From a virus (lineage: Duplodnaviria > Caudoviricetes): a DNA stretch of 64,000 bases. The position numbers and the translations under genes were made by a program. Location of the stretch: IMG/VR virus record IMGVR_UViG_3300037722_000745, positions 259,175 to 323,174 of that record. The stretch is one strand, 5' to 3'. Shown in pieces: positions 1-64,000 of this stretch. Numbering within the stretch: the stretch's first letter is position 1; every line of letters begins with the position of its first letter. The notes under the pieces are model-generated. The model had not been told where the DNA came from. It did not search any database and saw nothing but the letters and a program-made list of their open reading frames with translations.

Positions 1-1452
1 CTCGAACTGTTTGAAGAACTCGGGGTTGGTCAACGCGGTGTGGGCGAGCTTGGCTCCAAGGCGGGTGAGTGCCTTGTGGTATTTTTCATCCAGGTGATTC
101 ATGGCGTAGTGGTGGCCAAATTCATGAATGATCAAATCGGTCACACCTTCAAAGTTCTTTTGCAGGTCAAACCAGCGTTTACCAAGCTTCGGAACATTGA
201 ACGTCAAATGGCCGGGGCCGTAATTGGCACTGTAACCTTGCGTGGGCTCGTTCTCCATGGTCACAGCAATATTCACGTCCATCAGCCTTAACGCGAGCCC
301 TCTGGCGTAATCCGCCACGGCCTGCATCCCGTTGGTCCACTGGTGCTCTGGGATGATCCGAACAGGGTCACCCTCGGGGTCGTAGGGCTTCGGGGTTGGG
401 AACAGTTGCCCAGACGGTTGGGCGGCTCCTGTCCGCCGGATGTTCGCCCACGCTGGCTTGGAGAAAGTACCCCCAGGAATGACTGTGTGGCCGTGGGCAA
501 AAGCTTTGGAGTTTGCCTCAGGATCAGATGGGTCGTAGATCGTCCTAGCCTCACCGAACCGGTGAGTGAGTACCGCCTTGACGGCAGCATCACTCACGTC
601 GGGGTGTTCGAGGGCCTCTTGGAGCAGAACGTTACTCGCATCCTCAGTCTTCAATTGATTGTGCATCTCATTGAGGACAGCCACTGAAAGGGCCTTGCGG
701 TAAGCATTAGTCACGTTGTCCCGGTCCGCATTGAGCGGGACCTTTTGCTGGATGTTCACACTCCAGGGAAGGTCGAGTTCCACGACGGGGATCCCCATCT
801 CGTAAAGGAAAGCCGGTCTGCCTTCACCGAGTTTGTATAGCTCAACCTCGGTCTTGCGGGTCGTGCGCTTGAGGTTCCCCTCGTCATCAGAGATTTCAGT
901 CGCAAGCGCTGCTTCGAAGCGCTTGAAAGGCTCTCGGAAGGGGATCTCGACCCCATTAATAGTCGTCTGGATCGGAGGGAGTAGAAGCTGCGCAGCCTCA
1001 ATCACCTCCGCCTGTTCCGCTCGAGTCATGCGGATGACAGCCTCGAACAGTGACCCGACTTCACGCTTGGTCTGTTTAACCGTTCGAGTAAATTTGCCGC
1101 TTCGCTGCTCGAACAGAATCGTCCCGGTTGTAGTCGAGATCGTGGCACTCTCACAAGCCGCTAGCACAAGCTTCTCCCCCAAATTGAAGCGACCTCGCTT
1201 TCGGGAATCGGCCTTCTTTTCGCTTGAGGCGTACAGCGTGTATGCATGGGAGAGATCACGAAACCCGTCGGGATCATCATCGTAGACGGAGAAATTCACG
1301 GCCGGTCGGTTGGGGATCGGGGTGAGGGTTACGACCGCTTTGGTGGCCGAGGTGTCCCAGGCATTTTGAACCAACTCGTAGAGGACAAAGGCTAGCCCAC
1401 GACGTCGGACAAGCTGGGCTAGACCCTTCTTATCTACTTCGAACCAACCCAT
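1..1452 (-). CDS. GHKL (Hsp90/MutL/MORC-like) ATPase fused to C-terminal HExxH zincin-like domain; runs off left edge
   Basis: Manual translation from ATG 1452 (GGAGG 5 nt upstream), open to position 1. Motifs ELVQNAWD, VYDDDPDG and RGRFNLGEK; HEFGHHYAMNH near the end. Absent from the ORF track because there is no stop in the window. Confidence 0.8.
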   Translation of the reverse strand, partial: MGWFEVDKKGLAQLVRRRGLAFVLYELVQNAWDTSATKAVVTLTPIPNRPAVNFSVYDDDPDGFRDLSHAYTLYASSEKKADSRKRGRFNLGEKLVLAACESATISTTTGTILFEQRSGKFTRTVKQTKREVGSLFEAVIRMTRAEQAEVIEAAQLLLPPIQTTINGVEIPFREPFKRFEAALATEISDDEGNLKRTTRKTEVELYKLGEGRPAFLYEMGIPVVELDLPWSVNIQQKVPLNADRDNVTNAYRKALSVAVLNEMHNQLKTEDASNVLLQEALEHPDVSDAAVKAVLTHRFGEARTIYDPSDPEANSKAFAHGHTVIPGGTFSKPAWANIRRTGAAQPSGQLFPTPKPYDPEGDPVRIIPEHQWTNGMQAVADYARGLALRLMDVNIAVTMENEPTQGYSANYGPGHLTFNVPKLGKRWFDLQKNFEGVTDLIIHEFGHHYAMNHLDEKYHKALTRLGAKLAHTALTNPEFFKQFE

Positions 1453-1488
1453 ACCTACCTCCTAGCCAGTTTTTGACGGTCTTCGGGT

Positions 1489-1517
1489 ATTACAATCAAG
1501 AGCACCAGAAATTAAAA
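1489..1517 (-). promoter_or_regulatory. Class A promoter-like motif TTTTAA-N17-TGTAAT
   Basis: Same bipartite motif recurs upstream of about 10 other genes. Confidence 0.65.
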
Positions 1518-1574
1518 TCAGATCCAGCTCACCAGGTCTCCATTTCCCACTCATGTGATCCCTAGGGTGAAGTC

Positions 1575-2084
1575 ATGCGAGATTATGAGGGCAGAAACAG
1601 CTTCTACCCAGCAGCGAAGAAAGTGTTCGCCAACCCAATTGTCAAATGGGTTGGCGGTGCCGCCCTTGCTGCGATCACCGCTGCGGTCACTACAGGGATC
1701 TGGCCCTTTTTCAAGGGCTGGGTGATCACCAGAGCCTCGACGGAAGTAGTCACCCAATTGGACACCCGTCTAGGTAAATTGGAATCCGCCCGCGTAGTGT
1801 CCATAGGCAACCTCAATACGGATGATACCAGTGCGTTGACTGAAGGTGAACGCCTTCAGTGGGTAATCATCCGACTGAAGCGTTTAGAAATGAGATCGGT
1901 GCAAGAGATGCGCAAGAGGATTGGGTTGGAGGCCCGTCTTCGTATGCCCCGACCCAATTCAAAAGCCGCGGAAGGTGTGGCTGCAACGGTCAAATCTAAA
2001 TTCGACGACTTGGTGTTTCGGGGGGAAGATCCCCAAGTAGCTGCGCAGAAGGCTCTAGAGTCAGTGTATGGGCAGGATGAATGA
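1575..2084 (+). CDS. Membrane-anchored hypothetical protein
   Basis: N-terminal hydrophobic segment, coiled-coil-like tail, overlaps next gene start. Confidence 0.6.
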   Translation: MRDYEGRNSFYPAAKKVFANPIVKWVGGAALAAITAAVTTGIWPFFKGWVITRASTEVVTQLDTRLGKLESARVVSIGNLNTDDTSALTEGERLQWVIIRLKRLEMRSVQEMRKRIGLEARLRMPRPNSKAAEGVAATVKSKFDDLVFRGEDPQVAAQKALESVYGQDE

Positions 2085-2542
2085 TCTATACAGAAACCAA
2101 CGAGATTAACGCTTCCTGTTTACATGAGCATTTGTGGCAGGGAGGGCTCCCTCCTATAGGCCCCTGCGTCAAGAATGCAGGATTCGATTTCCTGGTTCTT
2201 TGCGCTCATGAGTATCAACCCCCTGCTCGTAAATTTCCCGGGGTGCGGGTTTGGCATGCACCCGCTGTAGATGACTTCGACTCACCCCCGACGAAACCAA
2301 TGCTCGAAGTTGCGATAGCGGCAGCAAACAAAGTTGTCGAGGCCATTGGGCGAGGCGAGACTGTACTTGTCACCTGCATGGCAGGGGTTAATCGATCCAG
2401 CCTTGTGAGCGGTCTTGCTCTACACAAACTCCTCGGTCTATCAGGGAAGGATGTTTGTGCGATGATCCAACTTCAGAGACCTGGCACTCTGACGAACCCT
2501 CATTTCACACAATGCCTCTCCAACCTCCCCCAACGATTTTAA
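2081..2542 (+). CDS. Dual-specificity/PTP-family phosphatase
   Basis: CX5R loop VTCMAGVNRS; upstream acid loop PAVDDF. Confidence 0.85.
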   Translation: MIYTETNEINASCLHEHLWQGGLPPIGPCVKNAGFDFLVLCAHEYQPPARKFPGVRVWHAPAVDDFDSPPTKPMLEVAIAAANKVVEAIGRGETVLVTCMAGVNRSSLVSGLALHKLLGLSGKDVCAMIQLQRPGTLTNPHFTQCLSNLPQRF

Positions 2543-2638
2543 TTTGGTTTCTGGCGCGGTCAGTTGTAATACCCTACTGACTCTCCTTACAAGGTCACTG
2601 ATCACGTCCTAGCTCAGAGCAGACGGTAACGAGGTCTA

Positions 2639-2673
2639 CGAACTCGTACTTGGAGCGTCCAAGTACGAGTTCG
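2639..2673. promoter_or_regulatory. Perfect 16-bp inverted repeat with 3-nt loop
   Basis: cgaactcgtacttgga-gcg-tccaagtacgagttcg, directly before RBS aagaggag. Confidence 0.7.
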
Positions 2674-2691
2674 ACAAGAGGAGCAAAGAGA

Positions 2692-3045
2692 ATGGGAACT
2701 AGGCCCTATACGCAACTGTGGTTAGGCACTAAGGCAGGTTATCTGGAGGACTTGTTGTTGTACCCCGGCGCAGATAGGGAGTATGAAGATCCGTACGATT
2801 GGAATGAGGAGAACAAAGGGAAGATGGGTGTGGAAGTCGTTGATGTCCTCGGCGGCATTGGCGGGCTTAAGTACGCCCTGGCGCTTGAGTGCTACAGCAC
2901 CGGTTGGACTGACGGCCTGGAGCTTAACTTGCGCTCGTCGAAGATAACTGCGGAAGAAACGGAGCGCATGCAAGCTGCGGCCAAGATGTTGAGCTGGAAG
3001 CTGGAGGGGCCAATCACGTGGTGGCTTGCCGCCGCATTCGCGTAG
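2692..3045 (+). CDS. Hypothetical protein
   Basis: ATG 2692 after aagaggag; co-directional with operon. Confidence 0.65.
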   Translation: MGTRPYTQLWLGTKAGYLEDLLLYPGADREYEDPYDWNEENKGKMGVEVVDVLGGIGGLKYALALECYSTGWTDGLELNLRSSKITAEETERMQAAAKMLSWKLEGPITWWLAAAFA

Positions 3046-3099
3046 TGAAAAGGGTGATCAAGCAACAAGCGCCGGTGGCACGGATGAAGCTCAGAGGGA

Positions 3100-3909
3100 A
3101 TGCGTAGAATAATCATCGGTGACGTTCACGGTTGCTTGGAAGAGTGGCGTGAATTGTTGAAGGTACTGTCCTTCCGAAAAGGTGAGGATTTCCTGCTGCA
3201 AGTGGGTGACCTTCTGGACCGAGGGCCCGATCCGGTGGGTTGCGTCCGCTACGCTCGCGAGTTGGGGGCCATCGTTCTCATGGGCAACCACGAGGAAAAG
3301 CACCTCCGCTGGAGGCGGCACGAGGACCGGCGGGCGGCAGTGCTCCGCGAGGGGCGGACCCCCAAGAAGAACCCCATGAAGGCATTCAGTGAGACCAAGG
3401 CCGCTCAGAATGCGGCGCTCTCGGATGACGACATCGCCTGGATAGCCAGCCTACCGCTTTCCTACGATCTCGGCGGCGGTCTGCATGCGGTCCACGCGGG
3501 CTGTGAGCCTCGCTACTCCATCGCGGATCAGAGTCGAGATGTGTTGACCCGCTTGCGGTACGTCGGGACCGAAGAAGGCCATAAGCGGTTCGATCGCATG
3601 GTCGGCTACGCTGCGGGCTCGCTCGATCAACCGGAGAACACGATCTACTGGTCGGAGCGGTGGCAGGGCCCAGAGAGCATCGTCTACGGACACGCTGTGC
3701 ACTCGCTCACGGAACCTAAGATTGACGCCTTCCCGGGCGGTCGGTGTTACGGGATCGACACTGGGTGTTGTTTCGGGGGTCGGTTGACCGCGATGGTACT
3801 CGAAGATGGCCGAGAACCGGAGTTCGTGCAGGTCCAGGCCCGCGAGGCGTACTCTGAGCTGTACCAGAAACGTCCCGATGGTTCGTGTGGGGAGCCTGGG
3901 CCCGCATGA
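3100..3909 (+). CDS. Calcineurin-like metallophosphoesterase (ApaH/PrpE/Pnkp-phosphatase-like)
   Basis: GDVHG, GDLLDRG, GNHE, YGH and IDTG motifs. Confidence 0.9.
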   Translation: MRRIIIGDVHGCLEEWRELLKVLSFRKGEDFLLQVGDLLDRGPDPVGCVRYARELGAIVLMGNHEEKHLRWRRHEDRRAAVLREGRTPKKNPMKAFSETKAAQNAALSDDDIAWIASLPLSYDLGGGLHAVHAGCEPRYSIADQSRDVLTRLRYVGTEEGHKRFDRMVGYAAGSLDQPENTIYWSERWQGPESIVYGHAVHSLTEPKIDAFPGGRCYGIDTGCCFGGRLTAMVLEDGREPEFVQVQAREAYSELYQKRPDGSCGEPGPA

Positions 3910-4721
3910 GAAACATGGTCATCGCCCCCAAGCCCGGCAAGAAGGGCCGCTCGTTTACCGCCGTGTTGTTGGCGTCGGTCGAAGCGGATCTTCTCTGGTC
4001 TGGGGGGATGACCGACACCGATAACCAGCGTCCCGTATGGGCCATGTTTGGTGGTTCCGAAAACGAATTGCGAGCCTTCATGGCCAACCTGATGTCAGGT
4101 CGAATCGCGGTGTTCCCAAAGTCCAACGGGTACAGCCGATCTCGAGACGAGTGTGTTGAAATCCTACGGTCGGCCGGTTACCGCATCGTTTGGCAACGCG
4201 AAGCCGAAGGCGCTTTGGCGACGATCTACCTCCCCGACTTGTTTCAGATTGACCCTGGACTGGTTGACCCAGAGGGGATTAAATTCATCTTGTTGCCAAC
4301 TCAAGCGTGGGTGGATGAGCAACGGATTGACCCCTACCCACTGATCTCCCACGCGCAGCGAAGTTACGATCTCCCAGACGAGCAGCTCGCCTCGTGGGTG
4401 TCAATCGCGCACCTCTTCATTGCGTACTTGGACCGGCGGACCCGTTGCCCCCTGGTAGCGGATGGTCGGTTTTTTCTACAACTGATGCTGGCGTGCCTGA
4501 GAGATGGGCTCGCAAGCTTTACTACGGACGACACTCATTACTACTACCGCAATGAGAAAATAGGGTTCGGGATCCACCCACAAGCACGGTACTATGAGAA
4601 GAACACATCCAAAGTTGGGCTCTCTCCGGGCCTGGTGTTTTCTGCATCCCACGAGAGATTTGAGAAGCTGTTAGCGGAAGAGGTTTCTCTCTACTTCCAG
4701 CACGCCCAAGGGGTCTCCTGA
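3906..4721 (+). CDS. Hypothetical protein coupled to MTase-helicase
   Basis: ATGA overlap with upstream gene; stop overlaps downstream ATG. Confidence 0.75.
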   Translation: MRNMVIAPKPGKKGRSFTAVLLASVEADLLWSGGMTDTDNQRPVWAMFGGSENELRAFMANLMSGRIAVFPKSNGYSRSRDECVEILRSAGYRIVWQREAEGALATIYLPDLFQIDPGLVDPEGIKFILLPTQAWVDEQRIDPYPLISHAQRSYDLPDEQLASWVSIAHLFIAYLDRRTRCPLVADGRFFLQLMLACLRDGLASFTTDDTHYYYRNEKIGFGIHPQARYYEKNTSKVGLSPGLVFSASHERFEKLLAEEVSLYFQHAQGVS

Positions 4722-7700
4722 TGGCTCGTATTGAATCGGTTGCCGTTGGGGGCTATTACAAGACACCAACGCATCTTCTCCCGCGGATCACTCCGCTATT
4801 GGCTCCCTACCACGGAGACGAGACAGTCTCGTTTATGGATCCTTGCGCGGGTGAAGGGGAGGCCATTCTACATCTGGCCCAGGCGTGGATTAAAAACCAG
4901 AAGATCCAACTCTACACTTGCGAAATGGAGGCCACGCGAGCGGGCACCCTCCAAAAGATCTGCAAAGACAACCACTGGGGCTGGGTTAGGACTTCAATCC
5001 ACGGTGATGCTTTCTGTGTGACCTTCAACGGAGAGGGAGTGTCAGTCCTGTTTCTGAACCCTCCGTATGACACAGATAGGGTTCACGGGCGACTTGAGCA
5101 CAAGTTCCTGTCTCGGTTCACCTCGGGTTTGAAGCCCGGGGGTGGGGTCTTGTTGTTTGTGGTTCCTCACTACGCTCTCGCCGCGTCTGCAGAGTTTCTG
5201 GCAACCGAGTACGACGATCCACACTGTTTCAAATTCCCGGAGGAGGATTTTGCATCCTTCAAACAGGTCGTACTGTTCGCTCGCCGTTTGAGCGAACCAA
5301 GATTGGTTCCAGAGCCTACCCTCAAGGAGAGGATTAAGGGTTGGGCTACCGATCCAAGTAACCTCCCAGAGTTGCCCAACCTAGTCTCGAAGCCTCTGGG
5401 TGAGGTCTTACCTTCATCGAGTTATCGTGGCTCTCTAAGCGAATGGAGGCTGCAACCTACAGACATGATCGGGCTCATCGGCAAAGCCCGACCGTGGACT
5501 TTCAGTTCTCGGGGCGGTCATCAAGTCCCGGTTCTTGGGGTCTTGCCCGACGTCCCGATTGAGAGCTTATTGCTCCGGAAGTACCCTGTTGCAACCCCAC
5601 CCCGGCCGGCCCACATTGCAGCCGGTATCGCGGCTGGGATCTTCAACGGATCCCGAGTGGAGCCGACAGATTCGAGCACGAGGCTTCCACCGCTCCTGGT
5701 CAAGGGTGTGTTCGATCAGGAGTGGAGGACGGTTGAAGAGAAGACCAACAAGAAGGGCGAAGTCACGTCAGTTGTTCAAGTGCAGCAGCCCAAACTCGTA
5801 GCCACGGTGTTGGACCTCACCACGTACCAGTACCACACACTCCAGGAGAATGACTCAGAGAGCCCTGACGTCGGGACTCTTTCTGTCGCTGGTCTGCTCA
5901 AACACTACGGCGACAGTTTGATGGAGGTCATGGAAAAGCAGTGCCCTATCCTGTATGACCCCCGCAAGGACGGGGACAGCATCCCCCTGGCCCCCACGGC
6001 CCGCACGCTGTACATCGCCCAACAACACGCTACCAAGGCCCTGGTGAAGCTTCTAGGCGGTCCTGGGCTGCCTCTGAAGGCGCGGCGGGGTAAGGGTGCG
6101 ATCCTCCTCGGAGAGATCGGATCAGGGAAAACCTCGGTTTCGATCTCTCTCGTCAACACCATTGGATCCAAGCGCCCATTGGTGTTGTGCCCGCCCCACC
6201 TGTTGGACTCGTGGAGAGACGAGGCAGCACAAGTCTTACCCGATGTCGAAGTCCGCGTGCTTCGCTCTGTGGGGGACATCGAAGCTCTCGCAGCGGATAC
6301 TCAAAAAGAGATGATCTTGTCCGTGGTTTCACGTGAAACCGCGAAGCTTTCTCATGGCTGGGAAGGTGTAGGCCCCCTGTGCCCGAGATGTGGATCGCCA
6401 ACGCCTAAGGTCGACTTAGCTCGCAAGAGAATGCGTTGTAAAGCAAGGCATCTCGTACCTACAGGGAAGCTCGAGACCCGGAAGCTCAATGGCCCACTGG
6501 CTAGGCTGGTGCTTAAACTCGCCAACCAGCTCATTCCGTACGATCCAACTGACCCTACTGTGGAATACCTTCTGCAAGGTCGTTGGGATCGCAAGCGGAT
6601 TGCATTCTATAAAGGTAAGTACAACGAAGACACCCCACCGGTGTTCCCAGGGTTCACGCCGAACTATTTTGACGATGTTCTAGACGCGCTACTTCCTCGG
6701 TTCAGTGAGGGTGACCGGGTTGCCAAAGCCATCGTGTGGATCTTGCTGTGCTTGGGAAGTGTAGAGCGTGTGGCCCAAGTAGCGGAGCACTTCTTAAGTC
6801 AACCAAGGGTTGACTACCGGCTAAGGGACTTTGGGCGTCATCTATTGTTCCTACTACCGCCGAACGGTCAACGTCAACTGGAGTTGATCCACCGTTACGG
6901 GGACAACAACCATGACGTGTGGAACCCCTGGGGCCAGCTTTTGAATCAGGTCTCGGAAGAGCAACAAGGGCTCCACTCCCACGTGGCAGGTCTACCTCTT
7001 CTTTGGGAAGGTGGGCGCCTTACGGTTGAAAAGGCTGAGGCTAGAAGCTTAGGGGCGGCTAAAGCGGCTCTGACGATTCTTAGCCGCTTGTCGGGGCTCC
7101 AATGGTCCAAACCATGCGGCGAGATTTTGTTCCAAGCAGTCCCCGAACCTCGTCGAGTCGCTTTGGCGGATCACATTTACCACCGTTACCCCGCACTGTT
7201 CGACGCTTTAATCTTGGACGAGTGTCACGAGTACTCTACGGCCGGTTCCGCTCAACAACAGGCGGGCCACCGATTGACAGGGCTTGGTCTTCCCACCTTA
7301 TTGATGACCGGCAGCGTCATGAACGGTTATGCGGAGAGCCTCTTCATGAACATGTGGGCGATCTCGCCACCGTTCCGCGAAGAGTTTGTCCGCAGTGACA
7401 AGAGCAAGTTCAACGATCGCTACGGCTACCGTAAACGTCTGCTCCAGGATCGCGATGAGGAAGGCTCGGTTGTGGAATTCGGCTCGATGTCGGATCGAGT
7501 CACACGATCCAACCGAGTCATCGGCAATGCTCCTGGTGTCCTTCCGCTGTTCTTGCTGCGACATCTCCTGCCGATCTCGGTCACGTTACACAAGGCCGAT
7601 CTTGCATTGGAGCTGCCTCCGTGCACTCAGGAGAGGGAGTTGATCGATCCAGACCCAGAGCTGCTTAAGCGCTATCGGGTTCTCCAGACCAAGCTCATCG

Positions 7701-8518
7701 CGCAGATCCGCAAAGACCAATTCAACCCGGAATTGGCAGGAAAGCTTTTCGGGCAACTTGCCGAACTGCCGAGTTACCTTGATCGTGCGACGGCCGACAC
7801 TGGAAACACGGAGGAGGGGGACTACACGATTCGTTACCCTGAGTCAGTTGGAAACGAGGTTGTTGCCACACAACCACCGCTGCCGGCCTCTGAAGTCTTA
7901 CCCAAGGAAGAGTGGCTCCTAAGAAAAGTTCAACAGGAACTGTCCGAGGGGCGTAACGTCCTCGTGTTCTCGTGGCACACGTCCCTTCTCCAGCGGTACG
8001 CCCGCCTCATCTCGGATCACATCGATCAAAAGGTTCCGATTCTTTACGCTAACAAAGTTGGTACAGCAAAGCGCCAGGAGTGGATCACGAAACAGGTCGT
8101 CAAGAAGGGGGTGCGAGTTCTCGTGACCAATCCGATTGTGATCCAAACAGGGCTCAACAACTTGGTGCACTTTGCGACAGAATTGTGGATGGAGAACCCC
8201 GCGTGTAACCCAATTATCTACCGCCAAGCCGTGGGGCGAGTCGATCGTATCGGGCAGCGGATCCCCACCCGAATATTCTCTCCCATCTACGCCGGAACGC
8301 TTCAGCAGCAGCTCTATGACCTGCTGCTCCAAAAGGTGGCTGTCAGTGTCTCGACGGACGGGCTCGACCCTGAGTCCGCTCTCCTGGCCGCGGGAATCGG
8401 TACAGACGCCTTCATGACGGGACTCAGTATTGGTAAGCAGCTTTGGGCTATGCTGTCTGAGGGTTTCACGGTCAACCCGAAGGAACAGGAGGAGAACCGG
8501 GCGTATGGACAGGTCTAA
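4721..8518 (+). CDS. N6-adenine methyltransferase (DUF6094-like) fused to SF2/SNF2-like helicase
   Basis: MTase motifs DPCAGEG and NPPY; helicase motifs GEIGSGKT, DECH, TGS, QAVGRVDRIGQ. Confidence 0.9.
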   Translation: MARIESVAVGGYYKTPTHLLPRITPLLAPYHGDETVSFMDPCAGEGEAILHLAQAWIKNQKIQLYTCEMEATRAGTLQKICKDNHWGWVRTSIHGDAFCVTFNGEGVSVLFLNPPYDTDRVHGRLEHKFLSRFTSGLKPGGGVLLFVVPHYALAASAEFLATEYDDPHCFKFPEEDFASFKQVVLFARRLSEPRLVPEPTLKERIKGWATDPSNLPELPNLVSKPLGEVLPSSSYRGSLSEWRLQPTDMIGLIGKARPWTFSSRGGHQVPVLGVLPDVPIESLLLRKYPVATPPRPAHIAAGIAAGIFNGSRVEPTDSSTRLPPLLVKGVFDQEWRTVEEKTNKKGEVTSVVQVQQPKLVATVLDLTTYQYHTLQENDSESPDVGTLSVAGLLKHYGDSLMEVMEKQCPILYDPRKDGDSIPLAPTARTLYIAQQHATKALVKLLGGPGLPLKARRGKGAILLGEIGSGKTSVSISLVNTIGSKRPLVLCPPHLLDSWRDEAAQVLPDVEVRVLRSVGDIEALAADTQKEMILSVVSRETAKLSHGWEGVGPLCPRCGSPTPKVDLARKRMRCKARHLVPTGKLETRKLNGPLARLVLKLANQLIPYDPTDPTVEYLLQGRWDRKRIAFYKGKYNEDTPPVFPGFTPNYFDDVLDALLPRFSEGDRVAKAIVWILLCLGSVERVAQVAEHFLSQPRVDYRLRDFGRHLLFLLPPNGQRQLELIHRYGDNNHDVWNPWGQLLNQVSEEQQGLHSHVAGLPLLWEGGRLTVEKAEARSLGAAKAALTILSRLSGLQWSKPCGEILFQAVPEPRRVALADHIYHRYPALFDALILDECHEYSTAGSAQQQAGHRLTGLGLPTLLMTGSVMNGYAESLFMNMWAISPPFREEFVRSDKSKFNDRYGYRKRLLQDRDEEGSVVEFGSMSDRVTRSNRVIGNAPGVLPLFLLRHLLPISVTLHKADLALELPPCTQERELIDPDPELLKRYRVLQTKLIAQIRKDQFNPELAGKLFGQLAELPSYLDRATADTGNTEEGDYTIRYPESVGNEVVATQPPLPASEVLPKEEWLLRKVQQELSEGRNVLVFSWHTSLLQRYARLISDHIDQKVPILYANKVGTAKRQEWITKQVVKKGVRVLVTNPIVIQTGLNNLVHFATELWMENPACNPIIYRQAVGRVDRIGQRIPTRIFSPIYAGTLQQQLYDLLLQKVAVSVSTDGLDPESALLAAGIGTDAFMTGLSIGKQLWAMLSEGFTVNPKEQEENRAYGQV

Positions 8519-9053
8519 AATATCGGAACTCAAAGCAGAGATCTTGAGCCTCGTCCAAGAACGGACGCCCCTAATCTGTCGCTACACAGAGAGCCACCAA
8601 GACTTGAACTCCAGCTATTTCAGATTCACTCTGGCAGTCGGTTTGGAAGTTGTCACCCTCAATCTAAGAATAGGCCGAGACTCCAGACATGTACTTCGTG
8701 TGAAGACTCCACACTCCATGGTTTCGATCCATCGTGAGACATCACAGGGGTTCTTCAACGTCGAGCTGATCGTTGCGAAGATTTTAGAGTCCTTGCAGCG
8801 CGAGGCCAGTGTGCGAGATCAGCAACACCAAATCGAGCTTAGATTGAGAACTATCGTTGGAGCTGTGGCTAGACTCCGAGAGAGATCTCCGGAGAATGTC
8901 ACGTTGACCCCTACGAGAGATGGCATCGACCTTCAGATCCACGGTCTGTCGGAGGAGGATGCAGACCGTATTTTCTTGATTCTGAAGACTTCCTCTCAGA
9001 CTCACAGTCATAGAAGTAGATGGGACCATCTTCTGGAAGGCCCGGAAGACTAG
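8505..9053 (+). CDS. Hypothetical protein
   Basis: ATG 8505 after ggag; ends SRWDHLLEGPED. Confidence 0.6.
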   Translation: MDRSKISELKAEILSLVQERTPLICRYTESHQDLNSSYFRFTLAVGLEVVTLNLRIGRDSRHVLRVKTPHSMVSIHRETSQGFFNVELIVAKILESLQREASVRDQQHQIELRLRTIVGAVARLRERSPENVTLTPTRDGIDLQIHGLSEEDADRIFLILKTSSQTHSHRSRWDHLLEGPED

Positions 9054-9054
9054 C

Positions 9055-9758
9055 CTAGCCATAGCCAGCTGGGAACAACCCCACACTCCGCGTAAGCTCT
9101 TGAATTTGAGCAGGCGTGAGTTCCGTATCGTAGATAGCTACCGATTGAAGGGACTCGTCAAAAGCCGACGTGCCAGAGGGGAACTCCATCATGAATAGAA
9201 CGGAAGACGATCCCCCATCTGCCGCAGTCAGGGTCCCATTTCCGACATTTAGCCCATTCACGTAGAGATTGATGTCAGTCCCAGCGACATCACGAGTGCC
9301 GGCCACGACGTTCCACGCGTGAGGTAGCACGCTAATTGCAGAATCGAAGATGTCATCAGTTCCACTACCATGCTCGTGGTGCCAACGAATGCAGCGTGGA
9401 GGCGTCTCCAGCTGGGCTACCTACGGTGATGTCCGAAGCAACTCCCAAGCCAACAACCCCGGTAGTTGGCTAAAGTGCCGGCGACAGCAACTGAAGCAGC
9501 GAAAGCGAACTCGGTGTTGGGTATGGCCTTCATCCGGCCTGAGTACCGGTAGCTGTTGCCAGCACTGTGGCTCATCGTATGGGATATACCGAGCCCAGGA
9601 CCAAGGTAAGAGGAAGAGGCCAAAGACCCTGGATCAAACAGAATCCAGTTGGACAGCGTGTCGGTCTCGAAGTAGTCCGATACTGCATCAAGACCAGACG
9701 CTGGACGGGCATGGACATCAAGCACAGAGACTTGATTCGGTCTCCTAAGGTATGTCAC
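9055..9758 (-). pseudogene. Out-of-frame chimeric virion gene: unrelated 5' half plus LamG-like 3' half
   Basis: MTYLRR... frame stops at 9417; another frame from about 9390 (IRWHHEHGSGTDDIFDS...) matches the C-half of 9865-10557. Confidence 0.6.
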
Positions 9759-9864
9759 ACCTACCGCCTCCAGAAAACACGAACCCAGTTAAGAGGACCT
9801 CTGCCTCTAACCAAGTGCCTTTCTTAGCCAACCTGCCAAACGAGTCCGACTTGCCTGCCATGCC

Positions 9865-10557
9865 TCACCCTAGACCCTGCGGAAGAATCCCTGTACGTCG
9901 AGCAAGCTCTCGTACTTGAAGAGGTGTCAACTCCGCGTCGAAGACAGCAACTGACTGTATAGCCTCATCGAACGGAGACGTGCCACCCGGAAACTCCATG
10001 AGAAAAAACGTCCCGGAGGTACCGCCACTAGGTGCCGTTACCGTCCCGCTCCCGACGTTTTCTCCATTGATGTACAGGTTGATACCAGTTCCTAGGGCAT
10101 CTCTGGTAGCACAAATGTGCTGCCAGACCATCGGTTGAGCACTGATTGTGGAATCAAAAATGTCGTCAGTGCCGCTGCCATGTTCGTGGTACCAGCGGAG
10201 CTTATTTCCGATGAAGCTCAAGTTCCAAATCGTATTGGTAGCTAAGGATTCTCCTGACCCGCCATACCCCACAATACCCTGCCACCCTGAAAAGCTGACA
10301 ACCCGCACCAAGGCAGCTACAGATACCGCAGCCGTTATCTGAAACGCTACATCGGCACTCTCCATCCGCCCAGAGTTTATGCAAAGCAGGTCGTGACGAT
10401 ACCCAACTATCTCTTCAGTAGACACGGCCTCCGTTAGCGACCTGCCATTCCCAGAAGAATCTACTAGCTTGTTGGCCCCATCGAGCTGGTACAACGCGAT
10501 TGGGGCCAACAAAGTGTCGTGTAAGCGCCGTCTAGCTATTCCTGATATGTACGTCAC
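9865..10557 (-). CDS. LamG/concanavalin-A-like virion protein
   Basis: VWQHICATRD...NLYING...AVFDAELT pattern; GTGA overlap with upstream gene gives start 10557. Confidence 0.75.
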   Translation of the reverse strand: MTYISGIARRRLHDTLLAPIALYQLDGANKLVDSSGNGRSLTEAVSTEEIVGYRHDLLCINSGRMESADVAFQITAAVSVAALVRVVSFSGWQGIVGYGGSGESLATNTIWNLSFIGNKLRWYHEHGSGTDDIFDSTISAQPMVWQHICATRDALGTGINLYINGENVGSGTVTAPSGGTSGTFFLMEFPGGTSPFDEAIQSVAVFDAELTPLQVRELARRTGILPQGLG

Positions 10558-11546
10558 ACCAATCGCCACCCTGCCCCGGTATAAAGGTAGTGCAGCGATA
10601 TTCCAGCCCCTCCGAAGTCAAAGCTAGATACCAACGCTTCGGTCACGGGATCCCAGATGGTCTCTCCGTTTCCTGAGATCGTGATGTCGGTGCCATCATC
10701 GGCATCCTCTAGGATTCCAAACTCATCACCGGGATTTGGTGATGTGGGCGCTGAAAGAGTAAAGGTGCCGCCGGAAGCGTCATATGCCTGGCGCTCTCCA
10801 ACGGAGATCGTGGTGTTCGCTGCAACTGCCGCAACGAACGTAAGACCACCACTCCCACCACTTCCGGCACCGGAGACCGTAGATTGGAATCGAACGATAG
10901 CGCCGATAAAGTCAATCGCAGCCACACCTGTGACGTTGGTCAGGTGCCACTCAAGAGATAGCACTGTAGCAGCAGCCAACGGATTCGTCGCATCGCCCGC
11001 GTCCAAGGTGAACCCAGCTCGATAAAGATCACCTGCGGCCAGCCCGTTGCCAGTTGTAACCGTAACTGAATCTGTAAGCTGAGTAGAGGTCTTGGCTGGC
11101 CCTGTGCCTGTCGACAACTCCTGTGACGCCGTGTAGTCGAGTGTGAAGTCTGCGGTTGTCGAGTCAGTCTCTGTTGTGGTCAGAGCAAATACGAGATCCA
11201 AAAACACATCCCCATGATCCCACTCCGGTGGCATTACCAGGGATAGCGCAACCGTCTCATCTACAGCATCGAAGCGGAGAGCCGGGACAGTCGGGGTGGT
11301 ACCGACCGTAGATGTCGTGGGGGGCGTGCTTCCAAGGGTCCAACTCTCAATCCCGATGGGACAACCAACAAGCCCGCCTGGATTCACCCATGCAGCGGAT
11401 GTAGCCCCACTAGCTCTAAGAAGCTGTCCAGCTACTGGCGGTGCAGCCGCACCTACTACAACCGGGGATCCTGTCGTAGCTAGCTCCGTAGCTCCCTGTT
11501 GCCCAGGAGCCGGCTCAGTTTCTGTTTTCGTGAGATATGCTTTCAT
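10554..11546 (-). CDS. Virion/tail-associated protein
   Basis: T/G/A-rich beta-type composition; within structural module. Confidence 0.7.
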   Translation of the reverse strand: MKAYLTKTETEPAPGQQGATELATTGSPVVVGAAAPPVAGQLLRASGATSAAWVNPGGLVGCPIGIESWTLGSTPPTTSTVGTTPTVPALRFDAVDETVALSLVMPPEWDHGDVFLDLVFALTTTETDSTTADFTLDYTASQELSTGTGPAKTSTQLTDSVTVTTGNGLAAGDLYRAGFTLDAGDATNPLAAATVLSLEWHLTNVTGVAAIDFIGAIVRFQSTVSGAGSGGSGGLTFVAAVAANTTISVGERQAYDASGGTFTLSAPTSPNPGDEFGILEDADDGTDITISGNGETIWDPVTEALVSSFDFGGAGISLHYLYTGAGWRLV

Positions 11547-11551
11547 ACCGG

Positions 11552-13036
11552 TTACCGCCTAGTGGCTAACGAACCGTGTGCCCCTAATACAGACGATGGA
11601 GCAGAAGCAAACGTGGTCTTGCCGTCAAAGGCCGCACCTCCATCTTGCTGCCAGTCATTCGTTCCACCCCCTTCGCCCACGTCAGGAGCAGATGACATAT
11701 GGATCCGACTAGCACCTGACTGCTGTACGACTAACTGCCCAGGAGTCTGGGCTTTGATCTTCACGCCGCCTGTCATATACACGGCCATGTCATCCAAGAT
11801 CCTGACCACGGGAGAAGCGCTTTGGATGTCCACATTCGTTAACTGTAAAGAGCCTGGCCTCCCTGTCAGATTGAATGCGCTGATGCCAGAATTTCTGATC
11901 AGAACAGGCGTGGCAGATCGACCTTGGATAACCAACAGAAAGTTCCGAGCAGTGGCTGCTGTCACGCCAACGTCTCCGCCAAAGCACCACACTTGGCCTT
12001 GGTTAACCCCGGACAACCCGGTGCCCAAGGTATCAACGCACCAATGGCCCCACAATACTGCTTGTTGACCCACCACAGCGAACGCGTGACATGCGACGAA
12101 GACACAACCTGAGCCAAAAAAATTCTCGAATCCTGGGATCCCTAACCCGGATGCAAATCCAGCATACGCTGCCTCCCTGGACAACCCTCGGCCAAGACCG
12201 ACCACGCCAGTCGTGCGGTACACGTCGAAGAAGCTCGACTCAGTATCTGCAAGGATTACTCCATACATGTACACAGGCGCTCGGCCAAAGGAGAGGCTGT
12301 CGTATGATGGTGAGTTCTGGAACCGAAGCCATTCGAACGAGAAGAACCCCTCGACGTCCAAGTGTGAGGCACTCGAAGCACCTGTATCGGCAAACGTGTG
12401 CGTCATAGACAACGGCGACGGGGTATCACCGACTACAGGGTAGGTCGCTAACACTCGACCTCCTGGATCCGGAGGAACCAGGATAGCAGTTGGTTCGATT
12501 ACCCGATAACTATCACCGTCCGCCGGAGTGGCAGCAAGCTCGTCAGTTACTGGGATCAAGTCGTCTCCGCTTACATTACGGATTTGAACTCTGATCCCTG
12601 CCGCAGCACCGTCCAACCACTCGATCCACCTGTGTGCCAACCCACCTGGTAACCCTCCACTCGTGACAAATACGCTCTTGGATGTCCCTGCTTGAGCGGT
12701 GCCGGTATGAAGAGTGGTGAATACAGAGGGATCCCATACTTCATCAGCATAAACCCGGATCCAACCACCTCCAGTGAACGAAAGACCCACAAAAAACCCG
12801 TTGTCTTCCGGCATCACATAGGTTTCGTTCCTAATGTGAATGTTGACTTTGTGTCCGACCTCCGAGGGGAAACGTTGAAGAGCTTCTGCCAGACTTTGAA
12901 GTGGTTCGGCCTGAGTTCCAGCATTATCGTCGTCTCCTAAACTAGGAGACACATACAGGTCAACAGTAACCGAGGATGGAACGGAATCGGTCGATCTAGT
13001 GAATAAGGTCCCAAACCCATCATTGTTGATCGCCAT
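11552..13036 (-). CDS. Tailspike-like / beta-helix-type protein
   Basis: LYVSPSLGDDDNAGTQAEPLQSLAEAL motif typical of pectin-lyase-like N-termini. Confidence 0.65.
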   Translation of the reverse strand: MAINNDGFGTLFTRSTDSVPSSVTVDLYVSPSLGDDDNAGTQAEPLQSLAEALQRFPSEVGHKVNIHIRNETYVMPEDNGFFVGLSFTGGGWIRVYADEVWDPSVFTTLHTGTAQAGTSKSVFVTSGGLPGGLAHRWIEWLDGAAAGIRVQIRNVSGDDLIPVTDELAATPADGDSYRVIEPTAILVPPDPGGRVLATYPVVGDTPSPLSMTHTFADTGASSASHLDVEGFFSFEWLRFQNSPSYDSLSFGRAPVYMYGVILADTESSFFDVYRTTGVVGLGRGLSREAAYAGFASGLGIPGFENFFGSGCVFVACHAFAVVGQQAVLWGHWCVDTLGTGLSGVNQGQVWCFGGDVGVTAATARNFLLVIQGRSATPVLIRNSGISAFNLTGRPGSLQLTNVDIQSASPVVRILDDMAVYMTGGVKIKAQTPGQLVVQQSGASRIHMSSAPDVGEGGGTNDWQQDGGAAFDGKTTFASAPSSVLGAHGSLATRR

Positions 13037-13037
13037 A

Positions 13038-13460
13038 TCAAAGTAACCGGATGTAGAATGTCATGGGGAAGGCTGTAACGTTAGTGATCGTCGTGGTTGT
13101 AAAACCACTGTTATGGATGATGTCAACGGTCCCTGTGGCATCAACCCAATCGGCGACAACTTGCTTGAGGACATAGACAACGGGAGCAAACCCAAAGTTG
13201 TGTGTCAGAACGGTTGTGTCCGCTCCCCCACTTGCCTCCAAATCGACTTGATCTTCAAGCGTTATAGCACCGGCCTGAGAGAACCCTTTTAAATCTCCTG
13301 CCACCGCGCTGCGTAACACTTCCGAAGTGTTTTGAAGGTACGCCGCTGCTCCAGGCCCTAGATAGCGGTCTTCGCTGCGACGTGCTTCCGTTTGAGAAGC
13401 ATGAACTACCTTCAAGTCACTCAGGTAGATCCGATTGTTCGAGATGTTAGTGACTTTCAT
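13038..13460 (-). CDS. Small virion protein
   Basis: Tightly packed in structural operon. Confidence 0.7.
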   Translation of the reverse strand: MKVTNISNNRIYLSDLKVVHASQTEARRSEDRYLGPGAAAYLQNTSEVLRSAVAGDLKGFSQAGAITLEDQVDLEASGGADTTVLTHNFGFAPVVYVLKQVVADWVDATGTVDIIHNSGFTTTTITNVTAFPMTFYIRLL

Positions 13461-13503
13461 TTAGCTTGCTCTAGCCACCTAGGCGGGCCAATCAAAAGAC
13501 TAC

Positions 13504-16500
13504 TCAGGCCCCGTGCTCAAATACCTTCCCTAGCACTCTCCACTCAATTGTGTGAGCTGCTTCTCCAGTGACCCGGATCAAGACGTCTTGAGAGGATACG
13601 GCCAAGGTCACATCCCATGCAGAAGCCCCGGCTGATTCGTACGACGTGACCACTTCATCTAAGGAGGTCACAGCGCTGGCGCCGTCCCGGTTGAACGTGG
13701 CTAGGAACTTCTGGCGAATTGTATCGTCCGTAGCTTCTCGCCCAACGACCGTGAACTCTAGCTCGATCACTCGCTCATCCGCTAAGGTCGAATACGTCGC
13801 TATGGTGGTGACTGTCGCGTCGGTTGTTTGCACTGTGGCATCAAGGAACGTCTGGCCTGGGAACAGCACCGAGAGTGCATCAGCCGCTGTAAGGCCACCT
13901 AAAGCTCCAGCAGCAGTACGACCGACGATCCTTGATGCAGCAACGGCCAGGCCCCCCACGTTGCCGCCTGCGGGGCGAGCAACCAACTCATCCTCACCGA
14001 CCGCCAATGCCGAAATCGATCCACTAGTCTGACGGCCCAAGACCGTCTCTTCTGCAACCGTCAGAGCTACTGGGGTGTCATCACTGTCAGCCTTGAGGAT
14101 CGTGTTGGCATCAAAGATAGATGCCTCCACCCCTCGAAGCATGGCCACAACTGCCCACCGGGCTCCTTGCAGATCATACTGAATGAAGACTGACTCACCG
14201 TGAGCCAGTCTGTAGTCCACAGACCCAGGACAGTTAAACCTATCCACTGCTGCTGCACCAACATCTTCATGGGCCAGCACCACATCCGTGAGTCGGAAGT
14301 TGGTCAGCTTTTTGATCAGAACATCGGTAGTAAAGGTTACGTCCAACCCTTGAAGCGTCAAAGCACCAGGGCCACCCGCAAAGAGGACAGAGATTGCTCC
14401 TGACCAACCAGTGGGTGCGTAGGCAGCAACCGACCCCGCAGACGTAGTGTCCACCAAGTAATCGGTAGCCTGTCTTTGCAATAAGCTGAGGACTTGGCTC
14501 GAATCGAGAGCAGCAATCACCCCACCGGTCTGCCTGCCCAAGACCGTCTCTTCCGAGACTGTCAGAGCTACTGGGGTGTCATCACTGTCAGCCTTCAGAA
14601 TCGTGTTAGCGTCGAACAGTGACGCCTGGACACCAGAAGAGATCGTATCCAGGAGGATCCATCGAGATGTCGAGAAGTTGTACTGGAAGACGATCGACTC
14701 GGTTGGCGCTAGCGTGAAATCAACTGCACCAGGACAGGCTATTCTCTCAGTGGCCACCGCGGACCCGCTCTCATGCGCGAAGACAACGTTCGCAGTGCCA
14801 CCGTTAGTGAACCTCTTCCACGGAACCGTCGAGTCAGCGAAGCGATCCATGCCCTGGATGGTAAGCAGGCTAGCTCCCGTCCAATGCACAGCGTACGCCC
14901 CATCGAATCCACCCGGAGCGTAGGCCGCTTCAGTCCCAGTCGTGCTATCAGTAACCTGACCGGCGATTCCAGCCAACAGGATGTGAAGCGCCTGGTAATC
15001 TTCGAGAGGGCCTAGGTCTCCGGTCAGACTTCGGCCAAGCAGTCGTAGTGCTCCAACGGAGATAGCAGTGATGTCTGCCCCTTGCCTACCAAGGACCGCG
15101 TTGGTTCCAACCGTCAGGGCTACTGGGGTGTCATCACTGTCAGCCTTGAGGATCGTGTTGGCGTCAAAGAGAGTGGCGCTAATACCACCGCTACCAGCCG
15201 GCGGAAGAGGGATGATCCACCGCGTTGCCGTCGTGTCGTAGAACAGCTGGACGTACTCGTCAGGCCCAACTGTGTAGTCAACATCCCCAGGCAAATCGAA
15301 GCGGTTGGTGGGGCCAGATCCAGTGTCCTCATGCGCAAGGACGAGATCTGTTGTCCCATAGTTCCTGATGACCCTCCACAAGTACTGATCATTGTCAGAC
15401 GCAGTTGGGGCATCCAAACCAGTGACTGTGATTACGTCTGTGTTCGGGGCGACCTTGTAATACCGGGCCCCTGTGTTACCCCACAAATTATTCAGCGTTT
15501 GTGGCCCTGCAAGGGCTCCTTCGTCGAAGATCGTGTTGTCGACCAAGTACCCCAGCTCTGCCTTGGACAGAGATTTCAGGTCGTTCCCCTCACTGCGGCC
15601 TAGAACGCCATCTGTACCCAAGGAGACTGCGCCCGTTATCCCTGTCCCAACTCGAGCGACAGCTGAGTTCTCTCCAGGATTTATGGCATCTAGTGCGCCG
15701 AACTCGTCGACCGAAACCAAACCGTTGGCTCCGTTGCCAACTTTAGGGTGTAACCACCCATTGGTGACTCTCCACCCATCACGATCGGCATCAAACTGAC
15801 ACTCTACGTAGGAGTGGACCCCTACGAACTGAATGGATCCGACACCATCTCTGCCAACGGTCAGGTCTATGACCTTGCCGTTACCGCTTACGGTCAACTT
15901 GTTGGTCCCATTAGCGTTGGGACCATCCTCATAGAAGCCCACCCTATCATCCGCACTAGGAGAACTTGGGAGTGAAGCTGTGATTCCGGATACCTCACTG
16001 TCCCACCGCATGATTTTCCCAGCAACCGCGTTGAAAGACAAAGCTTGGACAGCCGTGTCGAACGCCAAGCCACTACTAGTACCTGCCGCGCCTGCGGCGA
16101 CAACAAACCAACGAAGTTGCCCAGAAGCGTCATAGACCACAGAGACTGCTTCACCAGGAGCCACTGTGTAGTCGGTTGCTCCTGGCAGTCTGAAACGGTT
16201 GCTCGCTACACTACCGGCGTTTTCGTGGCTGAGAACTAGATTTGTGGTGCCATCGTTCCAGAGAACTCGCCAATAGTAGAAACTGTTGTCCGACGCGTTT
16301 GGAGCATCGATTCCAGTGAGTGTGACGATGTCTGTATTGGGGGCAATACGTACTTGCCGTGAGCTACTGGAAAAAGCGTTGTGGATCGTGGCTGGCCCCG
16401 CGGTGGCCCCAGCATTGAAAATGGTCTTGTCTACAATATATCCGAGCTGACCGGCCGATAACGCCTGCAAGTCACCTCCCTCGGTTCGGCCAGGCACCGA

Positions 16501-16716
16501 GAAGTCAGGGATAGCTAGGCTTCCTTGCGGATTCGAACCTGCCTTTGCGAGTATCGAGTCGTCTGTCAACTGCTCTTGAGCAATGGTGGTGACGGCCCCT
16601 ACATCATCCTTGGTTTTGACCAAGTCGTCTGCGGGATCGACGAACACCCGGATCCGGTTACTGCTTGTTGCAGCCGCGACAGAACCTGGGCTTTCCTTTT
16701 CAAACTCGATGCTCAT
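13504..16716 (-). CDS. Modular tail fibre-like protein with internal repeats
   Basis: 1070 aa; 3x FDANTILKADSDDTPVALTV; 4x (L/F)(A/S)HE...GxxD(Y/F) modules. Confidence 0.75.
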   Translation of the reverse strand: MSIEFEKESPGSVAAATSSNRIRVFVDPADDLVKTKDDVGAVTTIAQEQLTDDSILAKAGSNPQGSLAIPDFSVPGRTEGGDLQALSAGQLGYIVDKTIFNAGATAGPATIHNAFSSSSRQVRIAPNTDIVTLTGIDAPNASDNSFYYWRVLWNDGTTNLVLSHENAGSVASNRFRLPGATDYTVAPGEAVSVVYDASGQLRWFVVAAGAAGTSSGLAFDTAVQALSFNAVAGKIMRWDSEVSGITASLPSSPSADDRVGFYEDGPNANGTNKLTVSGNGKVIDLTVGRDGVGSIQFVGVHSYVECQFDADRDGWRVTNGWLHPKVGNGANGLVSVDEFGALDAINPGENSAVARVGTGITGAVSLGTDGVLGRSEGNDLKSLSKAELGYLVDNTIFDEGALAGPQTLNNLWGNTGARYYKVAPNTDVITVTGLDAPTASDNDQYLWRVIRNYGTTDLVLAHEDTGSGPTNRFDLPGDVDYTVGPDEYVQLFYDTTATRWIIPLPPAGSGGISATLFDANTILKADSDDTPVALTVGTNAVLGRQGADITAISVGALRLLGRSLTGDLGPLEDYQALHILLAGIAGQVTDSTTGTEAAYAPGGFDGAYAVHWTGASLLTIQGMDRFADSTVPWKRFTNGGTANVVFAHESGSAVATERIACPGAVDFTLAPTESIVFQYNFSTSRWILLDTISSGVQASLFDANTILKADSDDTPVALTVSEETVLGRQTGGVIAALDSSQVLSLLQRQATDYLVDTTSAGSVAAYAPTGWSGAISVLFAGGPGALTLQGLDVTFTTDVLIKKLTNFRLTDVVLAHEDVGAAAVDRFNCPGSVDYRLAHGESVFIQYDLQGARWAVVAMLRGVEASIFDANTILKADSDDTPVALTVAEETVLGRQTSGSISALAVGEDELVARPAGGNVGGLAVAASRIVGRTAAGALGGLTAADALSVLFPGQTFLDATVQTTDATVTTIATYSTLADERVIELEFTVVGREATDDTIRQKFLATFNRDGASAVTSLDEVVTSYESAGASAWDVTLAVSSQDVLIRVTGEAAHTIEWRVLGKVFEHGA
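14060..15168. repeat. Three intragenic repeats of about 56 nt
   Basis: Copies start at 14060, 14561 and 15113; identical core ctactggggtgtcatcactgtcagcctt. Confidence 0.85.
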
Positions 16717-17288
16717 AGCAGCACAACTTCTCCAATCATGATGAGAGTTCCGTACACGTTGATCCCACCATGCACGATCATTTGTTGATGTTGAGGCACA
16801 GTGACTGTTTCCCCTACGGGGATCGTCTTGTAGCTAAAATTGATAGAGGAGGAACCTCCAGAACGGATCAAGGGGTTGACTTTGGTGGCCCACCCAAAGT
16901 CCACACTACCCTCCCTAGTCTCCGTGACGAAGCCCACCCTCGTCCCGAAGGTTGTTAGGGTATAGAGACCAAAGGTGGTCTCTAACGGGCCTCCCACCCC
17001 AGTCACCATGCTGCGGAAACCTACGGCCCTACCGTCGCCGTTTGGGAACGGGAAAGTTACGACGGTGGAAGGAGACAGGACTAGATGGGAGACAGGATTG
17101 ACGTCTGTCAACGTTGGAGTAGTGCTGAGTTCATCCGTACCGAGGACCTCTAAGTACCACTCTGTTGCGCTTGCTGAGTCCAGCAAACGAACCCCAATGG
17201 TGTTGCTCGCTGTGACGTTTACGCCTCCTGTCGTTGCGACAAAGGGACCCGCTCCATCTTGGACTTGGCAGACCGGAGAAAGAGGCAT
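16713..17288 (-). CDS. Virion protein, first gene of structural operon
   Basis: Overlaps start of tail fibre gene. Confidence 0.7.
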   Translation of the reverse strand: MPLSPVCQVQDGAGPFVATTGGVNVTASNTIGVRLLDSASATEWYLEVLGTDELSTTPTLTDVNPVSHLVLSPSTVVTFPFPNGDGRAVGFRSMVTGVGGPLETTFGLYTLTTFGTRVGFVTETREGSVDFGWATKVNPLIRSGGSSSINFSYKTIPVGETVTVPQHQQMIVHGGINVYGTLIMIGEVVLL

Positions 17289-17413
17289 GGATCACACCGT
17301 GTGGAATGAAACGAGCATTTTGCGATGTCGCACCTAGGCGAGGGGTTTCCACAAAGGGACACCATAAGGAAAATGTGACCGGCGGTTTTTCTTCTTTTGG
17401 GTGGAACTTGTTC

Positions 17414-18037
17414 ATGACAACCACCGAACGTGTCTACGTCCGATATCTGCTAGCGAAGACCGCTCGTCTCAACCCTGGTGACTCTGTAGAGAAGGGGTCC
17501 CTGCGCCTGCACCGCTTCATGGATTCACTGGTTCTGTGGGATCTCACGAATGCTGGCAAACGAGGTAAGCGCGTCGAGAAGACCGTTGTCATCCCGAAGT
17601 ACACGCTGGGAAGCGACATCGATCGTCGTGGGCTGCTTGATCGATTGGGACAGACGCTCGAACACTACAGCAGCTACGCTAGGGCCCGAGGTTACATTTC
17701 CGACTATCTCAAGGACTACCCAAACGACCTCGAAATCCACGAGTACCAAGAGCGTGGGGTCGACGTAACACCCGCGGGCTTCAAGCCTCTCGTCATCAGA
17801 ACCGACAAGATCCTCATAGAAGCGGACTACGACGGCTTCCGGATCGTGAACCGCAGTGATCAGTACAACGAACCCACATGCATCCCGGCGGCCACGGGTG
17901 GCAAGAAGAGCATCCCGGTCTTCTACCGCTGGGTGCAGGACAACGAATCACGGATCAAGCGCATGACCTTCTACGAGGTCCAAAACGAAATGCAGCGTCT
18001 CGGGATCAAGTACCACTACTACTGCGCCATAGACTAA
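17414..18037 (+). CDS. Hypothetical protein with RVxxR[FYH]LxAKT N-terminal motif
   Basis: MTTTERVYVRYLLAKT; start at ATG 17414 inferred. Confidence 0.7.
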   Translation: MTTTERVYVRYLLAKTARLNPGDSVEKGSLRLHRFMDSLVLWDLTNAGKRGKRVEKTVVIPKYTLGSDIDRRGLLDRLGQTLEHYSSYARARGYISDYLKDYPNDLEIHEYQERGVDVTPAGFKPLVIRTDKILIEADYDGFRIVNRSDQYNEPTCIPAATGGKKSIPVFYRWVQDNESRIKRMTFYEVQNEMQRLGIKYHYYCAID

Positions 18038-18074
18038 GGGAGACTGCGCCCTCTGATTCGGTGTATCCATCGAG

Positions 18075-18677
18075 GTGCACGACGGCATCCTCAGTAACCT
18101 AGCCATCCATCAGGCGGTTGAAGCGGGCGATATCCAGATCGATCCTTTCGACCCCGAACAGATCAACATCACCAGCTATGACTTAACGCTGGGGAGTGAA
18201 GTCCGCATCTATCGGGATCCTAGCTACCCGATTCTCGACCCTGACATTTATCCTGACCTGGTCCCGCCTCGCGTCGAGCTAGATGCTCGCAAGGAGCCGA
18301 CCTCGATGTCCTGGAAGTTCGACTCTGAAACCGGGGTGTTGCTACATCCAGGTGTCGGCTATCTGATGCATACAAGGGAACGGATCTGCACCACGAAGTA
18401 CAACCCCATCCTCGACGGCAAGTCGAGTATTGGTCGCCTCTTCATTCAGGTCCACGCCACTGCAGGCTATGGTGATCCAGGCTTCGATGGGCAGTACACA
18501 CTCGAAGTGATTGTCCAGTACCCCGTACGGGTTTACGCCGGCATGCGCTTCTGCCAGATTCGGTTCCACACGATTGCCGGGGAGCTGTCGCGAACCTATG
18601 ATCGCGTCGGACACTACACACAGGAACAAGCCCAAGGGGCAGTTGCTTCACAAGCCTGGCGGCAGTTCAAGTCGTGA
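18075..18677 (+). CDS. dcd: dCTP deaminase
   Basis: SYDLTLG, GKSSIGRLF, GYGDPGFDGQYTLEV, FCQIRF motifs. Confidence 0.9.
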   Translation: MHDGILSNLAIHQAVEAGDIQIDPFDPEQINITSYDLTLGSEVRIYRDPSYPILDPDIYPDLVPPRVELDARKEPTSMSWKFDSETGVLLHPGVGYLMHTRERICTTKYNPILDGKSSIGRLFIQVHATAGYGDPGFDGQYTLEVIVQYPVRVYAGMRFCQIRFHTIAGELSRTYDRVGHYTQEQAQGAVASQAWRQFKS

Positions 18678-18891
18678 CCTGTCACGGCGCTGACCGTCGT
18701 TGAGTATCCCCTGCCACAACGCCTCGTGGAGCGTCGCCTGACGTCGGGGACGACGACGCACCCAGATCCAGACAAGGATAACGCTTAACGCGATCGCGGT
18801 CTCAAACCACATGTTCCTCTAATACACCACCAACCGGTGTATTATAAGGTGTTCCTAAGTACTCTGATCTCACGATGGTGTAGAAGCACCC

Positions 18892-19314
18892 ATGACCACA
18901 CCTACTCCAGAGCAACTCACCCTTCTCAACGACCTTCGTGACGCTGTTGCTGACAACGTGAAGAATAGAGGCTTCCGGGCGCAGATGGTTGAGGGTTTGA
19001 CCCCAGACCAATGGGAAGGGCCTGTAGGGGAACGCCTGAGGGCTGCGATCTTCACGGCTAACCAACACGGGGAAGCCTCCGAGTTCTGGGAAGCCTTCCG
19101 CAACGGGCTCCTACACGAGCCGTGCAACAAGGCTGCAAAGATGGAGGCCCTGGGACTTCCCGGGCTCACTTACGCAGAAGAAGAGATCGCGGACGAGATC
19201 ATCCGAGCCCTCGATAAGGCGGAAGCTTTCGGAGTGGATGTGGCCAAAGCCATAGCGGTCAAGATGGCTTACAACACTAGCCGACCTTTGCTGCACGGCG
19301 GTAAGAAAGCCTAA
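18892..19314 (+). CDS. MazG-like NTP pyrophosphohydrolase
   Basis: HGEASEFWEAFR...EEEIADEIIRALD...KMAYNTSRP. Confidence 0.8.
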   Translation: MTTPTPEQLTLLNDLRDAVADNVKNRGFRAQMVEGLTPDQWEGPVGERLRAAIFTANQHGEASEFWEAFRNGLLHEPCNKAAKMEALGLPGLTYAEEEIADEIIRALDKAEAFGVDVAKAIAVKMAYNTSRPLLHGGKKA

Positions 19315-19505
19315 CGTTCCAACAACTTGTAGTGGCGGGCAACATGTTGCCCGTGCTTCGTGAGGACCCAACGGCCTCGAAACTCTACAAGGTGGTAGCG
19401 CCGAAGTGGCCGCTGAAGCTCCGGACGAAAGCCCTTCAGCACGAAGTCTTCGAGGGCTCGGAGCCCTTCCTCAGGAAGCAACTCCAGGCGTACAATCTCC
19501 ACCAT
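19311..19505 (-). CDS. Small hypothetical protein
   Basis: 64 aa ORF filling the gap. Confidence 0.45.
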   Translation of the reverse strand: MVEIVRLELLPEEGLRALEDFVLKGFRPELQRPLRRYHLVEFRGRWVLTKHGQHVARHYKLLER

Positions 19506-19546
19506 CAGAGCAGTAGAGCCAACTCGTGTTGAGAAGTCAAAAAGAC

Positions 19547-19575
19547 TTTTAGATCTTCCCTGTGTGATGTGTAAT
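19547..19575 (+). promoter_or_regulatory. Class A promoter-like motif, predicted leaderless start
   Basis: TTTTAG-N17-TGTAAT, ATG 7 nt downstream. Confidence 0.65.
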
Positions 19576-19582
19576 ACCTACT

Positions 19583-19960
19583 ATGGACGATCTATTCGAA
19601 CTCGAGGTAGAGGCTCGTACCGCTGCTGACGCTAGCGTGACCCCCTCCCAAGAAGCCCTGAAACCCGGAGACTACTGTCTCCGGGAAGCCCACGGGTTGG
19701 CCATCTACAGTGAGATCCTGGACGCTGCCGAGGTTATCTTGGGGGGCCGGGATTTCAAGGACTTGGACCCCGAAGATCAAGAGGAAGTCACTGACACGCG
19801 AAAGTCCTACGCCCAACCCCACATGAGATACTACCGTTTCACACGGTCCTACAGCCGGGCTTGTCCAAACGGTGAATTGGGAGACATCCACGTCTCTACG
19901 GTAAAGAAAGTGCTCACAGCCGTTCAATTCCAGGCCGCGCGTGAAGCGGGATGGCCCTAG
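19583..19960 (+). CDS. Hypothetical protein
   Basis: ORF directly after class A motif. Confidence 0.7.
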   Translation: MDDLFELEVEARTAADASVTPSQEALKPGDYCLREAHGLAIYSEILDAAEVILGGRDFKDLDPEDQEEVTDTRKSYAQPHMRYYRFTRSYSRACPNGELGDIHVSTVKKVLTAVQFQAAREAGWP

Positions 19961-19994
19961 TAACAACAAGGCGCACTTTTACACTCGCACAGTC

Positions 19995-20333
19995 ATGACA
20001 CTCGCACTTTCAAGCTACCCGTCTACCAAAAAGGGTGCTGAAGAAATTCTCGAGGTCGCACGAGACAGAATCGTTCGGTTGTGGAAGCGACGTCGAGTGA
20101 CCAAAAGGACAGACGACCTGGTGGCAATTATAGATGGGGTCAAAAACTGCGTCCATATGAAGACGCGGGTCTCGGCTTACAATCAGGTGGCATCCCAATC
20201 CGAGAAACATGACCTGTTGCCCCGGCTGAGGCAGCCAGCTCCAAGCCATCCAGGCGGGGTTGTAATCTGGGCTCTCATTGGGTTCGCCGACGGTCGGGTG
20301 TGTATCCTACCGTTTACGGTTGCGAGATCATAA
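19995..20333 (+). CDS. Hypothetical protein
   Basis: ORF; start inferred. Confidence 0.55.
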   Translation: MTLALSSYPSTKKGAEEILEVARDRIVRLWKRRRVTKRTDDLVAIIDGVKNCVHMKTRVSAYNQVASQSEKHDLLPRLRQPAPSHPGGVVIWALIGFADGRVCILPFTVARS

Positions 20334-20374
20334 AAAACCTTTTAAGTTTTGCCTTTCTCCGGTGTAATAGAGAT

Positions 20375-20995
20375 ATGGCACGCAAAACAAAGAAGACTCC
20401 CAACGTTGACGTCAATTCCCTACTGACATCCCTCGCGAAGCGAGACCCAAAAAAGGGCAAGAAGGGAAGTGTCCCCGAGCTGACAAGTGCGGCAGCTCTG
20501 GCGGACAAGGCATTTTCCGCCTACGTCGAGATGAAAGACGCTACCGCCGCTTTCAAGGCGGTTGAAGGTGACGTTCTCGCTCTCACCGATGCAGAGTACG
20601 AGAAACGGGCGAAGTCTGGCGATTTCACCAAGAGTTTCAACCTGGTAGGTGAAGACACTGAAGGTGTTCAGGTCGTCTACTCTGATCGGTTCTCGGAACT
20701 CCCCATCGGGGCGGAAGAGGAACTTCGAGTGCACCTGGGAGACAACTTCAATCTCTACTTCGAGCAGAAGCGGGAGATCACTCTCAACAAGACCGATGAC
20801 GCCACGGTCCGCCTGCTCATCAAGAAGCTCGGGGAGGACGTGGTCGCGGAGCTGTTCGACATCAAGCTCTCCATCGCTGCCAAAGAGGGCATGGATCGCA
20901 ACCAGTTCGAGCTGCCCGAGGGTGTCGCCCTGCTGGCCGGTCTCAAGCAGAACAAGGCAGGCGTCCGGCCTATCAAGTCTGCCAAGAAGAAGTAA
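20375..20995 (+). CDS. Hypothetical protein with basic termini
   Basis: TTTTAA-N17-TGTAAT 6 nt before ATG; C-ending codon bias. Confidence 0.75.
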   Translation: MARKTKKTPNVDVNSLLTSLAKRDPKKGKKGSVPELTSAAALADKAFSAYVEMKDATAAFKAVEGDVLALTDAEYEKRAKSGDFTKSFNLVGEDTEGVQVVYSDRFSELPIGAEEELRVHLGDNFNLYFEQKREITLNKTDDATVRLLIKKLGEDVVAELFDIKLSIAAKEGMDRNQFELPEGVALLAGLKQNKAGVRPIKSAKKK

Positions 20996-21104
20996 CCCCT
21001 CCCCGCACTGTGTGCAGCGTACGGGAAGGGGGGACACGGGGCCTGCCGTTGGGCTCCGGCCACTGCACGGCGAACTAAAAACAGCGGCTCCAAGCGGATA
21101 GCGT

Positions 21105-21401
21105 ATGTCAGATTTACCACGCCAGTGTTACTGGATTCCCGTTGACAGTTTCGTGGAGGGGCAGGGCTTTAGAGCTTCGATTGTGATTGAAGGGGAACCT
21201 GGCCACTACCCCACCGGAGACTGGCCCTACGACGGTTCTCCTGGCCAGCGGCAACCCTACTTCTGGGGTCAGACCTACGACGAGGCCAAGACCATCGCGG
21301 ACGAACAGAACGAGAAGCTGGGGATCTCGAAACGGGACGCCCTAGAGATCGTAGCCTCGACCATGGGGCTGGGGAAAAGGCGAGGGAGGCACCGCCAGTG
21401 A
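21105..21401 (+). CDS. Hypothetical protein
   Basis: ORF coupled to next gene. Confidence 0.7.
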   Translation: MSDLPRQCYWIPVDSFVEGQGFRASIVIEGEPGHYPTGDWPYDGSPGQRQPYFWGQTYDEAKTIADEQNEKLGISKRDALEIVASTMGLGKRRGRHRQ

Positions 21402-21697
21402 GCCAAGTCAAATTCAAAACCCCGTTCATTGGGAAACGAATCGAGATCATGGCCGGCTGGGATCGGCCGCTCCAGCACTACTTCCTGACCATCTTCAACC
21501 TGGACGAAGACGAAGATGAAGTCTACTGGAGTACCCTGGACTTCCCGTCCGACGAGGACAACCACGGGACCGAGCGGCTACGCCGCCAGCTCGACAGCAT
21601 GGGCATCCCGGCCCCTGAGGGCTTCTGGGAGCGCGTCGAACGCCAGGAAGGCAACGTCAACCACGACTTCAAGGACGGCGCCTGGGAAAGCTACTGA
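21398..21697 (+). CDS. Hypothetical protein
   Basis: GTGA overlap; codon bias. Confidence 0.7.
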   Translation: MSQVKFKTPFIGKRIEIMAGWDRPLQHYFLTIFNLDEDEDEVYWSTLDFPSDEDNHGTERLRRQLDSMGIPAPEGFWERVERQEGNVNHDFKDGAWESY

Positions 21698-21797
21698 TGG
21701 GTTGGGTTTCCAAAATGATGCCGCCGCAGGCACTGATCATCCGAACACACCGTCTGGAAGCGACGATTCGGAACCACGCTCATGGTCGGCTAGCATC

Positions 21798-22346
21798 GTG
21801 AGGTTCTTCTACCCCAACAAACCGACCCGAGTCTACACGCCCGACCGAGTCATCCCGCGATTAACAAACCCCGCACAATGGGTTGTACAGCCCAAGTGGG
21901 ACGGGAAGCGGGCCGAGATCTCGTGCGAGGCCGGGAAGGTCATGCTGCGCAGCCGGGAAGGCCGAGAGTGGCCGGACCAGCGTTGGGGCTGGCTTGCGAG
22001 GTTGCCGCTACCCCAACCGTGGTTTCTCGACGGCGAGCTGACCAGGGACAACTATCTCCATGTGTGGGATTACGCTGTCCTAGGGGGCGAGTTGAAGTTC
22101 CGGGAACCCTACCAAGACCGCCTTGAACGGCTTCAAGAGCTTCTACCGAAGCTGCTGGTCCAGGAGAACCAGACCCTTGTGCCTATCGAGACGAGGCCGG
22201 CAACGGAGTACGAAGAGGTCCTAAAGCGGGAAGGCGATCCCCATCTCGAGGGCGTAGTTTGGAAGAATCTCCAAGGCACCGATTTTTGGGGCCCCTGGTC
22301 GACGAACACGATCTCGAGCCAGCTCAAATTCAGGTTCAACCCGTGA
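21798..22346 (+). CDS. Stand-alone ATP-dependent ligase/capping-type nucleotidyltransferase domain (no OB fold)
   Basis: QPKWDGKR (I), LDGEL (III), VWD (IIIa), EGVVWK (IV); start at GTG 21798 inferred. Confidence 0.75.
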   Translation: MRFFYPNKPTRVYTPDRVIPRLTNPAQWVVQPKWDGKRAEISCEAGKVMLRSREGREWPDQRWGWLARLPLPQPWFLDGELTRDNYLHVWDYAVLGGELKFREPYQDRLERLQELLPKLLVQENQTLVPIETRPATEYEEVLKREGDPHLEGVVWKNLQGTDFWGPWSTNTISSQLKFRFNP

Positions 22347-22870
22347 GGGTGGAAGTCGGCACACGGTTCCGAGCCCCCTACGAGGCTACCAAAGTCACCT
22401 GGGAGATCTACCGTAAGACGGCTGACGGCCGCTGGCTCGCACGCATCGAGGATGATGAGATTGCGGGTGACATCGGAACCTTCACGACACGGCAGATCGA
22501 ACAGCACTTGGGTTATGAGCAGGAGTTACGCCGAGCCCAGATCGATCATGAGAAGTTCTACCGCAGTCTGCCGATTGGGAAGATCGTCCACTACCACGAC
22601 GGTCATAACCGATTCGTTCGTTGTGAGGTGACTTCCGATCGCAAACTCAAGGCCATCGCATTGGTCGGCAATTGGCGCCCTGACGAATTGCCTCACAATC
22701 GCACAGACGGATCTAGGATTGTACCCTTCCACTCCCAGAGGGTTCTCCGCGGAGACGTCTTTGAACCTAGAGCACACACCGTGTACGAAGCGCTCTACGA
22801 AGCATATGAACACGATGATCCAGCACTCATGGACCCACGAGGGCTGCCAGATCTAAAACTCCAAATCTAA
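22343..22870 (+). CDS. Hypothetical protein
   Basis: GTGA overlap with upstream gene. Confidence 0.65.
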   Translation: MRVEVGTRFRAPYEATKVTWEIYRKTADGRWLARIEDDEIAGDIGTFTTRQIEQHLGYEQELRRAQIDHEKFYRSLPIGKIVHYHDGHNRFVRCEVTSDRKLKAIALVGNWRPDELPHNRTDGSRIVPFHSQRVLRGDVFEPRAHTVYEALYEAYEHDDPALMDPRGLPDLKLQI

Positions 22871-22909
22871 ATTTTTTAAGATCCCGTCGTGGTCAGTTGT
22901 ATAAACAGT

Positions 22910-23815
22910 ATGACCACGAAAAACCCAAACAGTCGTCTTCGGACGGCTATCGCAGCCCCCCGAGGCAAATCCCTTTTCAACGTCGATCCCGCGTCTCTGC
23001 TGATCATCGGCTTCGACACGGTGCCAGGTATGGACCGGCCCCACAAGCGTGGCGAACACGTGCTGTGGCAGGCCCGTGCCCTGGAGCCGGTGGACCCCGA
23101 CCTGGTCAACAGCATGATCGAGGACGGCTTCACGTCGGTCATCAACGTCCGCAAAGACGGGCCGAACCTCGAAGTCGTGGTCGGCCGGCGTCGAGTCAAG
23201 GCGGCTCGTCGTGCCAACGAGATCCTGGAAGAGCGTGGGCTCCCCCTGATCAAGGTCCAGTGCGAGGTTGTCAAGGGCAACGCCATCAGCCTATTCGGCC
23301 GCGTGATCTCGGAGAACGCCCTACGCAAGGACGTGCATCCGATCGACATGGCCGACGACCTTCAGCGGTTCCTCGACTTCGGAGCGACCGAAGAGGAGGC
23401 CGGTCGGCGTTGCGGCAAGACCATCCAGCAGTTGCGGATCACCCTCAAGCTGCTCGATCTCGATGAGGTCGTCCAGAAGGCCATTCGCGATGGCGTCTTG
23501 TCGGTCACGGCCGGCATCAAGCTGGCAGACCTGACTCGCGCCGATCAGAAGACCCAGCTCGCTAAGGTCATCACCGGCCAGGCAGGGCGGACGGTTGCCG
23601 CGGTGGCGTCGGTCGTCAAGGCCAACCAGAACGGAGGGGATGCCGTCCAGGCTCCAGGGAAGCGTCTTCTGAAGAAGCTGCTGGCCTCCGACGAGGCTGT
23701 TACCGTCTTCGGTGAGGACGGCATCAAGGCCCTTCGGTTCGCCATGGGCGACTTGCCGGTCACGAGCTTCGCCGGCCTGACCGCACTGATCCGCGAGGTC
23801 AAGTCCGCGAAGTAG
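22910..23815 (+). CDS. ParB/Spo0J-like protein
   Basis: EVVVGRRRVKAA, SENALRKD and HTH-like region; class A motif 6 nt before ATG. Confidence 0.8.
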   Translation: MTTKNPNSRLRTAIAAPRGKSLFNVDPASLLIIGFDTVPGMDRPHKRGEHVLWQARALEPVDPDLVNSMIEDGFTSVINVRKDGPNLEVVVGRRRVKAARRANEILEERGLPLIKVQCEVVKGNAISLFGRVISENALRKDVHPIDMADDLQRFLDFGATEEEAGRRCGKTIQQLRITLKLLDLDEVVQKAIRDGVLSVTAGIKLADLTRADQKTQLAKVITGQAGRTVAAVASVVKANQNGGDAVQAPGKRLLKKLLASDEAVTVFGEDGIKALRFAMGDLPVTSFAGLTALIREVKSAK

Positions 23816-23848
23816 GGGTGGGGTCCTAGGGGCCACACCCACCCTACT
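23811..23848 (+). terminator. Hairpin after ParB-like gene
   Basis: agtaggggtggggt / acccaccctact stem; no U-tract. Confidence 0.4.
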
Positions 23849-23928
23849 CCCAAAATCCAACCTACTTATACTTTTACATGGAACTAGTCTGGCTTCCCGC
23901 GTAAAATATACCGAGCAGGCAACCCAAC

Positions 23929-24255
23929 ATGGCACACAACACCATACCACCTGAGTCTCCTCTTCATCCCAGGTTGAAGCTGAAATTGGTCCAAGCCCTG
24001 GACAACACTGAGTACATCTACGAAGTCGCCAAGCAACTCGTAGGTGCATTTCACGAGCTGGATCGGGGGACTGTCCAGCTGGTCGGACAAGAGGATCCAA
24101 CCACTCTCAAAGCTGAGATCGACGCTAGCCTTCAGGCGGCCGAAGAGGCCCAGAACAACGTGAAGGCATTGTACGCGCTGCTGGAACTTCATAAGAGCAT
24201 CCTGCTAGAGGCTAAAGAGCAGCCCGTTCTGAGACCCCAGGACCAGGTACACTAG
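23929..24255 (+). CDS. Hypothetical helical protein
   Basis: 108 aa ORF. Confidence 0.6.
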   Translation: MAHNTIPPESPLHPRLKLKLVQALDNTEYIYEVAKQLVGAFHELDRGTVQLVGQEDPTTLKAEIDASLQAAEEAQNNVKALYALLELHKSILLEAKEQPVLRPQDQVH

Positions 24256-24424
24256 TGGCCCACACTCGAGACCTGAGAGAGTTGGATCGCTACTTGATCG
24301 AGATCCGCAAGGAGCGTCCCTTCCAACTACCGGCCGGCATGATTCCTGCCCCCGCTCGTTTTGAGGAAGAGAATCCCCATCCTTTGGATCTAGCCACGGA
24401 CCGGCCGACTGTACTTGAGATGGC

Positions 24425-25051
24425 TTAGCGAGGCTGCACGGGGGGTTCGACACCCCAACGGGAACTCGGGTCCAGCTGGATCAAGTCAAAGTAGTCTTGC
24501 CTCTCGCAGCACGGAATGATCCAGGGCGTCAGGTCAACCAGCAGGGCATGGTTGACCAATAGAACCCGACCAACTTGGCCGGTGCGCAACTCGTAGGGGT
24601 GGATGTTTTCGAACTCTGCGTGTAAACGCCACACCTCGCTCACAATGTGATCCAGATCTACACTGTCACCGTCTAAACGCAGGCGATCAATCGTTTGATG
24701 CACTGAGCAGTTCCACAGCCAGAACAACCGACGGATGTACTTTGGTTCGACCGCCGGGTTAGGGTTGCTTCCGACCTTGACGGAGTGCGTTCGTAGCTTC
24801 TTGACAAGGGGATGGTCTCGCAACAGTAACCGGTGGATGGCGTGAGGTAACGCATACCGGTCCTCTGCCGCCATCTGCAGGGCATAGAGAACCGCTTCGT
24901 AGTGCCCGTCATAGAGCACCCCACCTGGCTCTGAGCTACCCGGCTGGGGATCCATCTTGTTTGACTCCGTGACAAACTCGTGCGCCCAATCCGAAGGCAC
25001 TCCCGCCTGACGAAACAACTCCTCGATTGTATGCGCAGTGGCGATCTTCAT
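24425..25051 (-). CDS. Fic-domain protein with degenerate active-site motif
   Basis: ENIHPYELRTGQVGR versus HPFx(D/E)GNGRxxR; upstream HRLLL and RTHSVKVG. Confidence 0.7.
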   Translation of the reverse strand: MKIATAHTIEELFRQAGVPSDWAHEFVTESNKMDPQPGSSEPGGVLYDGHYEAVLYALQMAAEDRYALPHAIHRLLLRDHPLVKKLRTHSVKVGSNPNPAVEPKYIRRLFWLWNCSVHQTIDRLRLDGDSVDLDHIVSEVWRLHAEFENIHPYELRTGQVGRVLLVNHALLVDLTPWIIPCCERQDYFDLIQLDPSSRWGVEPPVQPR

Positions 25052-25284
25052 GGTTTCTGCCTGAGCCGCCGACTGGCTGCTCGAAGAGGTGTGGCCGACC
25101 GTCGGGTCACTTCGACCGAAGTCCCCCTATCAATCCCCAATGCCTCACGTAACAGCGCCTTCAGCACCGTCTGCCATTTCCCCCTTCGGCTCAAGGCTTC
25201 TTCCCGGATGGCTAATTCTAGGTCAGCTGGGAGTCTAATCGACACCGGGCGGCTCACCTTGGCTGTGTTTTTACGTGGTGGCAC
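25048..25284 (-). CDS. Ribbon-helix-helix (CopG-like) protein
   Basis: PVSIRLPADLELAIREEA. Confidence 0.7.
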   Translation of the reverse strand: MPPRKNTAKVSRPVSIRLPADLELAIREEALSRRGKWQTVLKALLREALGIDRGTSVEVTRRSATPLRAASRRLRQKP

Positions 25285-25286
25285 CT

Positions 25287-25538
25287 CTAGTCCTTACGCT
25301 TCCGAGAAGCATTGCGAAGCAAACGTTTGATCGCGATCCGTTGAGCCTGTGTTGGGTTCCGGTGTATTGGACCCGGAGGCTTTCTCCAGCCGTAGTAGGT
25401 GGCTTCGTTCGTCAGACCCACTTCGATCAACCACTGGAGGTACGTCTGATAGGGGATCTTATGATACGCAGCACCTTGCCTTGCCAACTCCAGCACGTCA
25501 GCTTTGATCTTCATTGTGATCGACTTCTTAGTCGCCAT
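25287..25538 (-). CDS. BrnA/CopG-like antitoxin-type RHH protein
   Basis: KKSITMKIKADVLE...IPYQTYLQ; CCGGTGTAG 7 nt before ATG 25538. Confidence 0.7.
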   Translation of the reverse strand: MATKKSITMKIKADVLELARQGAAYHKIPYQTYLQWLIEVGLTNEATYYGWRKPPGPIHRNPTQAQRIAIKRLLRNASRKRKD

Positions 25539-26085
25539 GGATGACCCTACACCGGATATAGACACAGTGGCGCCTCTACTGGAGGCACTCACGAAACAAC
25601 TCATCCAAAAGCTCTCGAAGATCTTCGAGGTAGAGACAATGCAGGATTTCCTATTTGGATCCACACGCCAAATAGAAGTTCCCGTTGCCCTCCAAGGGGT
25701 CCCTGTCGAGATCAAATTCGAGATTGGACCCCGAACCAAACTCTCAATCCGTATTGACTATGGTCGACCTCGCCGTTGGTTGTGTTCGGAGCGAATTCGC
25801 ATGGCTCGGGTACTACGCCATATTGTACAAGAGGTTCACCTAGCCCTCGAGAGGCACAAACAAGAGGCTGACCTTCGACGTAGAGCTGAACAGGCCCAAG
25901 AAGCCTTTGATCGTCTGACCACCGAACTTGGGTTCACTTCTGATGGCGGTCAAGTGAAGAAAGGACGGCTCCTACTGGAGTGCCTTCCGAACACCCCTAC
26001 ACAAGTACGCTTGACAATTCTCCTACCCCACACGCAAGCTTTGGAGGCGGTCCAGAAGTACTATAGAAAACACAAGGGGGATTGA
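25537..26085 (+). CDS. Hypothetical protein
   Basis: ORF; start uncertain. Confidence 0.55.
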   Translation: MDDPTPDIDTVAPLLEALTKQLIQKLSKIFEVETMQDFLFGSTRQIEVPVALQGVPVEIKFEIGPRTKLSIRIDYGRPRRWLCSERIRMARVLRHIVQEVHLALERHKQEADLRRRAEQAQEAFDRLTTELGFTSDGGQVKKGRLLLECLPNTPTQVRLTILLPHTQALEAVQKYYRKHKGD

Positions 26086-26095
26086 AAAGACGACC

Positions 26096-26794
26096 ATGCA
26101 AATACTGGTCATCGATGACGACACCAACCCTAACTGCACTGAATGTGTGATGCCGAAACGTAAAGACGAGCAATGGTTTCTGTTCGATTTGGATAGCTCC
26201 CTTGCGGACTTCGAAACGGTGATGATCGAGGAACTCGTTGCGATGCAGCAACCGGAGGAACCCCCACTTTCCACTGAGCATTGGTACCCAAACCGATTGC
26301 CAGATTGGCTTGTAGCCCGTAAGGACGCAATCAAAAAGGCCCACGGCTTTTGGCTCGGCCTGCCCCCAATCAAATTCGGGATCGAACTCTACCACGCAGC
26401 CGGTCAGTGGGGCTACGAACGGATGATCCTAACCAAAGGACCGAGACGGGTTGTGAACGCCTGGACTGAGAAGGTTCAGTGGTGTCAAAAGTATGTCCCC
26501 GAAGCAGGGATCACCATCACCCACGACAAAGGTCTCGTCTATGGTAAGGTGCTTTACGACGACTTCCCGCCGTATATCCTTCGCTGGTTGGAGTGGAGGC
26601 CCCGCGGAAAGGTTCTCATGCTAGACGCTCCGCACAATCAGGGCTTCAAACATCCCAATGTTCTGCGTTGTTTCCGAAGTCCTTTGGCAGAGCAGGCGGA
26701 CGCGATCAGGGGCTTCTTAGGGATCAGCGACCCTCCAGAGAAGCACTCCACAGCCGCGCCGGTGACGCCGGCTGTGGAGGACCATGAACCATAA
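26096..26794 (+). CDS. HAD-family 5'(3')-deoxyribonucleotidase (NT5C-like)
   Basis: FDLDSSLADF, ILTK, GKVLYDD motifs. Confidence 0.8.
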   Translation: MQILVIDDDTNPNCTECVMPKRKDEQWFLFDLDSSLADFETVMIEELVAMQQPEEPPLSTEHWYPNRLPDWLVARKDAIKKAHGFWLGLPPIKFGIELYHAAGQWGYERMILTKGPRRVVNAWTEKVQWCQKYVPEAGITITHDKGLVYGKVLYDDFPPYILRWLEWRPRGKVLMLDAPHNQGFKHPNVLRCFRSPLAEQADAIRGFLGISDPPEKHSTAAPVTPAVEDHEP

Positions 26795-26796
26795 AA

Positions 26797-26991
26797 TTTC
26801 AATTACGAGGGAGGCTTTCACCTCCCTCAGGCTCGATGAGCCTACGAGCTTTTCGAGAGCCTCAGTGGTGTGTTACCCTCGGGAGTCTCTCGCAACCCTG
26901 AGAGTTCCTTGAAAATTCAATAGGTTAGATGGATCCGGATCCCGCCGCTCTCGCAGCCTGAGGGAGGCTTTCACCTCCCTCGTAATTGAAA
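26797..26991. repeat. 195-bp element with inverted flanks and two GAGGGAGG-ctttca-CCTCCCTC hairpins
   Basis: Copies at 26807-26828 and 26960-26981; flanks tttcaattac/aggct mirrored. Confidence 0.85.
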
Positions 26992-27153
26992 ACCATTAGC
27001 GTCCCGGTGATCAACAGCCAACGTTGCCCCACATGAGCAGTTGCGAAGCTCGATCTGTCCGCCCAGACCATCGAGCTGAAAACCAATGAATTTCAGCTCT
27101 TCCTTGGTTTTGTAGGAAACCCCACAACAGGTGCAAGTAACGATCGTTCGCAT
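26971..27153 (-). CDS. Small Cys-rich (zinc-ribbon-like) protein
   Basis: CTCCG...CSCG; class A-like motif upstream; stop lies within the repeat. Confidence 0.65.
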   Translation of the reverse strand: MRTIVTCTCCGVSYKTKEELKFIGFQLDGLGGQIELRNCSCGATLAVDHRDANGFQLRGR

Positions 27154-27350
27154 GGCTTTGGATCGTATTACAACCTAACGGAGCCAAAATTTAAAGAACC
27201 GGTGTAGTGTTGTCTGGCCGATGCCGCAGCGAAAGGGGCCCCCGCAAGGGAAGCTCACCTCCCTAAAGAGTGAGACTAGTCAAACTGGAGATCTGGCAGG
27301 ATCATAGCGCGTGTGCGACGCCGAATAACCGTTTGTGGGAGAACTTCAAC

Positions 27351-27980
27351 ATGAGCATTTTCACAGGCAACAAAAAATGGTGGTATATCGGGTTCTTCAT
27401 CTTCTTGACTGTCACCGTAGGGTTGATCGTCTTTGGAGAGCTTACCCACGAGGAGCCTGGGTTGGAGCGGCCTGAAGTGTCCTGGCCCAAGGATGACTTC
27501 CCACTCTCAGTCCAAGCCACCTCACACGTGCCTGCACGGACCAAAGAAGATCGCAACGCGGTCAAAGCGGCGATCAAGACAACAAACGATCGTTTAGGGT
27601 TTACAGCCTTTAAGTATGACGACGACACTGATACTGCTCATGTCCAAGTGACAGTTGGAGTGCCCCAAGACTCTAGTCTGAAAACTCATGCTGACTTCGA
27701 TGGGCAGACACTCAAGGATGCCGGTGGTGCTTTCCTGCTGAAGGCATATCCTGGGGATAAGCGGTGGAAGGAATGTATAGTGCAGACTTCCAATACAGGT
27801 ACGATCGGCCTTCTGCACGCCGTTCTACAGCACGAGCTAGGCCACTGTTTAGGTTTGGCTCACGACGACTTTGAATCCTCCATCATGCACAACCCGCAGA
27901 AAGAGTGGTCGGGACAAGGATGGCCGGCTAGTCTCACGGATTTCGATCGGAACGAACTCCGAAAACGCTACGCCCCGTGA
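27351..27980 (+). CDS. Membrane-anchored matrixin/M10-like metalloprotease
   Basis: HELGHCLGLAH plus SIM Met-turn; N-terminal TM. Confidence 0.85.
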   Translation: MSIFTGNKKWWYIGFFIFLTVTVGLIVFGELTHEEPGLERPEVSWPKDDFPLSVQATSHVPARTKEDRNAVKAAIKTTNDRLGFTAFKYDDDTDTAHVQVTVGVPQDSSLKTHADFDGQTLKDAGGAFLLKAYPGDKRWKECIVQTSNTGTIGLLHAVLQHELGHCLGLAHDDFESSIMHNPQKEWSGQGWPASLTDFDRNELRKRYAP

Positions 27981-28205
27981 GAGACCCTGACTTATCTCCT
28001 AAGTCCCGGCTCTACATCGCCGACTTGCTCCGAGCGGAAGCTGAGAGGTTGAAGACCAGGGCTCGTTCCGTTGAATACTTTAACCCCGAACTGTGGGGAC
28101 GGTCCAAGGATTTAGAACGGTTGGCTGTTGAGTTGGAAGAGATGTGAGAGCGGGGTCTTCCGTAGGAGGGCTTCGTGTATTAAAAAACAAGGACTAGTGC
28201 CCTAG

Positions 28206-28925
28206 ATGTCAGGAATTACCCGTTTTCAGTTCTCGACCTTTGTTGCGGGACTTGCGTTGTTGGGGGCTTGCACGAGTGACGACCCCGCCACGATGAGCAC
28301 CGAGCCGAGCGAACCCTCCGGGGCTGCGGGTCAGCCCGCGGTGCCGACCGATCAGAGTTCCGGGGAACCGGCGCAGGGAATCGGCCCGGGGGAAGGAACC
28401 GAGCCCGGTGAGTCCACGGAGCCCTCTAACTACAGAGCGCACGTCTACATCTTCAGCGACGTGGAGGATCAAGCGCCCTCAGAGTTCGAGATCTCAGCCG
28501 GGGACGCATCCATCACGTGCTCGGCACGCCTACCGGGTAGCACTCCAATGACAAACGAAGGCTCCGGGCCGGTCTCTTGTGCTGGCTTCAACGAGAACCT
28601 CGTCGTTGAAGCGCACTACCCTGACGAGGCACTACCACCCCGGACACCTGAGTCCTCGGTGGTTCCACCAGAGCAACCCTCCCGCGAAGGCGAAGCGAGT
28701 TGTGACGAGTCAGCGTGCTCCCACACACCTAGTGGGGGACGCTACGATCCAGCGCCTGAGTTCCCGTACCTGGAGCTCTATCTGGCATCGAGGACCTTTG
28801 ACGAAGTCACGCTCAGCATTGAAGGGAACGGGAGGGATCTGGAAATGCCAGTAGCCCTTCAGAACGTGGCTGTTGGCTATGCTGTGCTCTACCTCAATGC
28901 AGACGATCCCTCCGCGGGGGAGTAG
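28206..28925 (+). CDS. Predicted lipoprotein
   Basis: Lipobox LALLGAC; P/E/S-rich linker. Confidence 0.7.
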   Translation: MSGITRFQFSTFVAGLALLGACTSDDPATMSTEPSEPSGAAGQPAVPTDQSSGEPAQGIGPGEGTEPGESTEPSNYRAHVYIFSDVEDQAPSEFEISAGDASITCSARLPGSTPMTNEGSGPVSCAGFNENLVVEAHYPDEALPPRTPESSVVPPEQPSREGEASCDESACSHTPSGGRYDPAPEFPYLELYLASRTFDEVTLSIEGNGRDLEMPVALQNVAVGYAVLYLNADDPSAGE

Positions 28926-28942
28926 GATCGCGCGACAGCTCA

Positions 28943-29530
28943 GTGGGCCTTGAAGCTCTTGTCGTATGGCTGAGCGTGCAGTGCTCCGGAGTGATCGCGG
29001 CGCCCCGGCTGGTACTCTACGCGGGGCACTGCAGCGAGGAGGTCAGCTGGGTCTCTCTTCCGACAGGCGTACGGCACCTTCCTGTCAAGTGCGAAGCGCA
29101 TCCTCGTGTCCAACGTGGAACTCCAATGGACATCGCGTTCTGCGTATTCGACCATGACCTTGTGACCGGCACGAGTCTGTTGATCGCCTCACATGAGGCT
29201 GCGGTCACTCTCGTTGGCTACGGCTATGGGGCTCTTGTCACTCCCGGCCAATACGTTCGGTCATTCAAGGCTCTGAGGTGGGAACCGGTGGAGCATTGGG
29301 GCGGATTGGCTGTTTCCGTAGAGCCGAGTTCCTTCTGCGGAGGTGACTCGGGCGGTCCGCTCTTTGACGAAAACGGCGCGTTGGTTGCCATTGCATCGGG
29401 CGCACCGGCTGGAGAGGACTGCAACCTCGTAGAGACGAAGCTCCATTCGGCCTACTACGCGCCTTTGCTGCCCACCCTCTCGTGGATAAGGGATAGGACC
29501 GGCATATCACTGGCACCGACCCAACCCTAA
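28943..29530 (+). CDS. Trypsin-like (S1) serine protease domain
   Basis: CSG, AGHC, DIA and GDSGGP catalytic-triad motifs; no signal peptide seen. Confidence 0.8.
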   Translation: MGLEALVVWLSVQCSGVIAAPRLVLYAGHCSEEVSWVSLPTGVRHLPVKCEAHPRVQRGTPMDIAFCVFDHDLVTGTSLLIASHEAAVTLVGYGYGALVTPGQYVRSFKALRWEPVEHWGGLAVSVEPSSFCGGDSGGPLFDENGALVAIASGAPAGEDCNLVETKLHSAYYAPLLPTLSWIRDRTGISLAPTQP

Positions 29531-29559
29531 TCAAAAATCGCCGGCCCCCCGCCAGGGGC

Positions 29560-29930
29560 TTCGCCCCACGATCATCATCTAACGCCTACCCCGCCCGACC
29601 TTAAAGCTCACCGCCTTCGAGTTTTTCAACACGGGCCTCTAGCTCCTCGCGCTCTTGGCTGATCGGTGTAGTAGCTGCGTCCGCGGAAGCACCTTCTACA
29701 CCGGTATCTTCCTACGCCGACACGCTGCAGTGGCTCGGTTGTCTACGTGCGCTGGGCCAAGAGACGCAAGACGCTGCCGATGCGAATGGGTCGCTGGTAC
29801 CGCGACAAGACCGTACCGAGTTTCGCCGACATGCTCGCCACACTGCGGCGACAATGCTGGACAGTTTGGGTTTCTGATCAGGCCGGGCGAGGCCGCCTCG
29901 ATCAAAAGTCTGCGCGCTGCGCGCGATCGT
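29560..29930 (+). mobile_element. IS remnants: IS5/IS1182-like end plus IS701-like transposase C-terminal fragment
   Basis: tttttcaacacgggcct followed by CTAG (29622-29642); RWYRDKTVPSFADMLATLRR recalled as an IS701-type tail. Confidence 0.5.
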
Positions 29931-29968
29931 GGACAGCGGGATCGGACCATCGTGGACACCCGGATCGT

Positions 29969-30463
29969 GTGACCGTGGACGCGGGGATCGCGTTCGTGGA
30001 AAGCGAGACCGCGATGGTGGACGGCGAGATCGCGTACGCCGCGTGCCTCAACGTGGGCTCCGATCTGGTTAAGCGGGTGCTTCTTGGGATCACGCCCAAG
30101 AGGGGTTCGTCGGAGGGCTGTGAAGATCTGTACGGCCCCGTGAACGTCTTGAGTCCGGCGAAGCCCGTTCAGATCACAGACGGGATCTTGATCTACCGCG
30201 AGATTAAAGGGGTACCACTAATTCTCGCGGAATACGACACCGACGGGTCAGGGGATAGCGAGCAAGACAAGGATCTCGTTCGACACCTCGCCTACAAGTT
30301 CATCGAGCAAGAAGGTCTGGGGCGCCAGGTCTGCCTCGTCCCTAGGGCTCGGCACGAGCAGGACCGAGTGTTCGTCTATCGAGCAACCCTGCACATGCGG
30401 GGACACCGATTCCAAGGTGACCGTCGCGGAGCCGGATTAGTTCACTTCCTCGGCGGCGTCTAG
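29969..30463 (+). CDS. Hypothetical protein
   Basis: In frame with the IS fragment; start uncertain. Confidence 0.55.
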   Translation: MTVDAGIAFVESETAMVDGEIAYAACLNVGSDLVKRVLLGITPKRGSSEGCEDLYGPVNVLSPAKPVQITDGILIYREIKGVPLILAEYDTDGSGDSEQDKDLVRHLAYKFIEQEGLGRQVCLVPRARHEQDRVFVYRATLHMRGHRFQGDRRGAGLVHFLGGV

Positions 30464-30482
30464 GCCCGGTGTAGTTCCGAGG

Positions 30483-30902
30483 GTGGCTGACGAGAGCACC
30501 CCCAAAGGCATTCATCGCGCTCGCCTGGACGAGCTTCGACCCCTCGTGGATCAAACTCCCGAGGGGCACGTTGCCCGCCTGCTACTGGCGATAATCGATG
30601 AAGAGATCGCAGAGTGGCAGGCCCATAGCCGGAAGAAGACGCTCGCCTTGATCCGCCAGCAGGGGCGTACCGACGACGAGGCGGAACAGATTGTAGCTGC
30701 CTACGAGGCCGGTGCTCCCATCGAGATGGAAGAGGTGAAGTGTTGGGTCTGTGAGGGCTGGGGCTTCGTTCAGAAACCCGGTTGTATGGGCTCCGATTCC
30801 GGTGACTGTCCGCAGTGCCATGGCCACCAGCGGGCCTCACGGTTCAAGATGCCGGAATCGGAGCCTCGGGAACCCCAACTGAAACTAGACGGTGTGGAGT
30901 AG
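30483..30902 (+). CDS. Hypothetical protein with DnaJ-type zinc finger
   Basis: CWVCEGWG...CPQCHG; CCGGTGTAG 7 nt before GTG. Confidence 0.7.
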   Translation: MADESTPKGIHRARLDELRPLVDQTPEGHVARLLLAIIDEEIAEWQAHSRKKTLALIRQQGRTDDEAEQIVAAYEAGAPIEMEEVKCWVCEGWGFVQKPGCMGSDSGDCPQCHGHQRASRFKMPESEPREPQLKLDGVE

Positions 30903-31368
30903 ATGCCTATAACAAAAGCCTTCGTTCAGCGAGGCGACCACGGCGAGATCATGGGCGAGCCCTCGTACGTGTTCTGGAACGGAGCACGGTTGCTAGGGCT
31001 CGACATCGAGTTTTTCGAGATCCCGCACCGCGGGCTTCAAGGATGACTTCGAGATCCTGGCCTCTGAAGTCACCTACTTCAGCACAGAGTACCGCCTGTT
31101 CGTTCACGAGGGTAGGATCCTGGATGCTCGGCTCTACCGCGGGGACTATCGCAAGACGCTGGATTGGTCGGTCGCCGACACCATCATTGAGGCATACGAA
31201 GACGCCCCGGTGGCCTACTCACTGGATCTGGGCTTGGCCGAAGACGGTCGAACTCTCATCGTCGAGATCAACGACTGCTTCTCGCTCGGGACCTACGGCT
31301 TCCCTGCTTTGCCCTACGCCCAGATGGTGGTGGACCGCTGGTCTGAGATTGTGGGCCTGGAGGACTAG
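30903..31368 (+). pseudogene. ATP-grasp (DUF4343/R2K-like) gene, internally deleted and frameshifted
   Basis: 30903-31046 N-part; other frame encodes SEVTYFSTEYRLFV...YSLDLG...VEINDCFSLGTYG...DRW to 31368. Confidence 0.7.
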
Positions 31369-31561
31369 GGCAGGTGCACGGGTCGCAGATCGGGTACACG
31401 TCACGCTTGTACTCGCACGGGATGCCGACCGGAGTCGTTGCTGCCAAGCGGAACGGACAGCCTTCCAGGTGCCGGGTCTGAATCTCGCAGATGCAGGCGA
31501 AGTGCTGGCATTTCTTGCAGCCAAGAGGCTGGTCTAAGTCTTCAACGGTGACCGGCATCAC
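31268..31561 (-). CDS. Cys-rich small protein
   Basis: CKKC...CIC...ICDPCTC; GTGA overlap with upstream gene. Confidence 0.5.
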   Translation of the reverse strand: MMPVTVEDLDQPLGCKKCQHFACICEIQTRHLEGCPFRLAATTPVGIPCEYKRDVYPICDPCTCPSPPGPQSQTSGPPPSGRRAKQGSRRSRARSSR

Positions 31562-31737
31562 GTCCTGTCATAGATCGCTTCGAGCTTTTCGAGCTGCTTC
31601 GGGCTCAAGGTCGTGCCAGCCTTGAGCTTCGCCCCGATGTCGATCACAAACTTCTCCTCCCACTCGTCCAGCTCGAATTCATCGTCGAGTCGAAGGCAGG
31701 TGTCGATCGCTTCGAGCATGTCGGCAGGTGAGGCCAT
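31558..31737 (-). CDS. 59-aa hypothetical protein (below track cutoff)
   Basis: MASPADMLEAIDTCL...WEEKFVIDI...LSPKQLEKLEAIYDRT; GGTGTA motif 7 nt upstream. Confidence 0.7.
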   Translation of the reverse strand: MASPADMLEAIDTCLRLDDEFELDEWEEKFVIDIGAKLKAGTTLSPKQLEKLEAIYDRT

Positions 31738-31754
31738 GGGTGTAGATACACCGC

Positions 31755-32171
31755 ATGCACCCCTGCCGATTCAAAATCAAACCCTTCGAGGACGGGACTG
31801 CCGAAGTCACCGCGGTTGTCCCGCTGCCCCATGCTCAACCCTGTGACACAGAAGGCCCCGAAGCCATCAAGCAGTTGACCGCGTGGGTGTGCTCCTACGT
31901 CGTCGGTATCGCCTACGTTCAGGGCCGCGGCATCCAGGAACTCATGCAAGAGATCATGGCGACCGCCATCGCCCAGGTCGATCAGAACGTCCAAGTCGAG
32001 GCCATCCTCCAGAAGGTGTTCTTGGGGTCCTTCGCGCCTCGGGACCTCGAAGAGAACCCGCCCGAGGGTTTGGACTCTAAAACGACCCGGGTTCTCGTTC
32101 AAAAACTGTTGGATCAAGGTACCTTAGCTCTAGACGAAGATCTCAAGCTCTACGTCCACAGCTCCCATTGA
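31755..32171 (+). CDS. Hypothetical protein
   Basis: GGTGTAGA 8 nt before ATG. Confidence 0.7.
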   Translation: MHPCRFKIKPFEDGTAEVTAVVPLPHAQPCDTEGPEAIKQLTAWVCSYVVGIAYVQGRGIQELMQEIMATAIAQVDQNVQVEAILQKVFLGSFAPRDLEENPPEGLDSKTTRVLVQKLLDQGTLALDEDLKLYVHSSH

Positions 32172-32249
32172 AGGGATGGCATCCGGTGTAATATTCGATT
32201 TCGTTTTTAGGTTTCGTGGCGGCTCGTTGTAATACGGATTGAGGACGCT

Positions 32250-32420
32250 ATGAAGAACGCAAACCAGGCAATCAAGGCCCAGCGTGGGGCCGGCATCGAC
32301 ATCTGGGAGTCCCGCTACGTCTGCGGCGGCCGGTCGATGAAGCGCGATGGCAAGCGCACCGCGAAGCGGGCGCAGCGTCGTCTCAACAAGGCACTCATCA
32401 GCGAACAGCGGGCCGGCTGA
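32250..32420 (+). CDS. 56-aa basic protein (below track cutoff)
   Basis: Class A motif plus gagga RBS; MKNANQ...KRTAKRAQRRLNK. Confidence 0.65.
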   Translation: MKNANQAIKAQRGAGIDIWESRYVCGGRSMKRDGKRTAKRAQRRLNKALISEQRAG

Positions 32421-32573
32421 TAAAAACGTACGGACTCATACACGCCTGGATGCTCGACCTCCGCCAACTCCGAATACAACCCACATCCGAGCCGGAAAGC
32501 AGAAGCAGGATCACCCTTGCGAGGACTGTGAGCGCGAGAGGACTCTACACGTCTGGCTGAGGAGACTTCGACG

Positions 32574-32837
32574 ATGGACAACAGGGACTACAACATCCGA
32601 AAAGGCGTTCGGGTTCGGGCCTGCTGGTACGACGCCAACTTCAACGCTTCCCTAGCTGGCGTCCAGATGAAGGCGTCGGCCACTAGGCGGGAAGTCGTTG
32701 GAGTCGTCACCCATGTGTACGGCGATCATCCCACCCGTCCTACGGAAGTTTGGCTCAGCATCCAACCGGACGACGGTGGGCCTGAAGTCGAGAACGTGCC
32801 CTGCAACGCCCGCACGATCGAGATCCTGGTGGAGTAA
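32574..32837 (+). CDS. Hypothetical protein
   Basis: 87 aa ORF with codon bias. Confidence 0.6.
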   Translation: MDNRDYNIRKGVRVRACWYDANFNASLAGVQMKASATRREVVGVVTHVYGDHPTRPTEVWLSIQPDDGGPEVENVPCNARTIEILVE

Positions 32838-32891
32838 GGTTTAGGACCGCACAGTGTACGCCCATGGGCTGCTCGGGCCGGAGTTCGCGAT

Positions 32892-33035
32892 CTAGTCTAT
32901 CTCTTCAGCAGCATCCGCCATTGCCGCTATCTCCCGGGCCACTTCTTCCTGAGTCTGTTCAGACTCGGGGTTGAGGCTTAGCCAATCCGCGGCCTCATCC
33001 ATACATTCAGTCCAGGGTGTCTGTTCGATGTCCAT
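32892..33035 (-). CDS. Small acidic protein
   Basis: Class A motif 33067-33096; GGAGG before ATG 33035. Confidence 0.55.
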   Translation of the reverse strand: MDIEQTPWTECMDEAADWLSLNPESEQTQEEVAREIAAMADAAEEID

Positions 33036-33085
33036 GCTGTGTCCTCCGTCCATGCCTTTCACTATTATTACAACCGACCTCAGGA

Positions 33086-33271
33086 CTAAATTAAAACCTT
33101 TTCCGCCAGGCAGCTCCAAAGGGTCCCCTCCGAAGGGCGTGCTGGCCGGGAGGGCTCCAGCTCTTGGTCTTGTTGGAACGCTTTGGCTTTATGCCGCCAA
33201 CGCGCCTCCAAGGCACGACTGTATTCGGCCACCTTCCGGGCGAGATCAGCTTCATATTCACTACGGGACAC
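33086..33271 (-). CDS. Small hypothetical protein
   Basis: 61 aa; ends GTLWSCLAEKVLI. Confidence 0.5.
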   Translation of the reverse strand: MSRSEYEADLARKVAEYSRALEARWRHKAKAFQQDQELEPSRPARPSEGTLWSCLAEKVLI

Positions 33272-33290
33272 CAGGGGAGCTACACCGCGA

Positions 33291-33566
33291 CTAGCGGCGC
33301 TTCGAGTTCGAGCTGACTAGCCGGTACTTGAAACTGTAGCTCGGGCGTCGGTGCACCCGACTCTTGAATCGATCTACGACGCGCACGTACTCGACCCGAC
33401 GCAGCTTCAGAAGCTGACGCAGCTCTCCCTTGAAGCGTCGTTCGAGGCACGGCCGTTCCCAGAAGCTCAATTCGGCTTTCCGTACCGATTCGAGAAGGGA
33501 TTCTCTCGCTAGCGGCCGGCCCCGAGATAGCTCCTGTAGGATTGCGTCTCGAATACTGAGGGCCAT
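33291..33566 (-). CDS. Basic, possibly winged-helix protein
   Basis: MALSIRDAILQELSRG... Confidence 0.55.
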   Translation of the reverse strand: MALSIRDAILQELSRGRPLARESLLESVRKAELSFWERPCLERRFKGELRQLLKLRRVEYVRVVDRFKSRVHRRPSYSFKYRLVSSNSKRR

Positions 33567-33603
33567 ACCGTACTCTAGAACCTGACCGTTCCTGATCGTG
33601 AGA

Positions 33604-34797
33604 TCAGGCGGCACAGGGCTTACCTAGTTCCTGCTTCCACGAGGACAGCCAGGCCGCTGTGGCACCTGGACTTACATTCTCTCCACAGGCTGTCACCGAG
33701 GTACTCTCGGCCAACATCTTCAGATTCTTGGCAGCGTTGTGATCACGGTCATGCTCTACACCGCAATCCTGACACTGCCAATTACGCTCGGACAGCTCAA
33801 GATGCGGCTTGATGCAGCCGCACTCGGAACACGTCTTAGAGCTAGGGAACCAGCGGTCTGCTACCACGACTTGAGAGCCGTTCAAGGCAGCCTTGTATTC
33901 AAGCTGCCTTCTAAACTCGTGCATCCCGACATCCGAGATAGCACGACTCAACTTCCGATTCTTGACCATGCCACGGATCATGAGATCCTCGATCCCAATT
34001 CTGGTGAAGTTTCGAGCCAAGAACGTGGTGGCCTTGTGCAGCGCATCCTTACGGATGCAACCGATCCGGTAGTGCAATCTCACCAGTTTCGCACGCGCCT
34101 TCCTACGGTTTGCGGAACCTTTCCGCTTTCTTGAGAGTGCCTGTGAGAGGCGTTTCAACTTCTTGAGATTTGACCTCAGCGCTTTGGGGTTCTCGAACAC
34201 CGTGCCGTCACTCAAGACCGCCAGACTCTTGATCCCAAGATCCACACCTACCGCCGCTTGGTTTTCGCGGACAGGCACGGTGTGATCAATCTCGATTGAG
34301 AAGCTGGCAAACCACTTGTGAGCAACACGACTAACTACTACGGAAAGAATGCGACCCCGTAGCCGCAGCTCTTCCTTCAATCTAATTCTGCCAATCTTGG
34401 GCAACGTGACCCAAGAACCGTTCACCTCTACGGCGTGGCTCAGCTTATCCACTGGGCCGTTGTCGGCCCTGAAGCTATCGTGCTGACCCTTCTTCTTGAA
34501 CCTTGGGTACTTGCCCTGCTTCTTGAAAAACCGCTTAAACGCCGAACCCTAGTTCTTAATGCCTTGTTGTGGGGCGCACTTTGTAACTTCGGTCATCCAG
34601 GGGAATTGATCGGCCTTGAGCGAGTTGAGTTGGCGACGCAGGGCCACTTCCGAGGGCTTCTCGCCTGCCTCGTACTGGCGTTGCCATTCGGCCAAAGCCC
34701 AATTGAAGCTGAATCTGGCAACGCCACAAGCACGGGCAAAATACCGGGCTTGGGCAACCGTAGGATCTAACTCAATCTTGTGGGCGAGTTGGATCAC
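33604..34797 (-). pseudogene. tnpB: TnpB RNA-guided nuclease interrupted by one in-frame TAG
   Basis: GIKN*GSAFKRFF, TAG at 34549-34551; VDLG, IEDL, DRDHNAA and CxxC pairs intact. Confidence 0.9.
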
Positions 34798-35405
34798 GCT
34801 GCTGCCTTCTTGCGTCGGTCGGCCGATCTACAGCCGTAAACTTTAGCCGAAAAACTAGCGATCAGACTCATCATGTCCTCTACGATCTCGGCTTCGTAGG
34901 ACTTAGGAAGCACGTCCTGCATCCACTCTACGTGGACGCCGTGACTGTTAAGAAACCGAGTCAAGATGGCCGCGTTGAACCTAATGAACCTATCCTTGTG
35001 CTCGACCACGACACGGGTAATTTCACCAGCGACGGCTAGGTCAAAAAGCTTGTGCAGCTTGGGTCGGTTGTCATTCATACTCGAGCCCACTTCTTCAAAT
35101 ACATGAGTGACGGCGTAGCCCCGTTCTACGCAGTGCTGAAAGACGCGGCCTTTCTGCCGTTCCAAGTCACCTTTAGTTTTCTGCTCGTTGCTTGAAACGC
35201 GGCAATACACAGCGACCGCCTCAACTTTGGGTGAAGTCTTCTGAACCACGCCTTGAAAGCGCTCAATATCCTCAAGGCGGTACCGACGCTTGCCCCCTGG
35301 GGTGCGGACGGCAGTGAACTTGCCTTCGCGATCCCAACGGCGAAGCGTTGAAATGCCGCAGCCTAGAAGCTCAGCGGCTTTCTTGATCGAGACCAAGCCA
35401 GTCAT
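34794..35405 (-). CDS. tnpA: IS607 serine-recombinase transposase
   Basis: MerR-like HTH (TLRRWD) plus YCRVSS catalytic motif. Confidence 0.92.
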   Translation of the reverse strand: MTGLVSIKKAAELLGCGISTLRRWDREGKFTAVRTPGGKRRYRLEDIERFQGVVQKTSPKVEAVAVYCRVSSNEQKTKGDLERQKGRVFQHCVERGYAVTHVFEEVGSSMNDNRPKLHKLFDLAVAGEITRVVVEHKDRFIRFNAAILTRFLNSHGVHVEWMQDVLPKSYEAEIVEDMMSLIASFSAKVYGCRSADRRKKAAA

Positions 35406-35535
35406 CAGCCTGAAGTCTCTCGGCTACCATGTCGTAGATCCGCTGGAACTCTTGCGGGGTCGGCACCGCGTCCAGCTCGAATTCCTGCGCAGTCACCCGC
35501 ACTACCTTCGCAGGATGCATGTCTACGTGTCCCAT
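35371..35535 (-). CDS. 54-aa ORF overlapping tnpA start
   Basis: MGHVDMHPAKVVRVTAQEFELDAVPTPQEFQRIYD...; CCGGTGTAC 9 nt upstream. Confidence 0.5.
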   Translation of the reverse strand: MGHVDMHPAKVVRVTAQEFELDAVPTPQEFQRIYDMVAERLQADDWLGLDQESR

Positions 35536-35597
35536 AAGCACTTGCGTACACCGGCCCTCTGGCTGGCCTGGATAGATTCGGTCAGCACTAGAGAGGT

Positions 35598-35828
35598 TTG
35601 ATAAGGACTTTCACGAACTGCCCCTCACCCCACAGCGAAGTCTCGGACTTCCTGGATGAGATCGCGGAGTTCCTCTACATCCACGGGGCTCTCAACTTCC
35701 TGAGCTACCTGTGGGTGCCTTCTGATGGTTGTGTAGGGCAATCCGAGGAGTTTGGTAAACACGGCATGTTCCACACAGCGCTCGCCGAGATCGCGGAGCG
35801 TTTGAAACTCAAGCGAGAAGAGGACTAG
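35598..35828 (+). CDS. Hypothetical protein
   Basis: 76 aa ORF. Confidence 0.45.
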   Translation: MIRTFTNCPSPHSEVSDFLDEIAEFLYIHGALNFLSYLWVPSDGCVGQSEEFGKHGMFHTALAEIAERLKLKREED

Positions 35829-35871
35829 ACCCCTAGTCCTCTGTTGCGACCTCTACTTAGGGAGGCCCGCG

Positions 35872-36213
35872 ATGAATTATTACGGAGCCAGGCAGAAGGC
35901 AGACAAGCGGTGGGACTACACGTGCATGAACGACGGGAAGATCTGGCCCGTCGGCTATTGCTACGACGCGGGCGGCAGCCACCACGACACCAAAGAAGAA
36001 GCCGAGGAATGCTACCGGAAGTACCTGCTGGATAATCGACTCCAGCTCAAGGGTAAACTCGCAGACCAACAGCACCGGTGTCAGATCTGCCAAGAGTACA
36101 CCGATCGCTATGCCTCGGTAGACCACATGACGTACCCACTCTGTGACAAACATCGCAATCGCGAACAGGTTGAGCAGCTGTTTGGTCTGGTAGGAGAAAT
36201 TATCTCGTCCTAG
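35872..36213 (+). CDS. Cys/His-containing hypothetical protein
   Basis: ggagg RBS; CQIC...CDKH. Confidence 0.7.
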   Translation: MNYYGARQKADKRWDYTCMNDGKIWPVGYCYDAGGSHHDTKEEAEECYRKYLLDNRLQLKGKLADQQHRCQICQEYTDRYASVDHMTYPLCDKHRNREQVEQLFGLVGEIISS

Positions 36214-36231
36214 CGGCTTAGCTGGTGTAGA

Positions 36232-36480
36232 GTGGATCCACGTGCCTAGCTCGGCACACTCGGGGATGCCCTGGATGGCCCAAGGACCACAGGTTACAGG
36301 CGCTAGGGGTACCTCGGACGACCCGGTTATGAGTCGGGGAGCTAGCCTCTGCCAAGGCGAACACAACCGGCTGTTGTGGCGGCGAACAGCAACCGTGGAT
36401 CGGGGGTTTGACTGTCTCGGGCGTGGATCCACCGCGACCCAAGGCTAGCCCCACCCCGGGGCGAAATACCGGGGTTTGTT
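36232..36480 (+). ncRNA. Candidate structured non-coding RNA
   Basis: TGGTGTAGA upstream, several stems, terminal ccccgg/ccgggg hairpin plus T-run; no convincing ORF. Confidence 0.3.
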
Positions 36481-36514
36481 TTTAGGTTTCGGCCCGCTCG
36501 GCTGTAGTACGAGC

Positions 36515-36841
36515 ATGGAAATCCGGATCCGCGAACACTACCTCAAGGGCCCGCAGAAGATCCGCCAGCGGATCGAACCCTGTCGCTGTGGCTGCAAGGG
36601 CCGCGACAGTCAGCACACCGTCTTCACCCGGCGGGTGGTCCGCTCCATCGAGCGCCTGGACCCACCGCAGCCCCACCCGTTGGCCGCCACCGACCGCCGC
36701 TGGGAGGGCACCTACATCCTTGCTCGGGGCGTCTACAAGCACCCCCAAGGCGAGCGTCCGTGTGTGCTGTGGGGTATCGCCCTTGAGGACAGCACCGTGA
36801 TCGCCGCCGGAGGGTGGCGGCTGCCGGAGCTTCTCCGCTAG
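36515..36841 (+). CDS. Hypothetical protein
   Basis: TTTTAG-N17-TGTAGT 6 nt before ATG. Confidence 0.7.
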   Translation: MEIRIREHYLKGPQKIRQRIEPCRCGCKGRDSQHTVFTRRVVRSIERLDPPQPHPLAATDRRWEGTYILARGVYKHPQGERPCVLWGIALEDSTVIAAGGWRLPELLR

Positions 36842-36857
36842 TTTAGGGAACAAAGCC

Positions 36858-37463
36858 GTGTCACTGAAGGAAGCCCACAGGGACGCCCGTAAGCGCCGCA
36901 AGACCCCAACCGTTTACCAGGGGGTCGACTTAGAAGCCGAGGCTTGGCGGTACTGCCAGGCCCTGGGATTCGTCCGTAATGTCGAACTTAGCGTCAAGCA
37001 CAGCTCCACCTACGACACCCGCGGCGTGCAGTGGGCGATGGTGACTACGCTCACCATCGGGTACAAGGCTAGCCTTGCTCAAGTGCTGCAGACACTTCTA
37101 CACGAAGTGTGTCACGTCCTACACATGAACCACTCGGAGGACTTTATCCAGCTCGTGGCCGAGACTGCCGAGAAGGTGTGGGGTATCGACGCCACCGGCT
37201 GGCAAGACGTGGAACAAGGGCACGAGGAGTGTCGGGCCTACGTTGTAGACGCCTTCTTGGAGCAGAAGCTCGAGATGGCGTTGGATCAAACACCGGACTT
37301 AATCCACCTCCTACAGGCCGTCAGTCGCCCTCAGATCACCATGAAGACCCACAAGACACCAGATCAGATCGAAGCTGCGTTGGTGGACAAAGGCGCTCAG
37401 ATCGACGGCCGCTACACGGACGAGGAAGGCAACATCGTACTCCAGTGGAGTTTGAAGCTGTAA
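36858..37463 (+). CDS. HExxH metallopeptidase-like (SprT/YgjP/WLM-type) protein
   Basis: LLHEVCHVLHMNHSEDF. Confidence 0.7.
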   Translation: MSLKEAHRDARKRRKTPTVYQGVDLEAEAWRYCQALGFVRNVELSVKHSSTYDTRGVQWAMVTTLTIGYKASLAQVLQTLLHEVCHVLHMNHSEDFIQLVAETAEKVWGIDATGWQDVEQGHEECRAYVVDAFLEQKLEMALDQTPDLIHLLQAVSRPQITMKTHKTPDQIEAALVDKGAQIDGRYTDEEGNIVLQWSLKL

Positions 37464-37521
37464 AAGCAAGGGCTTCTCAAAAACTTTTAGGATAATCGGA
37501 TCCACAGCTGTACTTATAAGC

Positions 37522-37830
37522 ATGGGCAAACCGCTCCCGCCAACCCGATTCATCGGTATTCTGAAGCGCCACGTGGGTCTCGAGCCAATCACGTACGACT
37601 TCCACCCGGACACGGAAACCCCACACTTGTTCACATTCCAGATCGCCGGGCTCCAGGCTTTCTCACGGTTCAAGTGTGGGGTTTCCGTGTCCGGGTGGAA
37701 CAGGATCCCCAGGAGCTTCTCCATCAACGCCGCGGACCTCCGTGTGCTCATGGACCAGCACGGCCTGCTTAGGGTGCAGTCAAACGAGCCCAACCAGATC
37801 ACCCTCTACTTCGGAGCCCAAGATGTTTGA
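37522..37830 (+). CDS. Hypothetical protein
   Basis: TTTTAG-N18-TGTACT 7 nt before ATG. Confidence 0.7.
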   Translation: MGKPLPPTRFIGILKRHVGLEPITYDFHPDTETPHLFTFQIAGLQAFSRFKCGVSVSGWNRIPRSFSINAADLRVLMDQHGLLRVQSNEPNQITLYFGAQDV

Positions 37831-38215
37831 CCGAGTCGACGAACAACGCATGGTTGCCGTCATCGAGTGGACGAACGACGACGATAAAGAGATCGAGACC
37901 GAGTTCCCAGTCAAGTTCGAGGTCTGCGATCGCTGCCACGGCAAGGGGAGGCACTGCAACCCTGCCATCGACGGTAACGGCTTGACCCGTGAAGATTTCG
38001 AGCGGGACCCCGACTTCGAGGAATCCTACTTTGCAGGCGTCTACGACGTGCCCTGTGAGGAATGTCACGGTCGTCGCGTTATGGCGGTTCCTGCCGTCAA
38101 GGATGAGGACTTCACGTCCGAGCAAAAGGCCGCCGTGGAGTTTGTGTACGAGAGGGCTTGCGGGCGGGCAGAGGACGCCCGCACCATGAGGATGGAGTCT
38201 GGAGGTTGGGTATGA
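37823..38215 (+). CDS. DnaJ-type zinc-finger protein
   Basis: CDRCHGKG...CEECHG. Confidence 0.7.
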   Translation: MFDRVDEQRMVAVIEWTNDDDKEIETEFPVKFEVCDRCHGKGRHCNPAIDGNGLTREDFERDPDFEESYFAGVYDVPCEECHGRRVMAVPAVKDEDFTSEQKAAVEFVYERACGRAEDARTMRMESGGWV

Positions 38216-38610
38216 CGATGTACCGCGTGCGTAGTATCAAGCCGGTCGAGTCGAAATGGATCGCAATCGACTATGATGGTACTGCATGGGAAGCTGCCAA
38301 TCAGGTTCATTGCGACCACGATGGCGAGGGCATCAAGTCACTCGTAACCCACCGACTGACCGATGATGGTGGTTATGAGTTAGTCAAGTTTGCTTGCATG
38401 GAGGTCGAGGGTTACGGCGACGACGGCGAACCCATATCGCGGATCTTCGAGACGGGGATCTGGCGGAAGGACTTACGCAAATCCGAGCCTAAGTTGAGGG
38501 AGATTGCCGTTCAGCTTGGGTGGGAGCGCGACCCTGACGAACTGCTTGCGGACTGGGGCGGTGAAGAATCCTACGAGTCCGCCCTCGAACGACGCCAGGA
38601 TCGTGGATGA
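38212..38610 (+). CDS. Hypothetical protein
   Basis: ATGA overlap; ggagg RBS. Confidence 0.65.
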   Translation: MTMYRVRSIKPVESKWIAIDYDGTAWEAANQVHCDHDGEGIKSLVTHRLTDDGGYELVKFACMEVEGYGDDGEPISRIFETGIWRKDLRKSEPKLREIAVQLGWERDPDELLADWGGEESYESALERRQDRG

Positions 38611-38785
38611 GGTCGAGCGATAGCGGAAGGACGACTCCCCGGCTTTGGCACCAGCGACGTGACAGCATAGAAAGACCCATTGAGTCTGCGGCCAAGAGCT
38701 GTACTACACGTTCACAGAGAGCGCAAGGGCGCTCCGCCGTCGTAACAGAATATCACCTTCATCAAGAGTGGGACCTTGCCTGCTG

Positions 38786-39268
38786 TCAAGAGTGGGACTG
38801 CAAGCTCTGCAACGTTGTGTAGGCCGAGTGCAGTTTAATGCTCGTCTCCAGCATCTCGTCGAGCGAATCCACTATGTAGATGTTCGGGGCGTTTAACTCC
38901 CGCAAGTGTCCTAACGCAAGCTCGCGGCTTCGTAGCGATGCCTTACCCCGGTCTGGGTCGGTCAGACGAGGGTGTAGCTCAGTCTCGATGTAGAAGACGA
39001 AGCTGCGGTTCTTGTTCTGCCGCGTGGCCTTAAGCGGTGCAAAGCCCAGCTCGGATAGGGACCCCTCTGCGTAAGACCAACCAAGAATTGGGAACAGGAT
39101 GACCTCATCTTCAGCTAGGTTCCGAGCCTCGTCAGCCACGAGTCCTGGGTGCCAATCATCCACCATCGGATTGAAGAACTCGATGCCTAGTTCTTGATAC
39201 TTGGCCATGAAGGGGTCCCGCCAGCGGTTATTGTCACAAGTGCCAAAAAGTCCGATGCGAATGGTCAT
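38786..39268 (-). CDS. Nucleoside 2-deoxyribosyltransferase-like (Nuc_deoxyri_tr2-type) protein
   Basis: LFGTC...WR...FFNPMVDDW...SLSELG. Confidence 0.75.
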   Translation of the reverse strand: MTIRIGLFGTCDNNRWRDPFMAKYQELGIEFFNPMVDDWHPGLVADEARNLAEDEVILFPILGWSYAEGSLSELGFAPLKATRQNKNRSFVFYIETELHPRLTDPDRGKASLRSRELALGHLRELNAPNIYIVDSLDEMLETSIKLHSAYTTLQSLQSHS

Positions 39269-39398
39269 AGAGGATCTCCGTGATGGTTAGTACACTGTCT
39301 CACTTTTGGGCACAGAGAGTGCTACACCGTTCTTAGTGGTGTAGAAATTTTGAGAATTAGGCTTAGAATCCTAAGGGCAGGGTTGTAATACCAGTGAT

Positions 39399-39866
39399 AT
39401 GAGAGTCCGCACACTCAAGCAGCTCGGAAAGCTGATCAACGATCTCGATAACGGCTACCTCGCCACCGTCCGGCAGAGCCAGTCAAGCACCGACACCAAG
39501 ATCCCCGGGACCCGGATGCTCCGACCGGGCCGGGGGCGCCGCGGACTGCAACTTTGCGTATTCGACCCGAGCAAGAATCTCGTCTTGGAGCACGACACGT
39601 CCGAGACGGACCGCACCGTAGAAGAGGCTGTAGTCAAGGCCGTTGAGCTGTTCGGCGACAAGCTCAACGTGGACCCAGACGAGGTGCTCCAGGTCGGGGA
39701 CTACGTTCGTGTGTCCGACTTCGGGGAGTTCTACGGGACAGTCTCAAAGGTGACGATGCGCAAGGGATCGAAGACGCGGGTCTCGAAATACCACGTCAAG
39801 CTTTCGCGCAACGGGAACATCTGCACCTTCCCATCGAGAAAAGTTTTCAAACTTCAGTGGAGTTAA
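39399..39866 (+). CDS. Hypothetical protein with C-terminal SH3/KOW-like segment
   Basis: TGTAAT 9 nt before ATG; LQVGDYVRV...YGTV. Confidence 0.7.
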   Translation: MRVRTLKQLGKLINDLDNGYLATVRQSQSSTDTKIPGTRMLRPGRGRRGLQLCVFDPSKNLVLEHDTSETDRTVEEAVVKAVELFGDKLNVDPDEVLQVGDYVRVSDFGEFYGTVSKVTMRKGSKTRVSKYHVKLSRNGNICTFPSRKVFKLQWS

Positions 39867-39867
39867 G

Positions 39868-40068
39868 GTGCGTAAGCCAACCTGGAAACAAGATACTCCG
39901 AAAGAGCAGGCAGTTGCGCTCATTGCTGCTGCGCGTGGTTGGTTGAGCAACCTCGAAGATGGAACAAACGACCCGGTAGATGTCGCTAAAGCCGTAAACT
40001 GCGTGTTAGATGACCTTCTAGCGCTCACGCGGAACAACATGCAGCAAGCTTGGTCCCCCAATGACTGA
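39868..40068 (+). CDS. Small hypothetical protein
   Basis: Operon-coupled. Confidence 0.55.
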   Translation: MRKPTWKQDTPKEQAVALIAAARGWLSNLEDGTNDPVDVAKAVNCVLDDLLALTRNNMQQAWSPND

Positions 40069-40765
40069 ACACAAGGTTAAGACCAGCATTTTGAAGACCA
40101 GCGAGGAGGTCGCCATCGAGGCCATTCAGGTAGGCCCTAACGTAGAGGTCCGACGAGTCACCACTGTTCGGACCTCCGGCGACGATACAACTACAAAGGT
40201 ACTAGAGTCCATCGTCTACACCGGCGAGACCCCCAACAAAGACTTCGGACAGTTCTACGTGGTGCCGCCGTCGCTTCCCGAGAAGCTCCGCCTCACGGGT
40301 TGGTTCGCGGATCGTGATGATTACAAGCTGCTCTCCAAGACCCCCTTCACGCACGTCCTCAACGGTGAGCCCTACGTCGTCATCCGGCTCAAGTCCTACG
40401 ACCTCACCATGTTCGATGTAGAAGGGCAGCCCCTTCCGATCGCGATGCCCTTCTGCTACTATATCGACGATAACGTCTTTTATCTCCAAGACGGCCCCGG
40501 GCTGTGCGCTGGCTTGATAGACCACCTCAAGACCCGTGCGGACGTGACACTCATCGCGCCGCAGCACGCCGACGAGGGTGATTTCATTCACAAGACCCCG
40601 CCGGACTACCACTTAAAATTCATCTGGCATCCGGACGTGGAGACCTACCGCCGTTTCCGAGCTGAGTTGGGCGATGAGGACTGGAGGCGCTACGAGCTGG
40701 CTTACACATACATGGGGGTAAACGACGCTTTCAGACTCCAGGAGGGGCGACAGGAGGAAGGTTAG
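40061..40765 (+). CDS. Hypothetical protein
   Basis: 234 aa; codon bias. Confidence 0.7.
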   Translation: MTEHKVKTSILKTSEEVAIEAIQVGPNVEVRRVTTVRTSGDDTTTKVLESIVYTGETPNKDFGQFYVVPPSLPEKLRLTGWFADRDDYKLLSKTPFTHVLNGEPYVVIRLKSYDLTMFDVEGQPLPIAMPFCYYIDDNVFYLQDGPGLCAGLIDHLKTRADVTLIAPQHADEGDFIHKTPPDYHLKFIWHPDVETYRRFRAELGDEDWRRYELAYTYMGVNDAFRLQEGRQEEG

Positions 40766-40843
40766 ATCGTCGTCTCAAGCTTTTTGGTTTTAGAATTCTA
40801 CGGTCTGGATTGTAATACCAAGGCAACACCAAGAGGACACACC

Positions 40844-41296
40844 ATGACACCATCGAGACCGAATACGAGTTCAGTCATACAGAAAATCGAGGTTCCGGGC
40901 GTCGGTCAGGACGACGACACGATCGCCCCCCATGTGGAACTCGTCGGCGAGAGACTCCGTGGTGGAGGCAACAGCAATACCCACTACGTCGTACGTCCAG
41001 ACACTACCACGCGGCCAGACGGAATAATCCTACCTCGAGATATCGAAGCCGCGCGAACGGTCATCGGATACCTGTCGGGCATGCACTTCGCACCCACGAA
41101 GGATCCATATGTGACTGCCGTCCAGCACGGGCGTGCCGCCATCGATGAGATCACCCGAGCGGCAGCGAGCGCATACGCAGGCGCCACCGGGAGCCCAGCC
41201 GGAAGACTAGCACGGAGTCAAGCGATCAGGTCGCTGCGTCTCGCCATCGAGGCAATCGAGTCGGAATTCCACACCACCAGGAAAATGGGTGCGTGA
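40844..41296 (+). CDS. Hypothetical protein
   Basis: Class A motif plus gagga RBS. Confidence 0.6.
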   Translation: MTPSRPNTSSVIQKIEVPGVGQDDDTIAPHVELVGERLRGGGNSNTHYVVRPDTTTRPDGIILPRDIEAARTVIGYLSGMHFAPTKDPYVTAVQHGRAAIDEITRAAASAYAGATGSPAGRLARSQAIRSLRLAIEAIESEFHTTRKMGA

Positions 41297-41505
41297 AGGA
41301 CATACTCGAGCGAGCCCGAAAGAGGCCGGCCTTATTCACTCACATGCGGACGGGCAGCATTCGTGAGGCCCCTCACAACAATCCCGTTCTAGGTCCTATC
41401 AAGCTCTTCAGGGCCCATACTCTTTGTGGGCGGGAGCTGCCGTCAACCACCTCGACCCAGGACCCGGACAAGGTGAACTGCCCTCTCTGTAAAGAACACC
41501 TGTGA
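41293..41505 (+). CDS. Small Cys/His protein
   Basis: HTLCG...VNCPLC. Confidence 0.55.
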   Translation: MKDILERARKRPALFTHMRTGSIREAPHNNPVLGPIKLFRAHTLCGRELPSTTSTQDPDKVNCPLCKEHL

Positions 41506-41587
41506 AGACTTACAACTTTTTTGATGTGTCGAGGGGGAATTTCCGGATCTCGGCACATATAAGGCCCCTAGAGGGCCAGCATCTACA

Positions 41588-41950
41588 ATGGCCCGTAACC
41601 CGATTGACAGTCCCATGGCGACCGAAACCAATCCAGCCCTCGTAGCCCTGTCCGAACGGCTCATTGACCTCCAAAGCAGACGTCTCATCGCGATCCGGGA
41701 AGGTTTGAAGGTGGCTCTACAAAACCCCGCCTTCTCCGACAACGATCGCACGCGACTACGTCAAGCGGAGGCCACTCTCAGCAACTATTGCGAGGGTCTG
41801 GTGAGACCCTACAACGAAATCCAAGCCGGACGCCTACTAGACGTGCACGAGGCCCTCCTGGCTGTCTCCGAATCCTCAGAACTCAAGGACCTTGTCCAAG
41901 ACTTCGAATCTTACTGCCAATCTCTGGACCGCGGGCTGGGACGGCACTGA
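41588..41950 (+). CDS. Helical hypothetical protein
   Basis: 120 aa ORF. Confidence 0.6.
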   Translation: MARNPIDSPMATETNPALVALSERLIDLQSRRLIAIREGLKVALQNPAFSDNDRTRLRQAEATLSNYCEGLVRPYNEIQAGRLLDVHEALLAVSESSELKDLVQDFESYCQSLDRGLGRH

Positions 41951-41953
41951 AAC

Positions 41954-42163
41954 ATGAAACGAATCCTGCTCGTAGCTTTGCTAGGCTTCCCGTTGGGAGC
42001 ACTAGCCCATGGGCCGCGTGACCACCAGCGGGACGTGATGCAGTGCTGGCACGACGCTGGACAAGACCGCACTCATTGCAAACTCAAAGCTCGTAGCTCG
42101 AAAGAACACTCTGCATGTGAGCGGACTTACCGTGAGACCCTACGCCGTTGTCGAAAGTTTTAG
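41954..42163 (+). CDS. Small exported Cys-containing protein
   Basis: Signal peptide MKRILLVALLGFPLGALA; 4 Cys. Confidence 0.6.
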   Translation: MKRILLVALLGFPLGALAHGPRDHQRDVMQCWHDAGQDRTHCKLKARSSKEHSACERTYRETLRRCRKF

Positions 42164-42241
42164 GGTTGAGGCTCCCTCAGTTGTAATACCTACAGACTGA
42201 AAGTAACGCCTGACACCGGCCTCACGCGCGAGGAGATCGAG

Positions 42242-42901
42242 ATGAGTTACGAATTCAAGACGGCCTCTGAGCTGCTCCAACTGGCCTTCGACCTTGTCTA
42301 TTTCCGGCCCGAGGAAGATCTCCTCCAATACCAATGGGCGGAAAGCTCCAAGAGTCGGTTTGTCGTGGTCGTGGGGGAGAACGCCTCGGGTAAGAGCGTC
42401 CTACGCCGCATCCTGTCAGCACTGGCTGCACGGGCTAAGGTCGAAGCCATTCCTATATCCATGGAACACCGCCAAACAGGAGGCATCGAGCGATCTTTTA
42501 TCTACGGCAGCGAGACCTACGACGCCACGGGTAAAAACTCTGCCCAAACCGTGCTCTCTGGAATCACAACCTGTCAAGGTCGAAACAAGGATCACATCAT
42601 CATCTGGGATGAGCCAGACCTCGGGCTGTCCGAAGCGTGGTCTCGGAGTATGGGCCAGACGCTACGAGGCTTCGCTGAGAGCCCTCCTACTCATACGCTG
42701 GCTGCCGTGGTCGTCACCCATAGCAAGCCGCTCCTACGCGAGCTGGTGGCCGCCAAACCACACTTCGTTCACCTCGGAGATCAAGAATTTGGATCCCTTG
42801 AAGAATGGCTCGAGTATGAGGCTCCTATCCGACCCCTGGAAGAACTGATTGAGGACGGCCACCGTCGATTCAAGAAATTGACTAGGGTTTTGAAGAGTTG
42901 A
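42242..42901 (+). CDS. Stand-alone ABC-like ATPase
   Basis: GENASGKS, IIIWDEPD, VTHS. Confidence 0.8.
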   Translation: MSYEFKTASELLQLAFDLVYFRPEEDLLQYQWAESSKSRFVVVVGENASGKSVLRRILSALAARAKVEAIPISMEHRQTGGIERSFIYGSETYDATGKNSAQTVLSGITTCQGRNKDHIIIWDEPDLGLSEAWSRSMGQTLRGFAESPPTHTLAAVVVTHSKPLLRELVAAKPHFVHLGDQEFGSLEEWLEYEAPIRPLEELIEDGHRRFKKLTRVLKS

Positions 42902-42902
42902 C

Positions 42903-43106
42903 ATGGATCAAGACGAATGGATCAGATGGGTGAGGATTGAGTTGGGCGCCGCGGGCGTTGTGTTGGCGATCACATTGGGTGCGGTCTTTTCCCTGGAGCA
43001 GGTCCCATGGTACTTAACGATCGTTCTACCCTTGTTCGTTGTCGTGTGTGGGGAGATCGCTAGGGATACCGTGGTTCTCGAACGCAAGAATCGGGGGGAG
43101 AAGTGA
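42903..43106 (+). CDS. Small 2-TM membrane protein
   Basis: Two hydrophobic segments. Confidence 0.6.
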   Translation: MDQDEWIRWVRIELGAAGVVLAITLGAVFSLEQVPWYLTIVLPLFVVVCGEIARDTVVLERKNRGEK

Positions 43107-43408
43107 AGGCTACAGACGAATTTCTACCCATCGCGATGCCGGAAACCGGTCAGTACTTGGGTTTGCGTACCACTGACGGTGGGGAACCAGAGCCCTCATT
43201 GCTAGTTACGGTCAACGAAGGACAGCCCCTTGATCCCAGAGAGGATCTTGTGCAATTAGTGCCTCAGGAAGGCAGCCCTACTTACACGGTTCGAACCGTT
43301 CTCAAAGGGCGTCGACCCAACCACAAGGGGCCGGCCCAGGTAGCGACGCCCACGTACCGACGTAACTTCGACCGCGTCTTCGGGCAGCAGAAGGACCTTC
43401 CCAACTGA
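43103..43408 (+). CDS. Hypothetical protein
   Basis: GTGA overlap. Confidence 0.6.
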   Translation: MKATDEFLPIAMPETGQYLGLRTTDGGEPEPSLLVTVNEGQPLDPREDLVQLVPQEGSPTYTVRTVLKGRRPNHKGPAQVATPTYRRNFDRVFGQQKDLPN

Positions 43409-43418
43409 AGTAGGAACC

Positions 43419-43985
43419 ATGTCAAACGGTATTCGAGTCAGCAACTTTCCGCCCATGATCGACCTACGACCCATCTGTCGCGACTCGGATCAATTCACGA
43501 CAACCGTCTACCTTGTCCACCCCTACGAGGGGAAAGAACCTTGGCTCATTCTTGGGCTGTCCAGCCTAAACCGACGAGACGGGCGGAATTCCCACCGGTG
43601 GGACCTGAGGGCTCGCCTCGGGGCCGAAAGCCCCGAGCGTGGGGTTCCTACTGATTTCGAGCATGACAACGCATACGCAGCCTGGCTGCCGTTGATCGCA
43701 GTCAGCTTTGACATGGTCATGGAGAGAATTTTCGTATTCACTGCTCACATTGACCCGACTCCAAACCTCTCAGATTTCCGTGTACCGGATCCTGACTACG
43801 ACCCACGCAAGCACCCAAACGCCTTCGAGTGTGAAGATGAAAGCTGCACCTCGCTCCAAGAAGGCCGACCGCACACTATCGTGCCTGAAGGATTCTACTC
43901 GCCGCCATTCAATCACGAATTGCACGAGAAGGTGAGGGGCTGGCAGGTCGAGATCTGGATAGACCTCCAAACAACGAGTGTTTGA
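43419..43985 (+). CDS. Hypothetical protein
   Basis: 188 aa; agga RBS. Confidence 0.65.
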   Translation: MSNGIRVSNFPPMIDLRPICRDSDQFTTTVYLVHPYEGKEPWLILGLSSLNRRDGRNSHRWDLRARLGAESPERGVPTDFEHDNAYAAWLPLIAVSFDMVMERIFVFTAHIDPTPNLSDFRVPDPDYDPRKHPNAFECEDESCTSLQEGRPHTIVPEGFYSPPFNHELHEKVRGWQVEIWIDLQTTSV

Positions 43986-44203
43986 TGGATGACTGGGAAC
44001 CACAACCCCCGCGGGCAGAAGGTGACGGCGCAGTAAGCCTCAAGCGCAGGCCGGATGGGGGTTTCTACCTGAATGTCGCTCAGGATGGGGAAGAGCGGTG
44101 TGTCCGCATGTCCACGTACAACGCCTGGCGCGTGTTCGCGATGTTCGCTACGATGTTGGGCGTGCCCATCCCGAAACGCATCGCCAAAACGATCTTCCTA
44201 TGA
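43985..44203 (+). CDS. Small hypothetical protein
   Basis: TGATG coupling. Confidence 0.55.
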   Translation: MDDWEPQPPRAEGDGAVSLKRRPDGGFYLNVAQDGEERCVRMSTYNAWRVFAMFATMLGVPIPKRIAKTIFL

Positions 44204-44391
44204 GTGCCGACAACTTCATCGCCCTGCTCATCACGCCCGCCGAAGACGGTGGCAAAGAGTACCGGGTCACGATCCTCCAGGACTCCGACTCCTACGGCGA
44301 GGAAGGCTTCGCGCTGCTCTACCAACAGGGGCGTAGAGATCACCTCATAAATGACGCTCGGGAACTGTGGGCCGGCAGCAATTCTGTCTGA
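44200..44391 (+). CDS. Small hypothetical protein
   Basis: ATGA overlap. Confidence 0.5.
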   Translation: MSADNFIALLITPAEDGGKEYRVTILQDSDSYGEEGFALLYQQGRRDHLINDARELWAGSNSV

Positions 44392-44716
44392 ACACGAAGC
44401 TTGGGTAGAGATCGACCGCATCTTTAGGAGCGAGGCCATCGAGCACGGCGCTCAGACGTTTGAGCTGGACGAACCATTCGCCCCGGACCCTCTGAGGCCG
44501 TTCGCTCTCAAGTTGCTTCAAGCCTACCAACCCGACGTCTACGAGTTTCCCAAGACCAAGGCGCAATTCCGGGACTCCATTGAGCTGTGGCGACGTGGCT
44601 ACCTGCATCGCGTGCTAGACACCACGCCTTTCGAAGGCAAGGAACAGCACTCATACCGCCGTACGGCTGCCGGGACACAGCTCGCCGAAGCTCACTCGTC
44701 GTCCGACAGCAAGTGA
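44351..44716 (+). CDS. Hypothetical protein
   Basis: 121 aa ORF; start uncertain. Confidence 0.5.
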   Translation: MTLGNCGPAAILSEHEAWVEIDRIFRSEAIEHGAQTFELDEPFAPDPLRPFALKLLQAYQPDVYEFPKTKAQFRDSIELWRRGYLHRVLDTTPFEGKEQHSYRRTAAGTQLAEAHSSSDSK

Positions 44717-44792
44717 TCCCACCGCTCTCTGCAACGGCCACGACGGGAACAACTGCGACCATCAGGACAAGTTATACAACCGTGGAAGGGCA

Positions 44793-45290
44793 TTAAATCT
44801 CGCTGACCTTCGGCACCTTGAAGGGTGGCGCCTCCTGCCCCTGTCGGAGCACAAAACGACTCCGGTACTTGTCGTCCGGCCACAGAACGATCTCATTCCA
44901 CTGGGAGCAGCGTCGATGGTGTCGAGTCCCGTGGAGAAGCGAGACGTACTCGACTTCCAGCTCTCCTGTGTCGGCGCTGAGTCCGAGACCCTCCGACAGG
45001 TATATTCCGCCTTTGAAGTGATCCCAGATCCCGTGCTTCATGTCCGGTCCTGCCTTGGATACCCAGCCGAAATGCAGTGTCTCCAACAAACCCTCAATCA
45101 GATTTGCCTCATCGGTCGTGGGTTCCAGAGTGTATGCTTCGCAGAATCTCTGAATGAACGAAGGACTCCCATGTTCCCTAGGCTGCCGTACGATCTCATG
45201 CACGGTGTTGAAGAACTTGATGCTGGGGGATCCAGGCTGACCCAAGAATCCGTACAGCGTTCCGTACAGATCAATTGAAAGTGTTGCCAT
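44793..45290 (-). CDS. DUF1653-like domain protein
   Basis: WDHFKGGIY...TGELEVEYVSL. Confidence 0.65.
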   Translation of the reverse strand: MATLSIDLYGTLYGFLGQPGSPSIKFFNTVHEIVRQPREHGSPSFIQRFCEAYTLEPTTDEANLIEGLLETLHFGWVSKAGPDMKHGIWDHFKGGIYLSEGLGLSADTGELEVEYVSLLHGTRHHRRCSQWNEIVLWPDDKYRSRFVLRQGQEAPPFKVPKVSEI

Positions 45291-45321
45291 ATTGAAACCT
45301 GTGTTCGGTGTAGAGCCTGGT

Positions 45322-45645
45322 ATGGACAACCACGCTACAGCTCAGGAAATTGTACACCGACTCAACACCATGATCGAAGACGACGAACGTGGTCCTCAGC
45401 TCGGTGTGCGTGATCTTCTACACAGGATGTGTGAAACACGATTACCTGTTTCTCCTGAGTTGGCAGCGGAACACTCCACAATCCAAGCAGGCCCCAACAG
45501 CACTGTCGGGTTGCTGGGAGTCCTCAACGGGATCTGTGGAGCATGGTCTGACGGCTACGGTCTTATCGCGGGCGTTTTTGATGAAGATGGCAAGTTAGTA
45601 AGATTCGTTATGACTCGTTACGAATCGACGTCATTGGTTGTTTGA
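45322..45645 (+). CDS. Hypothetical protein
   Basis: CGGTGTAGA 7 nt before ATG 45322. Confidence 0.7.
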   Translation: MDNHATAQEIVHRLNTMIEDDERGPQLGVRDLLHRMCETRLPVSPELAAEHSTIQAGPNSTVGLLGVLNGICGAWSDGYGLIAGVFDEDGKLVRFVMTRYESTSLVV

Positions 45646-45850
45646 TAGCTGCTGCGAGATCCTGATTCGCGCCAAGTCTATTGCAACTGTCCCACCGGAC
45701 AAGGCGTTGCGTGCTCGCGAGAGAGACCCTATGCAAGTTGCGCGTTTCCCTATGGTCTCGTGCTCGCAGTGTGGTCGCGGCTTCGGCCCCGGTGACCATG
45801 GGTTTTCCCACTGCGACAGCCACGAGGGTATGCCCGTGTTCGAGGACTAG
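45638..45850 (+). CDS. Small zinc-binding protein
   Basis: CSQCG...HCDSH; start uncertain. Confidence 0.5.
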   Translation: MFDSCCEILIRAKSIATVPPDKALRARERDPMQVARFPMVSCSQCGRGFGPGDHGFSHCDSHEGMPVFED

Positions 45851-45975
45851 TCCGGTAAAACCCTGATAGGACGCCAAGGGCATGTCCTACCCGAGGGAAA
45901 CGATCGGCCAGCGCATGCTGTACCGAACGTTCTGCTTCATGGGTTGGGTTCTAGACAGGCTGGAGGATCGCCGAC

Positions 45976-46509
45976 GTGAGCGAGAGATCTGAACGAGTCG
46001 CCACCCGCTTCCTACAAGCGAAGACCTACGCCAAGGCCAAAGATGACATCATGGCCTACCTCGACAAGAAGGGGTGGAAGGTTCAAAAGGGGCTCAAGGT
46101 CCCGCACGCGACTTCTCCCGACGGCGACCTGCGTCTCTGGTTCAAGGGACAGTCGATCCACACGAGCGAAGGCAACAACCACAGCCTGGGTAGTGCTCGT
46201 TCCTACACGGGCTACGACACCGCGATGTCCAAGCGCACGGACATCCGCAACACGACGCCCGAGGCGTTCCATGCGGGGCTCAAGAAGGACTACCCACGAG
46301 TCGACGTTGGCAAAGTCGAAGCGCCGAAGAAGGACGATGGGGGTGGTGGTAAAGGCGGATCTCGCGAGGACTTCCTCAAGTCGGTTGGGGACCGCATGGT
46401 ACCCAACCCGAATCCCGGCAGCCGCAAGCAACACCCGCAGGTGAAGATCCGCTCACTCGACTGGGAGCACCAAAAGCCCTTCTACGAGAAGTGGAAAGCG
46501 AAGGACTAG
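45976..46509 (+). CDS. Basic protein with RVxxRFLxAKT N-terminal motif
   Basis: MSERSERVATRFLQAKT; GGAGG RBS. Confidence 0.75.
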   Translation: MSERSERVATRFLQAKTYAKAKDDIMAYLDKKGWKVQKGLKVPHATSPDGDLRLWFKGQSIHTSEGNNHSLGSARSYTGYDTAMSKRTDIRNTTPEAFHAGLKKDYPRVDVGKVEAPKKDDGGGGKGGSREDFLKSVGDRMVPNPNPGSRKQHPQVKIRSLDWEHQKPFYEKWKAKD

Positions 46510-46751
46510 TCGTCGTCCCACTCGATCTCGGTGCGACCCTCCACGTTCTCCCACTGGCCGTCCTTTTCCATCGCGGCTAAAAACTCGTCGGTCTTCAGAT
46601 GGGCCTCGAAGTAGCCCCGAGCCTCCTCCCGGGTCTTGCCCGCGAACGTATGCGTGACCGCCGGGTAGGAAGAGTCCCCCTCGTAGATCCGATGGATCAT
46701 TCGTACGGTTTTTGCGGCAAGGTGTCGCCGCACCACACGTTGGGCGTCCAT
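46506..46751 (-). CDS. Small protein with RVxxRHLxAKT N-terminal motif
   Basis: MDAQRVVRRHLAAKT. Confidence 0.7.
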   Translation of the reverse strand: MDAQRVVRRHLAAKTVRMIHRIYEGDSSYPAVTHTFAGKTREEARGYFEAHLKTDEFLAAMEKDGQWENVEGRTEIEWDDD

Positions 46752-46774
46752 ACCCTGGCGAACGCATCGAAGAA

Positions 46775-46984
46775 CTAGGAGGGCAGCGTGAAGTGTTGGG
46801 CCAGCTCGCGTGTGATGTCAGCCTCGGTCTCACCTCCGACCAAGACGAGCCGCCCCTCGATCCCGAACTCCGCTAGATCCACTACGATCGGCTTTCCCTC
46901 TACGAGCTTTTCGCAGTTCAGCCGCGACAGACCGAGAATTGCCATACGTTTGTTGTCCGAGGCGATTGCGCCGGCTTTGACCAT
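46775..46984 (-). CDS. Small hypothetical protein
   Basis: GGTGTAA 8 nt before ATG. Confidence 0.65.
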   Translation of the reverse strand: MVKAGAIASDNKRMAILGLSRLNCEKLVEGKPIVVDLAEFGIEGRLVLVGGETEADITRELAQHFTLPS

Positions 46985-47022
46985 GGGTCCAGCTTACACC
47001 AAAAAGTGGTGTAGATAGGGTA

Positions 47023-47613
47023 ATGGCGGTAAACCAAGCTCCGGAGCTGCTACAGCCCTATGCCTGGGTGTTGACTCCGCAGAATCCCGGATTCCTTGCT
47101 GAGATTTTAGAGTTCCCTGGTTGCACTGCAAAGGGCGACTCGCCAGAAGAGGCTATTCAGAATCTCGTCAAGGTCGCTGAACGCTGGATCGAGGCGCAGC
47201 ATGCCGAGGGCAAGAACATCCCGCCCCCGCTCACGAACTACGACACCCGGGGTCAATTCGCATTACGCCTTCCCGGTTCGCTCTACAACAAGGTGCGGGT
47301 CGTAGCTGCCCGAGAGAAGATCAGCACCAATGCGCTCATCACCTTGTGCTTGAGTGAGTTCATGGGCTTTCTGACCGGCCAGACAACACAGCGCAGGCTG
47401 CCTTCCGGAGCCCACGAGACGCTCGAAATTCAGGCCCACTACGACACGGACGAAAAACAGATCGTGCTCCGTGTCGACGGCCCTTCCCAACCGCTGTCCG
47501 TGCGCGTGAAGCTCTCTGGAGACACCCCGGTGTTCGTCGAGCTGGCGCAAGACGAAGAGCACCCGGTTCGACTCTTCCCTGGCTCAGACCTCAACCTGGA
47601 CTTCAATCGATGA
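47023..47613 (+). CDS. hicB: HicB-family antitoxin with C-terminal extension
   Basis: AEILEFPGCTAKGDSPEEAIQNL plus GQFALRLPGSLY RHH; no hicA adjacent. Confidence 0.85.
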   Translation: MAVNQAPELLQPYAWVLTPQNPGFLAEILEFPGCTAKGDSPEEAIQNLVKVAERWIEAQHAEGKNIPPPLTNYDTRGQFALRLPGSLYNKVRVVAAREKISTNALITLCLSEFMGFLTGQTTQRRLPSGAHETLEIQAHYDTDEKQIVLRVDGPSQPLSVRVKLSGDTPVFVELAQDEEHPVRLFPGSDLNLDFNR

Positions 47614-47807
47614 CCGTACGCATCGTGTACGAGCCCCTCACGTTCACCGCCTTCAGCACCGAGATGGGAACCCACGATCGGGTGTGGGTCTATCCGATGC
47701 GCTACGAAGTCCAGGTTCCAATCGTCTACCTCGACGACTACGCTGCGTCGGCCTCTTTCTTCACCTTCAACAACGCCTGTGAGAACGAGGGCCAGAACAA
47801 CTCGTAG
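47610..47807 (+). CDS. Small hypothetical protein
   Basis: ATGA overlap. Confidence 0.45.
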   Translation: MTVRIVYEPLTFTAFSTEMGTHDRVWVYPMRYEVQVPIVYLDDYAASASFFTFNNACENEGQNNS

Positions 47808-48292
47808 AGATGCTGGAAGTCCGCGAGCCGCGGACCCGGTTTCTCACGGACGTACTCGTGTGTGTCCGTGAATAGCTCGGTATCACGCATCCAGTCGTAG
47901 AAGTCACCCTCATGCTCGATGCCGCTCGAAACCAGCTCCCACTCCTGGCGGGCTTGCTTGGCGGTGCAACCCCCGGCGCGGCGGGTCTGGAGGATCTCGT
48001 TGCGGATGTACTTCGTGGTTGCCTCGGGGTCGAACTCACGATCGCGACCACCTACGAGTTTGCCGGCCGCGTAGCCCATATCGAGCCCAGCCAAGAAGCT
48101 GTAAAAACAAGGCCCCGGGTGCGTCCAAGCAAAGGCGTAGCCGCCGTAGGAACTCTCGATCGCTAGGCTGTAGTGGTTCGGCTGCGGGTCGACCGTGAAC
48201 TTGGCGTACTCGTATCCGATCCGAAGGTCGAAGATGGTTACGGTTCGCTTCGTGACCGTCACCTTGCGAGATCGTTTCCCCATTGCAACCAC
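47738..48292 (-). CDS. Hypothetical phage protein
   Basis: 184 aa; codon bias. Confidence 0.65.
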   Translation of the reverse strand: MVAMGKRSRKVTVTKRTVTIFDLRIGYEYAKFTVDPQPNHYSLAIESSYGGYAFAWTHPGPCFYSFLAGLDMGYAAGKLVGGRDREFDPEATTKYIRNEILQTRRAGGCTAKQARQEWELVSSGIEHEGDFYDWMRDTELFTDTHEYVREKPGPRLADFQHLYELFWPSFSQALLKVKKEADAA

Positions 48293-48471
48293 CAGAGAAT
48301 GCAGAACAGAAGACCTAGGATCGTCACCGCTACGATGTTGTAACGGCAGTGGCGGCGCCGTTCCAGCTCACCACGCTCACAAAACTCACACGTCCTGGGG
48401 ATTTCGTTGAAGCCCCCAGAGGCCGTCAAACCACTGTCCTGACACCATTCGCAGTCAGGTTCCCGAAGCAT
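48259..48471 (-). CDS. Small zinc-finger plus TM protein
   Basis: CEWCQDSG...CEFC; C-terminal hydrophobic helix. Confidence 0.55.
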   Translation of the reverse strand: MLREPDCEWCQDSGLTASGGFNEIPRTCEFCERGELERRRHCRYNIVAVTILGLLFCILWWLQWGNDLAR

Positions 48472-48570
48472 CTTTCAAGATCCGATCCGCCACGAAGTCC
48501 ATGAGGGCGCAGTCCATGTGGAATTCGATGTTCGATAGAGGCTCCCAGGCGAGCTTGCGCTCTGCGGAAG

Positions 48571-48885
48571 TCACGGCTCGTCCTTGAGATCTTCGACGGC
48601 CTTTCGCAAGCTGCCCATGAACCTCCGGGCTTTGGCCGAGACTCGCCCGGCTTCCTTCCGTACCGTATCTGCCGCCCGCTCGGCCCCCATGGTGGCTTCC
48701 TCGACGACTTGGCCGATCTCTTCGACCACGTCCTCGAAGGGCGTTCGCCGGTCCTGGAGCTTCCGCCGGTCCTCGATCATGTGGGCGACGGCGGCCCGCA
48801 GCTCGTTGTGTTCAGGGTTGTCCGCGAGGGTTTTGAGAGCGTTCTGGACACGTGCTTCGATGAGGTCTTCGGGGCGGTCTGGCAT
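48571..48885 (-). CDS. Helical hypothetical protein
   Basis: CGGTGTAAT 8 nt before ATG. Confidence 0.7.
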   Translation of the reverse strand: MPDRPEDLIEARVQNALKTLADNPEHNELRAAVAHMIEDRRKLQDRRTPFEDVVEEIGQVVEEATMGAERAADTVRKEAGRVSAKARRFMGSLRKAVEDLKDEP

Positions 48886-48939
48886 GGGTGGTAATTACAC
48901 CGCCGAAGATGCTTCAATGCTTTCGCTCAGGGGGAAACC

Positions 48940-50094
48940 ATGCCCCACGCCACCCGCGTCATCGAGCGCTTCCTCGAAGCCTCCCTGCCTCGCCGCAAAA
49001 AAGCCCTTGCAGATAGCGAGGTTGCGGAGCTGAAGCGGCACTTGTTCAACTTCCAGAAGCTGCTCGACTCCCTCGCCAAAGAGGCGGAGTCCGTCGAGGC
49101 CAACCCTGAGGATTACGGTGCCCAGGTGAGCGCCGGGGCCGCAGTCCGAGCCACCTTCCACTTCGCCAAGCAGTACGGGATCGAAATGCTCGTACTGACT
49201 GTCCTGCGGGGCTACCAGTTGACCCCCAAGCAGCGGAAGATTCTGGAACGCGGCGCCCGCACCCTCGCCAAGCGCCAGATGAACCGGATCAAGCCCGACA
49301 AGGCCGTAGCGGTCTTCACCAAGTTCACCAACCAACTGGTCGAACTCTACGAAACCACCAAAGAGGTGATCGAGCGAGGCCGCTTCCACACGGAGGAAGG
49401 CGACACCACACTCAAAGCCGGCCCCTTCACGCTGATCAACACGGGCGGCTTTTCCGAAAAGCAGATGGAAGATGTCGCCAAGGTTGTCGAGAAGGCCGCG
49501 CAACAGCTCTCCCGCGTGGGACTTTCCCGGGTCTGTTACGGCAACATCCAGGTCACCAACACCATCGGCCGCTCCGCCCGCATCCTGGCCTTCTACCTCA
49601 AGGGCCGGGACGAACTGTTCGTTCGGGCCAACCTACGGGGCTCCCAAGCGCCGGCCGTCGCCAGCGTGATCCATGAACTCGGCCACCGCCTCCACTTCAA
49701 GTTCCTCGCCGGCAAGGACCGCCAGATCCAGGAGATCTACGAGGTCATCGCGGACCGCAACCGCCAAGCCCTATGGGACATGCGACAGGATCCCTCCAAG
49801 CGACCGAAGCCCGGCGACACCATCCCCGAAGGCCGCAAGACCTGGGTGGTCGGCCCGGAAGGCGTGCAGGTCAACTCCCGCGGGCAGGCCGGCGTCATCG
49901 TCGAGCTTCAGAGCGACCCCAAGAAGCGAGCCATCATCCGGTTGGAGGAATGGTTCAAGCAGAAGGGAGACCTCGCGTTCGTATCCCCCTACGCAGAGAA
50001 GAACCACGAGGAAAACTTCGCCGAGATGGTTGCCCACTACGCCCTAGGCACCCTCCCCGACGATCAAGAGCCGTTGCTCAAGAACGTTCTCTAG
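48940..50094 (+). CDS. Zincin metallopeptidase (lethal-factor/MPTase-like) with RVxxRFLxA N-terminal motif
   Basis: VIHELGHRLH...VSPYAEKNHEENFAE; N-terminus MPHATRVIERFLEAS. Confidence 0.8.
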   Translation: MPHATRVIERFLEASLPRRKKALADSEVAELKRHLFNFQKLLDSLAKEAESVEANPEDYGAQVSAGAAVRATFHFAKQYGIEMLVLTVLRGYQLTPKQRKILERGARTLAKRQMNRIKPDKAVAVFTKFTNQLVELYETTKEVIERGRFHTEEGDTTLKAGPFTLINTGGFSEKQMEDVAKVVEKAAQQLSRVGLSRVCYGNIQVTNTIGRSARILAFYLKGRDELFVRANLRGSQAPAVASVIHELGHRLHFKFLAGKDRQIQEIYEVIADRNRQALWDMRQDPSKRPKPGDTIPEGRKTWVVGPEGVQVNSRGQAGVIVELQSDPKKRAIIRLEEWFKQKGDLAFVSPYAEKNHEENFAEMVAHYALGTLPDDQEPLLKNVL

Positions 50095-50300
50095 GTATCA
50101 CAAGCCACACAAGGGCACGGCGAAGCGCGCAGGTCCGGTTGCACGTAATGGCCTTTGGTGGCCTCCAGGAGAGCCCTGCGGACCTCGCAGTCCTCCGACG
50201 CCGGCTCGTAGGCTATCTCGCAACGTACGAGCCGTAGGCACGTCTGATAGGGCAGCTCGGTGGCCCGCTGCACCTTCCGAGCCCGACTCTTAACGCTCAT
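50091..50300 (-). CDS. Small Cys-containing protein
   Basis: ORF; start inferred. Confidence 0.45.
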   Translation of the reverse strand: MSVKSRARKVQRATELPYQTCLRLVRCEIAYEPASEDCEVRRALLEATKGHYVQPDLRASPCPCVACDT

Positions 50301-50655
50301 GGGAGAATCGTTCGCGAGCCCCACGCTCGATGGCGGCTCGAATCTGTTCATCCGTGAGGGGTGGAATCTTCGCCAGTTCCTCTGGCGGCAGCGGCTGAAG
50401 TGGGTGTGGCTTCGTCATCAACGAAGGTTTTTTCGGTCGCGAGGTCATACGACCCCGAGGTCTTCGTCTTCGGGGAGATCCTTCGGCATGATCGCCCCAC
50501 GGCCGTCAAACAGGTTTCGGCTCCACAGGCCGCTAGCCCGAGCGGCGTTTCGGGTGCGTTGGTAGCGGCCCCACCGGATCTCGTCGTCCCACCGTCCATA
50601 GGTGGCGTTGCCCAGCAAGTGGATCAACCGGGCCGAAGGTCCGCCTTGCCTGGGG

Positions 50656-50844
50656 TCACTCCCATCCCATCTCTATACACCGGCGCTTGTGGGCGACGTG
50701 CATGTCCGGTCTGGCGAAGGTCGGATCCATCAGGCACATCATGAGCGCCGTCGACAGATCCTTTCGGTTGTCGCAGGTCGCGAACATCTTGCAGGCGGTC
50801 TCGTACGTCTCAGGATTCTCGGGTTGGTAACTGTCGCCGTACAT
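50656..50844 (-). CDS. Small hypothetical protein
   Basis: Directly follows LuxR-type gene. Confidence 0.5.
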   Translation of the reverse strand: MYGDSYQPENPETYETACKMFATCDNRKDLSTALMMCLMDPTFARPDMHVAHKRRCIEMGWE

Positions 50845-51069
50845 TCAGTCCTCGTCCTCATTTGGGTGCAGCATCCCCAGCTCCAGCGCGAGCCGCATCA
50901 GATCCTCACGGTTCCGCAGCCCGAGTTTCTGTCCGACTCGCGTCCGGTACGTTTCGACGGTTTTGATCGAGATGTCCATCTGCCGTGCAATCTTGGCCTG
51001 GCTCAGCCCACGGACGAAGTAACTCAGAGCTTCGCGCTCCCGAGGCGTCAAGAGCTTCAGATCTCGCAT
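50845..51069 (-). CDS. Stand-alone LuxR/GerE-type HTH regulator
   Basis: LTPREREAL...IARQMDISIKTVETYRTRVGQKLGL. Confidence 0.85.
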   Translation of the reverse strand: MRDLKLLTPREREALSYFVRGLSQAKIARQMDISIKTVETYRTRVGQKLGLRNREDLMRLALELGMLHPNEDED

Positions 51070-51368
51070 CTCGGGGTAGCATGGCTACAAGGGCACTACG
51101 CAGCTTCCAAGTGGGCCTTCACCGCTTGTGCTGCAACCTCCCATGCGACTCGAATCCCCTCCGGCAACTCGCCCCAAGGAGGGGTCTTTTGGCCTTGGAA
51201 ATTAACTCCACCTCGGGACTCGTTGTAGGCATCGAACGCGATCTGACCCAGCGATTTTGTTTCCATACTAGAGACCTCCGTGCGGCGCGGAATAACAACA
51301 CCATTGGAAGAACATTAGAGTTGGTCGATTTAGATTTCGACCGTCGAGTTAAGTGCTACACACCACGC

Positions 51369-51623
51369 ATGGAGAGAGACACCGTGGTCGTGCGCCTCCA
51401 AGACGCGTTGTGTGAAACGCAAGAAGAGTTGCGTTGCGTGCCTTGGCTCATTGGCGCGTTGCGGTACATCTCCGCCGGAGACTGCGCTTACAAGTACAGC
51501 GCGGAAGAAGCTCGTGAAGCTGAGTGTACCTGCTACCCTTGCGTCGCACGTGGAGCACTCTTTCGATTCGTCTCGCGCCAGCCTTTACCACCGAGGCAGG
51601 AGTACGGGGAGTTTGAGTTCTAG
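51369..51623 (+). CDS. Small Cys-containing protein
   Basis: CTCYPCVAR; start inferred. Confidence 0.5.
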   Translation: MERDTVVVRLQDALCETQEELRCVPWLIGALRYISAGDCAYKYSAEEAREAECTCYPCVARGALFRFVSRQPLPPRQEYGEFEF

Positions 51624-51637
51624 CTGTATATACAGCA

Positions 51638-52213
51638 TCACCCGTTGAGGATACGATCCGCCATCCCTTGGTAGAGACCTCGGATGCTTTGGTAGATCAT
51701 CTCGAAGGTGTCTGCGAGCAGGTCCCCAAGGATCCAGAGCAGGGCGCTGATCGGCCAGTAGGCGATCCACCCCATGATGCGTGTCTTGTAGTCGCTCACA
51801 TCAACTTTCGGCTTGCCCTCTACGAGCTTGAGATGCTTGCGGAGCAACTCGTATGGCAAGTTCAACTCCTTTGCTAGGCTGTCCGGCTCCATGTCCGGGT
51901 TATTCTTCCGCCATTCGCGGTAGGCGTTCCGAATCTTAACCAGGATTCGGACCCACTTTGCCGTCGCCCACGTGATCCCGAGAAGCAGATACCCGCCAAC
52001 CCACCACAACGCGAGCAAAGGGTTGACTTGCAATTGCGCCCAGATGTCGAGGATCGGAATATGCCCCGTCATCGACATCAGAAACACCAAGAACAGCACG
52101 TCGAACGTGGCCCACCCAAACGAATCGCGGTAGATACACGTCGCGAGGATGCTCAGGGTCACAATCCAGGCGGCCCAGAACCAAAACCCGACCAGGGGGA
52201 AGAGGACAATCAT
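51638..52213 (-). CDS. Multi-pass membrane protein
   Basis: 3-4 hydrophobic segments; CGGTGTAGA 9 nt upstream. Confidence 0.75.
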   Translation of the reverse strand: MIVLFPLVGFWFWAAWIVTLSILATCIYRDSFGWATFDVLFLVFLMSMTGHIPILDIWAQLQVNPLLALWWVGGYLLLGITWATAKWVRILVKIRNAYREWRKNNPDMEPDSLAKELNLPYELLRKHLKLVEGKPKVDVSDYKTRIMGWIAYWPISALLWILGDLLADTFEMIYQSIRGLYQGMADRILNG

Positions 52214-52234
52214 GATGTCCTATCTACACCGACA

Positions 52235-52396
52235 CTAGATGAGATCTTCGAGCGCCGCTTGTCGTTGGACGAGCTGAACCTTCAGAGCCTGGATTTCACG
52301 AGTCAACTCCGCCCGACGTTCTGCCAGGCAACGCCGGCAGTACCCATGTTTGGTGGGTCGTTCTCCGCAACCAGTGACGCACGATTCGGTCACCAT
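52235..52396 (-). CDS. Small zinc-finger/coiled-coil protein
   Basis: CVTGCG...HGYCRRC. Confidence 0.5.
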   Translation of the reverse strand: MVTESCVTGCGERPTKHGYCRRCLAERRAELTREIQALKVQLVQRQAALEDLI

Positions 52397-52713
52397 AGAC
52401 CCGCTACTCGTCCTCCGAACCCCACTACGACCGCGGCTACTAGCAGCCAGGGCCACAGCTTTGGGGGTGCCTTCAGTGCTTGGTGCGTCGCCGGAGGCGG
52501 GATCGTCCTCATGGGCTGCAACCGCGGGATCGTTGATTCCAATTCCTCGCGACTCGCCCCCGACTGCTGAAGCAGTTCGTCTACATGGCTCGGAGTCATC
52601 CGGACGGTCTCTTCCTGATCGCGAGGGACTCGCCGTGGCTTTTGACTGTGCCGCGGCCGGTCCTCTTTCGGGACCGGGGTGGGCACCCGGAGTTCATCCT
52701 CCTTCTTTGCCAT
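52390..52713 (-). CDS. Protein with C-terminal TM; paralog of 55260-55472
   Basis: MAK...RVPTPV...ETVRMTPSHVDELL. Confidence 0.65.
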   Translation of the reverse strand: MAKKEDELRVPTPVPKEDRPRHSQKPRRVPRDQEETVRMTPSHVDELLQQSGASREELESTIPRLQPMRTIPPPATHQALKAPPKLWPWLLVAAVVVGFGGRVAGLW

Positions 52714-52728
52714 GGCCGAAGACCTCCC

Positions 52729-52959
52729 TTAGCGTTTCAGGTACGCGTCCACCTCATCCTGCACCGTGACGAGCCACTCGTCGTTCATCTCACGGCTTTT
52801 CAAAAAAGCATCCCCCATGTTGTCGAAAGGCTCGCCCACAAGCGTCTCCCACCCCTCCAACATACCCACCTTCTTCACGCTGTAGCGCATCTCCAGCATG
52901 GGAGGATCGTTCAGTAGGTACTTCGGCTCGGCCCCGCCGTCTACGATCTGGAACCTCAC
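52729..52959 (-). CDS. Small hypothetical protein
   Basis: GTGA overlap. Confidence 0.55.
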   Translation of the reverse strand: MRFQIVDGGAEPKYLLNDPPMLEMRYSVKKVGMLEGWETLVGEPFDNMGDAFLKSREMNDEWLVTVQDEVDAYLKR

Positions 52960-53555
52960 GGCAAACCACCTCGGATTCGGAAGTGGCCGTCATCGAGGAC
53001 TTCGACATCCCGTCGGCCGCACAGCATCACTCGAACGACTTCGCCGTCCAGGGTACCCCTCATGTCAGCGATCCGCATGAAGGCGACGCCGAACCCCGCC
53101 GCGTTGAAGAGGCCGTCGTCGCCGCCGAAGGCTTTGGCCGCCTGTCGCATAGCAAGGCCGATCACATCGCTGTGTCGACTCGGACGCCGCGGACGCTTCT
53201 CTCGCTCCCGCAGAGTTCGCTGGCGCTCGCTCTCGTTGGTGAAAGGGCGGTAGGTCGTCGCGATCTGATAGACGGAATTGTCGAACTCGGGTTCCCCGGT
53301 CTCGGGGGCATCCGAATCCGGAGCCTTACCTAGCATCATGGCGTCGTACCGTGACCACTTGGGGCGGCTCCCATGCCCTGAGACCCAGTGGACGCCGGCC
53401 ACCGGCTGGTTGTAGGGGGCGTTGGTGACCTCATCCATCCACTCCCCAAGGCGACGTATCTGTTCGCGCGTGGCTCGAACCGGGATGGCGAAGGACAGGT
53501 CGAGGGCGGACACTTCGATGGTGTCGTCAGGCGGCGGGGCTACACGGTCGTCCAT
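52956..53555 (-). CDS. Hypothetical protein; paralog of 55629-56252
   Basis: Long identical peptide blocks shared with paralog. Confidence 0.8.
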   Translation of the reverse strand: MDDRVAPPPDDTIEVSALDLSFAIPVRATREQIRRLGEWMDEVTNAPYNQPVAGVHWVSGHGSRPKWSRYDAMMLGKAPDSDAPETGEPEFDNSVYQIATTYRPFTNESERQRTLREREKRPRRPSRHSDVIGLAMRQAAKAFGGDDGLFNAAGFGVAFMRIADMRGTLDGEVVRVMLCGRRDVEVLDDGHFRIRGGLP

Positions 53556-53595
53556 ACGGCCCTTTTACACCGACTACATGCCGACGCTCATCTAC

Positions 53596-54069
53596 TCAGC
53601 CCTTGAGCCACCAAGAAAGGGGCTCCGGAAAACGTGGGTCCCGTGTCAAGGTATAGGCCGCTCGCAGTAGTTCGGCGACGATTGGCACGACCGGGTTCGT
53701 CATGTCCAGGCCGTCACCGAACGGTAGCTTGGCCATGACCTTGATGGGGCTCTCGACTAAGCCGGCTTCGATAGGCACCGCGTGGATGACGAGGGCGGCG
53801 GGTGGCTCGAAGACCGACTCGTAATCGGCTTCGGTCGGGAAACGGTGCCACACGGCGAGCCGCTGGTTGTTCGGGCCATGCACCGAGAGTCCGATCGCCC
53901 CCGGCGCTTGTGGGCGACTCCGGCACCGCTCGAACGTGCCGTCCGTATCGGAACGGATCGGGAACTCTGGTTCATCCGGGCACGTGGCGGCACAGAATTG
54001 CGCGTAAAGGCACAGCGGGATCCCCGCAAGGTCCAACGACCGGGGTTCAGTAGTGATTGGTTCAGGCAT
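53596..54069 (-). CDS. Hypothetical protein
   Basis: Operon-coupled. Confidence 0.6.
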   Translation of the reverse strand: MPEPITTEPRSLDLAGIPLCLYAQFCAATCPDEPEFPIRSDTDGTFERCRSRPQAPGAIGLSVHGPNNQRLAVWHRFPTEADYESVFEPPAALVIHAVPIEAGLVESPIKVMAKLPFGDGLDMTNPVVPIVAELLRAAYTLTRDPRFPEPLSWWLKG

Positions 54070-54071
54070 GG

Positions 54072-54431
54072 TCAGTCCGCAAGGTACCTCACCGAGACCG
54101 GCCAGCCCCGGTCCTGCAAGTAGGTTGCCGCGGTCTCCATCGCGACCGTGTTCGTGGCCCCCTGCCCCACACCGTCGATCTCCAACGACAGGCGGTAGCT
54201 CGTCCCGATCTTCGAGCCAAGCTGACCGCCGCCGTCCACGATGGCCTCCAGAAGGTTCTCGCTCTTGCGAACGATCGGCGAGCCCTTGCCCGTCCGTAGC
54301 ACGAGGTGATCGAGATTGGCCGTCCCACCATCCTCCATACCTTCGATGGCCTGCTCCGCTCGCTTGCGAGCCTCTCGCAGATCCCCAGCGAGTTGATCCA
54401 GAGTCAGCCGGTGGTTGGGGCCCGTGCTCAT
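54072..54431 (-). CDS. Hypothetical protein
   Basis: ATGA overlap. Confidence 0.6.
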   Translation of the reverse strand: MSTGPNHRLTLDQLAGDLREARKRAEQAIEGMEDGGTANLDHLVLRTGKGSPIVRKSENLLEAIVDGGGQLGSKIGTSYRLSLEIDGVGQGATNTVAMETAATYLQDRGWPVSVRYLAD

Positions 54432-55225
54432 TCCGAAACGACCCTCACTTTCGACTCGGCTAGGTTCCGGACTGTTTGGACAGCCGCGACAGCCGCGTCC
54501 AGATCCACGGTTTGCTCGAACCAGAGGGTGTCGTGGTAGATTCCGCAGATAGGGTGATCCGCCTCGTGCACCGCTTCCGCGGCTGTTGTCACGATGTTGC
54601 TCACAAGTTGTTGGATCCTGCGAACCCGCGTCCTGCGATCCGGAGTTGCCTGACGGTACGACCGAAGCTCTGAAGCATACCGTTGCTCCACTCGGTGTGT
54701 CACCGTCGGAAACCGCGGGCGACCGGCCTCGTATAGGGCCTCAAACACCCCGTACTTGGTCGCTTCTCGCGTTTGGTTCAGCCGCTTCGACAACTCCAAA
54801 TATACATCCTTCCCCGCTTCATACCAGGCGCAGACTTCATCGATCTGCGCGGTCTTTGCCGTGACATACAGCTCCAGGGATGGGAAGGTCACCGACCGGA
54901 CTTGAAAACAAGGCTGCACGTCACGCTTGAGATTGAGCACGTTGGGTTGAGCCGCCATCCAGCGCCCCGTCTCCAACCGCCGCCAACGGGGGTGGACTCG
55001 CCCACACCGGACGAAGCTCAAGAAGATCGCCGGCAGACGTCCCGGCATGAACTGCGGCCCTATCTGGCGGAAATGCTCCACGTCGAGCGGGATCCCCCGC
55101 TGCGTCATCGCATCTGCCAACGGGAGCTGGTCAGGCCCCTTGAAATGCCTGCACCTCGGGTTGGGGCACTCGACGGCCGAGAACCCAACGTACGCTGCCG
55201 ATGATCCACACCCAGGGCAGGTCAT
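54428..55225 (-). CDS. Miniature, degenerate family-A DNA polymerase-like protein with N-terminal zinc ribbon
   Basis: MTQRGIPLD, GRVHP...TGRW...PNVLNL, VTFPSLEL (motif A, Asp lost), REATK..F..LY (B), YHDTL (C). Confidence 0.7.
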   Translation of the reverse strand: MTCPGCGSSAAYVGFSAVECPNPRCRHFKGPDQLPLADAMTQRGIPLDVEHFRQIGPQFMPGRLPAIFLSFVRCGRVHPRWRRLETGRWMAAQPNVLNLKRDVQPCFQVRSVTFPSLELYVTAKTAQIDEVCAWYEAGKDVYLELSKRLNQTREATKYGVFEALYEAGRPRFPTVTHRVEQRYASELRSYRQATPDRRTRVRRIQQLVSNIVTTAAEAVHEADHPICGIYHDTLWFEQTVDLDAAVAAVQTVRNLAESKVRVVSE

Positions 55226-55259
55226 ACTTAGTCGGTGATAATATACACCGGTGGTGGCG

Positions 55260-55472
55260 TTATCCCAGCAACCAAGACCACCATCGGCGCTTGGGGGGTG
55301 ATGGGGCTTCGTCCGACTTGTCTAGAATCAAAATGTCTGGCTTAGGTTTCGATGCTCGAATCAGCTCCTCCATCTGGGAGGGCTCCAGTCGGATCGTGTC
55401 GAGATCCCTCTGTGTTTCAGGGGGCAAGGATTCCCGACATACAGGAGAAGGTACTCGAGAACTTTTCGCCAT
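55260..55472 (-). CDS. Small protein; paralog of 52390-52713
   Basis: MAK..RVPSPV...DTIRLEPSQMEELI. Confidence 0.6.
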   Translation of the reverse strand: MAKSSRVPSPVCRESLPPETQRDLDTIRLEPSQMEELIRASKPKPDILILDKSDEAPSPPKRRWWSWLLG

Positions 55473-55628
55473 AATACCAAACCCTCGATTTTTTGCGGGA
55501 GCAAGTTGTTTCGCTCTCTGATCTAGATCCTTTCACTCAAAGATTCTAGAGGAAAGCCTACCTCCCTTTCCTAATCTGCCCGTCAACGCGGCGAGGGCTG
55601 CCTTTCAGAGCCTAGATCTCTCGTGCCT

Positions 55629-56252
55629 TTACGGCAAGCCGCCCCGGATTCGGAAGTGGGCATCGTCGTCCAGGATATCAACATCCCGCCGCCCGCAAAG
55701 CATCCCTCGGACTACCTCTCCGTCCAAGGAGCCCCTCAAGTTCATGATCCGCATGAAGGCGACGCCGAACCCCGCCGCGTTGAAAACCCGGTCGGTCCCT
55801 CCAAAGGCTTGAGCCGCTTGCCGCATCGCGATTCCGATCACGTCACTGCGTCGGCTTGGCTTCGGAGATCGCTCCCGCTCCCGAAGGACTCGCCGTTGTT
55901 CGGCCTCCGAAGCGAAACTACGAGCGCTCGTTTCGACTTGATAGATAGAGTTGTCGAAATCGGGCTCACCATACTCTGGAGCGTCTGGATCCGGAGTCTT
56001 GCCCAGCACCATCGCGTCGTGTCTCGACCACTTCGGGCGGCTGCCGTGGCTCGCAACCCAGTGTACACCTTGCTTGGGTTGATTGTAGAGAGCATTGGTC
56101 ACCTCGTCCATCCACTCTCCAAGCCGCATAGCTTGTTCTTGTGTCACCTCCACGGGGATCGCGAAGCTCAACTCAATGCCGGACACCTCGAAGGCACTCG
56201 GGGGTCGTGGGGCTACACGCTCGTCGGGGTTGAAGTCGTCGTAGAGGGTCAT
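55629..56252 (-). CDS. Hypothetical protein; paralog of 52956-53555
   Basis: TGGTGTAGT 9 nt upstream; high similarity. Confidence 0.8.
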   Translation of the reverse strand: MTLYDDFNPDERVAPRPPSAFEVSGIELSFAIPVEVTQEQAMRLGEWMDEVTNALYNQPKQGVHWVASHGSRPKWSRHDAMVLGKTPDPDAPEYGEPDFDNSIYQVETSARSFASEAEQRRVLRERERSPKPSRRSDVIGIAMRQAAQAFGGTDRVFNAAGFGVAFMRIMNLRGSLDGEVVRGMLCGRRDVDILDDDAHFRIRGGLP

Positions 56253-56310
56253 GCCCCCCTAACTACACCACTGTGGCATCCCTTAATCCACCAGTTGAGC
56301 CCCGGCGGGA

Positions 56311-56601
56311 ATGACCTACAGCTATGATCACCGATCAGCCGCCTCCATGCCGTCCGATTATACCCAAGCCAAGGAGCGGCGTGACGAGCTGGAAGCCGAA
56401 GTCTCCCAAATTGGCAAAAAACTCAAAGCGCTGTCCGGGGGTGGGGCGTTCAACCTCACTCCCGATTCCACCCAAGACACACCCGAATGGCAGAAGGCCA
56501 AGCGTGAGTACGACGACGCCTTCGCAGCCCTGCAGCGCTTCAACGCAGTCTTTGTGCGACGCTTCCGGAAGGAGATCCGGCAAGACCGTCGCCGACACTA
56601 G
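56311..56601 (+). CDS. Coiled-coil hypothetical protein
   Basis: 96 aa ORF. Confidence 0.6.
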   Translation: MTYSYDHRSAASMPSDYTQAKERRDELEAEVSQIGKKLKALSGGGAFNLTPDSTQDTPEWQKAKREYDDAFAALQRFNAVFVRRFRKEIRQDRRRH

Positions 56602-56700
56602 CCTCCAACCCAAGGGCACCGGCTGTTGAAACTCTGAGCGCTTCGTGGGACCCTGGTCCCACCACCTCAGAACTGGTGGGAATGGCGAGCAACCACTCCG

Positions 56701-56919
56701 ATGAAGACCCTGACTTGCCCTTCACATGTAGAAAACGGTTCTTGTCCCACCTGCGAATACGCACGGGAACTGGCAGTCTTTGTTTTAGACGAAGCGAGAA
56801 ATACCATCCTTCGTGAAATCACGGAGATAAGAGAGGGATCGCAGAAAGGCACCCTGATCGGCGGTCTTGAACGAGCTGCCGCCATCCTCCGGAGGTTCGA
56901 ACCCGGGATCCTAGACTAG
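56701..56919 (+). CDS. Small Cys/His protein
   Basis: CPSH...CPTC. Confidence 0.55.
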   Translation: MKTLTCPSHVENGSCPTCEYARELAVFVLDEARNTILREITEIREGSQKGTLIGGLERAAAILRRFEPGILD

Positions 56920-57023
56920 GACGGATCCAGATGCTGGTGTCGATTTCGGTCGTCTCGGGCACTTGAACGTTTGCAAGACGTGCGCCGTCAGGCTTGAGCA
57001 AGAGATGGTAGAAGAGATCGCTC

Positions 57024-57272
57024 GTGCTCCAACCCACAGGTAGGGGGCAATTTGAGACCCATGAGGGTGTCGTCAACTTCGACCCCGGAGCCTACCTCAA
57101 CCAAGACTCCAAAGGGCGGGTGTGGCCCATTGATGCGGCCACGTTCCGACGGGACTACAAGCTTTTGCTTGATCGTGTGGCAGATGAGTGCTGTCCCATG
57201 CTCCTCATGGGCATCGAACGTAACAATCCGCATCGTAGTCATGCTTCAACCTACACCGAACGTGCCTTTTGA
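57024..57272 (+). CDS. Small hypothetical protein
   Basis: 82 aa ORF. Confidence 0.45.
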   Translation: MLQPTGRGQFETHEGVVNFDPGAYLNQDSKGRVWPIDAATFRRDYKLLLDRVADECCPMLLMGIERNNPHRSHASTYTERAF

Positions 57273-57286
57273 AATCCACCTGGGTA

Positions 57287-57478
57287 TCAGTCCTCGGTTT
57301 CGCTGCCGTCGTACGTCCTGAGCGCCTCCGCACGGCCCAGAAAGACCGCCCAGGCGTCATGTATCCGTTGCTTGAAAAAGCCCGGCAGAGGGCGAGACAG
57401 GCGGTAGCAACCGTCCCGGCAAGCCACATGCGGCCAATCCTGAAGGTCTTGTACCCGAATCACACAGGCAGCATACAC
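57287..57478 (-). CDS. Small hypothetical protein
   Basis: Follows DUF4419-like gene. Confidence 0.5.
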   Translation of the reverse strand: MYAACVIRVQDLQDWPHVACRDGCYRLSRPLPGFFKQRIHDAWAVFLGRAEALRTYDGSETED

Positions 57479-57484
57479 CCCGCG

Positions 57485-58639
57485 TCAGAGTTCGGCGCTG
57501 GCCGACGCCTCGAACCGCGGCTTCTCGGTTGCATCGTAGACACACCAGCCGAACTGCGGTTGCAAGGCGTTGCCGTTCTCCACGTTCTCCGACGTGCCCA
57601 GCAGACCGCCGACGAACTTCATGTCGAACGTGTCCTCGTAGTAGCGCCACTTCACCGGGACCTCGCTCAGACCCTTCGGGAAGTCCGATGGGTTGCGACC
57701 GCTCATTATCGCCCCCACGTTCTTGGTCCAGTCGAGATCCGGGTTGACTCGGTCACGCACAAGGTAGGGGAACAGCGTGTTGATCCACCCGCTCACGAAC
57801 GGCCCGCCCGAACCCCCGCTGACCTTGTAGAAGTTGGACCACAGGGCGGTGTCGGCACGCCCCTCCGACGCCTTCACCAGCTCGTCGAGAACCGGGTCCA
57901 AGTGGTCGAACCAGAAGGCCAGCTCCTGATCGATCTCGCGGAAAAGACGGACGCGACCTCGGATCTCCCGCCAGTCGGAAGCGCTGCCCTGAAGCGTGAA
58001 CCGCGGGAACCCGCACAAGGTCCGTACCCCGTAGTCGAAGTAGGCGCTCATCGCATCCATGAGCGTGATCTCCGAGACCGCCTTCTCCAGCGGCCCCGTC
58101 GTCTCGAAGGCACCGACGAACAGCTCGTACTTGTCCCCGATGAAGCCCTTGATCGCCCGGCCGAACTCGTCGAAGCAGCCCGGCCAGTCGTTGTCCGGCG
58201 AGCCCTTCACGAAGCCGTTGCGCTCGATCTCGATGAACTCCTTGCCCGTGTGCTGCACGAACTGATGCCGCACACGCTCCGAATTGAGCTTGATGTGCGT
58301 CGCCAACCCCTGGCCGATGCAAGTCCAGATCACATCCGGAGTTAGAACCACCGGAAGATGGTGATCGTACGCCTGGTTCAGACACTCGATGAGCGGATTG
58401 AGCCCGCTCGAAGGTCCAATCAACACCGCCTCGCTGCACGCCTCGATGGGCCGTAGCTCGTAGCCGAACTCCCTCTGCCCGTCCGCGCCCTTCTGGTGGG
58501 TGAGCTTGCCCAGCTTGGCCCGAAACATGTCCCGGGTCCCGACCGTCGGAAACGGCTCGTAAGGTAGGTAGACCCGCCGGCCATCCTCCCAGTCGGCTTC
58601 GCCGACCGGACGCACGTCGTCAACCGTGAATGTCGTCAT
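57485..58639 (-). CDS. DUF4419-like protein
   Basis: AYDHHLPVVLTPDVIW...GLATHI...FETTGP...CGFP.FTLQG..DW...VSGWI..LFPY. Confidence 0.8.
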   Translation of the reverse strand: MTTFTVDDVRPVGEADWEDGRRVYLPYEPFPTVGTRDMFRAKLGKLTHQKGADGQREFGYELRPIEACSEAVLIGPSSGLNPLIECLNQAYDHHLPVVLTPDVIWTCIGQGLATHIKLNSERVRHQFVQHTGKEFIEIERNGFVKGSPDNDWPGCFDEFGRAIKGFIGDKYELFVGAFETTGPLEKAVSEITLMDAMSAYFDYGVRTLCGFPRFTLQGSASDWREIRGRVRLFREIDQELAFWFDHLDPVLDELVKASEGRADTALWSNFYKVSGGSGGPFVSGWINTLFPYLVRDRVNPDLDWTKNVGAIMSGRNPSDFPKGLSEVPVKWRYYEDTFDMKFVGGLLGTSENVENGNALQPQFGWCVYDATEKPRFEASASAEL

Positions 58640-58648
58640 GATCCCTTC

Positions 58649-59041
58649 CTAGTCCTCGTGCTCGTTTACCGAGAAGTCAATCCGGACAACCCGGCCGTCC
58701 TGGATGATCGGATAGGCACGAATCACGTTGCCACTGTCGTCCGTGTGCTCCAATACAACCGGTATCGGGCCGTTCCCCTTCGCTACCTCGACAACTCGCT
58801 CAAGCAAAGCAACGGGAACCTTGTGCCGATCCTCACGAAGGTGACCCCACAAGGTCGGTTTCTCAGGAGTCTCCGACGCTGCACGCGTGTGCACCTCCCA
58901 CAAGGCTACCAAGGCGTCCAGATCTCCCGATGCCGCGCTCTGCCACGAACACGAACACAAGGCCCGGTACGCACAATCCGCGTACATGAAACCACCATCA
59001 CCAAAGGTGCAACGCTTGAACTCAACAAGGCGGTGGTCCAT
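58649..59041 (-). CDS. Hypothetical protein
   Basis: CSCSW; internal PTLWGHLRED. Confidence 0.55.
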   Translation of the reverse strand: MDHRLVEFKRCTFGDGGFMYADCAYRALCSCSWQSAASGDLDALVALWEVHTRAASETPEKPTLWGHLREDRHKVPVALLERVVEVAKGNGPIPVVLEHTDDSGNVIRAYPIIQDGRVVRIDFSVNEHED

Positions 59042-59151
59042 CTCCCCTATTAGACCACATTCGGCTTCTCCGGATCAAGACATTGGCACACCCGGGTGTG
59101 ATTCGCTCCGGAGTTCTTCCCTAACCCGCCCCAGCAGTGTAATTGGGGGTT

Positions 59152-59477
59152 ATGTCCACCCCCAATTACCTCGAACGAGCGCAGGGTGGCTCGCCTATGG
59201 AATGCTCGCCTTCTGGACCGGCCTCTATGTCGCCCGGAAACTCCACGAACCCGCCATCGAAGAAGTCACTCAGAAACACTACGAGTGCGCCTACCTCAAG
59301 GAACAAACGACCGCTGCCAACATCCGAAACCGAGCCCTCTACGAGTCCTGCACCTTGTCCCTGCAAGACACCCGCTACATGCTCGCAACCTGTAATCGGG
59401 TTCTAAACTTCGCTGATCAAAAAACGGGCCCCGAGCCCAAACCACCCAAGAGACGCCGCTGGCGGGCCAAACGCTAG
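59152..59477 (+). CDS. Membrane-anchored hypothetical protein
   Basis: TGTAAT 8 nt before ATG 59152; N-terminal TM. Confidence 0.65.
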
Positions 59478-60064
59478 CCCCGCTTTTCCTTTTCCAGATG
59501 CAACAGGATTCGAACCCGCGCGATTTCCTCAGATGTGTGGACGGTGCCCCCGGTGTTCAGATCTAGGTACCATTGGAGCACTTCAGCCCGCGTAGACAGG
59601 TCGTTGACATTCCAACGAAACCGGGTCACCAGCATGTCCATGCAGGCATAGTCGCTGTAGAACCCTCCGTACGACCTCCCCTCGAAAACACGGAACTCGT
59701 CCTTGAGGAAACACACGACGGCGTTGAGCCTCTGCTTACCGTCCACCAGAACGTACGGCCCGTGTTTGTTCCCATCCTGGTAACCAGGACAGTTGGTCTG
59801 AATCATGTTGCCCGACGTCCCGCCACGGAGGACAAACTCGACATAGCGAATTTGCTGCTCTCGAGTCCAGACGTGACAGCGTTGGAAGTTAGGCTCCAAG
59901 TCGAGACCGTTTTCCACCTCCTGCTTAAGGAACCTCAGTAAGTAGCCCCAGCCGATGTCAACACCGTAGTTGGCTCCTTGGATAAATTGCGGAATATCGC
60001 TAACGGTGAGGGTTTTGGTCATTTTGGTTACTCTTGGGAGGAGACGGGCTTTGCGTCTTTTCAA
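59474..60064 (-). CDS. Stand-alone DUF262 (ParB/Srx-fold, GmrSD N-terminal-like) protein
   Basis: PNFQRCHVW...VLVDGKQRL...FxxxN.GG pattern. Confidence 0.8.
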   Translation of the reverse strand: MKRRKARLLPRVTKMTKTLTVSDIPQFIQGANYGVDIGWGYLLRFLKQEVENGLDLEPNFQRCHVWTREQQIRYVEFVLRGGTSGNMIQTNCPGYQDGNKHGPYVLVDGKQRLNAVVCFLKDEFRVFEGRSYGGFYSDYACMDMLVTRFRWNVNDLSTRAEVLQWYLDLNTGGTVHTSEEIARVRILLHLEKEKRG

Positions 60065-60214
60065 TAGGGGAGCATCGCCTTATCCGGGGCTGAACTCCAA
60101 ACCGGAAAGCCAGCAAGTTCACAACCCTCCGCGATCAACCGGGCGGGCCATCGAGCGTCACACCGCCGATCGCTTTTGCGGAATGTACTAGCATGCCGAT
60201 GCATTGCTTAACTT

Positions 60215-60499
60215 TCATGGCGCTTTCCAATCGGACGCTTCGAGATCGGGAGCATGGAAGCGATCGAAAGTACTGGGATCTTCGCCATTCCATTGTGCTT
60301 GTAGCAACTCGCCTAGCCTGCAGGCAGACGCTTCGAGATCATCACCGAACTCATCTGCAGTTAGACCTACGTGGTGAGCAAATTCGCTCCTGCTAGTAGC
60401 CAGATGGCTGGCTACAGCGTTTAGCAAAGCAGGAAAGACACGAAAAAACCCAAGTGCAAGCTTCGCTCTACGAATGTCTGATTGTGTGATAGTACTCAT
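60215..60499 (-). CDS. Hypothetical protein
   Basis: ATGA overlap. Confidence 0.5.
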   Translation of the reverse strand: MSTITQSDIRRAKLALGFFRVFPALLNAVASHLATSRSEFAHHVGLTADEFGDDLEASACRLGELLQAQWNGEDPSTFDRFHAPDLEASDWKAP

Positions 60500-60792
60500 C
60501 TTACTTGCCCTCTTGTCCGCAAAGCCTTAATCCGATCCCTCACTTCGAATAGAACCTCAAAGCTCAGCTCATACTGACAACAGTAAGTGTACACTTGCCT
60601 AGCTGCCCTTGACGCTATTAGCAGCTCAGGGTGAGTTAGTGCACAGTGTGCTGCGTTCCAAAAGTGGCGCAAAGGTTCTCTGCTTGTATTACAACCAAGA
60701 GGTCGCTTTTTCGCACGGTAGGTGGTGTCCCCTACATAACCGAATAGGCCAGCCTCTGCAAATGCCCTGTTGCCGGTGTAAGACAACTGCAT
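60496..60792 (-). CDS. Hypothetical protein, start doubtful
   Basis: TTGTAATAC lies inside the ORF, so the true start is probably downstream. Confidence 0.3.
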   Translation of the reverse strand: MQLSYTGNRAFAEAGLFGYVGDTTYRAKKRPLGCNTSREPLRHFWNAAHCALTHPELLIASRAARQVYTYCCQYELSFEVLFEVRDRIKALRTRGQVR

Positions 60793-61732
60793 GGCTCAGT
60801 GGACCTTCGACTCGTTCCTGAAAAAAGCTCGGCAGCACGCTAACGCAGGGGCCCAAGCCGAAGCCGACTTGATGTACCTCCTGCTCGAAGTCGAACCCCT
60901 CGTCATCCTATGGTCGGATCGCTACCGACACTGGATACACCTGCTCAAGGATCTCCAACTCACATCCCCGACACGGTACGCGGGCTTCAAAAAAGCTAAC
61001 TCCCGGTTCTCCAAGACCGAGATCACCCGCCTCGGGGTCTCTGCTAGTATCTTGCTCGCTCGGATCAGCAACAAAAACCACTGCCTGGAAGCCAAAGAGA
61101 AAGCTCTAGAATGGTGGCACGAGCACCGCGTGCCCATGCCACCCAAAATCGCCAACCGAATCGTCGCTCGTGTCGATCCCGATGCCGTCCCCACCATCGC
61201 AAAGCTCACTCCCGAACAATGGCGGCAACGAACCTACTTGCTCGAAGCCATCTTGATGAAGCACGGCCTTGGAGTGCCCCCGCGCCCCCAAGGCACAGAG
61301 GAGTCCAACACCATCGTAGATACCTCCGTTGCTTTCGTGCGGGCCCAATACCGCCTCAAGCAGCTCTACCCCTCGTGCTCCAATGATGACCTCACCAAGA
61401 TCGCAATGCAGCAAGTAGAGACCGCCAGCGCCTCCCTGAAACACGCCCTCAACATCCGGAAGATCAAGACTGCCGAACACCACATTCCTCCCAGTACTCA
61501 AATTATCTCCGACGAAACCCTCGACAAGCAGATCGCAGCCACCGCCAAAGCCCACCCCAACCTCGTCACCTCGGGTCTCGTCCTCGACGAACTGGACATA
61601 CCCATACAAGAACATCACAGGGTCAACGTCCGTCAACGAATTCTAGAACGTATGAAAGCTACAACGTTCTTACGACCTCTTGGTAAGGTCGGCAGCACAA
61701 AGGCTTTCGCCTACAGTGAAGATCCAGTGTAG
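60791..61732 (+). CDS. Hypothetical protein
   Basis: 313 aa; CCGGTGTAA 8 nt before ATG. Confidence 0.75.
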   Translation: MAQWTFDSFLKKARQHANAGAQAEADLMYLLLEVEPLVILWSDRYRHWIHLLKDLQLTSPTRYAGFKKANSRFSKTEITRLGVSASILLARISNKNHCLEAKEKALEWWHEHRVPMPPKIANRIVARVDPDAVPTIAKLTPEQWRQRTYLLEAILMKHGLGVPPRPQGTEESNTIVDTSVAFVRAQYRLKQLYPSCSNDDLTKIAMQQVETASASLKHALNIRKIKTAEHHIPPSTQIISDETLDKQIAATAKAHPNLVTSGLVLDELDIPIQEHHRVNVRQRILERMKATTFLRPLGKVGSTKAFAYSEDPV

Positions 61733-61759
61733 ATACTGCCGACTCGTTGTTTTTAAGGT

Positions 61760-62038
61760 TCAACAGAAGATCGCGAAGCACTCCAACTCGCTATCCCAAT
61801 GAACCCCAAGCTGCGCAAGACGAACCATCACCCCCTCAGGTAACTCCGGTGGAGCTTGCAACGCGTAGCTCGGACCTAAGCACAAAATATCGTGCTCCGC
61901 GTGGTACTCCCCGGACCCTAAATGCTCCGTGAGCAAGGTCAGGACCTCCGCCAACCCCGCCATCGAGCCCCGCGGGTGGACCTTGTCCTCCAGGTAGTGC
62001 CCCTTTGTCACCTCATGCCAGCGCTCGGCGTAGCTCAT
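61760..62038 (-). CDS. Hypothetical protein
   Basis: gagga RBS; EYHAEHDIL. Confidence 0.55.
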   Translation of the reverse strand: MSYAERWHEVTKGHYLEDKVHPRGSMAGLAEVLTLLTEHLGSGEYHAEHDILCLGPSYALQAPPELPEGVMVRLAQLGVHWDSELECFAIFC

Positions 62039-62039
62039 C

Positions 62040-62432
62040 TCAGTCCTCATCCCGTAAGTAGTCCCACAGCGTTGAACTCGTAGCCGCCGCTCGAAGCTTC
62101 GCAATTACCCGCTGAGCGGTCCCCGGGCCCGCATCACGGTCGTACAGCAACGTCGTAATGAAACCCTCTTCGAACTTCATCTTGAACGGCCGGCCTGCGA
62201 TGTACTCGAAGTACAAGACCCCACCCTCAGCCTCCTTAGCCATAACCTTTCGAGCATCCTCCACACTGAAATCCGGAAGGTCATACCAAACCCCAAGCCC
62301 CACCGGACGAGTCGCATGGTAGAGAGCATGCAGCACAACCGCCGGGTCAAGCCCTTTGATGGAAATTCGATCGCCCACGCCGACAATTACACCAAGGAAT
62401 CGGCGTAGCCGGATCCAAGATGCAACCGCCAA
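62040..62432 (-). CDS. Hypothetical phage protein
   Basis: Ends STLWDYLRDED. Confidence 0.7.
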   Translation of the reverse strand: MAVASWIRLRRFLGVIVGVGDRISIKGLDPAVVLHALYHATRPVGLGVWYDLPDFSVEDARKVMAKEAEGGVLYFEYIAGRPFKMKFEEGFITTLLYDRDAGPGTAQRVIAKLRAAATSSTLWDYLRDED

Positions 62433-62441
62433 CAGCTAAAC

Positions 62442-62723
62442 CTACGGACCGCCTGCTCCCTTGGTCAACCACCATTCGTAGTGGGCAACGTCAATGCAAT
62501 TTTCGATGCCCGGATCGAAGGCTCGGGGCGGGGCCAGCAAACTCCACCCATCAGCAAGAGCCTCAAGAACGGTCTTGGGGCGGCGCCCAATCGCGCTTCG
62601 CGTGTGGCCGATATGCTTTCCTCGCACGTAGAGACTTGGATCTTCATGCGTCCAACCGTAGATCTCGCTGCGCAACGAGTCTTGTTCAGTCGACACTATG
62701 AGAACTTGCTGCACTGTCTCCAA
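62442..62723 (-). CDS. Hypothetical protein
   Basis: ggag RBS; 93 aa. Confidence 0.65.
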   Translation of the reverse strand: METVQQVLIVSTEQDSLRSEIYGWTHEDPSLYVRGKHIGHTRSAIGRRPKTVLEALADGWSLLAPPRAFDPGIENCIDVAHYEWWLTKGAGGP

Positions 62724-62738
62724 CTCCCTTTCCGCTGC

Positions 62739-63047
62739 TTAATCAGGCAGGGCCTCCAGCTTCGCAATCACCGCTTCAAGCACGTCCCGATCGTCCCCCC
62801 AACCAGGAGCCGTCGCCGCCAATGCCTCCCGAGCTACGTCTCGCTCCCGCTCTGAAAGTAGGACGCTGCTGAAACCCTCTCTACGATCACAAAGTTCGTA
62901 AACCCCACCCCCTTGTGATCGAACCAAACTCAGAAACAACAGCGTGTTTAGCGCCCTACTAACCTGATCTTGGGTGTAAACCGATCCCGCCTGCAGACCC
63001 TCCAGAGTCGATGGCGAACCCTCCAGCCGAGCCAAGACCATCACCAT
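62739..63047 (-). CDS. Possible winged-helix protein
   Basis: QDQVSRALNTL...VRSQGGGVYEL; start inferred. Confidence 0.5.
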   Translation of the reverse strand: MVMVLARLEGSPSTLEGLQAGSVYTQDQVSRALNTLLFLSLVRSQGGGVYELCDRREGFSSVLLSERERDVAREALAATAPGWGDDRDVLEAVIAKLEALPD

Positions 63048-63202
63048 GGTCACCCCCAATAGGGAGACGCTTTCGATATGGCCGCTAGCCCCAATCACCC
63101 TGAAACACCGTAGTCTCGAGCCGAACTTTCCCAACCTCCGCGAGCTGACCCAGAAGCACCCTCTCCTCAGAGGCACTGCAGCCTCGAGCCCTCTCCGATT
63201 CG

Positions 63203-63232
63203 TTTCAATTACGAGGGAGGCTTTCACCTCCC
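63203..63232 (+). repeat. Third copy of hairpin element
   Basis: tttcaattacgagggaggctttcacctccc, identical to 26797-26826. Confidence 0.9.
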
Positions 63233-63821
63233 AGCTTCAGACTCTACCACGTCGCCCGCCTGGGCCGCCAGGCCCCTCCAACCGAAGACGGTTCGGGACA
63301 ACAACCCAGTCCCCCGGGGCCGCCCAAAAACCCTCGTCCCAGTACTCCACGGCGAACGTAATCGCATCACTTCCTTCCCGACCCATGTATACGGCTACAT
63401 GGGTCTCCAACCAGACCGCAACGTACTCGGCATAGAAGATCGTCGCAGTCTCGCAGTTCTGACAACGGACCTTTTAAAAGTCCCAGCTTCTTTCAAAAGG
63501 TTCTTGGGAGCTTCCGCTTTGACCTTTTGAAAGGTCCAGAGACCCTGCTGAAGCCCCTTTGGCGCCGTAGGCGCCCTGGGCATAAGCCTCGGTCGGCGGC
63601 CTTCGAGTCAAAAATTTACCGGGCTGAAATTTTCAACCCACGGTAGTTACCACCGGACTAAAATTTTCAGGGGGTAGTGCCGTTTTTGGGGCTTTGACAG
63701 TTTGCCGTACGATGACCGTATGCAACCTAAACGCGCCAATTCCGTCGCTGAGCACAGTTCGAAAAGATAATCAAGCGGTTCTTGACGTTTCCCCAATTCT
63801 GTGGGTCCTCCGCCCCCTGGG

Positions 63822-64000
63822 GGCCTCTACCTGAGGCCGAGGACCTGGCTCGCTTCGCTCGCAAGGGTCGAGCGGCCTCTACCTGAGGCCGAGGACCTGG
63901 CTCGCTTCGCTCGCAAGGGTCGAGCGGCCTCTACCTGAGGCCGAGGACCTGGCTCGCTTCGCTCGCAAGGGTCGAGCGGCCTCTACCTGAGGCCGAGGAC
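63822..64000. repeat. Perfect 52-bp tandem repeat (at least 3.4 copies, runs off edge)
   Basis: Unit ggcctctacctgaggccgaggacctggctcgcttcgctcgcaagggtcgagc at 63822, 63874, 63926 and 63978. Confidence 0.95.

What the first reader, a model, noticed from the sequence alone, without database searches (positions are those of the whole stretch)
17414..50094. Shared N-terminal tag [EQT]RVxxR[FYH]LxA(KT) on four unrelated proteins: candidate packaging/targeting signal
Seen: 17414 TTERVYVRYLLAKT, 45976 RSERVATRFLQAKT, 46751(-) DAQRVVRRHLAAKT and 48940 HATRVIERFLEAS. All lie within 16 residues of the start, and the rest of each protein is unrelated (81-384 aa). None has the TGTA motif just upstream. Two share an upstream ATGC(G/T)TTCGC(T)CAGGG (46753-46767 minus; 48917-48932). 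Established: T4 internal proteins use a short N-terminal capsid-targeting sequence. Inference: a modular address label loading diverse cargo, including a protease, into the virion or onto a common partner.
Basis: partly seen in the sequence, partly recalled or inferred. Interest (0 to 1): 0.8.

Follow-up and report, generated by a model that had tools for sequence, protein, structure and literature searches.

The report
Portable terminal address tag, huge phage
About fourteen otherwise different, mostly basic proteins of this uncultured 323 kb phage and its relatives begin or end with the same ten-residue peptide. It behaves like a movable address label, and what reads it (the capsid interior or the ClpX unfoldase) is still open.

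Summary
The pattern RV..R[FYH]L.A is expected 0.03 times in this proteome. It occurs 5 times in the genome (4 in the window), always 5-11 residues from a start codon. It is conserved at protein level, not DNA level.

A wider search finds about 15 tags on 14 proteins at N-ends, C-ends or both. They include four paralogous HExxH zincins and a DRAT-like ADP-ribosyltransferase. Orthologues at 25-45% identity in over 20 related huge phages keep the tag. Some carry it in tandem, at the other end, or swapped for a second tag (Y-x-Y-D-R-R).

AlphaFold models the tag of the zincin as a low-confidence helix on a flexible tether. The "modular address label" reading is therefore well supported.

- Capsid loading (about 0.4) fits the basic, effector-like cargo, tags on portal-adjacent genes, and tags in two ClpX-less phages.
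- ClpX docking or degron (about 0.3) fits a 6-10-fold enrichment of tagged genes in the ClpX operon across 14 of 16 genomes.

Other windows of this scan had already noted this motif in the same genome. I found no paper describing it.

The parts
17414..18037 (+). Gene A (207 aa, pI 9.1). The N-terminal tag ERVYVRYLLAKT is encoded at about 17426-17461. The body belongs to a family that is a distant paralogue of the gene directly downstream of phage ClpX.
   Evidence: 8 orthologues keep the tag; hhalign 95.8%, E 8e-9 to the ds1 family, tags trimmed
45976..46509 (+). Gene B (177 aa, pI 9.8). The N-terminal tag ERVATRFLQAKT is encoded at about 45991-46026.
   Evidence: relatives keep a tag variant; a B-like domain lies 1.7 kb downstream of ClpX in G016 and G017
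46506..46751 (-). Gene C (81 aa, pI 5.3). The N-terminal tag QRVVRRHLAAKT is encoded at about 46707-46742.
48940..50094 (+). Gene D (384 aa, pI 9.5). The N-terminal tag TRVIERFLEAS is encoded at about 48952-48984. The body is an HExxH zincin-like domain (H245, E246 and H249 are invariant in 61 homologues).
   Evidence: (pLDDT 91.7; tag helix 2-14 at pLDDT about 50, linker 11-21 below 50)
54072..54431 (-). Gene K (119 aa). It carries a C-terminal tag WPVSVRYLAD followed by the stop codon, encoded at 54075-54104.
46753..46767 (-). A 15-nt motif, ATGCGTTCGCCAGGG, immediately upstream of gene C.
   Evidence: only two copies in the genome
48917..48932 (+). A 16-nt motif, ATGCTTTCGCTCAGGG, upstream of gene D.

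Best explanation
The peptide x-R-V-[VAI]-x-R-[YFHW]-[LQM]-x-A is a portable docking label. It is a short, probably helical, flexibly tethered terminal peptide that lets many unrelated proteins bind one shared reader. That much is shown or nearly shown; I put it at about 0.8.

The mechanism I commit to is the following. The label directs a set of mostly basic, effector-like proteins into the assembling prohead. These include four zincin paralogues, an ADP-ribosyltransferase and small proteins such as A, B and C. The label would bind the capsid interior or the scaffold, so the cargo is packaged with the DNA and delivered at the next infection. This would work like the T4 capsid-targeting sequence or an encapsulin cargo-loading peptide. 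This step is inferred, not shown. The confidence given below is for this step.
For: - The label is real, terminal and acts at protein level.
- It is portable. Zincin paralogues D, E and G carry it at the N-end and J at the C-end. The DRAT-like protein beside ClpX carries it at both ends.
- In the D family, homologues have it singly, in tandem, at both ends, or replaced by Y-x-Y-D-R-R.
- AF2 places it on a low-confidence tether in front of a confident domain.
- Specific to the capsid reading:
  - 12 of 15 tagged proteins have pI above 9, against 27% genome-wide (P 3e-5). Counted by family it is 8 of 11 (P 2e-3). The D family has a median pI of 9.2 over 119 members. Proteins that lie inside a DNA-filled head are expected to be basic.
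  - Cargo types match T4, where unrelated internal proteins share only the CTS (PMC3012670). That the T4 ART Alt is packaged and injected is from my own knowledge.
  - The portal-adjacent g939 family carries the tag in G007, G017 and G022, and a tag-like peptide in this genome. Tagged N1 lies between the portal and the head protease, and tagged N5 lies next to the large terminase.
  - Tags are about 2-fold enriched within 20 kb of the MCP gene.
  - Perfect tags persist in LR745208.1, which lacks ClpX and its whole gene island, and in the ClpX-less record G015, which has terminal repeats. Every relative keeps an MCP that is 79-92% identical.
Against: - There is no virion proteomics and no cultured relative.
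- No conserved protease cleavage motif follows the tag.
- The scaffold and MCP termini do not resemble the tag.
- Tags are not enriched within 5 kb of the MCP gene (3 found, 2.5 expected).
- The much stronger clustering of tagged genes in the ClpX operon is not predicted by this model.
- C-terminal, tandem and inter-domain tags differ from the strictly N-terminal, cleaved T4 CTS.
Confidence: 0.4

Rival explanations
1. The tag is a ClpX docking label or degron. It would be read by the zinc-binding N-domain or the pore of ClpX, using the phage's own ClpX where present and otherwise the host's. Tagged proteins would be tethered adaptors or timed substrates of ClpX working with host ClpP, like the SspB/RssB ClpX-binding region or terminal ClpX degrons.
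For: - The phage encodes a genuine ClpX (TIGR00382, 405 bits) with a CxxC...CxxC N-domain, a GYVG pore loop and an IGF loop. G269 and F270 of that loop are invariant in 51 phage ClpX sequences.
- No ClpP is found in this 68%-complete record. ClpP is present in only 2 of 23 relatives and never beside ClpX.
- In 16 ClpX-bearing relatives, 17 of 99 tag-HMM hits lie within 2 kb of ClpX (1.6 expected) and 23 within 5 kb (3.8 expected, P 3e-11). This holds in 14 of 16 genomes. After removing near-duplicate records it is 19 against 3.2. The MCP control shows no such signal at 5 kb.
- The adjacent tagged genes differ between genomes. A D-family zincin sits 17-27 bp from ClpX on the same strand in G007, G021 and G022, and within about 70 to 780 bp in G010 and G013. 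It is downstream in G007, G010 and G022 and upstream in G013 and G021.
- Other neighbours are HI-like ARTs, the ds1 family (tandem tags in G003), an A homologue in G009 and a B-like domain in G016 and G017.
- Protein A is a distant paralogue of the gene that follows ClpX.
- A terminal position, a flexible tether and tandem copies are typical of tethering motifs (PMC7226468).
Against: - Two ClpX-less genomes keep well-conserved tags. LR745208.1 lacks the whole island. G015 has terminal repeats.
- Excluding the ClpX island, tag density is 1.55 per 100 kb in ClpX-bearing records and 1.12 in ClpX-less records. I derived these figures.
- Sequence likeness to the SspB tail is limited to R-V-V (from memory), and the tag is modelled as a helix.
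- This model does not predict the basic-pI bias of cargo or tags on portal-adjacent genes.
- ClpX synteny is inherited, so the genomes are not independent samples. Tagged genes also form islands far from ClpX, for example B, C and D here.
Confidence: 0.3
2. Both readers are real. ClpX recognises the terminal tag and unfolds or threads the basic cargo into the prohead, or otherwise chaperones its loading. This would explain both the ClpX operon link and the head link.
For: It accounts for all the genomic signals together. ClpX usually comes without a phage ClpP. Terminal tags suit initiation of threading by an AAA+ pore. Iyer et al. [quoted passage not shown]
Against: No precedent exists for an unfoldase feeding a capsid. 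The conserved IGF loop argues for ordinary ClpP docking. ClpX-less relatives would have to borrow host ClpX. There is no direct evidence.
Confidence: 0.1
3. The tag is a membrane-targeting amphipathic helix, like the terminal helices of MinD, FtsA or MreB. It would send the proteins to the cell membrane.
For: It is short, terminal, contains both Arg and hydrophobic residues, is sometimes tandem, and some copies have a clear helical hydrophobic moment.
Against: Residue identity is too strict for a lipid-binding helix. R5 is invariant in 80 of 80 tags, with V/I at position 2 and an aromatic at position 6. The hydrophobic moment is weak or absent in several copies, for example 0.21 for A. There are few large hydrophobic residues.
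Confidence: 0.05
4. The tag has another reader not identified here, or acts only as a common structural or regulatory N-cap with no shared partner.
Against: Portability between the two termini, tandem copies and swapping for a second tag are hard to explain without a trans-acting reader.
Confidence: 0.15

Closest known systems
T4 capsid-targeting sequence (CTS) of internal proteins IPI-III and Alt
   Same: A short N-terminal peptide is the only thing shared by otherwise unrelated, often basic, effector-type proteins (PMC3012670).
   Different: The T4 CTS is strictly N-terminal and is removed by the prohead protease. Here the tag also occurs at C-ends, in tandem and between domains, and no cleavage motif follows it. 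I recognise no sequence likeness (from memory, not tested), and virion presence is unknown.
Encapsulin cargo-loading peptides
   Same: A short peptide at either terminus, sometimes repeated, that docks cargo to the inside of an HK97-fold shell. This phage's MCP matches a PHROG major-head-protein family; its HK97 fold was not tested.
   Different: The consensus differs: encapsulin peptides are Gly/Ser/Leu-rich and extended (from my own knowledge). Binding to the shell was not tested here.
ClpX-binding region of SspB and RssB, and terminal ClpX degrons (ssrA, lambda O)
   Same: A terminal peptide on a flexible leash that tethers proteins to ClpX (PMC7226468). Tagged genes sit in the ClpX operon.
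   Different: Only an R-V-V core resembles the SspB tail. About 14 proteins per genome carry the tag, including head-module proteins. The tag persists without a phage ClpX.
C-terminal coat-binding helix of scaffolding proteins (P22 gp8, 80alpha gp46) and its mimic in SaPI1 CpmB
   Same: A short basic amphipathic terminal helix shared by different proteins to dock on the capsid protein (from my own knowledge).
   Different: This phage's putative scaffold does not carry the tag at either end.

Membership tests
T4-type capsid-targeting sequence | Short N-terminal peptide shared by otherwise unrelated proteins | tested here: met
T4-type capsid-targeting sequence | Exclusively N-terminal and followed by a conserved prohead-protease cleavage site | tested here: not met
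   C-terminal, both-end, tandem and inter-domain copies exist. I saw no shared motif after the tag.
T4-type capsid-targeting sequence | Cargo is present inside virions | not testable with these tools
   There is no cultured relative. Indirect evidence only: basic pI bias.
Encapsulin cargo-loading peptide | Terminal peptide at either end, may be repeated | tested here: met
Encapsulin cargo-loading peptide | Binds the interior of an HK97-fold shell protein | not tested
   The MCP was identified, but no MCP-tag model was run.
ClpX tethering motif or degron | Genome or host supplies a ClpX with an N-terminal zinc-binding domain | tested here: met
   ClpX is present in 16 of 22 IMG/VR records, including all 4 rated complete.
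ClpX tethering motif or degron | Terminal peptide on a flexible linker | tested here: met
ClpX tethering motif or degron | Genomic coupling of tagged genes with ClpX | tested here: met
   with the control
ClpX tethering motif or degron | Physical binding to ClpX and ClpX-dependent fate | not testable with these tools
   This needs peptide binding and degradation assays.
ClpX tethering motif or degron | Tag depends on the presence of phage ClpX | tested here: not met
   LR745208.1 and G015 have tags without ClpX. Host ClpX could substitute.
Membrane-targeting amphipathic helix | Consistent amphipathicity with loose residue identity | tested here: not met
   R5 is invariant and the residue pattern is strict. 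The hydrophobic moment is variable.

The most novel reading that the evidence does not exclude
Huge phages of this clade run a two-part protein-sorting system. A terminal R-V-x-x-R-aromatic label is read by ClpX. ClpX then either threads the labelled basic effectors into the prohead or, with host ClpP, acts as a phage-programmed degradation or delivery machine. The roughly 14 differently armed labelled proteins per genome would serve as cargo or adaptors. A second, interchangeable label (Y-x-Y-D-R-R) would define a parallel route.
Probability: 0.15. Interest if true: 0.9.

Novelty: new variant of a known kind. Interest (0 to 1): 0.68.

Why it matters
Short address peptides are how cells and viruses sort proteins. 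In phages only the T4 capsid-targeting sequence is well studied, and it has become a tool for loading foreign proteins into capsids.

Here an undescribed label is shared by about 14 proteins per genome across a whole clade of uncultured 300-500 kb phages that also carry Cas12j. It marks peptidases and an ADP-ribosyltransferase that look like host-directed effectors.

It would show which of the many unknown genes of huge phages are delivered or regulated together. It would give a handle for cargo loading or targeted degradation. It would also make the long-standing question of why large phages carry their own ClpX directly testable.

Tried and rejected
- **ClpX-tag complex prediction.** I ran a complex prediction of the ClpX N-domain (two copies, with zinc) against residues 1-40 of D, using alignments. 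The score was 0.02 and the verdict was 'no answer'. I count it neither for nor against binding.
- **DNA-level motif.** Rejected, because synonymous codons differ between copies.
- **Tat or Sec signal.** Rejected by inspection. There is no hydrophobic core after the tag and no twin arginine spacing.
- **Family searches.** Pfam and PHROG searches of A-D and other tagged proteins gave nothing above curated cut-offs, apart from a DRAT hit on the ClpX-adjacent protein.
- **Fold searches.** D gave only weak zincin-type matches (collagenase, lethal factor, Wss1). The A domain gave nothing useful in PDB and a weak DUF3560-like match in AFDB.
- **ClpX relatives by single protein.** This search in viral contigs found none.
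- **N1 homologues.** None were found in 23 relatives.
- **N2 mini-ORF.** The 16-aa 'tag-only' ORF at genome 164614-164664 lies antisense inside another gene and is consistent with chance.
- **K-T-A as a cleavage motif.** This was suggested by another window's note. It occurs 39 times against 22 expected, too weak to use.
- **Scaffold mimicry.** Scaffold termini do not resemble the tag.
- **ClpP-like head protease.** There is no PF00574 match in this genome.
- **Y-x-Y-D-R-R contexts.** In three contigs there was no ClpX within 10 kb and no further tagged neighbours.
Full report
**Context.** The window is the last 64 kb of a single 323,174 bp viral record. IMG/VR classes it as linear and about 68% complete. 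Notes from other windows of this scan describe it as a Cas12j-carrying huge phage. It has no DNA-level relatives among deposited phages. It belongs to a clade of 100-512 kb uncultured phages whose major capsid protein is 79-92% identical to this one.

**Observation.**
- The four peptides are at the stated places, and each lies 5-7 residues after a plausible start codon.
All five are at N-termini of long ORFs.
- The proteome expectation is 0.027 (P about 1e-10). All five fall in the first 20 residues (P about 3e-6).
- Codons for the conserved residues differ between copies, so the signal is in the protein and not the DNA.
- A, B, C and D share nothing else by BLASTP.
- The short upstream DNA motif shared by C and D is real but unique to those two genes.
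- Absence of TGTA upstream is uninformative.

**Extent of the family in this genome.** A position matrix and a relaxed pattern find about 15 tags on 14 proteins. The consensus is x-R-V-[VAI]-x-R-[YFHW]-[LQM]-x-A.
- N-terminal tags: A-D; E (genome 16452-17840); F (240154-240489); G (51194-52303); N1 (163910-164287); N4 (196682-197305); N5 (176093-176512).
- C-terminal tags: J (79622-81301) and K (window 54072-54431).
- Tags at both ends: a 406-aa DRAT-like ADP-ribosyltransferase (29195-30415), which lies directly upstream of ClpX.
- One N-proximal copy: N3.
- D, E, G and J are paralogous HExxH zincins (E values 1e-5 to 2e-26). Within one paralogous family the tag therefore sits at opposite ends.

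**Conservation and portability in relatives.**
- D has 164 homologues in metagenomes, many on 150-620 kb contigs.
- Their bodies are 34-58% identical to D, yet most begin with the tag. Several have two tandem copies, and several carry one at each end.
- A subset starts instead with Y-[SD]-Y-D-R-R, again sometimes in tandem.
- Eight A-family orthologues at 26-41% identity all keep a tag immediately before the conserved domain. B relatives keep a variant.
- An HMM of 80 tags has an invariant Arg at position 5.
- AlphaFold2 models D at mean pLDDT 91.7. The tag is helix 2-14 at pLDDT about 50, and the linker (residues 11-21) is below 50. This describes a helix on a flexible leash.
- Together these results establish a movable, trans-read label.

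**What reads it: the ClpX signal.**
- Following a lead from another window's note, I confirmed that the phage encodes a genuine ClpX. It has the zinc-binding N-domain, the GYVG pore loop and the IGF loop. No ClpP was found in this 68%-complete record.
- ClpP is found in only 2 of 23 relatives.
- In four ClpX neighbourhoods from metagenomes and twelve from IMG/VR, genes flanking ClpX carry the tag almost everywhere.
- Scanning 23 related records with the tag HMM gave 99 hits in the 16 ClpX-bearing records.
  - 17 lie within 2 kb of ClpX (1.6 expected).
  - 23 lie within 5 kb (3.8 expected, P 3e-11), in 14 of 16 genomes.
  - After dropping near-duplicate records the count within 5 kb is 19 against 3.2.
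- The same test anchored on the MCP gene gives 3 against 2.5 at 5 kb, and about 2-fold at 20 kb.
- The tagged neighbours differ between genomes.
  - A D-family zincin sits 17-27 bp from ClpX on the same strand in G007, G021 and G022. In G010 and G013 it lies within about 70 to 780 bp.
  - It is downstream of ClpX in G007, G010 and G022 and upstream in G013 and G021.
  - Elsewhere the neighbour is an ART, the 'ds1' family (tandem tags in G003), an A homologue (G009) or a B-like domain (G016 and G017).
- With tags trimmed, the A family is homologous to the ds1 family that follows ClpX (hhalign 95.8%, E 8e-9).

**What reads it: the capsid signal.**
- Tagged proteins are strikingly basic. 12 of 15 have pI above 9, against 27% genome-wide (P 3e-5). 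By family it is 8 of 11 (P 2e-3). The D family has a median pI of 9.2 over 119 members.
- The cargo types (ART, peptidases, small basic proteins) parallel the packaged internal proteins of T4, which share only their CTS (PMC3012670).
- In the head module (portal, intein-bearing head protease, putative scaffold, MCP), the portal-adjacent g939 family carries the tag in G007, G017 and G022, and a tag-like peptide here. N1 and N5 lie beside the protease and terminase genes.
- LR745208.1 (485 kb) lacks ClpX and the whole CN-hydrolase/ART/ClpX/ds1/DUF1848 island. It still has perfect tags on a zincin and other proteins. G015, which has terminal repeats, also lacks ClpX and has tags.

**Weighing.**
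- The label concept is secure (about 0.8).
However, synteny is inherited, tagged genes also form islands elsewhere (B, C and D here), and tags survive loss of phage ClpX. Host ClpX could still substitute.
- The capsid reading explains the pI bias, the cargo types, the head-module members and the ClpX-less phages. It rests on analogy and predicts no ClpX linkage.
- My estimates are: capsid loading about 0.4, ClpX docking or degron about 0.3, a combined ClpX-assisted loading model about 0.1, and other explanations for the rest. Iyer et al. suggested the combined idea in general terms (PMC7824862).

**Novelty.** Literature searches returned no paper describing this tag. Other windows of this scan had already noted the same motif in this genome. 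It is a new variant of a known kind of device, the terminal address peptide. It is unusual for its portability between ends, its interchange with a second tag, and its operon link to an unfoldase.

Noticed in passing
Genome 129002-129967 (-) C-end; genome 79622-81301 (-) N-end; genome 112620-118169 (-) C-end; D-family homologues P0005, P0007, P0029, P0036: A second terminal peptide, Y-[SDN]-Y-D-[RK]-[RT], replaces the R-V-x-x-R-aromatic tag at the N-end of many D-family zincins, sometimes in tandem. In this genome it occurs at a C-end in the structural region (LEYSYDRTGL), with looser variants (AYDRRQS, and RYSYDKR on J). It may be an alternative address label.
   Followed up: partly
Genome 120619-121128 (-) and 121140-121745 (-): Two adjacent genes both contain the peptide RFNYEGGFHLPQ near their C-ends. 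This is another shared terminal motif and is unexplained.
   Followed up: no
Genome 30417-31187 (-); L050-L053, L084-L094: A CN_hydrolase (nitrilase-superfamily) gene precedes the ClpX cluster in this genome and in most of the related records examined, and a DUF1848 gene follows a few genes downstream. The whole island is absent from LR745208.1.
   Followed up: partly
G022:C1:215750-218023 and G005:C1:277158-279440: ClpX is split into N-terminal and C-terminal matches within a single open frame of about 780-795 aa. This suggests an intein-like insertion of roughly 350 aa after about residue 128.
   Followed up: no
Genome 159633-163910 (-): The head-maturation-protease gene is inflated to 1425 aa by Hint plus LAGLIDADG (intein) domains. 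Relatives have versions of about 500-570 aa.
   Followed up: partly
Genome 156706-157587 (-) and relatives: The major capsid protein is 79-92% identical across the clade, while ClpX is 55-67% and the tagged zincin 25-46% identical. Several relatives also encode partial MCP-like fragments elsewhere (G005, G009, G012, G013).
   Followed up: no
G001:C1:261571-262176 (+): A protein of about 180 aa ends in a stand-alone ClpX-type zinc-binding domain (44 bits to positions 6-48 of the ClpX model), separate from the full ClpX of that phage.
   Followed up: no
Genome 16452-17840 (-) N-end; L050 20932-21207; G006 and G004 A-family loci (L104, L107): The tag is often followed by a small conserved module of about 70 aa (G-D/E-x-I-L-Y-G-K-x-K-N...F-K-x-W). 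The module occurs alone, fused to zincin E, or fused in frame upstream of a second tag plus the A domain.
   Followed up: no
window 46753-46767 (-) and 48917-48932 (+): A 15-16 nt motif (about 20 nt with flanks) lies upstream of genes C and D only. It is unique in the genome. It could be a shared regulatory site or a trace of a common origin of the two 5' ends.
   Followed up: partly
LR745208.1 about 249672 (-): An open frame of about 13 codons, VARIATRFLRSKV, is followed by two stop codons. It could be a remnant of a tagged gene or a chance match.
   Followed up: no
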